From: Felis catus
Taxonomy: Eukaryota
Length of the DNA: 64,000 bases
Assembly: GCF_018350175.1 (NCBI RefSeq)
Contig: NC_058369.1
Coordinates: forward strand, 10,788,001 to 10,852,000
Reading direction: 5' to 3'
Shown here: piece after piece, positions 1 to 64,000 of the stretch
How the letters are laid out: each line of letters starts with the position of its first letter
Position numbering within the stretch: the first letter of the stretch is position 1
The notes under the pieces: generated by a model
Databases searched by the model: none
What the model was told of the DNA's origin: nothing
What the model saw: only the letters and a program-made list of their open reading frames with translations
Position numbers and translations under genes: made by a program

Positions 1-203
1 ACTGGACACAAAATGATCACCTTAAAATCAAGACCCAGGTCTACATGCTCACGGGAGACTTATCTACTAGAATTTGGATGTTTTTGCAACTTATAGGAAA
101 GACAATCTGATATTGCACAGCTTGCCTTGTATCATTGTTTGCCTAATTATTGCGACTGGAGGTGAGAATAGTCTGGTTGTGACATGGTCCAAGGAGGCAA
201 TAG

Positions 204-207
<4 letters not shown>

Positions 208-241
<34 letters not shown>
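208..241. repeat. (TG)n microsatellite
   Basis: Direct reading. Confidence 0.95.
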
Positions 242-242
<1 letters not shown>

Positions 243-639
243 TGAGCAGTTCTCAAGACAGAGGTCCTGGAACCCATACTTCCAGTACGCGACCCTTAAA
301 ATACAGGTGCCAGGTTAGTACCTACAATGAATATAAGAAGGGTGCCTGTTTCTATTCAAAGATTCCTTGGAAACGAAATTAATAAAGTGCAGGAACACCA
401 TGTGAAGGAGGGGTTCCTTGTGCCGGGAAGTTTCATCGGTGTCCGGGAGGCCACCTCATTCCTCCACATTCCCTGCCACCACCTCTCATCAGTGTTCCTC
501 TCGCTCCTTCCCCTGGACACACTGGCTTTCTTTTGAGCCTGGGTCTTTAACACAATATGCAAACAACAAAAGGCAGGATGGTGAAGGGGAGTGGGAGACA
601 CTGGCTTCCGGTTGAGGAATTCCTTCCATGTTCAGGAAG

Positions 640-830
640 GGGAGACTCAGAGGAGGTAAAGGCCCAGCGGAGGGAATACTGGCAGTGATGCTGTCACAGG
701 CTGTGTGGTGACAGATGGCAGCTCCATGCCTGTTGAGCAGGGCGTGATGTTGACACTTGTTGAATCACTGTGTGGCGCCCCCAAACTAACGTGACCTGGT
801 GTGTCGACCACCTGCATGCTTTAAAAACTT
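640..830 (+). mobile_element. Old L1 3' end fragment (carnivore/L1MA-type)
   Basis: GGTGACAGATGG...GTTGAATCACTGTGT...AAACTAACGTGACC resembles the L1 3'UTR terminus. Confidence 0.6.
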
Positions 831-1444
831 AATTTAGAAAAACCCACGTCTTTCCTCAGAGCCGTCGCACTCATAGTTCCCTCCGATGGGCACGCTCTTC
901 CCCAGAGGACCTTGTGTCTCCTGTCTCCTCGAGGGCTCTGTTTACATGTGTGCCGGTGTGCCCGAACAACCAGGAAGAGCCATCCCTCCATCCACGCTTC
1001 CCTTTACACAGGCTTTGTTTTTCTTCACGGCACCTGTCACCCCTGATATTTTATCTGGTCTTTATTTGCTTATCCCCTTTCTCCATCACTGAACCCTCCA
1101 GGCTTTTGTTTCTAGACACTTATACACTTTGCGTGAAGGTGCACTGACTAGTGCTCCAGGTTATTCCTCAAACGCGTGACAGATTTCAGAATTTCTCATT
1201 AAAAATATATAATATATGAGTAGATGGGGAAAAAGCTAACTGGGGGATGTGAAGTCTTAGTTAGAGCTGGCAGGTGGAGGGGAGGAGATTTTTCCCTGAG
1301 AGGGGAAAAATTCTGTAAAAAACCTATGAAAATTGATCCTTTGAATACAATATAAATTGTGGAATTTCAACAATACTTGCAATGTTCATTATTGAGGAAA
1401 TTAGTCATGCTATTTTTTAGTTCCCTGGTAGTCACCTCCAGCAC

Positions 1445-2377
1445 ATGGAACCAGGAAATGATACACAAATTTCAGAATTTTTTCTTCTGGGACTTTCAGA
1501 GGAACCAGCATTACAGCCCCTCATATTTGGACTTTTCCTCTCCATGTACCTAATTGCTGTGTTTGGGAACCTGCTCATCATCCTGGCCATCAGCTCTGAC
1601 TCCCACCTCCACACACCCATGTACTTCTTCCTGGCCAACCTGTCCTTTGTAGACATCTGTTTCACCTCCACCACCGTCCCAAAGATGCTGTGGAACATCC
1701 AGACTCAGAGCAAAGTGATTACCTACGCAGGCTGCATCGCGCAGATGTATTTTTTCATACACTTTGCAGGATTAGAAGTCTTTCTCTTGACCGTGATGGC
1801 CTATGACCGCTTCGTGGCCATCTGTCACCCCCTACACTACACGGTCATCATGAACCCCCGGCTCTGTGGGCTGCTTGTTCTGGTGTCCTGGGTCATGTGT
1901 GTCCTGAATTCCTTGTTACAAAGTTTAATGATGTTGTGGCTGTCCTTCTGTACACACTTGCATGTCCCCCACTTTTTTTGTGAACTCAATGAGATGCTCC
2001 AGCTTGCCTGTTCTGACACCTTTCTTAATGACATGGTGATATATCTTACAGCTGTGCTGCTGGGTGGTGCTCCCCTGGCTGGGATCCTTTACTCTTACAC
2101 TAAGATAGTTTCCTCCATACGTAGGATCTCATCAGCTCAGGGCAAGTATAAAGCATTTTCCACCTGTGCGTCTCATCTCTCGGTTGTCTCCTTATTTTTT
2201 TGTACGAGCCTAGGAGTGTACTTCAGCTCTGCTGCTACCCAGAGCTCCCTCTCAAGTGTCACAGCCTCGGTGATGTACACGGTGGTCACGCCCATGCTGA
2301 ACCCCTTCATCTACAGCCTGAGGAACAGAGACATAAAGAGGGCTCTGAAGAGAATCATTGGGGTTCCGGCAATGTAA
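1445..2377 (+). CDS. Olfactory receptor, family 7 (OR7A-like), intact, 310 aa (OR-1)
   Basis: Single-exon ORF with OR motifs [56 protein letters not shown] and N-glycosylation site N5 (NDT). The N-terminus [12 protein letters not shown] resembles OR7A proteins; exact orthologue not assignable by eye. Confidence 0.95.
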
Positions 2378-3299
2378 GGGCCAATAGTCCTGGGGCTGGA
2401 GACATACCCATGACTGCAAGGCTCAGAGCCTCAGAGCTATTCCTTGATCAGACTGTGGAAGTAGAATCTGTTCCTTCTATTTATTTCCTGGAATTTCCAT
2501 TTGTTTGAATCCAACTTCTCCATATATTTAAAAAACTCCCTTTATGAAGCTTCTGCTCTGTCTGATACACTATTTCACTTTTGTTCATTTTCATGTGTTC
2601 CCAATGTTTTCCCCAACCTTAGATCACAAATGCCTGGAAATTTCTGTATCTTACGATGGGCAAGTTGGTCTCCTTGAAAATAAATCAAATGATTTATACC
2701 ATGCCATATAAATTTTCCCTAATTTTCCCCAAAGAATAATCCCAAGGTGGGTTCTTCATGTGGAAAAATACTGCACTTGGCCCCTAGGCCCTCGACACAA
2801 TTTTATTGTAGATGGAAATACAAAACCTCTGCTTTCACCTGGAGTCTGTCAATCCCTTTTAAGTCCCTTCCTTAAGAACTCTTTGATGATGTGGACCATA
2901 GCAGGGGTCCATTGAAGCCTCAGGCTATTGACACCAATGCTTAGGTAGGAAACCCCAGGCATTTGCATATGGCCTTGTGCTTGTGGACATTCCCCCAAGT
3001 GTTTCCCTGACCAGAGCCTATGCTGTGACTGCCCTGGCCTTTGGGTTCTTATTTTGGTCACAAGACACACCTCAGCACCACCCACCGGAGGACTCTAAAA
3101 ACACAAGGTTCATTGCTCACAAACGTTGAGGGCACATGGGGTTCCCAAAGGCCATTCAAGGAGGTCTCAGAGAGGGAGAGACTTTAACAGGGAAGGAAAG
3201 AGAGCACTATGAAGGATCTGGCTTTTGGGGGGCCCATGGGGGGAGTGACTATGTTTTTCTGGGCTCATTTTTTATGGATGAATTTAAAACACGAGTGGA

Positions 3300-3560
3300 G
3301 TTAGAGGATTGGCCAAATGGGCCAAGGAGAGGGGGAATGGAGTGATGGAAAGATCAATAATGAGAATGGAAGACACAATGTGTGGAATATAGTCATCGAT
3401 GATGTACTAGCGGTAATGGGACAGGTGTCAGTACACCTGTGTGAGCCCGCATAAAGTACAGAGAAGTTGAATCACTGTATTGCAGACCTGAAACTAAGGT
3501 AACATCGTGTGTCAACTACGCTCATGTAAACAGTTAAGAAAAAGAATAATAAAATATTAT
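3300..3560 (+). mobile_element. Old L1 3' end fragment (inverted copy at ~61620-61880)
   Basis: GGAATATAGTCATCGAT...GTTGAATCACTGTATTGCAGACCTGAAACTAA...GTCAACTAC followed by an A-rich tail. Confidence 0.7.
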
Positions 3561-5239
3561 CCCCCAGTACTCAAAAATAACAACAGCAAAAACCAGACAA
3601 AAAGCCCAGTAACGGAATGTGGGCACCGAACGGGAAGAGTGGGGTCACTCACAGTTGTTACCTAGATTACCAGGGCTTTCTAATGGGGGGATTTGTGGGA
3701 GGGGGGGCCTGCATGTTTGTATAGTAACTGAATCATATGCCTGGCAATGTGTTAATATGAATGGTGATCTTTGAAATGGGTGCCTCAGAAGTGAAAAGCC
3801 TAATGTCAGGCAATTATTGTACAAACACGCTTCTGTGTCTCATAACTGGACTCTGTTGTTATTGTTGTTGTTGTTGTTTTCTGTTATTCAGCCCGGCATC
3901 CAGGGGCCTATCATAGCCACTGGCAAAAACTGATGAGCAAATGAAATGTGTACCTCCCCTGGAGTCAACATGGAAAGACAAATTGGAATAAACAGATTGA
4001 TCTAATATGTTCTTGGTGTCAGAGGAGACCATAAACCCGAGGAAGCAAAACACCCATTGTGTTCCCATGCAAAATATTTCTTTTTCATGCGCTGCCTCTA
4101 TTTATTGAAGCATGGAGGCTTTTGTCCGCAGCTGAGGTGGTTTGTTCACTGAGGTAAGGGGTTGCTTAGTGTCTTCTGTTTTATCTCCAAATTCGCTTCC
4201 CGTTTCTTCTGAAAGCTTTGCAACGCTACCTACTATCATGAGTCTTCCTACCGCCGCATGAAATAGGTTCCTTTTCCCAGTATTTGTCACAAATGATGGC
4301 AAATGAACAGTATCAGCCCCATCCATTTCGTGCCTCCGTCCCCCTCTGAAATCACTCCCACCTGCACGACCAGAGGATGCTTCACACGAGAGCTGGATGT
4401 CCTGCTGGCATGTGGCTCAGGGTCCCCAGTTGTTCTGCACAAACATGGATGTCCTTCAAACTCTCCCAGTTACCCAGAAGGGAGCCCACTTGTTCGTAAT
4501 GTCGTGGGAAATAAACTTGAATCACAGAATGATCATGAGTGCTCTCCTCAACGTCAGATCATTTGCCACAAATAAAAATCAGCACATCTTCTAATTGTCT
4601 AAGGTCCGTTCGCTTGGGTTATTGTGTCAGTCAGCTACTGCTGTATAACAGGCGGTCCTTGTCAAATAACATATCATAATACTTTTACAATCAAATGGAA
4701 TCATGTGCGGGGGAGTGTTTCTGATCTCTGCTGGGCTCCTCGTGGGTCTGGGGTCAGGTGTGAGTCTCTACATTGTGTTTCTCAGGCTCATGCGTGGTGT
4801 TGGGCTTGGCTGTAGTGCTCTTCTGTCTTCAACCAATTTATGGTCAGATACGGTTCCCGTATGGAGGTTAATCTTTTCTTTATGGAAACAAACTGCTTTA
4901 TCATGTGAATTACTTAAATGTAATTCCATCGTTCATACATCCATATTAACATTTGGCTTCCTTCCCCATTAGAAGTGCTATCTCCCAGCCCTCTTAAGTG
5001 AGAATCAGCTACCCGTTCTCTAGATCCTAACCTTAGCCATGACCCATTCGATTTTTTTCCACTGAATTAAATCATCGGAGTGTAATTACACACTATAACC
5101 TGAATATGTAAAGTGTGCGCTTTGGTGAATTAAAGGAGCCACACGCAAATGAACAGGAGATATTTCAAGTTTCTGTTTGTGTATATTTTAATGCTGTCAC
5201 ATAAGCTTTAACTGCTTTGTTGGAGAGTTTCTTTTCTAA

Positions 5240-5357
5240 GTTTATTTATTTATTTTGAGAGAGAGAGGAGAGAGAGAGAGAGATGGGTGAGGGGCAGAGA
5301 CAGGGAGAATCCCAAGCAGGCTCCACAGTGTCAGCCCTGATGCAGGGCTCAGTGCCG
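5240..5357 (-). mobile_element. CAN-SINE, 5'-truncated
   Basis: TTTATTTATTTTGAGAGAGAG...AGAATCCCAAGCAGGCTCC. Confidence 0.85.
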
Positions 5358-5384
5358 TGATGTTAGGTAACTTCTAAACACTCA

Positions 5385-6045
5385 AGCATCCTGAGACTTT
5401 GCTGAGTTCATGTATCAGGTCTAGCAGTTTTTTGGTGGAGTCTTTCGAGTTTTCCATGTAGAGTGTCATGTCATCTGCAAAAAGTGAAAGTTTGACTTCT
5501 TTGCCAATTTGGATGCCTTTATTTCATTTTGTTGTCTGATTGCGAGGCTAGGACTCCCAACACTATGTTAAACAACAGCGGTGAGAGTGGACCTCCCTGT
5601 CATGCTCCTGATCTTTGGGGGAAATCTCTCAATCTTTTCCCATGGAGGGTGATAGTAGCTGTGGGCCTTTTTTTGTATGGCTTTTATGGTGTTAAGGTAT
5701 GTTCCTTCTATCCCGACTTTCTCAAGCATTTTTATCAAGAAAGATTCTGTGTTCTGTTGAATGCTTTTTCTGCATCCACTGACAGGATCATATGGTTCTT
5801 GTCCTTTCTTCTATTAATGTGATGTATCACATTGATTTGCAAACATTGAACCAGACTTGCAGCTCAGGAATGAATCCCATGTGATCATGGTGAATAATTC
5901 TTTGGATACACTGTTGAATTCAATTTGCTAGTATCTTGTTAAGAATTTTGCAGGATACAAAATCAATGTACAGAAATCGGTTGCATTTCTATACAGCAAT
6001 AATGAAGCAACAGAAAGAGAAATCAAGGAATTGATCCCATATACA
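5385..6045. mobile_element. L1 ORF2 fragment with 5' inversion (5385-5950 antisense, 5951-6045 sense)
   Basis: RT-region sequence (LFADDM, visible in the ORF-track translation of the mirror copy at 59607..59810). The sense piece starts GCAGGATACAAAATCAATGTACAG, where the antisense piece ends. Confidence 0.9.
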
Positions 6046-6720
6046 TAGACCTGGAGGAAACTGTAACTCACAGTGGTGCTGTGAGCTTACTCATCAGGAA
6101 GGGGTCACATTCATGGAAAAGGAAGAACAAAAAACCTAACTGGAGTTACTGCTTCCAAACTGGTCTCTTGGGATCAGAGATTCATTAGAGAAATGTCCTT
6201 TGTGTGCCAAAGGGTTGTCCACTTGGGAGCCATGCTGGAGTAAGAAGAGAGACATGTACCTAACGAGCAGATACAGGGTGCCGAAAATACCTCCTAGTCT
6301 CCTGTCTGTCAGTGTGTGCAACCTTAGACAGGAAGGGTATGGTTTTCATCTGGTGTTCTGAGTACTCATATTGGCTGGGGGCTGATGCTTCTCTGACCTT
6401 CCTGCTTTCTCCATTGAGGAGAAAATGATCTATAATCTAGCATCCAGGGAGGAATTCAGCATCCAGGGAGGGATTCAGACTTCCACAAGGAGACCTTCCT
6501 GTCAGACAACTCAGCCTCATCATCCGTGGATGAGAGGGTCAGAGAGAGTGGAAGTCGAGAACATTAATCTGTCATCTCCTGAGGGCGAATCCAATTTAGC
6601 CCAGAGTATATCACTGTGTCTGTGTGTTTGCTCGTTTAATTAAGTTATAATGTATTTATTCAGTGCTAATGTCAGTTTCACCGAATGACTGCCGTTCACA
6701 CTTTTGAAGATCTTTCTTAT
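6045..6720 (+). promoter_or_regulatory. Relic module Y, splice donor deleted
   Basis: Paralog of 38980-39640. About 20 bp including GTGAG are missing near 6515. Confidence 0.35.
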
Positions 6721-6799
6721 TCTGTATCATTCAATTGCTATTATGGCCGTGCTAGAAAAAATATGTTGAGATTGTTAAATTCACTGTGTGTTTCTAATC

Positions 6800-6975
6800 G
6801 AGTATAATTTTGTCCCCAGGGGACATTGATCAATGTCTGGAGACACTTTGTCTGTCACGCTGGAGAGGGGTGCACAGAGGTCAGGGATGCTCTGAACATT
6901 TTACAAGGCACAGGACACTCCCCACCACAGGGCAGGCTCTGGGCAGGATGGGTGCAGAGACTGGGAAACTCCTGG
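6800..6975 (+). mobile_element. MER20-like hAT DNA transposon fossil
   Basis: TTTTGTCCCCAGGGGACATTGATCAATGTCTGGAGACA...CAGGGATGCT...CACAGGACA...GAAACTCCTG. Confidence 0.75.
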
Positions 6976-8297
6976 TGACAGAATGTCAGTATCTGTAATA
7001 CAGCCGCTTTCAGCTTCTGCGTTCAACCTTGTTACACTTACTCTTATGCCAACAAATTCAGAATAACCCTTTGGCTCCTATTTGAAAGTTTCAACCACAA
7101 ACAATGTAACAGTCCTGTAAGTTTTTTTCCAGGCTGCTGGGTGAAAGAGGCAATTCTTGTTATTTTCCTAAACCATCCCTCAGTTTCAGCCAAGGTCATA
7201 TGTTTGATGACCATCCTGATTGGTTTTATTATTATATGCCCATAGGTTATTCTCTCTCTCTCTCTCTTTTATTTTTAAAACATTACCAACATTTCAAATG
7301 ATTTCCTGAGATCATTGTTTCTCAATTGATTTTTGCAACATATTTTGATCATAAAAATTTTAAATTTTATTTAAATAAATCTATCTTCTTACTTCTGAGA
7401 TTATGGCTTTATTTAGTGGGTTTGCTCACCTGTGAATGTTATATGTAGTTTCCTTGATGTTCTGCTATATTGTATGGTTACGCTTACACTGGGGTCATAA
7501 TCCCTCTGAATTTTTGTGAAGTGTCTGAGGAGGGGACCGGTTGCATATTCTTCCAGATAGATATCCATTGATGCCAGTATTAGTTTAGCTATCTCTTCAT
7601 TCTAGATGTTATTTAGCAATTCAACCTTTTCCAATGAAATGAAATACAACCTTGCCATATGGTCAATGTCCTTATACTTTGAGACCTAATTTCTGAGTCA
7701 TCCCACAAATACAAACTGAGCATTGTAGGAACATTATACATTACATTTTTTCGCGTGTAGGCCATTGACAATTTAGTTATGAATCCATGTTGATATCATT
7801 AACAATTTCTTTTTTATAGCCAATTTCAGTTAGTTTTTAGTTTTCACATAATTTTGCTGTGGACAGCTGTTTAGAAACTAGTCATTTTCACCTGGTTTCA
7901 TTATCCCTTATTTTTTAAATTCTATAATTTTTCATATCCTTGGTTTTTTCATACTAACCATATATTCACATACATTTGTGACAAAAACAAAAGTGAACAA
8001 AGAAGGTGAAATCCCTTCACTAATGTATGTTTCTGTGTAGCACCAAGGACAGAGAACAATAATATAAATATACGGATGGCATCATGCAGTCAAGCATAAT
8101 CATATGAAACAAGTTTTTTGGTACACAACTGGACTGTCGTGATGTTGGGAGAATTTACAGAGCATGGTCTGGGGAAGCCTCTGTCCACTGGCTGACATAC
8201 AGAATGAGGATTCGAGGTGCCCCTTGGGTTTGTGAAAAAGAGACCAATACGCAGAGTCCAAGAGTATCGAGAGGACATCACATAGGGAAGGGAGACG

Positions 8298-8518
8298 AGT
8301 GCCTGGGTGGCTCAGTGGGTTAAGAGACCTCTTCTTGCTTTCGGCTCAGCTCAGATCTCACCGTTCGTGAGATCCAGCCCCTTGTTGGGCTCTGTGCTGA
8401 CAGCATGGAGCCTGCTTGGGACTCTCTCTGTCCCTCCCCTGCTTTGTGCTCTCTCTCTCTCACACCCTCCCTCCCCTGCTTGTGCTCTCTCTCTGTCAAA
8501 GAAATAAACATTAAAAAG
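8298..8518 (+). mobile_element. CAN-SINE
   Basis: GCCTGGGTGGCTCAGTGGGTTAAG...(CT)n...AAATAAACATTAAAA. Confidence 0.92.
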
Positions 8519-9254
8519 AGAAAGGGATAACAGGGCTGCCCTCACCTGCTGTCAGCCCCCATGAAGACGAATTGCCCAAGTAATGATGCCAGAGGCACAT
8601 GAAAGCGAAGTCTTCCATGGTTGACCTTGTAACTGTGCACCTTGTAGCCAATCACATGCGCTTCCTTTTGTGAAGTGTTGGCTTATCCCCTTGCTCATTT
8701 TTTCCCTTGGCCCCACCATATGTAAGGTGTTTGACGTTAGGAAGATATCGGCACTTTCGTCTTTGGGGAAGGTAAATGTGTTCTCACATAGTTTTTGCTG
8801 GACCTCAGGGGAAGTGGTCGGGTGCAAAGCTGTCAGAAGCGAGGAGGTTACTGTTTGTCATAGTCCCTCGGGGACCCTCTGAGCTTCTTGGATCCTTGAA
8901 TTTCAATAAATAAATTTTAAAAAGTTGGGGTACTAACCTCTTCGGTTGTGTAATAGTTTAGCAGAAACAAGTAGGAATTTCATTATTAGATCACGAGTTA
9001 CAAACTGTCATTTTTCCCTCCTTATGAAGTGTATATTAATTATAAGAGATACATTTCGATTTTCTGCAGCATAGACTAGCTTAGCACACTAAAGGGATTC
9101 TATGGTTTAATTTTGACAAAAGTACAATCTATGATGTAGTACTTTCATGAGCTGTTTCTCTATTGTAGAAATGGGCTCAGAGGAATTCAATGTGCTGTTC
9201 AAAGGCACAAACCAATTAGCAAGTAGTCTTAATTGGAATGATGTCAGGATGTTT

Positions 9255-9600
9255 CCGGTTCTGAAACTCTGGGAAGTGGTTCCCAACCAGAGTTGCTCTT
9301 GGGATTTTTGTCCATGTCTGAAGAGGTGCTTCTGAATACCTTCAGCCGCAGGACAACACCCGACAGAAAAAGTTATCCAGCTCCAAGGGTCAATGGCGAG
9401 AAGGTGAAGAAACCTGTTCCACACTAAGGTTTCTCCACTGTGCACACAATTCACCAGGGACTGTAGTTGAAATGCAAATTCTGATTCCTCAGGTCTCCAG
9501 GGGCCCCGAGAACCCTGCTTCTCTAACAAGCCCCCTGGTGGGTTTGATGCTGCGGGTCCTGGATGTGGAGAACAGACTGAGAGCAAAGCTGTGGTCCATC
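9255..9600. mobile_element. Degenerate MER20/MER5-like DNA transposon fossils (paralogs ~27050-27400, 37400-37720, 49080-49420, 55590-55930)
   Basis: AAATGCAAATTCTGATTC...TCTCTAACAAGCCCCCTGGTG...GATGCTGC is MER5A-like. The same block recurs five times. Confidence 0.55.
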
Positions 9601-9624
9601 GTTAGGAGAAATTTAAGTTAGAAT

Positions 9625-9860
9625 TAAAGTTGTGAAGATGGCAATACTAACCCGAAGATCTACAGATTCAATGATAATTTGAAAATAACAAAAATGGGGT
9701 ATTCTTGGAAAACATTTTTAAAACCATCCTAAAATTAAATAAAAAATCTTCCAAGCATGAGCACAGGAGGTCATCCCATTTATTTATGTATTTAATTTCT
9801 TTCAGGACCATTTTATTGGTTTTATTTATGAGTCTTTTGACGGCAATAAGTAACCAATCA
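9625..9860. mobile_element. Old L1 ORF2 fragment with internal inversion (copy at ~55320-55560)
   Basis: AAGATGGCAATACT...GATCTACAGATTCAATG in sense, then TTCCAAGCATGAGCA...CCATTTATTTA in antisense. Confidence 0.65.
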
Positions 9861-10276
9861 TTCACCCCAGCGAATAAATCCCCTTAAACACTGCCACTGC
9901 TATTCCATACTTGATTGAGAGATGTACAGCTTGAGAAAAAATGTAGAGCATAGTAATACAAAGGAGAATTTAAAATTTGCTTTATCATAGTCAAGGTCAT
10001 CTTTGACTCCAAGGCCGTATTAAGTCATTCTACATTTTTGAATTTCTGTTTCCGTGTAGACTCCACTGGTAGACAAGTTTTTGATAATCAGATTTGCCAG
10101 TGACTAATGTAAGCACTGGGGACATAGAGCCTGAGTAGAGAATGGGATCCTAATTCGGAGAAAAAAGCTGATGGTCTCATAAAACACACTTATCTGTTCA
10201 TCAGGAAGAGCAGTTATTGTAGTGATATAGAAAAGAATGACAGACACAAAGTGAAAAACTGTGGTCCCAGAGTTAG

Positions 10277-10409
10277 GATAGAATAGAATGGAATAAATAG
10301 AATAGAATAGAATATAGAATAGAATCGAATAGAGAATAGGATAGTATAGAATAGAGAATAGTATAGAATAGAATAGAATAGAATAGAATAGAATAGAATA
10401 GAATAGAAA
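10277..10409. repeat. (GAATA)n pentanucleotide microsatellite
   Basis: Direct reading. The paralogous site at 54870-54905 is short. Confidence 0.95.
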
Positions 10410-10528
10410 TGGCCTATTTGCCAAATTGAATTTATTCCAACAGAGAGGTAACACATGAGTATTCTTTTAGTAAAACTAAAAACATTATTATGTGGAATGA
10501 TTTTGTCATTGGTGAAGAAATTATTCTT

Positions 10529-10747
10529 TTTTCTTCAAAAATTTTTTAATGTTTTTTTTTTTTTGAGGGAGAAGAGACAGAGACGAAACATAAGTGGGGG
10601 GGGGGAGACAAAGGGAGAGACACAAATCTGAAACAGGCTCCAGGCTCTGAGCTATCGGCACACAGCCCAATGTGGGGCTCGAACTTGGGAACCGGGAACC
10701 TGAGCCGAAGTCAGATGCTTAACCAACTGAGCCACCCAGGTGCCCCT
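10529..10747 (-). mobile_element. CAN-SINE with 17-bp TSD GTGAAGAAATTATTCTT
   Basis: TSD at 10512-10528 and 10748-10764. Absent at the paralogous site near 54755. Confidence 0.93.
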
Positions 10748-11015
10748 GTGAAGAAATTATTCTTAAGAAATCCAGGCAGTTCCATGAGACAAATGAGAAC
10801 TCCTAATTTTCTCATATCACAGCTTGCGAATCAATTTAGAAATAAACAAAAAAGATGAAGGGAAAAAGGTTGGAACACAGAGAGGGAAAAACTTAATAAA
10901 ATGAGGAACTAAATTGTACTGAGTGGTTGAAAAAATAAAAATTCTGGGAAATAAATGAGAGACACAAACTCTATGTCTACAATCTGCTTAAAAAAACAAA
11001 ACGCAATTTCTGACG

Positions 11016-12005
11016 CTAAGACTTTGATGCTTGCAATCCTGGGAAATTCTTCAACCACAGGACAATTGGACCTTTTCTAACTGCCATCGCAGAGAATCTC
11101 CTCAGAGCCTTCTTTATGTCTTTGTTCCTCAGGCTGTAGATGAAGGGGTTCAGCATGGGCGTGACCACCGTGTACATCACCGAGGCTGTGGCACTTGAGT
11201 GGGAGCTCTGGGTAGCAGCAGAGCTAAGGTACACTCCGAGGCCCGTACAATAAAATAAGGAGACAACCGAGAGGTGAGATGCACAGGTAGAAAATGCTTT
11301 ATACTTGCCCTGAGCTGAGGAGATCCCACGTATGGAGGAAACTATCTTGGAGTAAGAGTAAAGGATCCCAACGAAAGGACCGCCACCCACTAGGATAGCT
11401 GCAAAATACATCACCAAGTTATTAAGAAAGGTGTCAGAACAGGCAACTTGGGTCATCTGATTGAGTTCACAGGAAAAATGGGGGATTTCCACGACTGTAC
11501 AGAAGGACAGCCGCAACACCATTGAAGTTTGCAACAAGGAATGCAGGACACTCGTGATCCAGGACACCAGGACCAGCAGTGCACAGAGCCGGGGGCTCAT
11601 GATGACCGTGTATTGCAGGGGGTGACAGATGGCCACAAACCTGTCATAGGCCATAATGGCCAGGAGGCAGATGTCCAATCCTGAAAAGATTATGAAAAAG
11701 TTCATCTGGGTGATGCAGTCCTCATAGGTTATGACTTTGCTCTGGGTCTGGATGTTCCACAGCATCTTCGGGATGGTGGTGGAGGTGATGCAGATGTCTA
11801 CAAAGGACAGGTTGGCCAGGAAGAAGTACATGGGCGTGTGGAGGCCGGAGTCATAGCTGACGGCCAGGATGATGAGCAGGTTCCCAAACACAGTGATCAG
11901 GTACATGGAGAGGAAAAGCCCAAATATGAGGGGTTGCTGTTCTGAACTGTCTGAAAATCCCAGAAGCAGAAATTCTGATGTCCGTGTATCATTTCCTGGT
12001 TCCAT
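11016..12005 (-). CDS. Olfactory receptor, family 7 (OR7A-like), intact, 329 aa (OR-2)
   Basis: All OR motifs present. Start set at MEPGNDT (12005) by homology with paralogs. The tail is extended because the paralogous TGA at codon 323 is GGA here. Confidence 0.93.
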
Positions 12006-12756
12006 GAGGTTGCACTGACCACGAGGAAAGACGATGGGAGACATCATTAATTTTCACCTGAACAGTGTCACTCACATTGTTGCAATGGTATGATTTGTAT
12101 TTTGCTGTCAAGAAGTTGTAGTGAGCGTCAAACATATTCCAGGCATTGTCAAGGCAATGAGTCTGGGAAAATCAAAAGCCAGTATAATCCAGTGATGGAG
12201 AATGAACAGAAGGAAATCAAAATATCAATAGGACCTCAGAGGGTGTCAAGTGCTGTGAAGGGAACAAGAGTAGGTGTAAGCAGAGTGTGGATACAAGTGT
12301 TATTTTGTAATTGGTGTTCAGTCAAGAACAGTGAACAAGGCGACATCTGAACGGAGACCTCAGGGAAAAGAAGGCAGGAGCCACGAGCATCTCTGGGGAA
12401 GTGTGTGCTGGCTGAGGGAATGGCCTCTGCTAAGGCCCTGAGGATGATCCTACTTTGAGGTATGTGGGTCCCAAACAGGAAGCACGTGTAGGAAGGGGAG
12501 TGAACAGGAGGGAAATCAGAGACGGTGTGAGGCAATTTCAAGGAAATGGGTGCTGCTGGTTAACCCGCAAGAAAACAGAGTCACTCACCCACACTATGTA
12601 CTGCTTGTATTTTAGACTCTACTTGCAAAGTCTCCTGTAAATTGACATCGATCCCTCCTGAATACTGTGTGTTGATTGAGTTCTGGCTTCTGTATTCACC
12701 TTAGTACATATTAGACCGTGTACTCCTGTTCTGAGGATGAATCCCACTCCAAAAAG

Positions 12757-12762
12757 CGCACG

Positions 12763-12803
<41 letters not shown>
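12757..12803. repeat. (CG)n(CA)n compound microsatellite
   Basis: Direct reading. Confidence 0.95.
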
Positions 12804-12805
<2 letters not shown>

Positions 12806-13019
12806 CACAAATGATTGTTTCTCTGGCTGTGTTCTTACCATGACTTCTCACCCCCACCCCCCGTGATTAAGTTTGGAGGGAGTATAACTCAAGCTGGCCA
12901 GATCCATAATCATTCCCCTAAACAATGTAAAATGTTACCTGAATTCCAATGAACAAGCTTCCCGTGAAGGAATAACATTGACAAGTCAGACTGGCATGTT
13001 CATTTTCTTTCCTGTATTT

Positions 13020-13358
13020 AAATTTTTTAACGTTTATTGATTATTGAGAGAGAGAGAGAGACAGAGCGTGAGTGGGGGAGGGGAGGAGAGAGAGGGAGAC
13101 ACAGAATCCGCAGCAGGCTCCAGGCTCCGAGATGTCAGCACAGAGCCCGACGCGGGGCTCGAACTCACAGACCGCGATGTCATGACCTGAGCCGAAGTCA
13201 GACGCACACCCGTCAGCCTTTTATAATACAGAAAATCCCACGCAGGCTCCACGCTCGGCATGGAGACTGATGCATGGTTGAATCTCACGAACCATGAGAT
13301 CATGACCTGAGTCGAAAGCAAGAGTCAGATGCTCAACGGACTGAGCCCCCCAGGCACC
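13020..13358 (-). mobile_element. Two adjacent CAN-SINE pieces (SINEC_Fc-like 13020-13205; older SINE 13235-13358)
   Basis: GAGCCCGACGCGGGGCTCGAACTC, and a second head CTGAGCCCCCCAGGCACC. Confidence 0.88.
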
Positions 13359-13944
13359 ACTGTATTCCAATTTAGTTGGTGAAGGTTGTTTCCTAAAGGC
13401 TGGCACAGGAGGCTAGCCATCTGAAAGAAAAGAAAGTTTCCCTAGACGCACATTTAAACAATCCAGAGGGATTAGAGACCTTGAAGTAAATGGAAACAGT
13501 ACATTTTCAGTGAACGTGCATAAAAACGCAGATACAAGCCACAGGTGAGCAAAATCGTAATTAAGGCAGGAAAATTAGAAGTAAGATAGATATATTTAGC
13601 TATATAAAATTTAAATCATTTTGTGGACATGATATCCAACCCAAGGCAATAAACGGTAATCTGTGAACTTCATGTGAAATGCTGCTAGCTGCGGAATAGG
13701 CATAGACTTTATGGACACATAATAACAATAGAGATGCAACAATGAACCTGGTGATCAAATATGTACATATTGGCTCAAATTCAGTAACGGTTGAAGAACA
13801 CAAGATCTCTCGAGCTGACTGGGTTGAAATTTTTAAACAGGTAGAAAAAAGAGATTCTCTAATTTTTCTGGGAGGAGTGTGAACCACTGCGATGTTGAGA
13901 AAACAACTGAAGACAGCTACAAATGTGAAAACACAGATATGCTT

Positions 13945-14140
13945 TAACTCAGAGATTCTCAGTCTCGGCACCCTTGACGTTCTGATCCAGACTGGCCTCT
14001 GTGGTGTGTGTGTGTGTCCTGGGCTTTGAACGTGTTTAGAGCATCCCTGGCCCTTCCTGAGCCGCCCCCCCCCCACCATGTGACACCCAAATAAGTCGTG
14101 TCCCCCTGAGGGACAGTGTTTCCTCCAGTGGAGAACCAGA
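13945..14140 (-). mobile_element. MER20-like fossil
   Basis: TTCTCAGTCTCGGCACCCTTGACG...TTTAGAGCATCCCTGGCC...TGTCCCCCTGAGGGACA...GAGAACCA. Confidence 0.7.
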
Positions 14141-14998
14141 TTTTTCACATAACAATCTCAAAATATTTTTGCAGAATTGTTATAATAGCAATGCATCGAG
14201 AAAAGCTAGGAAAAGCTTTTGAAGTGTGAGTAGCACAGCCGTATCATGAAATATTATGCAGACATCGAAATAAAGAATCAGCATTTCCCTAGTCGGTTGG
14301 AGACAAGTCCATGAGGTAGTTTTGAGGAAGAAGGAAGAGTGGACGCACGTAGAAGAAAAGACTACCCTAAAACCTAAAGAGCGTTTATGTTGTCCACAGC
14401 CCGCTATTCATTCATCCGTCTGGTTATGAATGTGTATGTGCGCCTAAGATAGGAAGAGAAGCTTTATGAGAACTGAAAGAATAAAGACTTCCAGGAGGAG
14501 TGAAATTAGGGCAAGTTTCAAAACAACTGTGGGAAACAAAATTATGTGAGACTCTAAAAGCGACTTACAAAAGGCATAAAATGATTTAGTGGTATCGAGG
14601 TGGGCCATTGATTTCAGATCACACTTCCAAACACGTGGAAAGAAAAGAATGCGATAGAATCACCTTTATCACTGGGGAAGGAGCCGTATCTAAATGATAA
14701 ATATTTTCTTATAACGATACATGGATTCAAATATGCTTATGGAGAGTAAGGTGATCTTCAGTCAAATGTAAAGAAGCCGTGGTAGTCAGAGATAATGCAA
14801 CTTCTGGAAATACATCTTTTCACAATGGGCCAATAGGAACTGTAGGGAATAACAGAGATGGGAAGGCACGTGGAAATGTGTATAGACAGTGATTTGTGAG
14901 CAACGTACAAAATACCACGTATGCTCCTTTTTGTTTATAGCAAGAATTTGCAAGTGAAGAGTATTAGTGACAGCTCAGTACAGGATAATGAAATAAGG

Positions 14999-15001
14999 AA
15001 A

Positions 15002-15040
<39 letters not shown>

Positions 15041-15080
15041 AAACATACATAAGTAAATAAATAAATAAATAAATAAATAA
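14999..15080. repeat. (AAAT)n microsatellite
   Basis: Direct reading. Confidence 0.92.
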
Positions 15081-15584
15081 CAAGAGAGAACACAGTATAA
15101 CCGAGTGACAGATTTGACCCCATATTACTAATGAACACAGTCCTATATGTCTATGTCACAGTGCATATATGTCTACATGTCCACAATGGAATTCAATGGT
15201 AAACGGCAAAGTGGGAAAAATAACACCGAACACCTCACCCACTTCCTTTTTAGAAAGAATGCAATCAGAGATGGCAGTAGCACCTCCTCGACTCCACTGT
15301 ACAAATGCAAAGACCTGTTAGAGACAATGTGTAAATTAGGCAACCAAGGAATAACTAACCCACAAATATAGTCAACTTCGTAGATAATGAAATCACTGCA
15401 AAGGAAAGCTAGGTAACCATAGTTTTCATTTATTACATCATGGCAGTCATACGAATATCCAGAGTAAGAGCACATTGTGAAAATATATGTCTCATGAATT
15501 AATGTTGCAAGGTCGTATATGCAAGCAGTAAATTGGTCTAGATATTTCTCATCAATATGGAAACGTAGCCCAGTATGCCCCATT

Positions 15585-15796
15585 TGTTTAATGTTTTTTT
15601 ATTTATTTTGAGACAGGGTGTGTGAAGGGGGGGAAAGACAGAGAGGGAGAGAGACACAGAATCCAAAGCAGGTTCCAGTCTCTGAGCTGTCAGCCAGAGC
15701 CCGATGCAGGGCTTGACCTCACAAACCATAAGATCATGACCTGACCCGAAATCAAGAGTTTGCAGCTTAACCCACTGAGCCACCCAGGCACCCCCC
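15585..15796 (-). mobile_element. CAN-SINE
   Basis: Head CTGAGCCACCCAGGCACCCC; imperfect TSD ATGCC(C/T)CATTT. Confidence 0.92.
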
Positions 15797-16029
15797 AGGA
15801 TGCCTCATTTAAAGACAAAAAAGAAATGTCCTGACTTCACTGCACATCCCTCCATCCCTAATTTTCCTACTCCCTTCAACTGCAAAACTCATTGGACATG
15901 TTCTACTTTTACTGGAAGTATTTCCTGCCTCCCCTCCCATCACTTCACTGGCAACAATCACCCATGTGTGGCTGAGTTCAATGTGCAATCCTTTCTGTAA
16001 CATCATCCACGAGGTCATTAAGTAATCAG

Positions 16030-16680
16030 GCAAGCAAATGACCATAGAGATCTCCAGGTTCTGGGCTAGGCTGGTGGCTGTGTGGTGACCTTAGGTAAAT
16101 GCACCTGTCTTTGATTCTCCCTACTCTTTTCCTGAAGATCCTGCCGGGTCTCAGACTCACCTGGATGGGAGCTCTGAGGGAGAGGTCTCCTTGTGGCTGT
16201 CTGAATTCCCTCCAGATGGTTATTGGTGGTGACTAAACTCTGTCCCCACACAAGACGACAGGAAAGAGGCTAGCATGAGTCTCCCAGCCAAGCTTCAGAC
16301 TCCGGAAGCAACAACCAGGTCCCATCAGCCCAAGGTTGCACAGGCAGAGGGACGGCACACAGGAGATATTTATAGTTTCCTCTGTCTGTTCATGAGGCAC
16401 GTTCCCCTCCTGCCTCTCCAACCTACAGCACATGATTTCCCTGGAGGACACTGGTCTGGAGACAAAGGAAAGTTTTTTGGAGATTCCATATTCCCAATAG
16501 ACTGTGACCCCAGTGTTAATCACTCCTTGCTCTTGAACTCTGCTCCTCCCAGAGGGCAGACATCCCGCATCTCATCCCAACCCTGATTTCAGCTTTTCCC
16601 CCAAGTCTAGAACTGCACAATCTTTGTGGATTAGATGCCTTGGATGTCCAAACACTTGGCTTGTGGTGGAGACACAGCTC
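16030..16680 (-). promoter_or_regulatory. Candidate promoter / non-coding exon 1 module X for OR-2
   Basis: Paralogous module on the OR-2 strand. CAG|GTGAGT donor at 16161/16160; O/E(EBF)-like CCTCCAGGGA near 16440. Confidence 0.5.
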
Positions 16681-16914
16681 CGCTATCTATGGAACATTCC
16701 TATTTCCTTTTCAACGAGTTCCTTTGATATGAACCCCAAGCACTACGTACCTCAGCTTCATGACACATTTTCCAAACATTTAGGCATTCCATAATATGTC
16801 ACAAGGTAACAGCTGCCATGTAGCCCCTCTGTGTGAAGCATTTGTCAGTTATATAAAATATATTCAGATCATATTTGGCACTATGATATGAGCTTGGGAC
16901 AGAAAAGTAAACAG

Positions 16915-17075
16915 ATCCTTCCCTGTAGCTTCCAGAAGGAACCAAGCCTTGCAAACATCTTCGTTTCAGACCCATGAGAACGACTTCAGGCTTTTGAGCC
17001 CCAGAACTGTAAGAGCATACATGTGTGTTAAAACACTAATGTAGTCATTGTACGTTAGCATTAGGACTTGGACAC
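16915..17075 (+). mobile_element. MLT1 (MaLR LTR) 3' fragment (paralogs ~30895-31050 and ~50295-50680, minus)
   Basis: AGCTTCCAGAAGGAACCAAGCCTTGCAAACATC...CCAGAACTGTAAGA. Confidence 0.65.
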
Positions 17076-17484
17076 AAACATTTGTCCAATAAAATTTTGC
17101 TAAGAACCTGAGACTAAGCTTCTCCGTTCATTCACTATAGCTCCCCCTGGGTAAAGGCATTTTGTGTTGTAATCCCATCTTTAAGTAGAAGAATTTTAAA
17201 ATCAGTTTGGAGATATTCGTCCTCTTTAGCTGGTAGAGAATTTCTCAGGGCATAAATACAAACGTGCTCCAGATTTTATTGTCTTTGACGCATTAGCAGA
17301 AGAAAAGTAATTCATCATTTGAATGTATGTCTATTGTTTATACTAAATTGTTGTGTCTACATGTCTACATTCTATCAATTGCATATTAACTCAAACATTT
17401 ATTCTTTTTATGTCAACACTCTTCAAATTTCACTCATTTCCTTTCAACATAAAATAAGAGGTCATAAATGAGTCTGTGTTCATT

Positions 17485-17662
17485 TTTTAAATTTTTGTTT
17501 GAGAGTAAGAGCATGTGTGAGTGGAGGAGAGGCAGAGGGAGAGATTCAGAGAGAGAGAATCCTAAGCAAGTTCCATGCTCAGTGTGGCGGGGAACCCAAT
17601 TCCACGACCCCAGGGGAAATCAAGAGTCAGACATTCAGCCAACTGAGCCACTCGGGTGCCCC
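17485..17662 (-). mobile_element. CAN-SINE (older)
   Basis: GAAATCAAGAGTCAGACATTCAGCCAACTGAGCCACTCGGGTGCCCC. Confidence 0.85.
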
Positions 17663-17689
17663 ATTGAGTCTGCTTAAAATGAATAAGCA

Positions 17690-18000
17690 AGCACACAAAA
17701 CAGCAGAATCCGATCCATAAATATAGAGAATAAACTCGTGGTTGTCAGAGGGGGGTGGGGGGGATGGGTGAAGGGCAGTGGGAGGTACAGGCTTCCAGTT
17801 GTGGAATAAATGAGTCATGGAAGTCAAAGGCACAGCGGACAGAATATAGTCAATGATATTGCAATGGCCTGGTAGGCTGACAGCCAGCAGTGCCTTTGTG
17901 CTGGGCACCACATAATGTACGGAGAAGTTGAATCTCTACGTCGTACACATGAAACTCGTGTAACATTGTGTGCCAAGTGCACTCAGATAATAATATTTTT
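17690..18000 (+). mobile_element. Old L1 3' end (inverted paralog 29895-30215)
   Basis: GAGGTACAGGCTTCCAGTT...AATATAGTCAATGATATTG...GAAGTTGAATCTCTAC...CATGAAAC. Confidence 0.8.
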
Positions 18001-18279
18001 AAAAACGATTCTGTGTTTGGGTACATATGTGTAGGTGTGTTTATTTGAAATAGAAATGTATACAGAGAAACACACATATATGCATACATACAACTTTACG
18101 GCTGAGCATTTTCTTCGGATTCAACGAAATATGTCCGCACACGTCATTTATTTCTTGCAATATACATTTGAAGTTATGTTTACGGTCCCAAGTTACTTTT
18201 GGAAATAAAGAAGCTGAGGCCAAGGGAGATTACATTTTAACAATTGGATTAAGAAGTCATCAAGGTTGTGCATTTTCTT

Positions 18280-18502
18280 TTTTTTTTTAAATTTTTTTTT
18301 CAATGTTTATTTATTTTTGGGACAGAGAGAGACAGAGCATGAACGGGGGAGGAGCAGAGAGAGAGGGAGGCACAGAATCGGAAACAGGCTCCAGGCTCTG
18401 AGCCATCAGCCCAGAGCCCGACGCGGGGCTCGAACTCACGGACCGCGAGATCGCGACCTGGCTGAAGTCAGACGCTTAACCGACTGCGCCACCCAGGCGC
18501 CC
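18280..18502 (-). mobile_element. Young felid SINE (SINEC_Fc) with 19-bp TSD CAAGGTTGTGCATTTTCTT
   Basis: Near-consensus and CpG-rich. TSD at 18261-18279 and 18503-18521. Confidence 0.96.
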
Positions 18503-18953
18503 CAAGGTTGTGCATTTTCTTAAAGAACATCAAATAGGAATGTGCAGTAGGTACTTTAGTTTTTGTATGGCTCCCTTAATTCATCAAATCATACATTCCG
18601 AATAGATGCAGTTTATAGCACATGATTATACCCCCACTAAATTAGTTAGAAGGGAAAAAAATCTAGCAGCGTACGGATCAGTGTGAAATACAGAGCAGAG
18701 GTAGCTGATTCATACTGAGTCGTGACAGGAGCTTTTTCTTCTCAGTAGGAAGAAAGCAAAGAGTGATGTATGAATACAGGAACAGTAGATGTAAATTAAA
18801 ATCATTCACTTTTGATATTCTTTTTTCCCCTGTAAAACAGAGGATAAAAATGCACTCGGAAATCGAGTTAACTGATCATATACTTGTTCAGAAGAGAAGT
18901 GCCCCATGGTCACACATGACATCATGGATGAGCCTTAGGAACAATGTAGAGTC

Positions 18954-19178
18954 GGGGTGCCTGAGTGGCTCAGTCGATTGAGTGTCCAACTTCGGCTCAG
19001 GTCATGATCTCACAGCTTGTGGGTTCAAGCCCTGCGTCAGGCTCGGTGCTGCCAGCTCGGAGCCTGGAGCCTGCTTCGGATTCTGTGTCTCCCTCTCTCT
19101 TTCTGCCCCTAACCCACTCGCATCCTGTCTCTGCCTCTCTCAAAACAAATAAACTTTAAGAAAAAATTATAAAAAAAG
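18954..19178 (+). mobile_element. CAN-SINE
   Basis: GGGGTGCCTGAGTGGCTCAGTCG...A-rich tail; flanking TGTAGAGTC repeats. Confidence 0.93.
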
Positions 19179-19484
19179 AAACTGTGTAGAGTCTCACAGC
19201 TCACTATAGACTCACGAGGAGACAGGCAGAGCTCAGAACAATCCCCAACATACAATATCATTTGGTAATAAAAGCATTACATTAAATCATTTTCTTTTAA
19301 ATGGCTTGTTATGCAGCAATGGCTAACTGATTCAATGATCACGGTGAACAGAAGTAAGGACAATTATTATCTGCTGCTGACTGTTCTTGGTATTTATTCT
19401 TGTATTTGAAGCCTGCATTCATGGTACCTCTGCTATTTCAGTTTAGTTCAGACAACTGCATATAAAACCTCTCACTGAGAAGCA

Positions 19485-19725
19485 GTGGCTCAGTCGGTTG
19501 AGTCAGTTGGTTGAGTCGGTTGGGTCTCCAACTCTTGATTTTGGCTAAGGTTGTGATCTCACAGTCATGAGATCAAGCCCCGTTCAACTTGGAGCCTGCT
19601 TAAGATTCTATCTCTGTCTCCCTCTCTGCCTCTTCCCCTCTCTCCTGCTCACTCCCCCTCTCCCTCTCTCTCTCTCTCTCTCTCAAAAACAAACAAACAA
19701 ACAATAACAACAAAAACAACAAAAC
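19485..19725 (+). mobile_element. CAN-SINE (diverged)
   Basis: GTGGCTCAGTCGGTTGAG...(CT)n, (CAAA)n tail. Confidence 0.85.
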
Positions 19726-20599
19726 AACTACCTCTCATTGAGGGTCATTTCCCCATAGCCAGAAAAGATTGAAAATGTATGCATTATTGTGTTGGAAAAC
19801 TGGTGTCCCTGATTCACATGATCAGACAGGAATGCAAGCTCCCTCTTATGTCATCCCTTGAGCATAGAAGATGAATAGAATCCTGAGCCTGAGAAACATG
19901 TATAATGGAGGAAATGACCATTCGACACCCCTTTCGTGGTTATGACAAAATTTAGAAGGAAAGGGGATATATTTCTTTTACAACAATGAAAGGAGTCATA
20001 CCAAAGGCAGCGTAAAGATTTCAGGAAGAAACAAGGAGATAATTCAATAAAAGTAGAAAAATGTCAATCAGTCCTTCCCCCATTTGGATAAGCCGCCTTA
20101 CACATGGCCACCAATCCTCCATACTCCAATAAATAGCCGTACAGCATGAAGAATAAATACTTTAAAGAGCACAATGTGCGATTTAAAATAAAATAAAATT
20201 TTGCTTCATCATATTAAAGGGCATCTGGAGTCTAAGGTCATACTCTAAAGTCAATCTATCTATTAGTGTTTGTTGTTCCATGAAGACTTCTCTTGGAGAC
20301 GCGTATTTGGTGAACACTTCAGTAAGGAAGTGACTTTCGTACACATTGTGGACAACAAGGTACTAAGAGACCAGGATCCTAATGAGGAGAATAAAACCCA
20401 TCTATACGACACATTAATATATTAAGTGTCCATTATTAAGAAGAGCAGTTAAGATACTGATATACAAAGGAGCTTCAGACATATAAGCGAAAAAACGTAG
20501 CCTCAGATATTGTTCTACTTTAAAATCACATATATTTGTTATAAAGTGTGGTTGTTTCCATAGGTGGCGTATCAATCATGACAGTTCTTTTTGTTTGTT

Positions 20600-20780
20600 T
20601 GTTTCAAGTTTTTATTTAAATTCTAGTTAGTGAACATGTAGTGTAGTGTTGGTGTCAGGAGTAGAATTTAGTGATTCATCACTTACATACAACACCCAGT
20701 GCTCACCCCAACAAGTTCCCTCCCTAATGCCCATTGCCCATGTAGCCCATCACCCACCCAATTCCGCCCACCAATCCTAA
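20600..20780 (-). mobile_element. L1 3' end (carnivore type)
   Basis: TTTAAATTCTAGTTAG...GATTCATCACTTACATACAACACCCAGTGCTC...CCCTAATGCCCAT. Confidence 0.85.
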
Positions 20781-21136
20781 GACATACAGAGAGCTAACTA
20801 GTGGTAATTGTGGCATTAAAAAAACACGTATGGAAGAAAAATTATTTGGTGTGACACAATTGTTTGAGAAAGATTATTTTTTAAAAATGTCTATGTTGCC
20901 TCAAGGTAAATGAACATTTCCAAATATTTCACATCCGTGGTTGGAAATAAAATTCAGAAAGTGGGAAATACAAGGGAAAAAATTGTAGGATATCAGAGAG
21001 AGCAGAGCTTCATAGAGTGAGTTACATACATGGCATATGGAAGTTGAGGACAAGGAAATAAACGGAAAGAGGAATACTACATCTACAGTCTGAATAAAGA
21101 CCACAGTCTCTGACACAGAGGCTTTGACCCCTGCAA

Positions 21137-22105
21137 TCATAGGCACTTCTTCAATCTTATGACGATTGGCCATGTAAGGGTCTCCTTCCCAAAGAATGCT
21201 TTCAGAGCCCTTTTCATGTCTTTGTTCCTCAAGCTGTAGATGAAGGGGTTCAGCATGGGCGTGACCACCGTGTACATCACCGAGGCTGTGGCACTTGACC
21301 GTGAGCTCTGGGTAGCAGCAGAGCTCAGGTACACGCCGAGCATCGTACAGTAAAATAAACACACGACCGACAGGTGAGACGCACAGGTGGAAAACGTTTT
21401 ATACTTGCCCTTAGCTGATGCAATCCCACGTATAGAGGAAACTATCTTGGAATAAGAGTAAAGGATCCCAGCAAAAGGACCACCACCCAGCAGGACAGCT
21501 GCAAGATACATCACCACGTTATTAAGAAAGGTGTCAGAGCAGGCAAGTTGGAGCATCTGATTGAGTTCGCAGAAAAAGTGGGGGATTTCCACCTCTGTAC
21601 AGAAGGACAGCCGAAATGCCATTAAGGTTTGTAACAAGNNNNNNNNNNNNNNNNNNNNNNNNNNNNNNNNNNNNNNNNNNNNNNNNNNNNNNNNNNNNNN
21701 NNNNNNNNNNNNNNNNNNNNNNNNNNNNNNNNNNNNNNNNNNNNNNNNNNNNNNNNNNNNNNNNNNNNNNNNNNNNAACACACCAAAGAGTATGAAAAAA
21801 TAAATCTGTGTGATGCAATCCTCATAGGTTATGACTTTGCTCTGAGTCCGGATGTTCACCAGCATCTTCGGGACGGTGGTGGAGGTGAAGCAGATGTCTA
21901 CAAAGGACAGGTTGGCCAGGAAGAAGTACATGGGCGTGTGGAGGTTGGGGTCTGTGCTGATGGCCAAGATGATGAGCAGGTTCCCAAACACAGTGATCAG
22001 GTACATGGAGAGGAAAAACCCAAATATGAGGGGCTGCAGTCCTGGTTCCTCTGAAAACCCCAGAAGAAGAAACTTTGAAATTTGTGTTTCATTACTTGGT
22101 TCCAT
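21137..22105 (-). CDS. Olfactory receptor, family 7 (OR7A-like), 322 aa, interrupted by an N gap (OR-3)
   Basis: MEPSNETQ start, [36 protein letters not shown]3-TM4 lies in Ns 21639-21776; frame is preserved across the gap but intactness inside it is unknown. Confidence 0.85.
21639..21776. other. Assembly gap (138 N)
   Basis: Run of N. Confidence 1.
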
Positions 22106-23208
22106 GTGGTGGAGGTGGCTTCTGGGAAAGAGGGAAATAAAATAACATAAATTTGTATTACTCACAAAATTGAAATGCGACTGTTTTTTTTATTTTGCAG
22201 TCCAGAAATTCCTTTTAATATGTTGTGTATGGATATGGTCCCCTTTAGGGAATCATCGCTGCCACATCTGATATATTTTTATTGTCAATCAGCTTCTTTC
22301 CTAAGAAATCATGTATTTTATACTTTTCCTGAGAAATGCTTCAAGTATTCAGGAATAAAATTGAGTGCTGACCAGGTTTCAGGCACTATCTGGGCAATGA
22401 GTATAGAGTGCTGAAGAACAAAAATCCCTACAGCGATGGAGAAAAAATATGTAAGCAAAGAAGATAATTATACAACTATCTTTTTGATACAATTATCTTT
22501 TGATTATCTCACCTTTTTGATGGTGAGGTGTGCTGTGAAGAAATGGGAAACAGGGATAAAGCGGAGAGCAAATAGGGCATTCTATTTTAATGGCATTTAG
22601 GCAAATTCTGTACACAGGTGGCATTGGAGCACAGATGTCATGTAAGACAGAGACATAGACACAGGATTCTGGGGGAAGTGTGTGCCTGGCAGGGGGAATG
22701 GCCAGTGCAAAGGCCCTGAGGAAGGTACTTGTTTCAAATGTTCAAGCGACAAAGCAAAGCCAGCGCTGCAAGGGGAATGGTCTTGAGGGACACAGATGAC
22801 AGACTCTGTCACACATGTGAGGAGGGATGTGGCCCCTCTGTGACAACTGTGACCTCCAGGCACAGGGCCATCCTTGTCCACACTGCCTCTCCCTCGGTAT
22901 TCATCGTGCTGCAAAGCCATCCCATGAATTGTCACAGATCCCCGTCTTGGTGCCTGCTCTTGACTGAGCTCTGGCCCATGTATGGTGTCACCTTGGGATT
23001 GAGGAGTCCTGGCCCCTGTTGTGAGGACTGCTCATCCTCTACAAGTCACACACGCACAAGACACCGTGGTCTTCTGGGCGGTGAATTTCCCTGTTCTCAC
23101 AGCCCCCACATTCTTGGTTATGCTGGGAATGGATACAACCCAAGGAGACCCGATCAGCCATCTTTCCCCTGCAGAGTGTAGAAATGGTTCCCAGAAATGC
23201 TAATTCTT

Positions 23209-23425
23209 TTTAAAAATTTTTTTTCAACGTTTATTTATTTTTGGGACAGAGAGAGACAGAGCATGAACGGGGGAGGGGCAGAGAGAGAGGGAGACACAGA
23301 ATCGGAAACAGGCTCCAGGCTCTGAGCCATCAGCCCAGAGCCCGACACAGGGCTCGAACTCACGGACCGCGAGATAGTGACCTGGCTGAAGTCGGACACT
23401 TAACCGACTGCGCCACCCAGGCGCC
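23209..23425 (-). mobile_element. Young felid SINE (SINEC_Fc) with TSD CCCAGAAATGCTAATTCTT
   Basis: TSD at 23190-23208 and 23426-23444. Absent at the paralogous site near 39900. Confidence 0.96.
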
Positions 23426-25039
23426 CCCAGAAATGCTAATTCTTAACCCTCCCATGGACCAATCACCATGGAGCTCCATGCTGGAATGTTAATTTTCCTC
23501 TGTGATTTACACCAGTGTAACAAAGTCTGCTCAATAGATGAAAGAGACAGAGGGTGAGATACAGAGGGAATGAAATCGATGAGGGAGAGCAATGATCTCA
23601 TAAGCTGGGGTGGTCCCTGAGAGACTGTGAGGAAGAACTATCTCCCTTGCTTCTCCCCTGGTTACATCCCCTGATGCCCAGCAAAAATAATAAGAGAATG
23701 AAGCAAACTTGTTTAAAAGACAGATATGATATATTCATGGTGTACTTGTACAAAACTATATAGATAAAAATATAAATAGATACAAATTTTAACATATCCA
23801 TTTATATTATACATCAAGAAAAAAGAGCAAAGGGATAAACCAATACAATCAAAGTCGGGAATTTTTATATCAAGCCTAGAAGACATTTTCCTGTACCTCC
23901 TGCATCATTATATGACTGATTTATTTCTACGTGATTGATGGGGATGGGGTTAGCTCCTTTTTCCCTCTTCTTATGTGGCACCTTTTCATTGATATTCCTG
24001 GGCTTTGAGTAAAGATCTCTCTTTCTCAAACCCAATGGACACCCTCTAGTCCTCATTCTGGATCTCATCCAACATGCAAAGGACTCCCCAGACCATGCTC
24101 TGTAAATCCTGCCCACATCATGACAGTCTCAATGCTCCACTGTAACATCCAGAAGAGCAGGGACTTTATCCTCTCTGTTCATTTCTGTTTTTCACCAACT
24201 TAGTTGAATATATGTTTTCTCTAAGAAGATATAAGACTATGAGAAGTTATAGAATGGAAAGAATGAAAGGTTCTGGCAACCAGGTTAAAATAGTACCTTG
24301 GAAACACCTGTCATAAGCAAAGTTGTATGAAAAATAAAAGCAAACTGGAACAGGTAAAAATAGCAGTCATTAGTAATACCGACACGGATTAATAACTAAA
24401 TTGTGAACGACCATGAAAGAATATGACATATAGTGTCCCTAGAATGTTCTGGCCCATGGCAGATGCTCAGTTATTATTTGTTGAGTGAATCAGGAATTAG
24501 GTCTCAGTGTATAAGGACATTTCCTATATGACAAGGTCGTATTTCAGTTTCGTTGGAAAAAGGTGAATTGCTAAGTAACAGCTAGAATAAATGGATATCT
24601 ATCTGGAAAAACATTAAACTGGTCCCCTCCCTCAGACACATTATCGACACCAGAGGGATAATGACTTCAGTGTAAGTGTAACCATACAATATATGGAACA
24701 TCAAGAAAACTGCATATAACGTTTACAGGTGGGAAAAACCACTAAAATAAAGCAAGAAACTTAGCAATAAGAAGATAGGAATATTTAAATCAAGTTAAAC
24801 ATTTTTATGGTCAAAGAATGTTTCCAAAGTCGACGGAGAAGCAATGATCTGAGGAAATCTTTTGAAATGCTAAAAAAAAGCAGGGGAGGGGGAATAGCAT
24901 ATGGCCATATAATAATCAGAAAGGTCATCACATATTTGCTGAAACTGAGGGATAGATTAAGAAACAACAGGAAATGTCTTCTTCACCCAGGAACCTGGGG
25001 AAAAAACTTAGCGCAGTGTTACATTGTGTGTGGTTGGAA

Positions 25040-25247
25040 CTTTTTTTAATGTTTATTTTTGAGAGAGAGAGAGAGAGACAGAGTGCAATTGGGGAGGGGC
25101 AGAGAGAGAGGGAGACAGAATCCGAAGCAGGTTCCAGGCTCTGAGCTGTCAGCATAGAGCCTGGTGCGGGGCTCGAACTCATGGACTGTGAAATCATGAC
25201 CTGAGCCAAAGTCGGACGCTTAACCGACTGAGCCTCCCAGGCGCCCC
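25040..25247 (-). mobile_element. CAN-SINE
   Basis: Head GAGCCTCCCAGGCGCCCC; flanking TGTGGTTGGA repeats. Confidence 0.94.
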
Positions 25248-25499
25248 TGTGGTTGGACTCTTAAGCAGGTAGTCTTGGGGTTACACTGAATTTGCTGGTG
25301 GAAAGGTGGGTGTTACAGGTTGAAGGCAGGACCTGAAAGCAGCTATATTACAAATATTCATATTTTTAATGCAGGGTTTCTACGTCTCTGCCTATGGACA
25401 TCCTGACCAGAGCCTGCCCAGTGCTGAGGTCTGTGTATCTTAGGATGTTTAGAGCATCCCTTTCATGGTAAAGAATATGAAGGACTCTCAAAAGTGTTC

Positions 25500-26200
25500 G
25501 TAGCAGCCATTCTGCGAAACTGGCACAGTCACTGAATAAATACATTCATTACTTACGCAAGCAAATAAACACAGTGATCACTTGCTATGGACTAAGTTGA
25601 ATTGGCCCCGGGGTGATGATGGATTAATGTTCTCGGACAACCCTGTCATCCACGGTGCCCGGGGCTGTTGGACTCACCTGGCTGGGTGTCTGACAGGAAG
25701 GTCTCCGTGTGAAACTGAATTCTTCCCAGGACAGCAGGTAACAGGGACTAAGGCTCTGTCCTCAGCGGAGACAGCAGGGGGGAGTGAAGCATCATTCCCA
25801 GCCAGAATTAGGACTCAGAACAAACAGACCAAACCCACTCGCCTTCCTGCCCAAGGTCGCACAGGCTGACAGGAGACCAGAGGTATTTACACCTCCCTGT
25901 ATCTGCTCATTAGGCGCATTTCCCTCTTGTTACTCCAACCTCTAAGCGTATGATTCCCAATGGAAAGCTGCTCTGGACATAAAGGATTTCTTCCTGATGA
26001 ATCTCAGTTCCCAAAAGACTCGGTTAGAGATCAAGGGAATCCAGTTCTTTTCTTCTTTCTCCTTTTCCCTGAACTTGCCCTCTTCCTGTTATGTAAATCT
26101 CCTAGCACGTTATCTCAGCTCACAGTTACACTTTTCTCCAGCTCTAAGACGGAAGGACACACCGGGATTAGGTCTCTCTAACTTCAAAACCTTGACTGGT
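25500..26200 (-). promoter_or_regulatory. Candidate promoter / non-coding exon 1 module Y for OR-3
   Basis: Core similar to module X. CAG|GTGAGT donor at 25678/25677, ~3.6 kb upstream of the OR-3 ATG. Confidence 0.5.
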
Positions 26201-26231
26201 CTCGGGGACCCAGCCCCGCCATCTCCAGTGT

Positions 26232-26370
26232 CTCCTCTTCTCCTTCCCCTCCCCCTCTTCGTCTTCCTCTTCCTCCTTCTTCTCCTCCTCCCTCTTCTTC
26301 TCCTTCTCCTCCTCCTCCTCCTTCTTCTTCTTCTTCTTCATCTTCTTCTTCATCTTCTTGTCTTCTTCTA
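26232..26370. repeat. (TCC)n/(TTC)n polypyrimidine low-complexity tract
   Basis: Direct reading; adjoins a SINE tail. Confidence 0.9.
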
Positions 26371-26389
26371 TAGGAGAAAAAGTACCAAG

Positions 26390-26695
26390 GAGAGGCAGAG
26401 AGAGAGACAGGGAGAGAGATAATCATAAGGAGACTCCTCACTCTCAATGCAGAACCTGATGGGGGCTCAATCTCCAGGTTCCTGAGATTGGGACCTGAGC
26501 CAAAAGCAAGAGCCAGATGCTCAGCCAACTGAGTCACCCAACAACCCTAGTGTCTATTTTTAAAAAAATATTTTTCAATGTTAATTTATTTTGGAGAGAC
26601 AGAGAGACAGAGCATGATCAAGGGAGGGGCAGAGAGAGAGGGAGACACAGAATCTGAAGCAGGCTCTGGGCTCTGAGCTATGAGCACAGAGAAGC
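26390..26695 (-). mobile_element. Two CAN-SINE pieces (26390-26548 and 26560-26695)
   Basis: GACCTGAGCCAAAAGCAAGAG...CTGAGTCACCC, and GGAGGGGCAGAGAGAGAGGGAGACACAGAATCTGAAGCAGGCTC. Confidence 0.85.
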
Positions 26696-27572
26696 ACAGA
26701 GAACTGGCTTCTTCTGATAATAAACCTTGGGTTCTACACACTGGCTTCAAGACACTTTTGCCATCACAATTAGGAATTTCTTACATTATCACAAGGTAAA
26801 AGCTGTCAGTTGGTCCTTTGTTACTAAATGTTTAATTATAACAGATGTATTTAAATGTTTTATGTACTACAATGTGAGCTTGACATCTCATAGGGATAGT
26901 TGGATTCAATGTTTATAAACATCTTATCCCTGAGGAAGTACATTTATGAGCTCCATTCTACATTGTAGAAATGGTGCTTGGTCATGTCTAGTCGTCTGTC
27001 TAAATTTAATACCTGAGTATGTGGTGACCCTTGAGTTTGATTCTGTCAGGATGCTTCCAGTTCTCAAACTCTGGGCATGGTTTGCAGCCAGAAATGAATT
27101 TTCCCCTGAGGATGTCTGTCAAAGTCTGAAGGGAAGCTGCCAAACACCTACAATTCAAAGGGAAGCACCCCCTAAAATATTATCCTGCCACAAATGTCGA
27201 TCATAAAAGGTGAGAAACCCAGCTACACCAGCAGTTCTCCAACTTCAATGCACGTGTGCATTCACACAGATCCCACTACAAACGCAGAATCTGATCTCCC
27301 ATCCTGGGTGGCCCAGAGATTCTGCATTTCTACCAGCTCCTGGGTGATGCTAAACTGTGGGTCTGGGTCTGTGGGCCACTCTTTGATTAGCAAGGCTGGG
27401 ATCTTTGTGTTAAAGACAGGTGTAGGTATTTTTAAGTCTTCTGCACCAAATGGTGTCCTTGCATGCATGTAATTTTGAAGGAATAATGTATTCACTCTTT
27501 CTTCAGTCTGTGTCAATTCTGTGTTTATTGCTTTTCTAAGTGACAAAAATAATACATTTATGAAAAAGACTT

Positions 27573-28066
27573 TGTAGTGGTCAGAATAAGACCCTTCCAA
27601 ATATGTCCACATCCTAATTCCCAGGACCTTTCACATGTTATTTTTGATAGCAATGCAGGATTAAGGTAGCAGACTAAACAGGGCTGTAAGTTAGCTGCCA
27701 TGGAGACAAAAGGATCAGCTGGGATTCTCTAGGTGGGACTAGGGTAGTCAGGATGGTCCTCCAAATGTTGAGGATGGAGACAAAAGAGTTGATGTCAGAG
27801 ATTTTGAGAACGCTCTCCTGCTGGCCATGAAGGTGGTGGAAGAGCCATGAGCCAAGAAATGCAGGTGGCCAGCAACAGAGACTGTAATTGGAAAGGAAAC
27901 ACATTCTCCCCTGAGCCTCCAGAAGGACCACAACCGTGCAGACACCTTGCTATTAGCCGGACGAGACTCCTTCGAAGCTTCTGACTCCAGAACTGTAAGA
28001 ACCTGTATGTGTTTGTCTTCAGCAGCTAGTGTGGGAATGTTTTATAACAGCAGTAGGAATCTCACA
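27573..28066 (+). mobile_element. MLT1 (MLT1D-like) solo LTR
   Basis: TGTAGTGGTCAGAATAA...ATGTCCACATCCTAATTCC...GAGCCAAGAAATGCAGGTGGCC...TTCTCCCCTGAGCCTCCAGAAGG...CAGCAGTAGGAA. Confidence 0.82.
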
Positions 28067-28309
28067 GGGACACAGTCAATAAAATTATTTGAGGGAACCG
28101 AGTTTAAGCTCCTCCATTCATCAGCTTCCCTTGGTTAAGGTCAATTGACATTTAAAGAACCCACATTATGGAGAAGAAATTAAATCAATTTGGAGATATT
28201 CTGCCTAGCACCTGGTAGAGTGAATTCCTGGAGCATAAATGTGAGTGTGGTCTATGATGCTTTTGAGGTAGCGAGATAGGCAATCAACTCATGATCAAAA
28301 TTTAGGTCA

Positions 28310-29050
28310 CTCGTATCTTCTTTATCCTTTCATCAATCCATGGACATTTGGGCTCTTTGCATAACTGGCTATTGTTAATAACACTGCTATAAACATTGGG
28401 GTACATATGCCCCTTTNNNNNNNNNNNNNNNNNNNNNNNNNNNNNNNNNNNNNNNNNNNNNNNNNNNNNNNNNNNNNNNNNNNNNNNNNNNNNNNNNNNN
28501 NNNNNNNNNNNNNNNNNNNNNNNNNNNNNNNNNNNNNNNNNNNNNNNNNNNNNNNNNNNNNNNNNNNNNNNNNNNNNNNNNNNNNNNNNNNNNNNNNNNN
28601 NNNNNNNNNNNNNNNNNNNNNNNNNNNNNNNNNNNNNNNNNNNNNNNNNNNNNNNNNNNNNAATGAAATCTTCCATTTGCAACAACGTGGTTGGAACTAG
28701 AGTGTATTATGGTAAGCAAAATATGTCCATCAGAGAAAGATCAATATAATATGATTTCACTCATATGGGAAACTTAAGAAACAAAACCGATGAACATCGG
28801 GGAAGGGAAGGAAAACTAAGATGAAAACAGAGAGGGAGGCAATTTATAAAAGACTCAAAAATACAGAGAAGAAATTCAGGGTTGCTGGAGAGGAAGTGGG
28901 TGGGGGGAGGGGCTAAATGGGTGATGGGCATTAGGGAGGGCACTTGTTGGGACCAGCACTGGGAGTATGTGTAAGTGATGTATCACTGGGTTCTACTCGT
29001 GAAACCAACACTGCACTGTATGTTAACTAACTTGAATTGAAATGAATAAA
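28310..29050. mobile_element. L1 3' end with 5' inversion (28310-28416 antisense; 28662-29050 sense), junction inside the N gap
   Basis: KEPKCP-coding region in antisense; AATGAAATCTTCCATTTGCAACAAC...3'UTR in sense. Confidence 0.85.
28417..28661. other. Assembly gap (245 N)
   Basis: Run of N. Confidence 1.
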
Positions 29051-29056
29051 TGTAAG

Positions 29057-29202
29057 GTGTGCTTGGGTGGCTCAGTCAGTTAAGCATTCGACTTCGGCTC
29101 AGGTCATGATCTCACAGCTCTTGAATTCAAGCCCCATGTCGGGCTCTGTGCTGACAGCTTAAATTCTATGTCTCTGCCCCTGTCTGCCCCTCCCCAGCTC
29201 AG

Positions 29203-29244
<42 letters not shown>

Positions 29245-29270
29245 CCCTAAAAATAAATAAAAATGTTTAA
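29057..29270 (+). mobile_element. CAN-SINE
   Basis: TGGGTGGCTCAGTCAGTTAAGC...(CT)n...AAATAAATAAAAATG. Confidence 0.92.
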
Positions 29271-29336
29271 AATACAAATTATTTGGTTTCTTATCTATAA
29301 TATTTTATTATGTGTCTCTAAAAGAACTCTATTTTT

Positions 29337-29430
29337 GGCATGCCTGGGTGCCTCAGTGGGTTGAGCATCCAACTTTGGCTCAGGTCATCATCTTGTGGTT
29401 GACAATTTCAAGCATCTCATCAGGCTCTGT
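29337..29430 (+). mobile_element. CAN-SINE 5' fragment at a rearrangement junction
   Basis: GCCTGGGTGCCTCAGTGGGTTGAGCATCC...CAGGCTCTGTG, then non-SINE sequence. Confidence 0.8.
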
Positions 29431-29894
29431 GAGGTTATGTTTTTTTCATTTATATGTCCAAAGTTCCTTTGTATATCAGTATCTTAACTGCTCTTAATAG
29501 TGGACACTTAATATATTAATGTGTCTTATAGATGGGCTTTATTCTCCTCATTAAGATCCAGGTCTCTTAGTACCTTGTTGTCCACAATGTGTACAACAGT
29601 CACTTCCTTACTCAAGTGTTCACCAAATATGCATCTCCAAGGAAAGTTTTCATGGAACAACAAATTTTAATAAGTAGATTGACTTTAGAATATGATCTTA
29701 GACTCCAGATGCCCTTTAATATGATGAAGCAAAATTGTATTTTATTTTATTATTTTCTTAATTTAAATTATAGTTAGCTTTGTTGAGTCCAAAGAAAATG
29801 TTCAGAGGCAAAGTTGTACGTATATATTACATGTGTTTTTTCAAATAAACACATATACCCATATGTATATAAACACAAACTCACTTAAAAGAAA

Positions 29895-30215
29895 TCTTAT
29901 CTGAGTACAGTTGGCAAGAATGTTGCCTTAGTTTCGGGTGCACAACGTAGTGATTCAACTTCTCTGCGCATTACGCGGTGCTCGCCACAAAGGTAGCTCC
30001 TGTCTGTTATCATACAGATCCATCCAGTATCATTGACTGTATTCCATACCCCGTGCCTTTTTTCCCCAAGACTCATTAATTCCATAACTGGAAGCCTGTA
30101 TCTTCCACTGCCCTTCACCCATTCTGCCCATCCCCCCACGTCCCCTCAGGCAAACCATGAGGTTGTTTCCTCTGTATTTGTAGGTCTCATTCTGCTTTTT
30201 TGTGTGTTTGTTTAT
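29895..30215 (-). mobile_element. Old L1 3' end
   Basis: Inverted paralog of 17690-18000. Confidence 0.8.
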
Positions 30216-30224
30216 TCACTTAAA

Positions 30225-30423
30225 TTTTTTTTTAATGTTTATGCATTTAATTTTGAGAGAGAGGTGTGGGGAGAGGCTGAGAGAGGGAAAGACAGAGAAT
30301 ACCAAGCAGCCTCATGTCAACACAGACCCTGACATGGGGGTTGAACTCACAAAATGTGAGATTGTGACCCAAGCCAAAATCAAGAGGCAGGTGCTTAACC
30401 AACTAAGCCATCCAAGAGCCCCA
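30225..30423 (-). mobile_element. CAN-SINE (older)
   Basis: AGCCAAAATCAAGAGGCAGGTGCTTAACCAACTAAGCCATCC; flanking TTTATTCA repeats. Confidence 0.85.
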
Positions 30424-31060
30424 TCTTTATTCATTTTAAATGCAAACTCATACATAATCTCTTATTTTATGTTGAAAGGAAACTTAAGAGAAAGTTGAAG
30501 GTGTAGGTATTAAAAGAGTAAATGTTTGAATTAATATGCATTTAAAAGAATGAAGATGTGTAGACACAAAGATTTCAAGGTAGACATAAATATTAGACAC
30601 AAAGGTTTCGAGACAGACATAAATGATAGACATACATTTAAAGGATGAATTACTTTTGCTGTCATAATGCCTCCAAGACGTCAAAATCTGAAGCATGCTT
30701 GCAGGTACGTACTGAGAAATTCTCTACCAGCTAAAGAGGATGAATATCTGTAAATTGGTTTTAAATCTCCTTTTCTACTTAGAGATGAGATTACGATGCA
30801 AAATGCCTTTACCCAGGGGAAACTCCGTGAATGAAGGGAGAACCCTAATCTCAGATTCTTAACAAAATTTCATTGGAACAACATTTGTCGTTAAGTCCTA
30901 ACGCTGATGTAAAATAACTACATTGGTGTTTTAAAACGCATTCATGTTCTTACATTCGATGGATCAGAACCCAGAAGTGGTTCACCTTGGTCTAAAATGA
31001 AAATGATTGCAAGGCCTGATTTCTTCTCAAAGCTACCGGGAAGAACCTGTTTACTTTTCT

Positions 31061-31291
31061 TTTCTTTTCTTTTCTTTTTTTTTTATTTTATTTATTTTTT
31101 TGGGGACAGAGAGAGACAGAGCATGAACGGGGGAGGGGCAGAGAGAGAGGGAGACACAGAATCGGAAACAGGCTCCAGGCCCTGAGCCATCAGCCCAGAG
31201 CCTGACGCGGGGCTCGAACTCACGGACCGCGAGATCGTGACCTAGCTGAAGTCGGATGCTTAACCGACTGCGCCACCCAGGCAGGCACCCC
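31061..31291 (-). mobile_element. Young felid SINE (SINEC_Fc) with TSD ACCTGTTTACTTTTCT
   Basis: TSD on both sides. Absent at the paralogous sites near 16905 and 50680. Confidence 0.96.
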
Positions 31292-31539
31292 ACCTGTTTA
31301 CTTTTCTATTCCAAGCTCATATTATACTGCAAGAAAAAAAATCTCACCATATTTCATATAATTAAAAAATTCTTTACAAAGAGGGCTGAACAGCAGCTCT
31401 TAATTGTGATGTGGAATGAAAGTCCTAAAAGTGTGCAAATGTGTCATGAAGCTGCGGTACATAGTGCTCAGGGTTTGTATCAAGGGGCTGTTTTCTCCTC
31501 CTTGTTGAAAAGGAAAACCGGAATGTCGTGTAGACGGCA

Positions 31540-32210
31540 GGACTGCATCTCCAACACAAGCCACCAGCTTGGAGATCCAAGGGAACTAATCCACACAGAT
31601 TGCTCAGTCCTAGACTTGGGCGAAACATTGACATAAGCGTTGGGAGTCGCTGCTGGGAGGTCTGAACTCTGAGAGCAGCGGAGTTCATGAGGAAGGAATA
31701 CTCAACACTGGGGTCACGCAGTTATAGCCTGGTCTATTGGGAACACAGAACCTCCAGAACAATTTCCTTTGTGTCCAGACCAGTGTCCCCCAGGGAAATC
31801 ATGTGCTGCTCCAAAGAGGAGGAGGAGGGGAACGTGCCTCATGAACAGACAGAGGAAACTATAAATCCCTCCTGTGCACACCCACTGCCTGTGCCACCGT
31901 GGGCTGACGGGACCAGGTTGTTGCTGTGGAGTCGAATGCTTGACTGGGAGACTCATGCTAGCCTCCGTTCTGCCGTCTTGTGTGGGGACAGAGTTTAGTC
32001 ACCACCAATAACCATCCAGGAGGAATCCAGACGGCCACATGGACACCTCTCCCTCAGAGCTCCCAGCCAGGTGAGTCTGAGAGCTTGGCAAGACCCGGAG
32101 GAAAGGGTCAGAGAGAATCAAAGCCAGGCGCATCTACCTGAGGTCACCTGGCAGCCACCAGCCTAGCCCAGAACGTGGAGATCTCTATGGCCATGTACTT
32201 GTCTGATCAT
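31540..32210 (+). promoter_or_regulatory. Candidate promoter / non-coding exon 1 module X for OR-4
   Basis: O/E-like CCCCCAGGGA at 31787-31796. CAG|GTGAGT donor at 32070/32071, 2.3 kb upstream of the ATG. Confidence 0.55.
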
Positions 32211-32998
32211 GCCCTTCTGAAAAACTACAGTGAACAAGGTCAGAGAGGGCCCCGTTCCTTTGGTACTTGCCTTATAATGGTGGAGTCACAGGACTATGAA
32301 AAAAGTTTGTGTGGTGTAAGAGCCTCAGGCAGAAATCTTACGGAGATGGTGACTTAGAGCCAGAATGGTTGTCATGGTATGTGCAGAATTTTGTAGCACA
32401 AGGTCTGAGCAGAACTTTGCATGTTGTGCAAACCAGAAACAGGACCAGAGTGTGCCCCACACTCGGCCAAAAGATCACAACACAAAGCCCAGGAAAAAGA
32501 GAGAAGAGATGCCACGTCTAAAGAGTGAAAGGGACTTGTCCCACCTTCTCTAAGATCACAGGACATCCAATTGGTCAAAGAAATAGCAGTCTCAAGGTGC
32601 TTTTTCAAAGAAAAAGCGAGTCTCTTACCTTCCATCATAACCTGCCCAACTTTTGCTGTGCTTTGCATATTTCCTGTGCCGAAGGTGTGATTTATTCCCT
32701 TAGCACACTTTTCTCTTGGAGCATTCACTCTGTAAGGCGATCCACACCCTGAAGTTCCCACTAATGTCGTCTTCTGACTGAATTTAATTTTTCTCCTTAT
32801 TATTTTTGCTGGGCATCAGGGAGGTAACAAGGGTTGGAATGTTGTCAGAACGAAGGATGCTCTTTCTTCTTCATGGCCCCTCAGATTTCAGCGACCACCT
32901 GAGCCATTAGATCTTTTCTGCCACTTCTATTTTATTGCACTTTCTTATTTCTCTCTCTCTGTCTCTGATTTTGAGCAGATTGTTTGTGTTTCTTTAAA

Positions 32999-33214
32999 AA
33001 ATTTTTTTTTCAACGTTTATTTATTTTGGGGACAGAGAGAGACAGAGCATGAACGGGGGAGGGGCAGAGAGAGAGGGAGACACAGAATCGGAAACAGGCT
33101 CCAGGCTCTGAGCCATCAGCCCAGAGCCCGACGCGGGGCTCGAACTCACCGACCGTGAGATCGTGACCTGGCTGAAGTCGGACGCTTAACCGACTGCACC
33201 ACCCAGGCGCCCCC
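32999..33214 (-). mobile_element. Young felid SINE (SINEC_Fc) with TSD GTTTGTGTTTCTTTAAA
   Basis: TSD at 32982-32998 and 33215-33231. Absent at the paralogous site near 42565. Confidence 0.96.
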
Positions 33215-33567
33215 GTTTGTGTTTCTTTAAATACAGGAAAGAAAATGCGCATGCCAGTCTGACTTGTCAATTTTATTTGTTCATGGAAAACTTACGTCAT
33301 TTGCAGGAATGATAATGGATCTGCGCATCTTGAGTTATACCCACTCCGAACTTAATTGTTGGGGTTGGAGTGAGAAGTCATGGTAAAAACACAGCCCAGG
33401 GAGCACTCATTTGGGGTGTGTGTGTGTGTGTATGTGTGCCTTGTGAAATGACATCTGTCATCAGAGCAGGGGACATGGTCCAATATATTCCAAGGTGATT
33501 CTTATAATACAGGAGCCAGCACTCAATCAACACACTGTATTCTAGAGGGCTCTATGTCAATTTACAG

Positions 33568-33613
33568 CAGACTTTGCAGGTGGATTCTAAGATACAAGCA
33601 GTACATAGTGTGG
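33568..33613 (+). other. Candidate 46-nt 5'UTR micro-exon of OR-4 (paralogs 42942-42987 +, 52634-52680 +, 12589-12634 -)
   Basis: TTTACAG| ... TGG|GTGAGT. The AG acceptor and GTGAG donor are retained in all four copies. Confidence 0.4.
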
Positions 33614-34370
33614 GTGAGTGACTCCTTTCTCTTGAAGGGGAACCAGCAACGAGGCCACCTATTTCTTTGAAATTGCCTGACACGATCTCTGATCATTTTC
33701 CTGCTCATTCCCCTTCCCATACATGCTTCCTGTTTTGGACTCAAAAGGCTCAAAGTAGTATCATCCTCGGGGCCTTAGCTGAGGCCATTCCCTCTACCAT
33801 CACACACTTCCCCACACAGGCTCTGGGCTCCTGCCTTCCTTCCCTGCAGGTCTCTGATCAAATGTCACCTTGTTTACTGGTCTTGACCAAACACTGATTA
33901 CAAAATAGCACTCATATCCACGCTCTCCTTTATATCTGCCTCTGTCTCTTCATAGCACTTGACACCCTGTGATGTCTTATTAATATTTGTATTTGATTCT
34001 ATTCATTCTCCATCACTAGATTATAGTGGCTTTTGTTTTTCAGTATCCCATGCTCATGGCCTAGACAATGCCTGGGACATGTTTGACCTTCAGTACATAT
34101 TCCTCCAATGCAAGAAAGATATTCTTAGTAAAACAATAAAATACATGACCTCTTCTGGGAGTGTGGAGCATGAGACCAAAACACCTAACTGAAATGAAAC
34201 AGGAGGGAATCTCTTCAAAAGGACAATCCTTTGGGGACAAAAGGGACAAGATACTGAAATGAACTTCTTGACTGCACAATATAAATGGTAGCATTTCAAC
34301 TATGTGAGTAAACTGTTGATGTGAAAATTAATGATGTCCTTTGCCTCTTTCTGACAGTCAGTGCAACCTC

Positions 34371-35297
34371 ATGGAACCAAGAAATATTACACGGATATCA
34401 AAATTTCTTCTCCTGGGATTTTCAGTGAGACCAGAACTGCAGCCCCTCATATTTGGGCTTTTCCTCTCCATGTACCTGATCACTGTGTTTGGCAACCTGC
34501 TCATCCTCCTGGCCGTCAGCTCTGACTCCCACCTCCACACCCCCATGTACTTCTTCCTCGCCAACCTGTCCTTTGTAGACATCTGCTTCACCTCCACCAC
34601 CGTCCCGAAGATGCTCTGGAACATCCAGACCCAGACCAAAGTCATAACCTATGAGGACTGTATCACACAAATGAACTTTTTCGTAACCTTTGCAGGGATG
34701 GACGACTTTCTCCTGGCTGTGATGGCCTATGACAGGTTTGTGGCCATCTGTCACCCTCTGCACTACATGGTCATCATGAGCCCCTGGCTCTGTGGGCTGC
34801 TGGTTCTGCTGTCCTGGATCACGAGTGTCCTGTATTCCTTGGTACACACCTTAATGGTGTTGGGGCTGTCCTTCTGTACAGAGGTAGAGATCCCCCACTT
34901 TTTCTGTGAACTCAATCAGATGATCCAACTTGCCTGTTCTGACACCTTTCTTGATAACTTGGTGATGTATTTTGCAGCTATGCTGCTGGCTGGAGGTCCC
35001 CTCGTTGGGATCTTTTACTCTTACTCCAAGATAGTTTCCTCCATACGTGGGATCTCATCAGCTCAGGGCAAGTATAAAGCGTTTTCCACCTGTGCATCTC
35101 ACCTGTCGGTTGTCTCCTTATTTTATTGTGCAAGCCTAGGTGTGTACCTTAGCTCTGCTGCTACCCAGAGCTCACAATCAAGTGCCACAGCCTCGGTGAT
35201 ATACACGGTGGTCACGCCCATGCTGAACCCCTTCATCTACAGCCTGAGGAACAGAGACATAAAGAGGGCTCTGAAAAGAATCGTTGGGATCCAGTGA
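34371..35297 (+). CDS. Olfactory receptor, family 7 (OR7A-like), intact, 308 aa (OR-4)
   Basis: All OR motifs. ATG at 34371 (MEPRNIT); the TTG start in the ORF track is not used. Confidence 0.95.
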
Positions 35298-38059
35298 TAT
35301 AAGAACCAATCATCCAAAGGCTGAAGACATGACCATGACTGAAGGACTCAAATCCCCAGAGCCACGAACTGCCAATCTTTGATCAGACTGTGGAAGTAGA
35401 ATCTACTCCTTCTATTTCTTTCTTGGCATTTTTGATCAACTTCTCTCTACATTTAAGGAACTCACTTCATTAAGCTTCTGCTGTGACTGAAATACAGACG
35501 GTTTCTCCTTTGTCTATTTTCAGGTGTCCCCAAAGTTTACCCCAACCTTGGGTCACAAATGCCTGAAATTTCTGTATCTCACATGGGACTAGTTGGATTT
35601 CTTAAAGTTAATTTCACCTCAAATGACTTATACCATGCAGGATAATTTCCCCTAGATTTCCTGAGATCGATATCATGAATTATAAGCTTCGTACGGAATA
35701 AAGCTACACTTGACCAGTAAGCCATTTCCATCATTTTACTGTCAAGGAGAATACAAAAGCACAGTTTCCACCTTGAGTCTGTCAGTCTTTTCCTTCACTT
35801 CCTTTAGGACTCCACCTGATGATGTGGACTCTAACATTGTTCCATTCAAGCTCCGGCAATTCACACCCCGCTCTGGCTAGGAAAGCCCAACCACTCACCC
35901 GCACCCATGAGCTTGTCCACACTCCCACAGACCTTTCCCTGACCACAGCCTATGCTGTGGCTGCACCTTGGGTTCTTATTGTGACTGCAGGACACAGGTC
36001 AGCAACATCTATCGGAGGACTCTAATATCCCCAGGTTTATTACTCATGTATCCTGGAGGGCACATGGGATGCTCAAAAGCCATTCTGGGAGGTCTCAGAA
36101 GGGGAGAGAGGGTCAAGAGGAAGACAGAGAGAGAGAGAGCCGCTGAGGGATCAGGCTTTCTCAAGGACCACGGCCAGGGTGGGTAGCTGGTGTTGGGCTC
36201 ACACGTTCTTGGAGAATTGTATTGAGTAGAATGTGTGGGCTGAAGGGGAAAACCTGATTCACTCATGTGTCAGTCTCTAGTTTATAAAGGGCTTTCTGAA
36301 GAGGTACTTTGAGACTGGTCATAGTCGAGGGCTTATCTGGTGACTGTGGAACACATCTGACGATATGTTTATTCAACGTGGTTGTGTTCGAAACGGACCC
36401 GGGGAAAATACGTCATTTCAGTCCCTTGCACTAAACATGCCCTTATGCTTTGTCAGCGGTCTCTTGGTTTTATTCTGTTATTCACCTCAGGGTCCAGAAA
36501 TTCTACCATAGTCACTGGGAAAACCTGATTAACTAATCTAGATCTCCCAGTGGAGTGTACTTAGAAAAGCAAATTTGAATAAACAGTTCAACCTGATATG
36601 TTCTTCGTATCGGCCTGACCATAAATATGAGGAGGCAAACATTCGAAACACTCATGTTGTGACACACAAAATATTTCTCTCATTTTTTAAAAACATCACA
36701 GTTCGTGCTATGCACCTATTTATTAACGCATGGAAGATGGTGGTCACCACTGAGGGAGTTTGTTCATCGAGGCGCAGGATTGCTTAGTGTCTTCTACGTT
36801 TTATCCCTGAATTATCTTCCTGTTTCTGCTTGAAAACTTCTAATGCGATCCGCTCATATGATTTTTCTGTTGTTACACGAAATAGCTTCCTTTTCCTGAT
36901 ATATGTCACAAATCCCACGCGATGGGGAATGCACAGTATCAGCACCATCTATATAACACGTCCTTTCTACTCTGAAATCTCTTCCACCTGCTTGACCAGA
37001 GGACGCTTCACCCAAGATCTGGATGTCCTGCCAGTCATGGGGGTCAGGGTCCCCAGTTCTTCTGCAAAAATGGGCATGTCCTTCAGAGTCGCCCAAGCTG
37101 ACGAGCAGTCTGTTCAATCTGCTGCATAAATCCTTCTTTGCTCTAAAAAAAAGTAACATGTGAAAGGGACTGGAGATTAGGATGTGGGCATACCTGATAG
37201 TGCCTTATTCTTACTCTAAAGGGTTTTTCATCAGGGTATTATTTTGTTCACTTATAAAAGCAATAAACACAGATTTCTCACAGCCTGAGGAATGATCGAA
37301 TACATGATCCATTCACAATTACAGGCACGCAAGGACAGGATTTGGTGCAGAAGGCTTCACGCTACCTACACTTATCTCTAACACAGGATCATCTTCTTGC
37401 TAATCAAACAGTGGTTCGCAGACTCAGACCTGCAGTTCAGCCTCACCCAGGAGCTTGCAGAAATGCAGAATCTCTAAGATTTTGCATTTGTACTGGGATC
37501 CGTGTGGATTCACGGGCACAGTGAAGTTGGAGAAAAGATGGTCCAGGTGGGTTCTCACCGTTTATGGTGGACATTGGTGGCAGGATAACAGTATTTTGGG
37601 GGTGCTTTCCTGGGGACTGTAGGTGCTGGGCAGCACCCCTTCAGACTTTGACAGACGTCCCAGGGGAAAATTCATTTCTGGCTGAGAACCACAACCCCAA
37701 GGTTGAGAACCAGAAGCATCCTGACAGAATCAAACTCAAGGGACACCACATACTCAGATATTAAATTTGGACAGATGACAAGACACGACCAAGCAGCATT
37801 TATACACCATAAGATGTAGTTCATAATCTCAGGGATAAGATTTTATAAAGATTAAATCCAAACTCCCTGTGAGATGGTAAGCTCACATTGTAGTACATAA
37901 CTAGATCTCAATACATCTGTTATATTTAAGGACCATTTTATAACAAGGGACCAAATGACAGCTTTTAACGTCTTATAAAACAAGTGACAGAAAAAGTGTG
38001 TTGAAGCCAATCTCTGTGACTCCCAAGGTTTAATACCAGAAGTCATTTCTCTGCTTTAT

Positions 38060-38588
38060 TATTTTTTCTTTTTTTTAATATATGAAATTTATTGTCAAAA
38101 TGGTTTCCATGCAACACCCAGTGCTCATCCCAACAAGTGCCCTCCTCCCTGCCCATCACCCACTTTCCCATCTCCCCCACCCCCCACCTACCCTCGGTTT
38201 GTTCTCAGGCCTCAAGAGTCTCTTATGGTTTGCCTCCCTCCCTCTCTCTTTTCCCCTTCCCCTCCACATGCTCTTCTCTTAAGTTTCTCAAGATCCAACT
38301 ATGAGTGAAAACATACGGTATCTGTCTTTCTCTGCCTCACTTCTTTCACTTAGCATTACACTCTCTAGTTCCATCACGTTGCTGCAAATGGCAGGATTTC
38401 ATTCTTCCTCATTGCCAAGTAGGATTGCGTTGTGTATATAAACCACAACTTCTTGACCCTTTCGTCAGTTGATGGACATTTGGGCTCTTTACATAATTTG
38501 GCTGTTGCTGAAAGCACTGCTCAAAACATTGGGGTGCACGTGCCCCTGTGCATCAGCACTCCTGTGTCCTTGGGTAGATTCCTAGCAG
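38060..38588 (-). mobile_element. L1 3' end (L1_Fc-like), 5'-truncated
   Basis: TTTAATATATGAAATTTATTGTCAAA...CAACACCCAGTGCTCATCCC...GATGGACATTTGGGCTC. Confidence 0.92.
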
Positions 38589-38614
38589 CTCTGTTGATAA
38601 GAACAGTAGACACT

Positions 38615-38875
38615 GGGTCGCCTCGTGGGCTCAGTGGGTTCATCTTCCGTGTCTTGATTGCGGCTTAGGACATGACCGCATGGCCATGGAACTGAGCCCC
38701 CAGATTGCTTCTGCACTGAGCATGTAGACTGCTTGGGATTCTCTCTCTCCCTCTTTCTCTGACTCTCTCTCTTAAAATAAATAAATAAACATTAAAAAAG
38801 CTTCTCTCTGTCCCTCTCCCCTCCCTTCCTCTCCCCCACTCATGCTCTCTCTCTCCCTCTCTCTCAAAAACAAAA
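38615..38875 (+). mobile_element. CAN-SINE (older)
   Basis: GGGTCGCCTCGTGGGCTCAGTGG...GCTTGGGATTCTCTCTC...AAATAAATAAAC. Confidence 0.82.
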
Positions 38876-38914
38876 AAGAGATAGACAGGCAGACAGCACT
38901 AGAAATGCGACAGC

Positions 38915-39640
38915 TGGGTCCCTAGGACAGGCAATGCTTGGAAGACAAAGAGGACTAATCCCGGAGGGTTCCTTGGTCTTAGACTTGGAGGAAAGTGTGT
39001 CTCGGCCGAGATCAGGTGCCAGACGATTTACACATCAGGAAGGGAACAAGTTCAGGGAAAAGGGGAGGAAAAAAAGAACTGCATTCACTTGGTCTCTGAC
39101 CTAGTCTTTTGGGAACCGAGAGTCATTAGGAAAAAATACTTGTGTCCAGAGCAGTTTCCCACTTGGGAATATGAGATCAGAGGCTGGGGTACCAAGAGGG
39201 AAATGAGCCTAATGAGCAGATACGGGGAGCTGTAAACACTCTCTGGTCTCCTGTCAGCCTGTGCGAACTTGGATGGAAAGGGACAAGGTCTCCGTCTGTT
39301 CTTCCAGGCCCTAATTACGGCTGGGGCCCATGCTTTACTCCTTTCTGCTGTCTCAGCTGAGAACAGAGCTTTAGTCCCTACCATCTGCAGTCCAGGGAGG
39401 CATTCAGACTTGTCACAAGGAGACCTTGTCAGACACCCCAGCCAGGTGAGCCCAACGGCCCGATGCGCCGTGGATGACAGGGTCATAAGAATGGAAGCCA
39501 ACTTCATTAACCTGTCTTCGCCTGAGAGCCAATTCAACTTAGTGCAGGACAGGTGATCACTGTGTTCATTTGTTTGTTCGATTAAGTGATGTATTTATTC
39601 AGTGGCTGTGTCAATTTTACAGAGTGGATGCTCACACTTA
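38915..39640 (+). promoter_or_regulatory. Orphan module Y (own OR coding region absent)
   Basis: Inverted paralog of 25500-26200. CAG|GTGAGC donor at 39445/39446. Confidence 0.45.
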
Positions 39641-40074
39641 CGTTGATCTTCCATATTCTATTCCTTTAACTTACTATTAAGGCAATGGCAGTTTATTTTA
39701 CCACCTGGTGTCTCAGGAACCACACAAGTTTATTAGATAATTGCTCTGCCTCATCTGTTTCATTCACTGCCCCCCTCCCCCCGACTCTCTGCCTCGCTGT
39801 CTGTTGAACAGACTGTTTTATGTTTGTGTGAATCACAGCAGAAACTTACCATTCCAATATGGAGCCTCAAATTCATTTGTCCATGGGAGGCTTAAGAACT
39901 GGCATTTCTGGGAACCATTTCTATACTTTGCGGGGAAAAGATGGCTGATCTGGCCTCCTTGGGTTGTGTCCATTCCCAGCATAACTGGGATGGTGAGTCT
40001 GTGAAGACAGGGAAATGCACATCCCAGGAGGCCATGGTGTCTTGTGACTGGTGAAGGGTGAGCAGTCCTCAAAA

Positions 40075-40250
40075 AAGTTAGAGGGGGAGGGAGCCAAACC
40101 AGAAGAGACTCTTAAAAACAGAACAAATTGTGGGTTGATGGGGGGAGGGAGGAGGGCGAGGCTGAGTGATGGGTATTGAGCACTGTGGGGATGAGCACTG
40201 GGTGTTGTATGGAAACCAATTTGACAATGAATTTCATATTTAAAAAAAAG
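40075..40250 (+). mobile_element. Short L1 3' end (L1_Fc-like)
   Basis: GGAGGGAGCCAAACC...GATGAGCACTGGGTGTTGTATGGAAACCAATTTGACAATGAATTTCATATTTAAAAAAA. Confidence 0.88.
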
Positions 40251-41015
40251 GGGGGTCAGGACTCTGAAATCCCAAGATGATGCAATACAGGGGCCAGAAC
40301 TCAGTCAAGAGAAGGCACCACGAAGGGGATCTGTGGCAACTCGTGGGATGCCTTGAGACCATGATGTATACAGAGGGAGACGTAGCGTGGGCAAGGACGG
40401 CCCTGTGCCTTGAGATGACAGTTGTAGCAGAGAGGCCACTTCACTCCTCACATGTGTGAAAGCGTCTGTCATCAGTCTCCATCAGGCTCATTGCCCTTGT
40501 AGCACTGGCTTTGCTCTTTGCCTTGAACTTTTGAAACAATACTTTCCTTGGGGCCTTTGTACTGCCCCTTCCCTCTGCCAGGTAAAGGCTTCCCACATAA
40601 TCCTTTCTGTCTTATATGAGTTCTGTTTTCCAACGTCACCTCGTTTGCAGAATTTGCCTAAATACCCACTAAAATAGAATGCCCTATTTGCTCCCTCCTT
40701 TATTCCTGCTTTTCTTTTCTTCACAGCAGCCCTCACCATCTGAAAAGTTACAGAATTCTCTTGTTTGCTTATATACTTTTTCTCCATGTTTCTAGGGATT
40801 TTCGTTCTTCACCACACCATATACTCATTGCCTGAAACATGGTCAGCACTCAATTTATATTCTGAATACTTGAAGAATTTCTCAGTGAAATTATAAAATA
40901 CGTTGTTACTTACAGAAGAAGATTTTTGACAAAAAAAAACCCCTACATCAATGTGGCAGAAGGAATCCCTTAATGGGGGCCATATCTATACACAACATAT
41001 TTAAACGAGTATCTG

Positions 41016-41074
41016 GGGGCGCCTGGGTGGTTCAGGCTTAGAAGCGTCCAACTCTTGATTTTGGCTCAGGTCTC
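41016..41074 (+). mobile_element. CAN-SINE 5' fragment at a deletion junction
   Basis: GGGGCGCCTGGGTGGTTCAG...TTGATTTTGGCTCAGGTC joined to module X. Confidence 0.85.
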
Positions 41075-41760
41075 CACCGTAAGCTAACATTTTGGAGATC
41101 CAAGGGATCTAATCCAGACTGATTGGTTAGTCCTAGATTTTGGGGAAATGTTAAAATCAGGGTTGGGATTAGGTGCTGGGATATTTGAACTCTGGGAGGG
41201 ACAGAACTCACAAGGTAGGAGTAATGAACACAGGGGTCACGCAGTTATAACCTGGTCTATTGGGAACACAGAATCTCCAGGAAATCTTTCTTTGTGTCCA
41301 GACCAGTGTCCCCCAGGGAAATCATGTGCTGTAGGTTAGACAAGCAGGAGGGAAACATGTCTCATGAACAGACAAAGGAAACTATAAATGTCTCCTCTGT
41401 GCAGTCCCTCCCCCTGTGCCACCGGGGGCGATGGGACCTGATTGTTGTTTCTAGAGTCCGAAGCTTGGCTGGATGACTCATGCTAGCCTCCTTCCCACCA
41501 TCTTCCGCAGGGAGAGGGTTTAGTTGCCACCGATAACCATCCAGGAGGAATTCAGACAGCCACATGGACCCCTCTCCCTCAGAGCTCCCAGCCACGTGAT
41601 TCCAGGTGCCCAGCAGGTCCAGCAGGAAAGGGTCAGAGAGAATCAATGCCAGGTGCACTTACTTGAGGTCACCTCACAGCCACCAGCCTAGCCCAGAACT
41701 GGAGATCTCTATGGTCATGTGCTTGGCTGACCATGCCTTCCTGAAAAACCACAGTAGACA
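41075..41760 (+). promoter_or_regulatory. Candidate module X for OR-5, donor degenerate
   Basis: CCCCCAGGGA at 41310-41319. The donor position reads CAC|GTGATT (~41595). Confidence 0.45.
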
Positions 41761-42475
41761 AGGTCAGAGAAGGTCCTGTTCCTCTGGTACTTGCCTTATA
41801 TGGCAGAGTCATAGTAGAATGAATTAAGTGTGTGGTGTAAGAGCCTCAGGCAGAAATCTTATGAAGACGGTGATTCAGAGCCTAGACTGACTGTCACGGT
41901 GTGTGCAGAATTCTGTAGAGCAAGGTCTGAACAAACCTTTGGGTGTTGTGCAAACCGGAAACAGGACCAGAGTGTGCCCACTACCCTTGCCAAGAAAGAG
42001 GTCACAATGCAAAGGCCAGGAAAAACAAAAGATGCCACATCTGAAAAGTGAAAGGGACTTATCCACCTTCTCCAAGATCACAGGACATCCAATGGGTCAA
42101 AGAAATATGAACCAGACACAGAAAAAAAAACCAAGTCTCCTACTGCATCATTATAACCTGCCCAACTTTTGCTGTGCTTTGCATATTTCCTGTGCCAAAG
42201 GGTTGATTTATTCCCTTAGCACACTTTTCTCTTGGAGCATTCAGTCTGTAAGGCAATCCACATGCTGAACAACCCACTAATTTCGTCTTCTGACCACATT
42301 TAATTTTGCTCCTTATTATTTTTGCTGGGCATCAAGGAGGTAACAAGACTTGGAATGTTGTCAGACCTAGGGATGCTCTTTCTTCTTCACGGCCCCTCAG
42401 GTTTCAGTGACCATATGAACCATGAAATCTTTTGTGCCACTTCAATTTCATTTCACTCTCTTGCCTCTCTCTCTC

Positions 42476-42497
42476 TGTGTGTGTGTGTGTGTGTGTG

Positions 42498-42532
<35 letters not shown>
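42476..42532. repeat. (TG)n microsatellite, interrupted
   Basis: Direct reading. Confidence 0.95.
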
Positions 42533-42535
<3 letters not shown>

Positions 42536-42781
42536 CTCTGATTTTGAGCAGACAGTTTGTTTTTCTTTAAATGCAGGACAGAAAATAAGCATGCCAGTCT
42601 GACCTGTCAATTGTATTTGTCCATAAGAAGCTCCATCATTGGAATTCAGGTACCATTTTTACATCATTTGTGAGGAATGATAATGGATCTGGCCACATTG
42701 GTTTATAGCCACTCTGAGCTTAATTATTGGGGCTGGAGGTGAGAACTCATTGAAGAACACAGCTCAAGGAGTGATGATTTG

Positions 42782-42806
42782 GTGTGTGTGTGTGTGTGTG
42801 TGTGTG
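42782..42806. repeat. (TG)n microsatellite (paralogous to 33416-33438, 52264-52286, 12770-12803)
   Basis: Direct reading. Confidence 0.92.
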
Positions 42807-43746
42807 TCTTGTCTTGTGGAGGGAGATCCGTTTCCAGAGCAGGGGTGCCTTAGCTAATATATTCTAAGTTGACTCTAATAATACAGAAGCCAGCACTCAA
42901 TCAGCACAGGGTACTCAGGAGGGCTCCTTGTCAATTTACAGGAGGCTTTGCAGATAGATTCAAAAATATAAGCAGTATGTAGTGTGGGTGAGTGACTCCT
43001 TTCCCTCTAAGGGGAACCAGCAATGAGGCCACCCATTTCTTTGAAGTTGCCTGACACCATCTCTGATTTCTCTCCTGTTTACTCCTCTTCACACAACGCT
43101 TCCTATTTTGGACCCCAATAGCTCCAAGTAGTATGATCCTCAGGGTCTTAGCAGAGGCCATTCCCTCAGCCAGCACACACTTCCCCAGAAATGCTTGCAG
43201 ATCCTGCCCTCCTTTCCCTGAAGTCTCTGTTCAAATGTCACCTGTCACGGGTCTTGACCAAATACCAATTACACAACGACACTCGTATCCACGTTCTCCT
43301 TTATATCTACTTTTGTTCTCTTCATAGCACGTTGACACCCTCTAATGTCTTATTAGTATTTTTATTTGTTTCTATTCATTCTCCGTCATTGGATGATACT
43401 TGCGTTTGGTTTTTCAGTATCCCATACTCATTGCCTACACAATGCCTGGAATATGTTTGACAATCAGCACATATTCCTCCAATGCAGGAAAGATAGTCTT
43501 AGTAAAACAGTAAAATGCATGACCTCTGCTGGGGAGTGTGGAGCATGAGACCAAAACACCTAATCTGAGGTGAAACAGGAGGGAATCTCTTCAAAAAGAC
43601 AATCCTTTGGGGACAAAAGGGACAAGATACTGAAATGAACTTCTTGACTGCACAATATAAATGGTAGCATTTCAACTATGTGGGTAAACTGTTGATGTGA
43701 AAATTAATGATGTCCTTTGCCTCTTTCTGGGGGTCAGTGCAACCTC

Positions 43747-44679
43747 ATGGAACCAGGAAATATTACACGGATATCAAAATTTCTTCTCCTGGGATTTTCA
43801 GTGAGACCAGAACTGCAGCCCCTCATATTTGGACTTTTCCTCTCCATGTACCTGATCACTGTGTTTGGCAACCTGCTCATCATCCTGGCCGTCAGCTCTG
43901 ACTCCCGCCTCCACACCCCCATGTACTTCTTCCTGGCCAACCTGTCCTTTGTAGACATCTGCTTCACCTCCACCACAGTCCCGAAGATGCTGGTGAACAT
44001 CCAGACCCAGAGCAACATCATAACCCATGAGGACTGCATCACACAAATGAACTTCTTCATAATCTTTTCAGGGTTGGACATCTATCTCCTGGCTGTGATG
44101 GCCTATGACCGGTTTGTGGCCATCTGTCACCCCCTGCACTATAAGGTCATCATGAACCCCCGGCTCTGTGGGCTGCTGGTCCTGGTGTCCTGGATCACAA
44201 GTATCCTGCATTCCTTGTTACAAACTTCAATGGTGTTGCAGCTGTCCTTCTGTACAGAGGTAGAAATCCCCCACTTTTTCTGTGAACTCAATCAGTTGAT
44301 CCAACTTGCCTGTTCTGACACCTTTCTTAATAACTTGGTGATGTACCTTGCAGCTATGCTGCTGGCTGGAGGTCCCCTTGCTGGGATCCTTTACTCTTAT
44401 TCTAAGATAGTTTCCACCATAATTGGAATCTCATCAGCTCAGGGAAAGTATAAAGCGTTTTCCACCTGTGTATCTCATCTTTTAGTTGTATCTTTATTTT
44501 TTTGTACGAGCCTAGGTGTGTACCTCAGCTCTGCTGCCACCCAGAGCTCCCACTCAAGTGCCACAGCCTCGGTGATGTACACGGTGGTCACGCCCATGCT
44601 GAACCCCTTCATCTACAGCCTGAGGAACAAAGACCTAAAGGTGGTTCTTAAAAGAATCATTGGGATTTCATTGACGTGA
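43747..44679 (+). CDS. Olfactory receptor, family 7 (OR7A-like), intact, 310 aa (OR-5)
   Basis: All OR motifs. ATG at 43747 (MEPGNIT). Confidence 0.94.
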
Positions 44680-47442
44680 GGGCCAATCATATTAGGGCTG
44701 AAGACGTGCCCATGATTGCAGGGCTCAAAGCTTCAAAGTCAGGGATTAGTTATTCTTTGATTAGACTGTGGAAGTGAAATCCGCTCCTTCTATTTATGTG
44801 CTGGAATTTCCATCTTTTTTTATGTCAACTTCTCTATACATTTAAGTAAATCACTTTATTAAGCTTCTGCTGTTTCTGATATACAGACCGTTTCCCCTTT
44901 GTCTATTTTCATATGTCACCAATGTTTTCCTCAACCTTGGATCATGAATGCCTGGAAATTCCTATATCTCACATGGGAGTAGTTGGATTTCTTAAAATTA
45001 ATTTCATTTCAAGTGACTTATACCATGCCGGGTAAATTTCCCCTCGATTTCCTGAGATCATTATCATGAATCATACTCTTCTTATGAAAGAAAGCTACAC
45101 TTGATCAGGAAGCCATTTCCATAATTGTATTGCCAAGGAGAATACAAAACCACAGTTTCCACCTTGAGTCTACCAGTCTTTTTCCTTCACTTCATTTAAT
45201 ACTCTTCCTGATGATGTGGAATCTAACATTGTTCCATTTAAACCTCGGGCTATTGACACCAATGCTTTGTCAGGAAAGCCCGAGCACTCACCTGCACCCG
45301 GGGTATTTTTGGACATTCCCACAGACCTTTCCTTGACCAGGCCTATGCTGTGACTGCACAGGTCCCTGGGTTCTTATTGTGATCACAAGACACACACCAG
45401 CAACACCTATCAGAGAACTCTAAAAACGGAAATGTATTATTCACATAAGCTGGAGGGCACAGGGATGCCCAAGGGCCATTTCTGGATGTCTCAGAGGGGG
45501 AGAGAGAGATGGAGAGGGAGACAGAGAGTGCTGCTGAAGGACCTGGGTCTAAAGAGATACTTTATGGCTGAGGGTAGCTGAGCCATATGTTCATTTAAAT
45601 AATAAACAATATGTTTATTTCGCATGGTTGTCTTTGAATTCGATGCCCCAGAAATCTAAAGCTCAATTTCACTTATGCTAAACATGCTATTGTGCTCTAT
45701 AACCGGTCTCCTGGTTTTATTCTGTTATTTAGTTCGGGGTCCAGAAAGCCTCCCATAGCCACTGGCAAACCTGATTAGCAAATATTCATCTCCCAGTGGA
45801 GTGTACTTAGAAAGACAAATTTGAATAAATAGATCAACCTGATGTTCTTAGTATCGGCATGACCATAAGTATGAGGAGGCAAAATTTCGAAACACTCATT
45901 TTGCTACACAAAAAACATTTCTCTCTTTTTTTTAATGTCCCAGTACACGCTACGCACCTCTTTATTAAAGCACGGAAGATGGTGGTGTTCACAACTGAGG
46001 GGGTTTATTCATTGAGGTGCAGGATTGCTGAGTGCCTTCTAGCTTTTATCAGTGAATTATCTTCCCATTTCTGCTAGAAAACTTCTCGTGCTAGCTGCTA
46101 ATATGACTCTTTCCGTTGTTACACAAAATAACTTCCTTTTCCTAATATTAGTCACAAATGCCGAGAGATGGTGAATGAACACTACCAGTATCATCCATTT
46201 CGTACCTCTTTCCTGCCCTGAAATCTCTTCCGCCTGCATGACCAGAGGATGCTTCACCCGAGAGCTGGATGTCCTGCTGGGGTGTGGCTCAGGGTCCCCA
46301 GTTCTTCTGCACAAACGTGCATGTCCTTCAAACTCTCCCTGTTACCCAGAAGGGAGCCCTCACGTGGTCACTTGTTCATCAAGTCATGGGAAATACACTT
46401 GAATCACTGAATGGTCATGAGTGCCCTCCTCAATTGTCAAATCATATGACACTAGTAAAAGGTAGAACGTGTTCAAATTAGTTCAGGTCGGTTGCTCGGA
46501 TGATTGTGTCAGTCAGCTCTTGCTGTATAACATTCTTTCCTTGTCACGTGGGATGTTAAAATGATGTGGGATCGCCGAGGACAAAGGTCACAAAAGAATC
46601 CTTGAGTTGTTTCACCGTGCAAAAAAATGTGCTCTCATAGCAAGGCGGCAGGACTCATGGCCAGAGAGCGCTGCACTGGGATTGTGGAAAGTGAGTGATT
46701 ATATACTTTTAAGTTCGTGGAGGGAGGGAAGGGTAGAGATAACATAAACGTCGAAGGAATTTCCGTATGCTGAAAGTGACCTTGGAGGTCTGGCTCCTGT
46801 CGAGAATAATGGTGCTTTTAGTCTCCAACAAAACATCAGCATCAGAGTAGCCGTGAGTTCCTGGAGAATGTCATTCCCTGCATTTCTTGGGGATTTATCA
46901 GTGAGCTACAGTTGTTGGGAATCTGACTTCGAGCAACATTTCTCATGCTTTTTGTTCTCTTCGTCAATAATACCTTTACAATCAAACGGCATTGTATCGG
47001 GAAACTTTTCTGACCTCTGCTGGGCTCCTCACGGGTCTGTGGTCAGGACTGAATCCCTACCTGGTATTTCTAGGGCCCATCCATGACGTTGTGTCTGTGG
47101 CTGTCATGCTGTTCTGTTTCAGCCGGATTCTTGGTCTTATTTCTACATTTCGATTTGTAGGATAGTCTTCTATTTACAAATTACGCACGCTTATGTGTAT
47201 TCTTTGAGTTGCATCTCACTGCGCCTACATCCGTACATAAACTTGCTTTCCTTCCGTTACAAGAGCTATCTCCACACCTGTAATGGAGAGTCAGCTAACT
47301 GTGCTCCAAATCCTCCTCTGAGCCCTGCTCCATAGATATGTCCCCAATTAAATCATTGAAGTATAATTATACACAATACACCGCGTATTGAAAGGGTACA
47401 ATTTGGTACGTTAAAGGAGCTACACAAGAATGTAGAGCACAT

Positions 47443-47650
47443 GGGGTGCCTGCGTGGCCCAGTCTCTTAAGCGTCTGACTCCAGCTCAGGTGCATGGGTT
47501 CGAGCCCCCCACCGGGCTCTGTGCTGACAGCTAGAGCCTGGAGCCTACTTCGGATCGTGTGTTTCCCTCTCTGTCAACCCTCCCCTGCTCATACTCTGTC
47601 TCTCTCTCTCTCCTCAAAAATAATTAAATGTTTAAAAATTTTACAAAAAA
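47443..47650 (+). mobile_element. CAN-SINE
   Basis: GGGGTGCCTGCGTGGCCCAGTC...GGTTCGAGCCCC...A-rich tail. Confidence 0.9.
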
Positions 47651-47881
47651 AGATAATGAAAAGCACATAGTGCAAGTTTCCATCTGTGTATAATTTAAGG
47701 GTCTACATAAGCTTTAATTGCTTTCTCAGGTAATTGTTAAAAATTCAAGCTCCCCGAGCCTCTCTTTCCTTATTTCTGTAGGCAGTGCGGACGCTAAACG
47801 TTAATTCCTATGAATCTTGTAAGGAAAAAAATTAAATGCATTTTTACTCAAAGAAAACATTCAAGTGTAATGGTTGTGTCT

Positions 47882-47903
47882 TGTGTGTGTGTGTGTGTGT
47901 GTG
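47882..47903. repeat. (TG)n microsatellite
   Basis: Direct reading. Confidence 0.9.
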
Positions 47904-48379
47904 TATACATTTTTCTTTCAAATAATCACACTCCCCATACATGTACACACACAGATGATTTATGATTTCATCTTTTATGTTGCAAGGAGACTTGAGAGAC
48001 AGTTGGACAGGAAAGCACTGAAAAGAATGAATGGTTGTAGCAACAAAAAATAAAGGGAAACTAAATAAAGAACATATGTAAAAGGAAGTGGTAATAGACA
48101 CAAAATTTTAATTTATCACATGTTACCATAATTCTGATCATGAGTTCCTTTCTTGTGTCACTGTCTCAAAGGATTCATGGTCAGACCACACTCACATTGA
48201 TGCCCCACAGAAATCACTGTATCAGGTAAAGGGGCAAAATGTTTCAAAATCTATTTCATTTTATTTCTATTAATGTGGTTTCTTTACGTGTCAATTGCCC
48301 TTACCCAAGGGAGGCTGATAAATGAATTGAGAGTCTTAAACTCAGTTCCCTCAAATCATTTTATTGACTCTGTCCCTAT

Positions 48380-48895
48380 GAGATTCTTACTGCTGCTGTA
48401 AAATGTCCCCATTTTAGCTGCTTAAAATGAACAAATACACACTCTTACAATTCTGGAGTCAGAAGCTTGGAAGGAGTCTCATCAGGTTAGCAGCAAGATG
48501 TCTTCAGGGTTGAGTTCCTACTGGAGGCTCAGGGGAGAATCTGTTTCCTTTCCATTTCCAGTCTCTGTCACTGGTCACCTGCAGTTCTTGGTTCATGGCT
48601 CTTCCTCCACCTTCAGAGCCAGCAGGGTAGGTTTTCAAAGTCTCTCTAGCACCAACTCTTTTGTCTCCCTCCTCAACATTTGAAGGACTGTCGTGATTGC
48701 CTTTGTCCCACCTGGACAATCACAGCTCTTTTCCTCTCAATGGCAGCTGATCAGCTGCTCTGATCAATCTGTTACCTTAATCCTTCTTTGCTATAAAAAT
48801 ACATGCTATAAAAATACATGCTAAAAAAAACATGTTGTAGATACTAGGGATTAGGATGTGAACATATTTGGGGGGGCCTTATTTTGCCCACTACA
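48380..48895 (-). mobile_element. MLT1 (MLT1D-like) solo LTR, paralog of 27573-28066
   Basis: TTCTGGAGTCAGAAG...CTGGAGGCTCAGGGGAGAAT...GGGATTAGGATGTGAACATATTTG...CACTACA. Confidence 0.82.
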
Positions 48896-49790
48896 AAGCC
48901 TTTTTCATAAGTGTATTATTTTGGTCACTTATAAAATCAATAAGCACAGAATTGACACAGCCTGAAGAAGGAGTGAATACACGATCCTTTCACAATTACA
49001 GGCACGCAAGGACAATATTTGGTGCAGAACCCTTAACACTACCTACACCTATCTCTAACACAGGATCATCTTCTTGCTAATCAAACAGTGGTCCACAGAC
49101 CCGGATCTGCACTTCAACATCACTCAGGAGCCTGGAGAAATGCAGAATCTCTGGGCCACCCAGGACGTGAGATAAGGTTTTGCATTTGTAGTGGGATCCG
49201 TGTGGATTCACGGGCACAGTGAAGTTGGAGACATGCTGGTCTAGCTGGATTTCTCACCGTTTATGGTGGACATTTGTGGCAGGATAACAGTATTTTGGGG
49301 GTGCTTTCCTGGGGATTGTAGGTATTTGGCAGCTTCCCTTCAGACTTTGACTGACGTCCCAGGGGAAAATTCATTTCTGGCTGAGAACCACGACCCCAAG
49401 TTTGAGAACCGGAAGCATCCTGACAGAATCAATCTCAAGGGACACCACATACTCAGATATTAAATTTGGACAGATGACTAGACATCACCAAGCACCATTT
49501 ATACAATGTAGAATGGAGTTCATAAATGTACTTCCTTGGGGATAAGATGTTTATAAAGATCGAATCAAAACTCCCTATGAGATGTTAAGCTCACATTGTA
49601 GTACACAAAAGGATCTAAATACATCTTGTTCTACTTAACAAGCATTTTGTAACAGTGAACCAAATGGCAGCTTTTAACTTGTGATAAAGTAGGTGATGGC
49701 AAAAGTGTCTTGACGCCAATGTGGTTAGTGCCCAAGGTTTATTATCAGAAGAAGTCAATTTTCCACCTTATTAAAAAGAAGAATAGATAC

Positions 49791-49878
49791 TGGGTTGCCT
49801 GGGTGGCTCCAATGGTTGAGATTATGTTGTGAGCCAAAATCAAGTCAGGTGTTTAACAGACTGAGCCACCCAGGAGAC
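49791..49878. mobile_element. Fused heads of two oppositely oriented CAN-SINEs
   Basis: GGGTTGCCTGGGTGGCTCC...TGAG|ATT...CAGACTGAGCCACCCAGG. Confidence 0.8.
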
Positions 49879-50344
49879 GCATATTTATTCATTTTAAACA
49901 CAAACTCATTTCTAATCTCTTATTTTATGTTGAAAGGAAACTTGAGGGAAAGTTGCAGAATAAATGTTTGAATTAACATGCATTTAAAAGAATGCGTACA
50001 TGTAGACAAAAAGATATAAAGTAAATGAGAGACACACATTCAAATGATGACTTACTTTTCCTGTTGTAATGTCTCAAAGACATCAAAATCTGAAGTACGT
50101 TTGAATTTATGCATTGAGAAATTCTTTACCAGTTCAAGAGGATTAATAACTCCAAATTGATTCTACATTTCTTCTTTTACTTGAAGATGGGATTACAACA
50201 CAAAATGCCTTTACCCAGGGGAAGTTAAATGGATGAATGAAGAAGCTTAATCTCAGGGTCTTAACAAAACTTAATTGGGAAAATTGTATTAAAGTCCTAA
50301 TGCTAATATAAAATGACTACATTAGTGTTCTAAAACATTTATGC

Positions 50345-50560
50345 TGGATGCATGGATGGTTCAATTAAGCATCTGATTTTGCTCAGCCGTGATCTCAGGG
50401 CTCATGATCTTGAGCCCCATGTCAGGTGAGCCCCACTTCTCTCTCCCACCTCTCTCTCTCTCTCTCTGCCCCTCATGGGATTCTCTCTTTGCCCTTTGCT
50501 CACTTGTGCCTTTTCTCTCTATTTCAAAAATATATTAAATTAAATTAAATTAATATAAAA
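50345..50560 (+). mobile_element. CAN-SINE (diverged)
   Basis: GGTTCAATTAAGCATCTGA...GATCTCAGGG...GAGCCCCATGTCAGG...(CT)n, AT-rich tail. Confidence 0.78.
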
Positions 50561-50719
50561 ATAAACACATTATGTTCTTATAATTCTGTGAATCAGAAGC
50601 TGAAGTAGCTCTCATTGGGCTAATACGAAGATGTTTGCAAGGCTTGGTTCCTTCCAGAGACTACAGGGAAGAATCTGTTTACTTTTCTATTCCAAGCTTT
50701 TCCAAGCAAAAAGTATCTA

Positions 50720-51275
50720 TAAAAATAGATCTACCCTATGACCCAGGAATAACACTGCTAGGAATTTACCCAAGGGATCCGGGAGTGCTGATGCATAGAG
50801 GCACTTGTACCCCAATGTTTATAGCAGCACTCTCAACAATAGCCAAATGTTGGAAAGAACCTAAATGTCCATCAACTGACGAATGGATAAAGAAATTGTG
50901 GTTCATACACACGATGGAATACTACGTGGCAATGAGAAAGAATGAAATCTGGCCTTTTGTAGCAACGTGGATGGAAGTGGAGAGTGTGATGCTAAGTGAA
51001 ACAAGTCATACAGAGAAAGACAGATACCTTATGTTTTCACTCTTATGTGGATCCCGAGAAACTTAACAGAAGACCAGGGGGGAGGAGAAGAAAAAAAAAT
51101 TTAGAGAGGGAGGGAGCCAAATCATAAGAGACTCTAAAAAAACTGAGAACAAACTGAGGGTTGATGGGGGGTGGGAGGGAGGGAGGGTGGGTGATGGGTA
51201 TTGATGAGGGCACCTGTTGGGATGAGCCCTGGGTGTTGTATGGAAACCCATTTGGCAATAAATTTCATATTTAAA
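50720..51275 (+). mobile_element. L1 3' end (L1_Fc-like), 5'-truncated, TSD AAAAAGTATCTA
   Basis: ORF2 C-terminus LPYDP...CTPMFIAALSTIAK.WKEPKCPSTDEWIKK...FVATWME, then 3'UTR and poly(A). TSD at ~50708 and ~51276. Confidence 0.95.
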
Positions 51276-51489
51276 AAAAAGTATCTAAACATATGCCATA
51301 CAACTAACAAAAGCCTCACAAAGAGGGGCTAAAGAGCAGCTCTTAACTTGTGACATAGTATGCAATTCCTAAATGTTTGGCAAATGTGTCATGAAGCTGA
51401 GGTATGTAGTGCTTGGGGTTTATATCAAGGAACTTAGTTGCCCTCCTTGTTTAAAAGGAAAACAGGAATGTTCTATAGATGGCAGGGCT

Positions 51490-52085
51490 GTGTCTCCACC
51501 ACAAGAGGTACATGGTCTAATATATATTCCAAGGTGACTTTTGTAACACAGAGGTCACAACTCAATCAGCACGTGGTATTTTGGAGGTCCAAGGAGTGTA
51601 ATCCAGACAGATTGCTGGTCCTAGACTTTGGGGAATGCTGAAACCAGGCTTGGGGTAAGGTGCTGGGAGGTCTGTACTCTGGGAGCAGCGGTGTGCACAA
51701 GGAAGGATTAATCAACCCTGGATATGCGTGGTTATAACCTGGTCTATTGGGAACACAATCTCCAGGAAAACTCTCCCTTGTGTGCACACCAGTGTCCCCC
51801 AGGAAATCATGTGCTGTAGGTCAGAGGAGTGGGAGGGAAACGTGCCCTCTCAACAGAAGAGGAAACTGTAAGTATCTCCTGTGTGAAGTCCCTCTGCTTG
51901 TACCACCTGATGGGACCTGGTTGCTGCTTCTGGAGTCTGAAGCTTGGCTGGGAGACTCACGCTAGCCTCCTTCCTGCTGTCTTGGGTGGGGACAGAGTTT
52001 AGCCGCCACCAATAACCAACCATCCAGGGGAAACTCAGACTGCCGCATGGGCACCTCTCCCTCAGAGCTCCCATCCAGGTGAGAC
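51490..52085 (+). promoter_or_regulatory. Candidate promoter / non-coding exon 1 module X for OR-6
   Basis: Paralog of 31540-32080. CAG|GTGAGA donor at 52078/52079. Confidence 0.5.
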
Positions 52086-52263
52086 TGGTGATTGTATTTA
52101 TTCTTGGGAAGCTTATTCATTGAAATTCAGGTACCATTTTAGATTGTTTAGGGGAATGATAATGGATCTGGGTATCTTGAGTTAGAGCCACTCCGAGCTT
52201 AATTGTTGGGGTGAGGGTTGAGAACTCATGGAAAGAACACAGCCCAGAGAGCAATGATTTGGG

Positions 52264-52286
52264 GTGTGTGTGTGTGTGTGTGTGTG
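52264..52286. repeat. (TG)n microsatellite
   Basis: Direct reading. Confidence 0.92.
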
Positions 52287-52413
52287 CACCTTGTGGAATG
52301 GGATACGTACACAGAGCAGAGGTATATGGTCTAATATATTCCAAGATGACTCTTGTAAGACAGAGGCCAGAAATCAACACATGGTGTTCAGTAGGGGCTC
52401 TATGTCAATTTAA

Positions 52414-52616
52414 CGTTTATTTATTTTTGAGACAGAGAGAGACAGAGCATGAATGGAGGAGGGGCAGAGACACAGGGAGACACAGAATCGGAAACAGGCT
52501 CCAGGCTCTGAGCCATCAGCCTAGAGCCTGACGCGGGGCTCAAACTCACGGACCGCGAGATCGTGACCTGAGCTGAAGTCGGACGCTTAACCGACCTGCG
52601 CCACCCAGGCACCCTG
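52414..52616 (-). mobile_element. Felid SINE (SINEC_Fc-like) with TSD TCTATGTCAATTTAA
   Basis: TSD at 52399-52413 and 52617-52631. Absent in the OR-2, OR-4 and OR-5 paralogs. Confidence 0.95.
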
Positions 52617-53386
52617 TCTATGTCAATTTAAAGGATGCCTTTGCAAGTAGATTCTAAAATACAAGAAATATATAGCGTGGGTGAGGGACTCCTTTCTCTT
52701 GAAGGGGAACCAGCAACGAGGCCACCTATTTCTTTGAAATTGCCTGACACCAACTCTGATATCTCTCCTGGTAATTCTCCATTCCCAAACATGCTTCCTG
52801 TTTTGGACCCAAATAGCTCGAAGTAGGATCATCCTCGGGGCCTTAGCAGAGGCCATTCCCTCGGCCAGCATACACTTCCCCAGACAGGCTCTGGGCTCCT
52901 GCCTTCCTTTCCTTGAGGTCTCTGTTCTAAGGTCACCTGTTCACCACACTCTGCTTTACACTGACCCTGGTTTCCTCAAAGTTCTTAACACCCTCTGATG
53001 TCTTATGATTATTTTTATTTGTGTCTAATCACTCTCCATCATTAGATTATAGTGGCTTTTGGTTTTCAGTATCCCGTACTCATGGCCTAGACAATGCCTG
53101 GAACATATCTGACACTCAGTACATACTCCTCCAATGCAGGAAAGATATTCTTAGTAAAAGAGTAAAATGCACGACCTCTGTTGGGGAATGCGGAGAATGA
53201 GACCAAAATGCCTAATCAGAGATGTAATGAGAGGGAATCCTTTCAAGGGGACAATCCATACACAAGACAATGAAATTAACTTCTTGACTGCACAATATAA
53301 ATTGGACCCTTTCAACTATGTGAGTCATGCCTTCAGGTGAAAATTGATGATATCTCTTTCCTCTTTCCGGGGGCCAGTTCAACCTC

Positions 53387-54355
53387 ATGGAACCAGGAAA
53401 TGATACACGACTATTAGAATTTCTGCTTCTGGGATTTTCAGAGGGACCAGAACTTCAGCCCCTCATATTTGGGCTTTTCCTCTCCATGTACCTGATCACT
53501 GTGTTTGGGAACCTGCTCATCCTCCTGGCCGTCAGCTCTGACTCCCACCTCCACACCCCCATGTACTTCTTCCTGGCCAACCTGTCCTTTGTAGACATCT
53601 GCATCACCTCCACAATCATCCCGAAGATGCTGGTGAACATCCAGACTCAGAGTAAAGTTATAACCTATGACGACTGCATCACACAGATGGACTTTTTCTT
53701 AATCTTTTCAGTGTTGGACATGTATCTCCTGACCATGATGGCCTATGACAGGTTTGTGGCCATCTGTCACCCCCTGCACTACACAGTCATCATGAGCCCT
53801 CGGCTCTGTGCACTGCTGGTCCTGGTGTCCTGGATCATGAGTGTCCTGCATTCCTTGTTACAAACCTTAATGGTGTTGCAGCTGTCCTTCTGTACAGAGG
53901 TAGAAATCCCCCACTTTTTTTGTGAACTCAATCAGATGACCCAACTGGCTTGTTCTGACACCTTTTTTAATAACTTGGTGATGTATCTTGCAGCTATGCT
54001 GCTAGGTGGTGGTCCCTTCATTGGGATCCTTTACTCTTACTCCAAGATAGCTTTCTGCATACAGAGAATCTCATCAGCTCAGGGGAAGTATAAAGCATTT
54101 TCCACCTGTGCAACTCACCTCTCCGTTGTCTCTCTATTTTATTGTACTGGCCTGGGAGTGTACCTCAGCTCTGCTGCTACCCAGGGCTCCCACTCGAGTG
54201 CCACAGCCTCGGTGATGTACACGGTGGTCACGCCCATGCTGAACCCCTTCATCTACAGCCTGAGGAACAGAGACATAAAGGAGGCTCTGAGGAGATTCTC
54301 TGGGATGGTAGCTATAAAAGTTCCAATTGTCCTGGGGTTGAAGAATTTCCCATGA
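53387..54355 (+). CDS. Olfactory receptor, family 7 (OR7A-like), intact, 322 aa (OR-6)
   Basis: All OR motifs. Shares [28 protein letters not shown] and the LKNFP tail with OR-2. Confidence 0.95.
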
Positions 54356-54387
54356 TTGCAGGCCTCATGGTCTTAAATGAATAAGTT

Positions 54388-54413
54388 GTGTGTGTGTGTG
54401 TGTGTGTGTGTGT
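54388..54413. repeat. (TG)n microsatellite just 3' of the OR-6 stop
   Basis: Direct reading. Confidence 0.92.
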
Positions 54414-54569
54414 TTAAAGCAAATTGTGGTTATAGAGAGTGCTTCTTTCATTTATTTCCTGGAATTTTTATTTTTTCAACCACTCAGTACAATTTACTTA
54501 CTTATTTAAAAAACTTTTTTTTTTTACCTTTCTCTGATATGCAATCATTATTCCTTCATTTTCTTCCTT

Positions 54570-54675
54570 TATTTCTACCAATCACTGAGCATGGAATGTT
54601 TTTCCATTTCTTTTTGTCTTCTTCAATTTCCTTCGTAAACCTTCTATTCAGTGTACAGATCTTTTACCTTTATTT
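54570..54675 (-). mobile_element. Short L1 ORF2 fragment
   Basis: GAGCATGGAATGTTTTTCCATTTC...TCTTCAATTTCCTTC...TACAGATCTTTTACC. Confidence 0.75.
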
Positions 54676-56659
54676 GTAAATTGATTCCCAACCTGTGATA
54701 TGGAAAACTTAGGAATTTTCATTTATCTAATGGAACTGCTTGGATTTCTTAAGAATAATTTATTCCCAAATGACAAAAATTACCCCATTTAATATGTCCT
54801 TAGTTTTCCTAAAAGAATATTCATTTGTTACCACTCTGATGGAAAAAATTCAGTTTGATCAGTAGTTCATTTCTATTCTGTTTTATTCTATTCTATTCTA
54901 TTCTAAATCTGATACCACAGTTTTTCACTTTGTGTCTGTCATTCTTTTGTATATCACTACAATAACTGCTCTTCCTGATGAACAGATAAGTGTGTTTTAT
55001 GAGACCATCAGCTTTTTTCTCCGAATTAGGATCCCATCTTCTTCTCAGGCTCTATGTCCCCAGTGCTTACATTAGTCACTGCCAAAACTGATTATCAAAA
55101 ACTTGTCTACCAGTGGAGTCTACACGGAAACAGAAATTCAAATAAGTAGAATGACTTAATACGGCTTTGGAGTCAAAGATGACCTTGACTATGATAAAGC
55201 AAATTTTAAACTCTCCTTTGTATTACTATGCTCTACATTTTTTCTCAAGCTGTACATCTCTCAATCAAGTATGGAATAGCAGTGGCTGTGTTTAAGGGGA
55301 TTTATTCGCTGGGGTGAATGACTGGTTACTTATTGCCGTCAAAAGACTTATAAATAAAAACAATCAAATGGTCCTGAAAGAAATTAAAGAATACATAAAT
55401 AAATGGGATGACCTCCTGTGCTCATGCTTGGAAGATTTTTTATTTAATTTTAGGATGGTTTTAAAAATGTTTTCCAAGGATACCCCATTTTTGTTATTAT
55501 CAAATTATCATTGAATCTGTAGATCTTTGGGTAGTATTGCCATCTTAACAACTTTAATTCTAATTTAAATTTCTCCTAACGAAGGACCACAGCTTTGCTC
55601 TCAGTCTGGACTCCACATCCAGGACCCGGAGCATCAAACCCACCAGGGAGCTTGTTAGAGAAGCAGGGTCCTCGGGGTCCCTGGAGACCTGAGGAATCAG
55701 AATTTGCATTTCAACTACAGTCCCTGGTGAATTGTGTGCACAGTGGAGAAACCTTAGTGTGGAACAGGTTTCCTCACCTTCTCGCCATTGACCCTTGGAG
55801 CTGGGTAACTATTTTTGTCGAGTGGTGTCCTGCGGCTGATGATATTCAGAAGCACCTCTTCAGACATGGACAAAAATCCCAAGAGCCACTCTGGTAGGAA
55901 CCACTTCCCAGAGTTTCAGAACCGGAAACATCCTGACATCATTCCAATTAAGACTACATGCTGATTGGTTTGTGCCTTTGAGCAGTACATTGAATTCCTC
56001 TGAGCCCATTTCTACAATAGTAAATACATCTCATGAAAGTACTACATCAAAGATTGTACTTTTGTCAAAATTAAACCATAGAACCCCTTTAGTGTGCTAA
56101 GCTAGTCTATGCTGCAGAAAATCGAAATGTATCTCTTATTAATAAACACTTCATTATGAGGGAAAAATGACAGTTTGTAACTCGTGATCTAATAATGAAA
56201 TTCCTACTTGTTTCTGCTAAACTATTACACAACCAAAGAGGTTAGTACCCCAACTTTTTAAAATTCATTTATTAAAATTCAAGGATCCAAGAAGCTCAGA
56301 GGGTCCCCGAGGGACTGTGACGAACAGTAACCTCCTCGCTTCTGACAGCTTTGCACCCGACCACCTCCCCTGAGGCCCAGCAAAAACCATGTGAGAACAC
56401 ATTTGCCTCCCCCAAAGACGAAAGTGCTGATATCTTCCTAATGTCAAACACCTTACATATGGCAGGCCCAAGGGAAAAAATGAGCAAGGGGATAAGCCAA
56501 CACTTCACAAAAGGAAGCGCATGTGATTGGCTACAAGGTGCACAGTTACAAGGTCAACCATGGAAGACTTCGCTTTCATGTGCCTCTGGCATCATTACTT
56601 GGGCAATTCGTCTTCATGGGGGCTGACAGCAGGTGAGGGCAGCCCTGTTATCCCTTTCT

Positions 56660-56880
56660 CTTTTTAATGTTTATTTCTTTGAGAGAGAGAGAGCACAAGC
56701 AGGGGAGGGAGGGTGAGAGAGAGAGAGAGCACAAAGCAGGGGAGGGACAGAGAGAGTCCCAAGCAGGCTCCATGCTGTCAGCACAGAGCCCAACAAGGGT
56801 CTGGATCTCACGAACGGTGAGATCTGAGCTGAGCCGAAAGCAAGAAGAGGTCTCTTAACCCACTGAGCCACCGAGGCACT
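56660..56880 (-). mobile_element. CAN-SINE (copy of 8298-8518)
   Basis: Reverse complement of the left-arm SINE. Confidence 0.92.
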
Positions 56881-58204
56881 CGTCTCCCATCCCTATGTGA
56901 TGTCCTCTCATCGATACTCTTGGACTCTGCGTATTGGTCTCTTTTTCACAAACCCAAGGGGCACCTCGAATCCTCATTCTGTATGTCAGCCAGTGGACAG
57001 AGGCTTCCCCAGACCATGCTCTGTAAATGCTCCCAACATCACGACAGTCCAGTTGTGTACCAAAAAACTTGTTTCATATGATTATGCTTGACTGCATGAT
57101 GCCATCCGTATATTTATATTATTGTTCTCTGTCCTTGGTGCTACACAGAAACATATGTTAGTGAAGGGATTTCACCTTCTTTGTTCACTTTTGTTTTTGT
57201 CACAAATGTATGTGAATATATGGTTAGTATGAAAAAACCAAGGATATGAAAAATTATAGAATTTAAAAAATAAGGGATAATGAAACCAGGTGAAAATGAC
57301 TAGTTTCTAAACAGCTGTCCACAGCAAAATTATGTGAAAACTAAAAACTAACTGAAATTGGCTATAAAAAAGAAATTGTTAATGATATCAACATGGATTC
57401 ATAACTAAATTGTCAATGGCCTACACGCGAAAAAATGTAATGTATAATGTTCCTACAATGCTCAGTTTGTATTTGTGGGATGACTCAGAAATTAGGTCTC
57501 AAAGTATAAGGACATTGACCATATGGCAAGGTTGTATTTTATTTCATTGGAAAAGGTTGAATTGCTAAATAACATCTAGAATGAAGAGATAGCTAAACTA
57601 ATACTGGCATCAATGGATATCTATCTGGAAGAATATGCAATTGGTCCCCTCCTCAGACACTTCACAAAAATTCAGAGGGATTATGACCCCAGTGGAAGCG
57701 TAACCATACAATATAGCAGAACATCAAGGAAACTACATATAACACTCACAGGTGAGCAAACCCACTAAATAAAGCCATAATCTCAGAAGTAAGAAGATAG
57801 ATTTATTTAAATAAAATTTAAAATTTTTATGATCAAAATATGTTGCAAAAATCAATTGAGAAACAATGATCTCAGGAAATCATTTGAAATGTTGGTAATG
57901 TTTTAAAAATAAAAGAGAGAGAGAGAGAGAATAACCTATGGGCATATAATAATAATAAAACCAATCAGGATGGTCATCAAACATATGACCTTGGCTGAAA
58001 CTGAGGGATGGTTTAGGAAAATAACAAGAACTGCCTCTTTCACCCAGCAGCCTGGAAAAAAACTTACAGGACTGTTACATTGTTTGTGGTTGAAACTTTC
58101 AAATAGGAGCCAAGGGTCATTCTGAATTTGTTGGCATAAGAGTAAGTGTAACAAGGTTGAAGGCAGAAGCTGAAAGCAGCTGTATTACAGATACTGACAT
58201 TCTG

Positions 58205-58380
58205 TCACCAGGAGTTTCCCAGTCTCTGCACCCATCCTGCCCAGAGCCTGCCCTGTGGTGGGGAGTGTCCTGTGCCTTGTAAAATGTTCAGAGCATCCCT
58301 GACCTCTGTGCACCCCTCTCCAGCGTGACAGACAAAGTGTCTCCAGACATTGATCAATGTCCCCTGGGGACAAAATTATA
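58205..58380 (-). mobile_element. MER20-like fossil (copy of 6800-6975)
   Basis: Reverse complement of the left-arm copy. Confidence 0.75.
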
Positions 58381-58469
58381 CTCGATTAGAAACACACAGT
58401 GAATTTAACAATCTCAACATATTTTTTCTAGCACGGCCATAATAGCAATTGAATGATACAGAATAAGAA

Positions 58470-59135
58470 AGATCTTCAAAAGTGTGAACGGCAGTCATTC
58501 GGTGAAACTGACATTAGCACTGAATAAATACATTATAACTTAATTAAACGAGCAAACACACAGACACAGTGATATGCTCTGGGCTAAATTGGATTGGCCC
58601 TCAGGAGATGACTGATTAATGTTCTCGACTTCCACTCTCTCTGACCCTCTCATCCATGGACCAGGCTGAGTTGTCTGACAGGAAGGTCTCCTTGTGGAAG
58701 TCTGAATCCCTCCCTGGATGCTGAATTCCTCCCTGGATGCCAGATTATAGATCATTTTCTCCTCAATGGAGAAAGCAGGAAGGTCAGAGAAGCATCAGCC
58801 CCCAGCCAATATGAGTACTCAGAACACCAGATGAAAACCACACCCCTTCCTGTCTAAGGTTGCACACACTGACAGACAGGAGACTAGGAGGTATTTTCGG
58901 CACCCTGTATCTGCTCGTTAGGTACATGTCTCTCTTCTTACTCCAGCATGGCTCCCAAGTGGACAACCCTTTGGCACACAAAGGACATTTCTCTAATGAA
59001 TCTCTGATCCCAAGAGACCAGTTTGGAAGCAGTAACTCCAGTTAGGTTTTTTGTTCTTCCTTTTCCATGAATGTGACCCCTTCCTGATGAGTAAGCTCAC
59101 AGCACCACTGTGAGTTACAGTTTCCTCCAGGTCTA
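58470..59135 (-). promoter_or_regulatory. Relic module Y, inverted copy of 6045-6720
   Basis: Lies inside the near-identical inverted core. Confidence 0.35.
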
Positions 59136-59800
59136 TGTATATGGGATCAATTCCTTGATTTCTCTTTCTGTTGCTTCATTATTGCTGTATAGAAATGCAA
59201 CCGATTTCTGTACATTAACTTTATATCCTGCAAAAATTCTTAACAAGATACTAGCAAATTGAATTCAACAGTGTATCCAAAGAATTATTCACCATGATCA
59301 CATGGGATTCATTCCTGAGCTGCAAGTCTGGTTCAATGTTTGCAAATCAATGTGATACATCACATTAATAGAAGAAAGGACAAGAACCATATGATCCTGT
59401 CAGTGGATGCAGAAAAAGCATTCAACAGAACACAGAATCTTTCTTGATAAAAATGCTTGAGAAAGTCGGGATAGAAGGAACATACCTTAACACCATAAAA
59501 GCCGTACAAAAAAAGGCCCACAGCTACTATCACCCTCCGTGGGAAAAGATTGAGAGATTTCCCCCAAAGATCAGGAGCATGACAGGGAGGTCCACTCTCA
59601 CCGCTGTTGTTTAACATAGTGTTGGGAGTCCTAGCCTCAGCAACCAGACAACAAAATGAAATAAAAAGCATCCAAATTGGCAAACAAGTCAAACTTTCAC
59701 TTTTTGCAGATGACATGACACTCTACACGGAAAACTCGAAAGACTCCACCAAAAACCTGCTAGAGCTGACACATGAACTCAGCAAAGTCTCAGGATGCTT
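59135..59800. mobile_element. L1 ORF2 fragment with 5' inversion (copy of 5385-6045)
   Basis: Translation FNIVLGVLA...[12 protein letters not shown] is L1 reverse transcriptase. Confidence 0.9.
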
Positions 59801-59824
59801 GAGTGTTTAGAAGTTACCTAACAT

Positions 59825-59945
59825 CACGGCACTGAGCCCTGCATCAGGGCTGACACTGTGGAGCCTGCTTGGGATTCTCCCTATCTCTGCCCCTCACCCA
59901 TCTCTCTCTCTCTCTCCTCTCTCTCTCAAAATAAATAAATGAACT
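59825..59945 (+). mobile_element. CAN-SINE, 5'-truncated (copy of 5240-5357)
   Basis: GGAGCCTGCTTGGGATTCTC...(CT)n AAATAAATAAA. Confidence 0.85.
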
Positions 59946-61619
59946 TAGAAAAGAAACTCTCCAACAAAGCAGTTAAAGCTTATGTGACAGTATTAAAATA
60001 TACAGAAATAGAAACTCGAAATATCTACTGTTCATTTGCGTGTGGCTCCTTTAATTCACCAAAGCGCACACTTTACATATGCAGGTTATAGTGTGTAATT
60101 ACACTCCGATGATTTAATTCAGTGGAAAAAATCGAATGGGTCATGGCTAAGGTTAGGATCTAGAGAACGGGTAGCTGATTCTCACTTAAGAGGGCTGGGA
60201 GATAGCACTTCTAATGGGGAAGGAAGCCAAATGTTAATATGGATGTATGAACGATGGAATTACATTTAAGTAATTCACATGATAAAGCAGTTTGTTTCCA
60301 TAAAGAAAAGATTAACCTCCATACGGGAACCGTATCTGACCATAAATTGGTTGAAGACAGAAGAGCACTACAGCCAAGCCCAACACCACGCATGAGCCTG
60401 AGAAACACAATGTAGAGACTCACACCTGACCCCAGACCCACGAGGAGCCCAGCAGAGATCAGAAACATTCCCCCGCACATGATTCCATTTGATTGTAAAA
60501 GTATTATGATATGTTATTTGACAAGGACCGCCTGTTATACAGCAGTAGCTGACTGACACAATAACCCAAGCGAACGGACCTTAGACAATTAGAAGATGTG
60601 CTGATTTTTATTTGTGGCAAATGATCTGACGTTGAGGAGAGCACTCATGATCGTTCTGTGATTCAAGTTTATTTCCCACGACGTTACGAACAAGTGGGCT
60701 CCCTTCTGGGTAACTGGGAGAGTTTGAAGGACATCCATGTTTGTGCAGAACAACTGGGGACCCTGAGCCACATGCCAGCAGGACATCCAGCTCTCGTGTG
60801 AAGCATCCTCTGGTCGTGCAGGTGGGAGCGATTTCAGAGGGGGACGGAGGCACGAAATGGATGGGGCTGATACTGTTCATTTGCCATCATTTGTGACAAA
60901 TACTGGGAAAAGGAACCTATTTCATGTGACGGTAGGAAGACTCATGATAGTAGGTAGCGTTGCAAAGCTTTCAGAAGAAACGGGAAGCGAATTTGGAGAT
61001 AAAACAGAAGACACTAAGCAACCCCTTACCTCAGTGAACAAACCACCTCAGCTGCGGACAAAAGCCTCCATGCTTCAATAAATAGAGGCAGCGCATGAAA
61101 AGGAAATATTTTGCATGGGAACACAATGGGTGTTTTGCTTCCTCGGGTTTATGGTCTCCTCTGACACCAAGAACATATTAGATCAATCTGTTTATTCCAA
61201 TTTGTCTTTCCATGTTGACCCCAGGGGCGGTACACATTTCATTTGCTCATCAGTTTTTGCCAGTGGCTATGATAGGCCCCTGGACGCCGGGCTGAATAAC
61301 AGAAAACAACAACAACAACGAGTCCAGTTATGAGACACAGAAGCGTGTTTGTACAATAATTGCCTGACATTAGGCTTTTCACTTCTGAGGCACCCATTTC
61401 AAAGATCACCATTCATATTAACACATTGCCAGGCATATGATTCAGTTACTATACAAACATGCAGACCCCCCCCTCCCACAAATCCCCCCATTAGAAAGCC
61501 CTGGTAATCTAGGTAACAACTGTGAGTGACCCCACTCTTCCCGTTCGGTGCCCACATTCCGTTACTGGGCTTTTTGTCTGGTTTTTGCTGTTGTTATTTT
61601 TGAGTACTGGGGGATAATA

Positions 61620-61880
61620 TTTTATTATTCTTTTTCTTTAACTGTTTACATGAGCGTAGTTGACACACGATGTTACCTTAGTTTCAGGTTTGCAATACAG
61701 TGATTCAACTTCTCTGTACTTTATGCGGGGCTCACACAGGTGTACTGACACCTGTCCCATTACTGCTAGTACATCATCGATGACTATATTCCACACACTG
61801 TGTCTTCCATTCTCATTATTGATCTTTCCATCACTCCATTCCCCCTCTCCTTGGCCCATTTGGCCAATCCTCTAACTCCA
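61620..61880 (-). mobile_element. Old L1 3' end (copy of 3300-3560)
   Basis: Reverse complement of the left-arm copy. Confidence 0.7.
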
Positions 61881-62793
61881 CTCGTGTTTTAAATTCATCC
61901 ATAAAAAATGAGCCCAGAAAAACGTAGTCACTCCCCCCATGGACCCCCCCAAAAGCCAGATCCTTCATAGTGCTCTCTTTCCTTCCCTGTTAAAGTCTCT
62001 CCCTCTCTGAGACCTCCTTGAATGGCCTTTGGGAATCCCATGTGCCCTCAACGTTTGTGAGCAATGAACCTTGTGTTTTTAGAGTCCTCCGGGGGGTGTT
62101 GCTGAGGTGTGTCTTGTGACCAAAATAAGAACCCAAAGGCCAGGGCAGTCACAGCATAGGCTCTGGTCAGGGAAACACTTGGGGGAATGTCCACAAGCAC
62201 AAGGCCATGTGCAAATGCCTGGGGTATCCTACCTAAGCATTGGTGTCAATAGCCTGAGGCTTAAATGGACCCCTGCTAGAGTCCACATCGTCAAAGAGTT
62301 CTTAAGGAAGGGACTTAAAAGGGATTGACAGACTCCAGGTGAAAGCAGAGGTTTTGTATTTCCATCTACAATAAAATTGTGTCGAGGGCCTAGGGGCCAA
62401 GTGCAGTGTTTTTCCACATGAAGAACCCACCTTGGGATTATTCTTTGGGGGAAATTGGGGAAAATTTATGTGGCATGGTAGAAATCATGGTATAAATTCA
62501 TTTCAGTTTGAAATGGAATTATTTTTAAGGAGACCAACTTGCCCATTGTAAGGTAATTTCCTGGCATTTGTGATCCAACAATTGGGAAAACACTGGGAAC
62601 GTATGAAAGTGAACAAGGGTGAAATGGTATATCAGACAGAGTGGAAACTTGATAAAGTGAGTTACCTCAATGTATAGGAAAGTTGAATTCAAACAAACGG
62701 AAATGCCAGGAAATAAACAGAAGGAGCAGATTCTACTTCCCCAGACTGATCAAAGATTAGAAGTTCCCGGCTCTGAGGCTCTGAGCCCTGCAA

Positions 62794-63762
62794 TCATGGG
62801 CACGTCTTTGGCCTCAGGACGATTGTCCCATGCATTGCTGGAATGCCAACAATTCTTTTCAGAGCCCTCTTTATGTCTCTGTTCCTCAGGCTGTAGATGA
62901 AGGGGTTCAGCATGGGCGTGACCACCGTGTACATCACCGAGGCTGTGGCACTCGAGTGGGAGCTCTGGGTAGCAGCAGAGCTGAGGTACACTCCTAGGCT
63001 TGTGCAATAAAATAAGGAGACAACCGAGAGGTGAGATGCACAGGTGGAAAATGCCTTATACTTGCCCAGAGCTGATGAGATCCTACGTATGGAGGAAACT
63101 ATCTTAGAATAAGAGTAAAGGACCCCAGCCAGGGGAACACCACCCAACAGCACAGCTGCAAGATATATCACCGTGTCATTAAGAAAGGTGTCAGAGCAGG
63201 CAAGTTAGATCATCTGATTGAGCTCACAGAAAAAGTGGGGGATTTCTACCTCTGTACAGAAGGACAGGTGCAACACCATTGAACTTTGTAACAAGGAATG
63301 CAGGACACTCGTGATCCAGGACACCAGGACCAGCAGCCCACAGAGCCGGGGGTTCATGATGACCATATAGTTCAGGGGGTAACAGATGGCCACAAACCGG
63401 TCATAAGCCATCACAGACAGTAGAAAGTTGTCCAATCCAGCAAAGACAAGGAAAAAGTACATCTGAGTGATGCAGCCTTCATAGGTTATGACTTTGGTCT
63501 GGGTCTGGATGTTCCAGAGCATCTTCGGGACGGTGGTGGAGGTGAAGCAGATGTCTACAAAGGACAGGTTGGCCAGGAAGAAGTACATGGGGGTGTGGAG
63601 GCGGGAGTCAGAGCTGACGGCCAGGAGGATGAGCAGGTTGCCAAACACAGTGATCAGGTACATGGAGAGGAAAAGCCCAAATATGAGGGGCTGCAGCTCT
63701 GGTCCCTTTGAAAATCCCAGAAGGTTAAACTCTGAAATTTGTGTATCATTTCCTGTTTCCAT
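62794..63762 (-). pseudogene. Olfactory receptor family 7 (OR7A-like) pseudogene with a single premature stop, Q186* (OR-7)
   Basis: The ORF-track pieces 63205..63789 and 62794..63171 are in the same frame. They are separated by TAA at 63205-63207 (paralogs CAA/CAG) plus 11 sense codons ([11 protein letters not shown]); 322 codons in total. Confidence 0.9.
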
Positions 63763-64000
63763 ATGCTGGAGATGACTACCGGGGAACAAAGAAATAACAT
63801 GACTAATTTTCTCAAAATGAACATTGCAAATATCGTTGAAATTCTACAATTCTTATTTTGCATTCAAAAGATCAATTTCTATAGTTTTTTACAGAAATTT
63901 CCCCTCTCAGGGAAAAATCTCAGGGGAAAAATCCCCTCCCCAAGCCAGCTCTAACTAGGGCTTCACATCCCCCAGTTAGCTTTTTCCCCAACTACTCATC

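Follow-up and report, generated by a model that had tools for sequence, protein, structure and literature searches.

The window analysed here is a 64,000-nucleotide stretch of the cat (Felis catus) genome (NC_058369.1, positions 10,788,001 to 10,852,000 of the forward strand) with seven olfactory receptor (OR) frames, numbered OR-1 to OR-7 from left to right. OR-1, an intact OR7A-type gene of 310 aa (1445–2377 bp, plus strand), converges with the intact OR-2 (11016–12005 bp, minus strand; the open frame starts at 12047 bp). The ORFs of OR-3 (21137–22105 bp, minus strand), OR-4 (34371–35297 bp, plus strand) and OR-5 (43747–44679 bp, plus strand) follow, and the right end holds a second convergent pair, the intact OR-6 of 322 aa (53387–54355 bp, plus strand; orthologues across felids at approximately 97%) and OR-7 (62794–63762 bp, minus strand). 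The 322-codon frame of OR-7 is interrupted at codon 186 by a premature stop (CAA to TAA at 63207–63205 bp), where all nine other felid OR-7 proteins aligned have a sense codon. The Pfam run, which covered OR-1 and OR-6, found the 7tm_4 domain, and the nearest named relatives are annotated as OR7A or OLF4, which places the receptors in the OR7A-type class II family. The OR-to-OR spacers of the two convergent pairs measure 8,638 bp (OR-1/OR-2, arm 1) and 8,438 bp (OR-7/OR-6, arm 2).

Self-alignment with blastn gave a single inverted match within the window, 1216–10307 bp against 63999–54871 bp, with 95.4% identity over 9,157 columns. The near-identical inverted core of 7.6 kb, which was the centre of the original prediction, proved to be real: in the global alignment, 2697–10265 bp and the reverse complement of 62480–54914 bp differed by 138 substitutions in 7,549 columns (1.83%) and by 19 indels. 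The surplus of differences that had been noticed at 8.6–10.2 kb turned out to be a sharply delimited second tier starting at 8711 bp. The inner, younger tier (2697–8710 bp on the plus strand in arm 1; 56468–62480 bp on the minus strand in arm 2) contained 74 substitutions in 5,999 columns (1.2%; gapped identity 98.3%), while the outer, older one (8711–10265 bp, plus strand; 54914–56467 bp, minus strand) contained 64 in 1,550 columns (4.1%). The change points at approximately 2727 and 8711 bp were each matched in none of 200 permutations. Within both tiers the differences were evenly scattered (dispersion p 0.11–0.36 and 0.17–0.34), which fits single long events, and the longest clean run between the arms was 397 bp, where 402 bp were expected. 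A possible remnant of the older tier at 2697–2968 bp (10 differences in 272 columns) was rejected, as it was chosen post hoc and improved the fit by only 1.3 log-likelihood units.

The arm differences comprised 88 transitions and 50 transversions, with 25 of them at CpG, and from this spectrum they look like genuine mutations. These data bear on the possibility that reads of one arm, or of the other haplotype, ended up assembled into both arms. Genome assemblies are known to be weak at near-identical repeats. However, a collapsed copy would be almost identical, and the 138 mutation-like substitutions evenly spread in two tiers, the clean runs no longer than chance, the absence of N letters from both arms and the position of the window's proteins on a chromosome-scale record of 169 Mb make such an artefact very improbable. 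Two N runs elsewhere were briefly taken as a sign of a short-read assembly, an idea dropped since one of them lies in frame within OR-3 and the sequence is a chromosome-scale record. No GC bias was detected when the arms were compared (25 versus 37, p 0.16; 22 versus 23), and private changes, counted where an outgroup was available (most sites are without one), were 4 in one arm and 5 in the other.

Outside the core the identity falls abruptly, as had been proposed, from 1.8% divergence to 16.6% on the left and 22.6% on the right. The 3′-flank of OR-1 (2378–2696 bp, plus strand), which remained unconverted, differs from that of OR-7 at 52 of 314 positions and is colinear with the flanks of OR-4 and OR-5, and this colinearity continues uninterrupted across the left edge of the core. 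The 3′-flanks of OR-2 and OR-6 differ at 84 of 371 positions when a private SINE and a microsatellite are excluded. Farther out, the 5′-flank of OR-1 (1216–1444 bp, plus strand) matches only that of OR-7 (63999–63763 bp, clipped by the window end; 23 substitutions in 226 columns), and an upstream match to OR-2 through OR-6 is absent. Thus, on both sides the core is bordered by homologous, in-register flanks that are older than the core itself, and it shows the sharply bounded high identity between paralogues that is characteristic of gene conversion. At the left edge, where the shared-state test was applied, sites at which the outgroups OR-4 and OR-5 agree gave 19 shared and 42 private arm states in the flank as opposed to 95 and 9 in the first 525 bp of the core (Fisher's test, p 6e-16).

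The indels and private SINE noted just beyond the core were confirmed. A 25-bp length difference marks the left edge (62489–62513 bp, minus strand); relative to OR-4 and OR-5, arm 2 has gained approximately 19 bp, which nearly duplicate the neighbouring sequence, and arm 1 has lost 6 bp. On the right side, both arms have a microsatellite and alignable flank: (TAGAA)26 in arm 1 (10274–10408 bp, plus strand) corresponds to seven copies in arm 2 (54871–54905 bp, minus strand). The SINE private to arm 1 (10528–10747 bp, minus strand) is enclosed by a 16-bp target-site duplication (10512–10527 and 10748–10763 bp), and its site is empty in arm 2.

The core looks like neutral DNA made of repeats and an orphan, decayed OR upstream module. 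The insertions said to be common to the arms were partly borne out: a SINE is shared at approximately 8290–8525 bp (plus strand), the SINE identity being supported by many look-alike copies in the window, and a SINE remnant with an L1 ORF2 fragment occupies approximately 5233–6045 bp in both arms (a minus-strand piece at ~5360–5930 bp and a short plus-strand piece at ~5932–6045 bp), the L1 piece giving a weak RVT_1 match (E 0.005) under the Pfam cut-off. The core SINEs were not recovered with a young-SINE query, and a further shared element is presumably MER20. The orphan module (6046–8268 bp, plus strand, present in both arms), which has no coding exon downstream, is probably a promoter and 5′-noncoding exon region, judging from its 65–78% identity to the regions upstream of OR-3 (26146–23991 bp) and OR-5 (39028–39683 bp). 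This homologue of OR upstream sequence could suggest that purifying selection on a regulatory element in the spacer, for example an OR enhancer, keeps the arms alike. Yet the identity is even over SINE, L1 and unique DNA, the module has lost the CAG/GTGAG donor-like site and carries TAACGA in place of TAATGA in both arms, and it is only 65–78% identical to its counterparts; moreover, selection would not keep 6 kb of mixed sequence within 1.2% when coding sequences drift to 10%. We consider this explanation scarcely credible.

The four receptors around the core are much more diverged. OR-1 and OR-7 differ at 34 of the first 185 residues, precisely the number originally given, and by 10.9% in coding sequence, while OR-2 and OR-6 differ by 8.9% (first 912 nt). 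Other pairs are comparable (OR-7/OR-4, 9.8%; OR-4/OR-5, 8.2%). The coding homology of the partners is at about family level, and the arm-specific pairing rests on the noncoding flanks. In this cat, a run test detected no converted coding tracts between OR-1 and OR-7 or between OR-2 and OR-6 (p 0.17 and 0.84). Arm-specific coding exchange as a general claim was likewise rejected, because partner-type residues were not enriched over the control of non-partner paralogues: OR-7-type residues in OR-1 were 27/225 (12.0%; other donors 9.2–12.4%), OR-1-type residues in OR-7 16/198 (8.1%; 4.6–11.2%), OR-6-type residues in OR-2 21/152 (13.8%; 6.0–13.4%) and OR-2-type residues in OR-6 4/187 (2.1%; 1.5–4.3%).

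Orthologues of all four genes were recognized in other felids: OR-1 in the jaguar (94.2%), lynxes, jaguarundi and Geoffroy's cat, OR-7 in the jaguar (94.5%), OR-2 in the leopard (90.0%), lion, leopard cat and Geoffroy's cat, and OR-6 in the tiger (97.4%). The FastTree phylogeny, weak at its deep nodes, was used solely to define these felid orthologue groups. An exact-pattern scan of metagenome contigs gave no matches. Since Panthera has a separate orthologue of each of the four genes, the duplication is older than the split of Panthera and Felinae (big and small cats). That the inverted duplication is old and its homogenised spacer younger, as proposed, is thus upheld by the in-register flanks, the left-edge colinearity with two outgroup paralogues and the orthologues. 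The supposed single recent event has to be modified, as the tiers point to at least two exchanges of differing age. The genomes of the cat and the leopard cat are reported to be 97.3% identical (PMC8006817); at 98.3% identity, the inner tier therefore likely derives from an exchange after their split, and on this rough scale it is a few million years old rather than current.

The statement that homogenisation stopped short of all four receptors agrees with the extent of the long tract in this cat; it may not apply to all felids. OR-1-type and OR-7-type proteins of the tiger and jaguar differ at 1 of 75 residues in positions 236–310, versus 4–7 of 75 in seven Felinae pairs. These protein sequences suggest that in the tiger and jaguar the homogenised stretch reached the last ~85 codons of OR-1 and OR-7; alternatively, they could be chimeric gene models.

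Considering these results, we propose, with a probability of roughly 60%, that the 7.6-kb spacer, 98% identical between genes and flanks that are 9–23% apart, was overwritten from arm to arm through ectopic gene conversion over long tracts, which likely happened at least twice. The sequences and orthologue trees show that OR-1/spacer/OR-2 and OR-7/spacer/OR-6 arose by one inverted duplication before the Panthera–Felinae split. The arms could then pair, most simply by folding back within a single chromosome, and a broken spacer could be repaired from the other arm. An older exchange spanning at least 8711–10265 bp may have left the 4.1% tier, and a later one may have made about 6 kb identical again, a stretch in which the arms have since diverged to 1.2%. 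Both tract ends coincide with a break in homology, the 25-bp length difference on the left and the variable microsatellite on the right, which probably stopped the tracts, and the more diverged flanks beyond would be poor substrates. Since the spacer looks neutral, conversions in it could be fixed freely. Tracts of this size have precedents, as human conversion calls average 6.26 kb (PMC10172114) and Y-palindrome tracts can be longer than 9 kb, with conversions far outnumbering inversions (PMC3723533). On the other hand, long conversions are described as rare between copies whose divergence exceeds 10% (325 events in 66.1 Mb; PMC10172114), so earlier, erased rounds of conversion must be assumed, and mammalian tracts over 1 kb are themselves said to be rare (PMC3961182).

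It also speaks against conversion that a pair of crossovers yields an identical end product. The arms are several-kb inverted repeats of high identity, as inverted-repeat-mediated inversion requires, and a crossover between the cores would invert the interval of about 45 kb between them (10266–54913 bp), which carries OR-2, OR-3, OR-4, OR-5 and OR-6; a second crossover elsewhere in a heterozygote would restore the orientation and leave the intervening stretch identical in both arms. This route predicts the multi-kb, sharp-edged and uniform tiers seen here, human inversions between inverted repeats are often recurrent (11 of 16), and the human HsInv0209 locus, of similar anatomy, is a studied inversion (PMC3961182). 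However, no sign of the other orientation was seen in the jaguarundi and leopard records. The jaguarundi OR-6 and OR-7 records have consecutive accessions on contigs both of 25,261 bp, those of the leopard are also consecutive, and they hint indirectly at the same order as in the cat. In the Y palindrome P6, 56 conversions were reported versus 3 inversions (PMC3723533). We thus regard the two-crossover route as unlikely, and the suggested flipping of the interval as mechanically possible, a candidate only.

The donor in the conversion may have been a third copy, which likely exists outside the window, because the same record holds additional cat copies of OR-1, OR-2 and OR-4: P0170 (15 of 310 residues from OR-1), P0008 (95.9% to OR-2) and P0019 (96.4% to OR-4). 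A fuller version, in which a second block with these copies and likely its own spacer overwrote one or both arms, or arm 1 arose in the duplication of that block, would fit the finding that most derived changes fall on the window's OR-2 and OR-4. Its third spacer is only presumed, though, and the lineages of OR-6 and OR-7 are old and occur throughout the felids, so that the spacer of arm 2 would still need an exchange with an OR-1/OR-2-type spacer and the donor alone would change; we find it quite improbable. More speculatively, the spacer might be a long-lived recombination hub of felid OR7A genes, repeatedly homogenised in each lineage with moving edges (into the ends of OR-1 and OR-7 in Panthera, short of them in Felis), with selection separating the ligand-binding parts of the four receptors and the 45-kb, five-receptor interval still flipping in living cats, re-pairing receptors with new neighbours; this larger picture is doubtful.

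The locus is a clear case of long ectopic exchange, in two tiers, within an olfactory cluster on an autosome. With its approximately 140 arm-specific sites, both conversion and inversion can be typed directly in cats, and in the cat genome it marks a candidate site of inversion as well as a trap for mapping. Should the edges prove lineage-specific in felid assemblies, nature would have provided a test of whether conversion at olfactory receptors is stopped by selection or by interruptions of the sequence. A search of titles and abstract beginnings, with subscription literature mostly outside it, found no published description of this cat locus; a felid comparative-genomics paper reportedly deals with olfactory clusters and inversions and may bear on it.

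Both the process and the pattern are already known, and the cat locus adds another case. The higher identity of noncoding than coding DNA, originally considered the opposite of the usual, was indeed observed, but it is a described outcome of gene conversion: in primate L/M opsins and colobine RNase duplicates, old copies are more alike in noncoding than in coding parts, and insertions and large indels are said to terminate pairing (PMC3213168, PMC3924837). The opsins are direct tandem copies for which conversion and exon selection were demonstrated across species, whereas in the cat the arms lie inverted, homogenisation concerns intergenic DNA and the comparison is of sequences in a single genome. 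Interlocus conversion in human segmental duplications likewise involves multi-kb tracts (mean 6.26 kb) and dispersed copies, but the human events are polymorphic and occurred mostly between copies of high identity (PMC10172114), while here one assembly and flanks 17–23% diverged are concerned. In palindrome P6, conversion between the inverted arms also preserves their similarity, through tracts several kb long and with rare inversions, although its arms are >99.9% identical, GC-biased and on a non-recombining chromosome (PMC3723533); the cat arms are autosomal, short, 1–4% apart and separated by a 45-kb spacer, show no detected GC asymmetry and, at 98.2% overall and 98.8% in the inner tier, stay below the >99% identity of P6-type palindromes. 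HsInv0209 at KRTAP5-10/KRTAP5-11 has two inverted duplications of ~7 kb with 94% mean identity, paralogous genes at 85% and, as in the cat, a much more identical noncoding stretch 3′ of both genes; that stretch is 782 bp at 99.9% in a locus among the studied inversions (PMC3961182), whereas the cat stretch covers 7.6 kb, divided into two tiers (98.8% and 95.9%), between convergent gene pairs, with inversion only a candidate.

Self-alignment of the window returned a single long inverted match (1216–10307 versus 63999–54871; 95.4% over 9,157 columns). Global alignment of its core, which is the part of the spacers at 2697–10265 (arm 1, between OR-1 and OR-2) and 62480–54914 (arm 2, between OR-7 and OR-6), counted 138 substitutions (1.83% of 7,549 columns) and 19 indels, while coding divergence was 10.9% for OR-1/OR-7 and 8.9% for OR-2/OR-6. 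The 3′ flanks diverged by 16.6% (52/314) in OR-1/OR-7 and by 22.6% (84/371, with a private SINE and a microsatellite left out) in OR-2/OR-6. Thus, a near-identical inverted core between pairs with diverged genes was found as originally predicted, together with homology that continues beyond it after a sharp drop; in the proposed sliding-identity and self-comparison check, identity stepped at the core edges and was not uniform over core and flanks. None of 200 permutations equalled either of the two change points, one near 2727 and one at 8711, and change-point analysis gave no support for a further split of the core, which therefore consists of two tiers: an inner one (2697–8710 of arm 1) with 1.19% divergence (95% interval 0.93–1.50) and an outer one (8711–10265) with 4.13% (3.18–5.27). 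Within each tier the differences were spread as evenly as random scatter, and those of the core were rich in transitions (88:50; 25 CpG transitions). These properties, and the lack of N letters in either arm, make an assembly artefact a poor fit and very improbable.

The window carries seven OR7A-type genes (OR-1 +, OR-2 −, OR-3 −, OR-4 +, OR-5 +, OR-6 +, OR-7 −). Coding similarity alone cannot pair the arms, because OR-7/OR-4 (9.8%) and OR-4/OR-5 (8.2%) are as close as the arm partners. The pairing rests on the non-coding flanks: DNA upstream of OR-1 matches only that upstream of OR-7, and DNA downstream of OR-2 only that downstream of OR-6. Codon 186 of OR-7 (63207–63205) is a premature stop, where all nine other felid OR-7 proteins aligned have a sense codon; it is either a cat-specific loss or an allele. 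OR-3 holds an in-frame N run (21639–21776), and a second N run lies at 28417–28661. Another inverted pair (20184–20505 versus 29749–29430; 323 bp, 90%), with a 65% look-alike at 9972–10271, is probably a repeat fragment. The tRNA-Ala called by ARAGORN at 18414–18498 was rejected, because that stretch is the head of a young SINE, of which the window contains several copies.

The edges of the core show replacement, not insertion. At the left edge, which adjoins a 25-bp length difference, both arms are colinear with the 3′ flanks of OR-4 and OR-5 through 2697 without interruption. At sites with the same letter in OR-4 and OR-5, the flank (303 sites) shows 19 states that the arms share against these genes and 42 private states; in the core (514 sites), the counts are 95 shared and 9 private (Fisher p 6e-16). 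At the right edge, both arms contain a TAGAA microsatellite (26 copies in arm 1, 7 in arm 2) followed by flanking sequence that still aligns. A SINE bounded by a 16-bp target-site duplication is private to arm 1, and its site is empty in arm 2. The spacers measure 8,638 and 8,438 bp. The arms are in register at both ends, as expected of homology-directed copying but not of duplicative insertion or a staggered-break inversion.

Ectopic exchange in some form is very probable. We favor, with a probability of roughly 0.6, non-reciprocal conversion between the inverted arms, occurring at least twice and stopping at sequence interruptions: the arms would pair, and a tract would be copied from one to the other up to the point where the sequence is interrupted. 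Human conversion calls average 6.26 kb and are rare where copies are >10% diverged (PMC10172114, as excerpted), so the spacer was probably never far diverged and earlier rounds would have been erased. A rival route, in which a first crossover inverts the interval and a second one follows, would yield the same end product and gains from mammalian tracts seldom exceeding 1 kb (excerpt of PMC3961182), but in Y palindromes, where tracts may exceed 9 kb, 56 conversions stand against 3 inversions (excerpt of PMC3723533), and we consider this route unlikely. A donor outside the window is less likely still, even though further cat copies of OR-1, OR-2, and OR-4 (proteins P0170, P0008, and P0019, about 95–96% identical) lie on the same record, where they appear to form a second block. 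Compared with these copies, most derived residues fall in window OR-2 (14 differences) and OR-4 (11), suggesting that change in these two window genes was relaxed or accelerated.

The duplication itself is old, judged from annotated proteins, which were used in all cross-species comparisons. A separate Panthera relative exists for each of the four genes (OR-1, jaguar, 94.2%; OR-7, jaguar, 94.5%; OR-2, leopard, 90.0%; OR-6, tiger, 97.4%), and the likeness within OR-1/OR-7 and OR-2/OR-6 (~85%) is below each of these matches. Together with the edges, this upholds the predicted old inverted duplication with later homogenization of the spacer, although probably not as a single event, as the two tiers point to at least two. 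Cat and leopard cat split ~6 million years ago. Gapped identity is 98.3% in the inner tier and 95.3% in the outer, and only the former is closer than the two genomes are (97.3%; PMC8006817, as excerpted). On this rough scale, the inner tier would be a few million years old and the outer roughly ten.

The core looks neutral, because it is made up of OR flank, repeat pieces, and a decayed module. The OR 3′ flank (2378–5218) matches that of OR-5 in pieces at about 69–80%; a SINE remnant and an L1 ORF2 fragment follow before 6046. The segment at 6046–8268 (59140–56890 in arm 2) is 65–78% identical to regions upstream of OR-3 and OR-5, but no coding exon follows it, and it points toward the 3′ ends of OR-2 and OR-6. 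Both arms have lost its CAG/GTGAG donor-like site by deletion, and the TAATGA kept by OR-3 and OR-5, a homeodomain site of OR enhancers (excerpt of PMC8213819), reads TAACGA in both; the segment is presumably a dead OR upstream module. Identity between the arms is steady across these parts, so that selection on the spacer fits poorly and is the least probable explanation.

The long tract of this cat reaches to within 314–320 bp of the OR-1/OR-7 stops and 560–751 bp of those of OR-6/OR-2, and a run test found no coding tract between arm partners (p 0.17 and 0.84). Short look-alike patches do occur: cat OR-6 and OR-2 differ at 4/90 positions in nt 376–465 (four other genes, 10–11), cat OR-7 residues near 192–200 are OR-1-type and differ in 9/9 other felid OR-7 proteins, and OR-2 of leopard and lion carries five OR-6-private residues. 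In aggregate, partner-type residues were not in excess over those of other paralogues, so these patches may reflect ordinary cluster-wide exchange. Short identical runs in OR-4/OR-5 (nt 16–72; corrected permutation p 0.015) and OR-4/OR-7 (nt 216–284; p 0.020) are likely small conversions between other paralogues. The prediction that exchange stopped short of all four receptors holds for the long tract in this cat, but in tiger and jaguar the OR-1-type and OR-7-type proteins differ at 1/75 residues (236–310; 4–7/75 in seven Felinae pairs) and both carry a 12-residue tail. This sole arm-tied coding signal points to a Panthera tract that was separate or reached further; chimeric gene models in these two species are a possible alternative. 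By analogy with the opsins, selection may plausibly act against conversion of the receptors.

Such arms could flip the interval between them. OR-6 and OR-7 have consecutive accessions in leopard and in jaguarundi, where both lie on contigs of 25,261 bp, which hints indirectly at the same orientation as in cat. In jaguar, version 1 of an accession (P0062) is OR-1-type and its version 2 (P0163) OR-7-type; this switch may stem from annotation tracking or from assemblies that differ in structure.

Listings of titles and abstract openings revealed no published description of this cat locus. In the human inversion HsInv0209, the inverted duplications of 7 kb are 94% identical and their genes 85%, and a stretch at 99.9% lies downstream of both genes (PMC3961182, in part). 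The excess of non-coding over coding likeness, originally regarded as unusual, has already been described for the L/M opsins and colobine RNases (excerpts of PMC3924837 and PMC3213168), which share it with the cat arms. The pattern at the cat locus is real, but its kind is already known, and the locus is a further case of it.

What the first reader, a model, noticed from the sequence alone, without database searches (positions are those of the whole stretch)
38915..43747. Headless OR-3-type gene fused upstream of OR-5: possible promoter capture
Seen: 38.9-41.015 kb is an inverted paralog of the OR-3 5' region (module Y plus intron, 26.2->22.2 kb, with an internal deletion). It stops ~100 bp before the coding region would start. 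A SINE head (41016-41074) then joins via GTCTCCA into module X, so the equivalent of ~22.2->16.7 kb (about 5.5 kb, including an OR CDS) is missing. The orphan Y keeps a good donor (CAG|GTGAGC, 39445), while the OR-5 X donor has decayed to CAC|GTGATT. Inference: OR-5 may be transcribed from the promoter of its deleted neighbour, or from two tandem promoters, which could change its choice frequency or zone.
Basis: partly seen in the sequence, partly recalled or inferred. Interest (0 to 1): 0.7.

Follow-up and report, generated by a model that had tools for sequence, protein, structure and literature searches.

The report
Orphan smell-receptor promoter upstream of neighbour
In a cat smell-receptor gene cluster, the front end of one gene (likely promoter, first exon and intron) has no coding part behind it, likely lost in an old deletion, and sits directly upstream of an intact receptor gene whose own first splice site has decayed, so that gene is likely transcribed partly from the borrowed promoter, an untested variant of exon sharing already known in human receptor genes.

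Summary
The anatomy is real. In a felid OR7A-type cluster, 38897-41016 is a paralog of the OR-3 5' region and stops 97 bp short of the ATG. An old CanSINE head joins OR-5's promoter module X through a 3-bp microhomology (GTC, not 7 bp). The paralogous interval that is missing is 5,528 bp and holds an OR CDS. 'Headless' is backwards: the head survived and the body is gone. The orphan donor is strong (U1 duplex -11.1 kcal/mol), OR-5's own is decayed (-1.8; paralogs -11.1 to -12.2). No AATAAA/ATTAAA lies between the orphan exon and OR-5, and OR-5 is intact across cats. Against obligate capture: OR-5's own core promoter keeps its TATA and O/E sites with no excess change, a weak cryptic donor lies 10 nt downstream, selection on the orphan after the deletion is not shown, and no RNA evidence was obtained. 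Best reading: two tandem promoters, with the orphan exon 1 likely spliced into OR-5 mRNA (about 50%). First-exon sharing between neighbouring ORs is known, including human OR7A5/OR7C1 and OR51E2/OR51C1P. What differs here is a fully deleted donor CDS. Modest interest.

The parts
38602..38897 (+). Old SINE sequence just upstream of module Y; an element at the same position flanks the OR-3 Y copy, so it likely predates the duplication
   Evidence: alignment with 26561->26390
38915..39255 (+). Orphan Y promoter region (predicted): homeodomain TAATGA at 39210, no canonical O/E or TATA match
39256..39445 (+). Predicted orphan first exon (start inferred) ending in the strong donor CAG|GTGAGC
39446..41015 (+). 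Orphan intron, paralog of the OR-3 intron with about 1.8 kb deleted internally; ends 97 bp short of the ATG equivalent
40071..40250 (.). Interspersed repeat insertion in the orphan intron (L1-like label recalled)
   Evidence: matches 51094-51281 and 38247->38068
41003..41015 (+). Likely 5' target-site duplication after a TT|AAA site; no second copy in the window with up to 2 mismatches
41016..41072 (+). 5' head of an old CanSINE (TCTTGAT motif, subfamily I-like), cut off by the deletion
41070..41072 (+). Junction microhomology GTC
41073..41410 (+). OR-5's own promoter module X (predicted): TAATGA 41222, O/E 41309-41319, TATA 41382
41411..41595 (+). OR-5's own predicted first exon (start inferred) with decayed donor CAC|GTGATT
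41603..41611 (+). Weak cryptic donor CAG|GTGCCC (last exonic base 41605), absent from X2, X4 and X6
42942..42987 (+). Predicted 46-nt 5'-UTR mini-exon, acceptor AG and donor TGG|GTGAG kept in all 4 X-type genes
43738..44679 (+). OR-5 coding exon (begins 43738 after the acceptor; CDS 43747-44679, 310 aa, OR7A-type)
45601..45829 (+). First AATAAA signals downstream of the orphan exon (45601, 45824)
11016..26230 (-). Template paralog cassette Y-OR3-intergenic-X-OR2 used to infer what is missing

Best explanation
An OR-3-type 5' region without a coding part is joined through a truncated SINE directly to OR-5's promoter module, likely by an old microhomology deletion, and OR-5 likely has two tandem promoters, with the orphan first exon predicted to splice from 39445 into the mini-exon (42942) or coding exon (43738) and supply much of the translatable OR-5 mRNA. 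Shown: paralogy, junction, donor sequences, absence of AATAAA/ATTAAA, intact CDS. Inferred order: a two-gene cassette (Y-OR3type-X-OR2type) duplicated; a CanSINE inserted 97 bp upstream of the first CDS; a deletion from inside the SINE to just upstream of X removed that CDS; X's donor then or separately decayed. Untested: promoter firing, splice use, any effect on zone or choice frequency.
For: Cassette order is repeated in the window and the orphan intron is OR-3-type. X2, X4 and X6 all continue upstream with a common sequence where X5 breaks off at the SINE. U1 duplex energy: Y39 -11.1, X5 -1.8, X2 and X4 -12.2, X6 -11.1. Y39 ranks 1 of 290 GT sites in 38900-43750 and X5 ranks 33 (recalled PWM). 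0 AATAAA/ATTAAA on + from 39256 to 43746, against 7 on the other strand and 7.5 expected. Y-started models carry 2-3 short uORFs, none overlapping the CDS. Y39 keeps TAATGA, as does OR-3's Y; the donor-less 6 kb copy does not. Y39 core has 8/146 private changes against 24/196 in its intron, p=0.04. OR-5 orthologs are full-length at 94.5-96.1% in 11 felid records, so expression is likely needed. Lynx pardinus OR-6, OR-5 and OR-4 orthologs have consecutive accessions, the latter two on a 22,200-bp contig, against a 19,985-bp span here: too short for 5.5 kb more if all three share the contig. Precedent: human OR7A5 and OR7C1 share exon 1 (PMC7055050 supplement).
Against: No RNA evidence: none of the 6 RNA holders listed is an olfactory library by its record, and no reads were laid. 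X5's core promoter is not decaying (9 private changes against 14 in X4) and holds canonical O/E and TATA, which Y39 lacks. Cryptic donors at 41605 and 41652 (-6.8) could rescue X transcripts. The core-versus-intron pattern of Y39 is similar in Y3 (10/146 against 23/196, p=0.14) and partly predates the deletion, so it does not show selection on the orphan. With about 12% private change per site, an intact 7-base donor core is expected by chance about 40% of the time (my arithmetic). Poly(A)-signal depletion is general in X-type introns (1 of 3.8, 1 of 6.2, 0 of 2.1 expected) and is not significant for the orphan part alone (0 of 2.6, P=0.07). Two other orphan Y modules in the window have lost their donor, so orphan Y modules here can simply decay. 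Whether the X5 donor change exists in other cats is unknown.
Confidence: 0.5

Rival explanations
1. The deletion is real, but OR-5 still runs from its own promoter X, using the new cryptic donor at 41605 (or 41652); the orphan Y is a slowly decaying relic with little output.
For: X core has O/E, TATA and an X5-specific TAATGA and no excess change. CAG|GTGCCC at +10 is present only in X5, U1 duplex -6.8. X(+10) models have only short uORFs. The other two orphan Y copies decayed.
Against: The cryptic donors are about 5 kcal/mol weaker than the paralog donors. X5 exon 1 shows a hint of relaxation (21 against 10 private changes, p=0.07). Retaining intron 1 gives a 1,585-nt leader with 26 upstream ATGs.
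Confidence: 0.3
2. The X donor change is recent and confined to the cat lineage; OR-5 is an ordinary X-driven gene in other felids and is weakly expressed or drifting in this species, with the orphan irrelevant.
For: Conservation of the CDS in other cats says nothing about their donors; no ortholog DNA could be read. No Prionailurus record at 94% or more was among the 120 listed hits.
Against: The CDS here is intact and its branch in the quick tree is short (0.032). X5 has 7 private changes in the 32 sites around the donor, many for one young lineage, though X4 has 4 there.
Confidence: 0.13
3. No OR CDS was deleted at this junction: it is an assembly join or another rearrangement (for example an X-OR-5 unit inserted into an already orphaned Y).
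For: No outgroup DNA was seen. The window has several rearrangements and other OR-3-type paralogs lie outside it, so the 5.5-kb figure rests on one paralog. The junction was not checked with reads.
Against: Both sides match one intact cassette in the right order. SINE head with a TT|AAA site and a single target-site copy. 14 DNA-type or unlabelled runs from 6 studies hold 82-84% of the words of 38900-44900 (not junction-specific). Lynx and Neofelis accession order agrees.
Confidence: 0.07

Closest known systems
Human OR7A5 / OR7C1 shared first exon (PMC7055050, supplements 1, 2 and 5; passages seen)
   Same: Same OR7A/7C family; a downstream OR uses the first exon of an upstream same-strand OR (chr19:14835074-14835285 in both models).
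   Different: RNA-supported; the upstream CDS is intact and the exon lies about 35 kb from the OR7C1 CDS. Here the upstream CDS is deleted, the distance is 4.3 kb and splicing is only predicted.
OR51E2 / OR51C1P shared 5' exon (PMC7055050 Fig. 4 legend; PMC4982115 passage)
   Same: An intact OR uses the first exon of a dead neighbour as a second, distal promoter.
   Different: The neighbour is an annotated pseudogene; the distal promoter is used in prostate while OR51E2's own first exon works in olfactory epithelium. Here the own donor is decayed.
CanSINE subfamily I (PMC4084570, passages seen)
   Same: tRNA-derived head with TCTTGAT near the position of the diagnostic TCCTGAT motif.
   Different: Only 57 nt survive; one mismatch to the printed motif; the later diagnostic positions are deleted.
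Birth-and-death evolution of OR clusters (recalled)
   Same: Cassette duplication, inversion, partial gene loss and orphan 5' modules.
   Different: Nothing, if the orphan is silent.

Membership tests
OR loci sharing a 5'-UTR exon with an upstream gene (Barnes 2020) | Upstream same-strand first exon of another OR gene with a usable donor | tested here: met
   exon status inferred from donor conservation and a paralogous exon in an automatic cat model (P0015)
OR loci sharing a 5'-UTR exon with an upstream gene (Barnes 2020) | Splice junction between the two genes supported by RNA-seq, EST or mRNA | tested here: inconclusive
   no olfactory RNA holder listed; no reads laid
OR loci sharing a 5'-UTR exon with an upstream gene (Barnes 2020) | The upstream gene still has its own coding or pseudogenic exon, so the exon is shared | tested here: not met
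   no OR remnant at E<0.1 in 38900-43600; it would work like exon sharing but is not filed as a member
OR7A-type olfactory receptor (OR-5) | Single-exon CDS of about 310 aa closest to OR7A/OLF4-named proteins | tested here: met
OR promoter | O/E site upstream of the start | tested here: inconclusive
   X5 met (41309); Y39 and the intact gene's Y3 have no match to two recalled patterns, only variants
OR promoter | Homeodomain site | tested here: met
   TAATGA at 39210 (Y39) and 41222 (X5)
OR promoter | Mapped transcription start in olfactory neurons | not testable with these tools
   needs CAGE or 5'RACE
Microhomology-mediated deletion | Short shared sequence at the junction | tested here: met
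   GTC, 3 bp; 3 bp can also arise by chance
Microhomology-mediated deletion | Undeleted orthologous allele in an outgroup | not testable with these tools
   no mammalian genomes held; empty
SINE-SINE recombination deletion | SINE at both breakpoints giving one full chimeric element | tested here: not met
   only a 57-nt head; no SINE at the X-side position in X2, X4 or X6
CanSINE subfamily I | TCCTGAT motif near position 36 | tested here: inconclusive
   TCTTGAT at position 38, one mismatch

The most novel reading that the evidence does not exclude
Since before the cat radiation, OR-5 has depended on the promoter and first exon of its deleted neighbour: a natural promoter swap in which a Y-type promoter (TAATGA, no canonical TATA) drives an X-type receptor while the gene's own intact promoter makes mostly unspliced, untranslatable RNA. 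Cats against hyenas or meerkats would then be a natural test of whether the promoter alone sets an OR's zone and choice frequency, and whether two tandem promoters add up.
Probability: 0.25. Interest if true: 0.55.

Novelty: new variant of a known kind. Interest (0 to 1): 0.3.

Why it matters
[quoted passage not shown] A fixed natural promoter swap, or a double promoter, would show that OR expression can be rewired by losing a neighbour's CDS. It would also mean that CDS-only repertoire counts miss such regulatory remains. If the orphan is silent, this is ordinary OR cluster turnover.

Tried and rejected
No genome is held for this window. The one attempt to lay reads gave no data, so the junction and the splices are unchecked at read level. 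Two metagenome scans for outgroup DNA: 0 loci each. Earlier scan notes: nothing near, in relatives or by words. An apparent acceleration of Y39 exon 1 (36 against 13 private changes) vanished on realignment (20 against 17, p=0.74) and was rejected as an alignment artefact; conversion of Y39 from X was not supported (3 of 22 private sites X-like). Transcript models were off by one base and were redone. A 7-bp microhomology and SINE-SINE recombination were rejected. A search for a surviving ortholog of the deleted gene (120 of 397 hits listed; quick tree of 111 hand-picked rows, 104 of 239 fetched proteins plus 7 window ORs) showed several OR-3-type paralogs but could not assign one to this site. 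A possible junction-made exon (41070-41214) is only a sequence possibility. Paper searches (listings only) showed no paper on this cat locus or on cat olfactory epithelium RNA; subscription journals are not covered and figures were not seen.
Full report
Setting. The window holds seven OR7A-type coding regions. Close relatives are named OR7A5/7A17/7A2-like or OLF4 in felids, and the window's contig has the same length as that of Felis catus-named records, so this is likely domestic cat. No genome was held.

Observation. Self-comparison shows 38897-39669 matching 26230->25462 and 39687-41016 matching 23646->22202 (71-80%). About 1.8 kb of the OR-3 intron equivalent is absent and a 180-bp repeat is inserted. 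The match is far above chance (678 against at most 29 in 30 shuffles) and specific to OR-3 among six intron ends (527 against 29-49). It ends 97 bp before the OR-3 ATG. An old SINE lies at the same position upstream of both Y copies, so they likely come from one duplication after CanSINEs arose. At 41016 a SINE head follows a TT|AAA site; the 13 bases before it have no second copy in the window, as expected if the 3' end and second target-site copy were deleted. The head carries TCTTGAT, one mismatch from the motif of the old subfamily I, dated 45-60 million years ago (PMC4084570, passages). SINE and module X share only GTC. X2, X4 and X6 all continue upstream with common sequence where X5 breaks off. 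In the intact cassette the matching gap is 5,528 bp and contains OR-3; no coding remnant was found in the orphan. The head survived and the body was lost, so 'headless' is a misnomer.

Age and reality. No reads were laid. Of 24 listed runs, 14 DNA-type or unlabelled runs from 6 studies hold 82-84% of the sampled words of 38900-44900; which words are missing is unknown. Indirectly: Lynx pardinus orthologs of OR-6, OR-5 and OR-4 are VFV29049, 29050 and 29051, the last two on a 22,200-bp contig; the span here is 19,985 bp. Neofelis OR-4-like and OR-5 accessions are also consecutive. This suggests the loss is older than the cat-lynx split and perhaps the felid radiation, but accession order misses pseudogenes and the contig of the lynx OR-6 record was not shown.

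Splice anatomy. The orphan donor CAG|GTGAGC is the best of 290 GT sites in 38900-43750 by a recalled PWM; OR-5's own ranks 33. U1 duplex energies are -11.1 and -1.8, against -11.1 to -12.2 in four paralogs. X5 alone has a new CAG|GTGCCC 10 nt downstream (-6.8); another at 41652 scores the same. A 46-nt mini-exon (42942-42987) is conserved in all four X-type genes. No AATAAA/ATTAAA lies on the sense strand from 39256 to the OR-5 ATG (7.5 expected), the first being at 45601. X-type introns are depleted anyway, and the orphan part alone is not significant (P=0.07). All modelled spliced leaders have only short uORFs; retaining X intron 1 gives 26 upstream ATGs. Inference: if Y fires, its transcript should reach and splice into OR-5.

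Do the promoters still work? Y39 keeps TAATGA, like OR-3's Y and unlike the donor-less copies at 6 and 59 kb. Its core has fewer private changes than its intron (8/146 against 24/196, p=0.04), but Y3 shows a similar trend (p=0.14) and part of that branch predates the deletion. Neither Y has a canonical O/E or TATA match. X5 keeps O/E (41309), TATA (41382) and a TAATGA of its own, with no excess change in the core (9 against 14) and only a hint in exon 1 (21 against 10, p=0.07). These motif classes are the ones enriched in OR promoters (PMC3247239, PMC12547500, PMC4982115; passages). So both modules look usable and neither is shown active.

Is OR-5 under pressure to be expressed? Among the 120 listed of 523 hits, 11 felid records are full-length at 94.5-96.1%, with meerkat, hyena and spotted hyena relatives at 89-91%. 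The quick tree groups the felid set (support 92) and the feliform set (93), both under 95; Leopardus and Acinonyx candidates fall outside, and no Prionailurus record reached 94%. Some productive transcript is therefore likely, but the donors of those species were not seen.

Mechanism. Most likely two tandem promoters, with the orphan exon 1 supplying much of the spliced mRNA (0.5). Rivals: own promoter with cryptic donor (0.3), recent cat-only decay (0.13), no deleted CDS or assembly join (0.07). Effects on zone or choice frequency are speculation.

Known context. Barnes et al. 2020 (PMC7055050; passages and supplement rows seen, figures not) count 7 human and 7 mouse OR loci with shared 5'-UTR exons. 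Human OR7A5 and OR7C1 models begin with the same exon. OR51E2 uses the first exon of pseudogene OR51C1P in prostate; some sharing is seen only outside the nose. The present case would work like these but differs in that the donor gene's CDS is gone and the acceptor gene's donor is decayed. It fails one membership feature and lacks RNA support, so it is a predicted variant, not a member. Nine searches listed no paper on this locus.

Verdict. Observation confirmed with small corrections; interpretation partly supported and untested; new variant of a known kind; interest 0.3.

Noticed in passing
window 3000-10300 against 62000-54900: Inverted duplication at 96-99.6% identity over about 7 kb, falling to 82-92% over the flanking OR genes; a young duplication or conversion tract.
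   Followed up: partly
window 6030-8270 (+) and 59100-56890 (-): Two more Y modules with part of an intron but no CDS behind them; both lost the donor by a small deletion and have TAACGA in place of TAATGA.
   Followed up: partly
P0015 (Felis UniProt model, 349 aa); window 34371-35297: An automatic model joins an X/Y-family first exon that is not in the window to a CDS identical to OR-4, although OR-4 has its own intact X module; a possible long-range shared exon, or an annotation artefact.
   Followed up: partly
window 48800-50700: Module Z runs directly into the intergenic segment before X6, so a whole Y-type gene seems to be missing upstream of OR-6 as well.
   Followed up: partly
window 28300-28900: Likely inversion breakpoint among repeat fragments; the OR-4 unit begins with an OR-3-type 3' flank that has no gene in front of it.
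   Followed up: partly
window 63762-62830 (-): OR-7 has an in-frame stop after 185 aa; likely a pseudogene.
   Followed up: partly
window 41070-41214 (+): The junction creates a possible acceptor (SINE-derived) paired with an X5-specific donor AAG|GTAGGA, a candidate cassette exon in Y-started transcripts.
   Followed up: partly
window 52409-52614: A young SINE sits just before the OR-6 mini-exon, whose acceptor reads TTTAAAG; X6 also lacks the TATA match.
   Followed up: no
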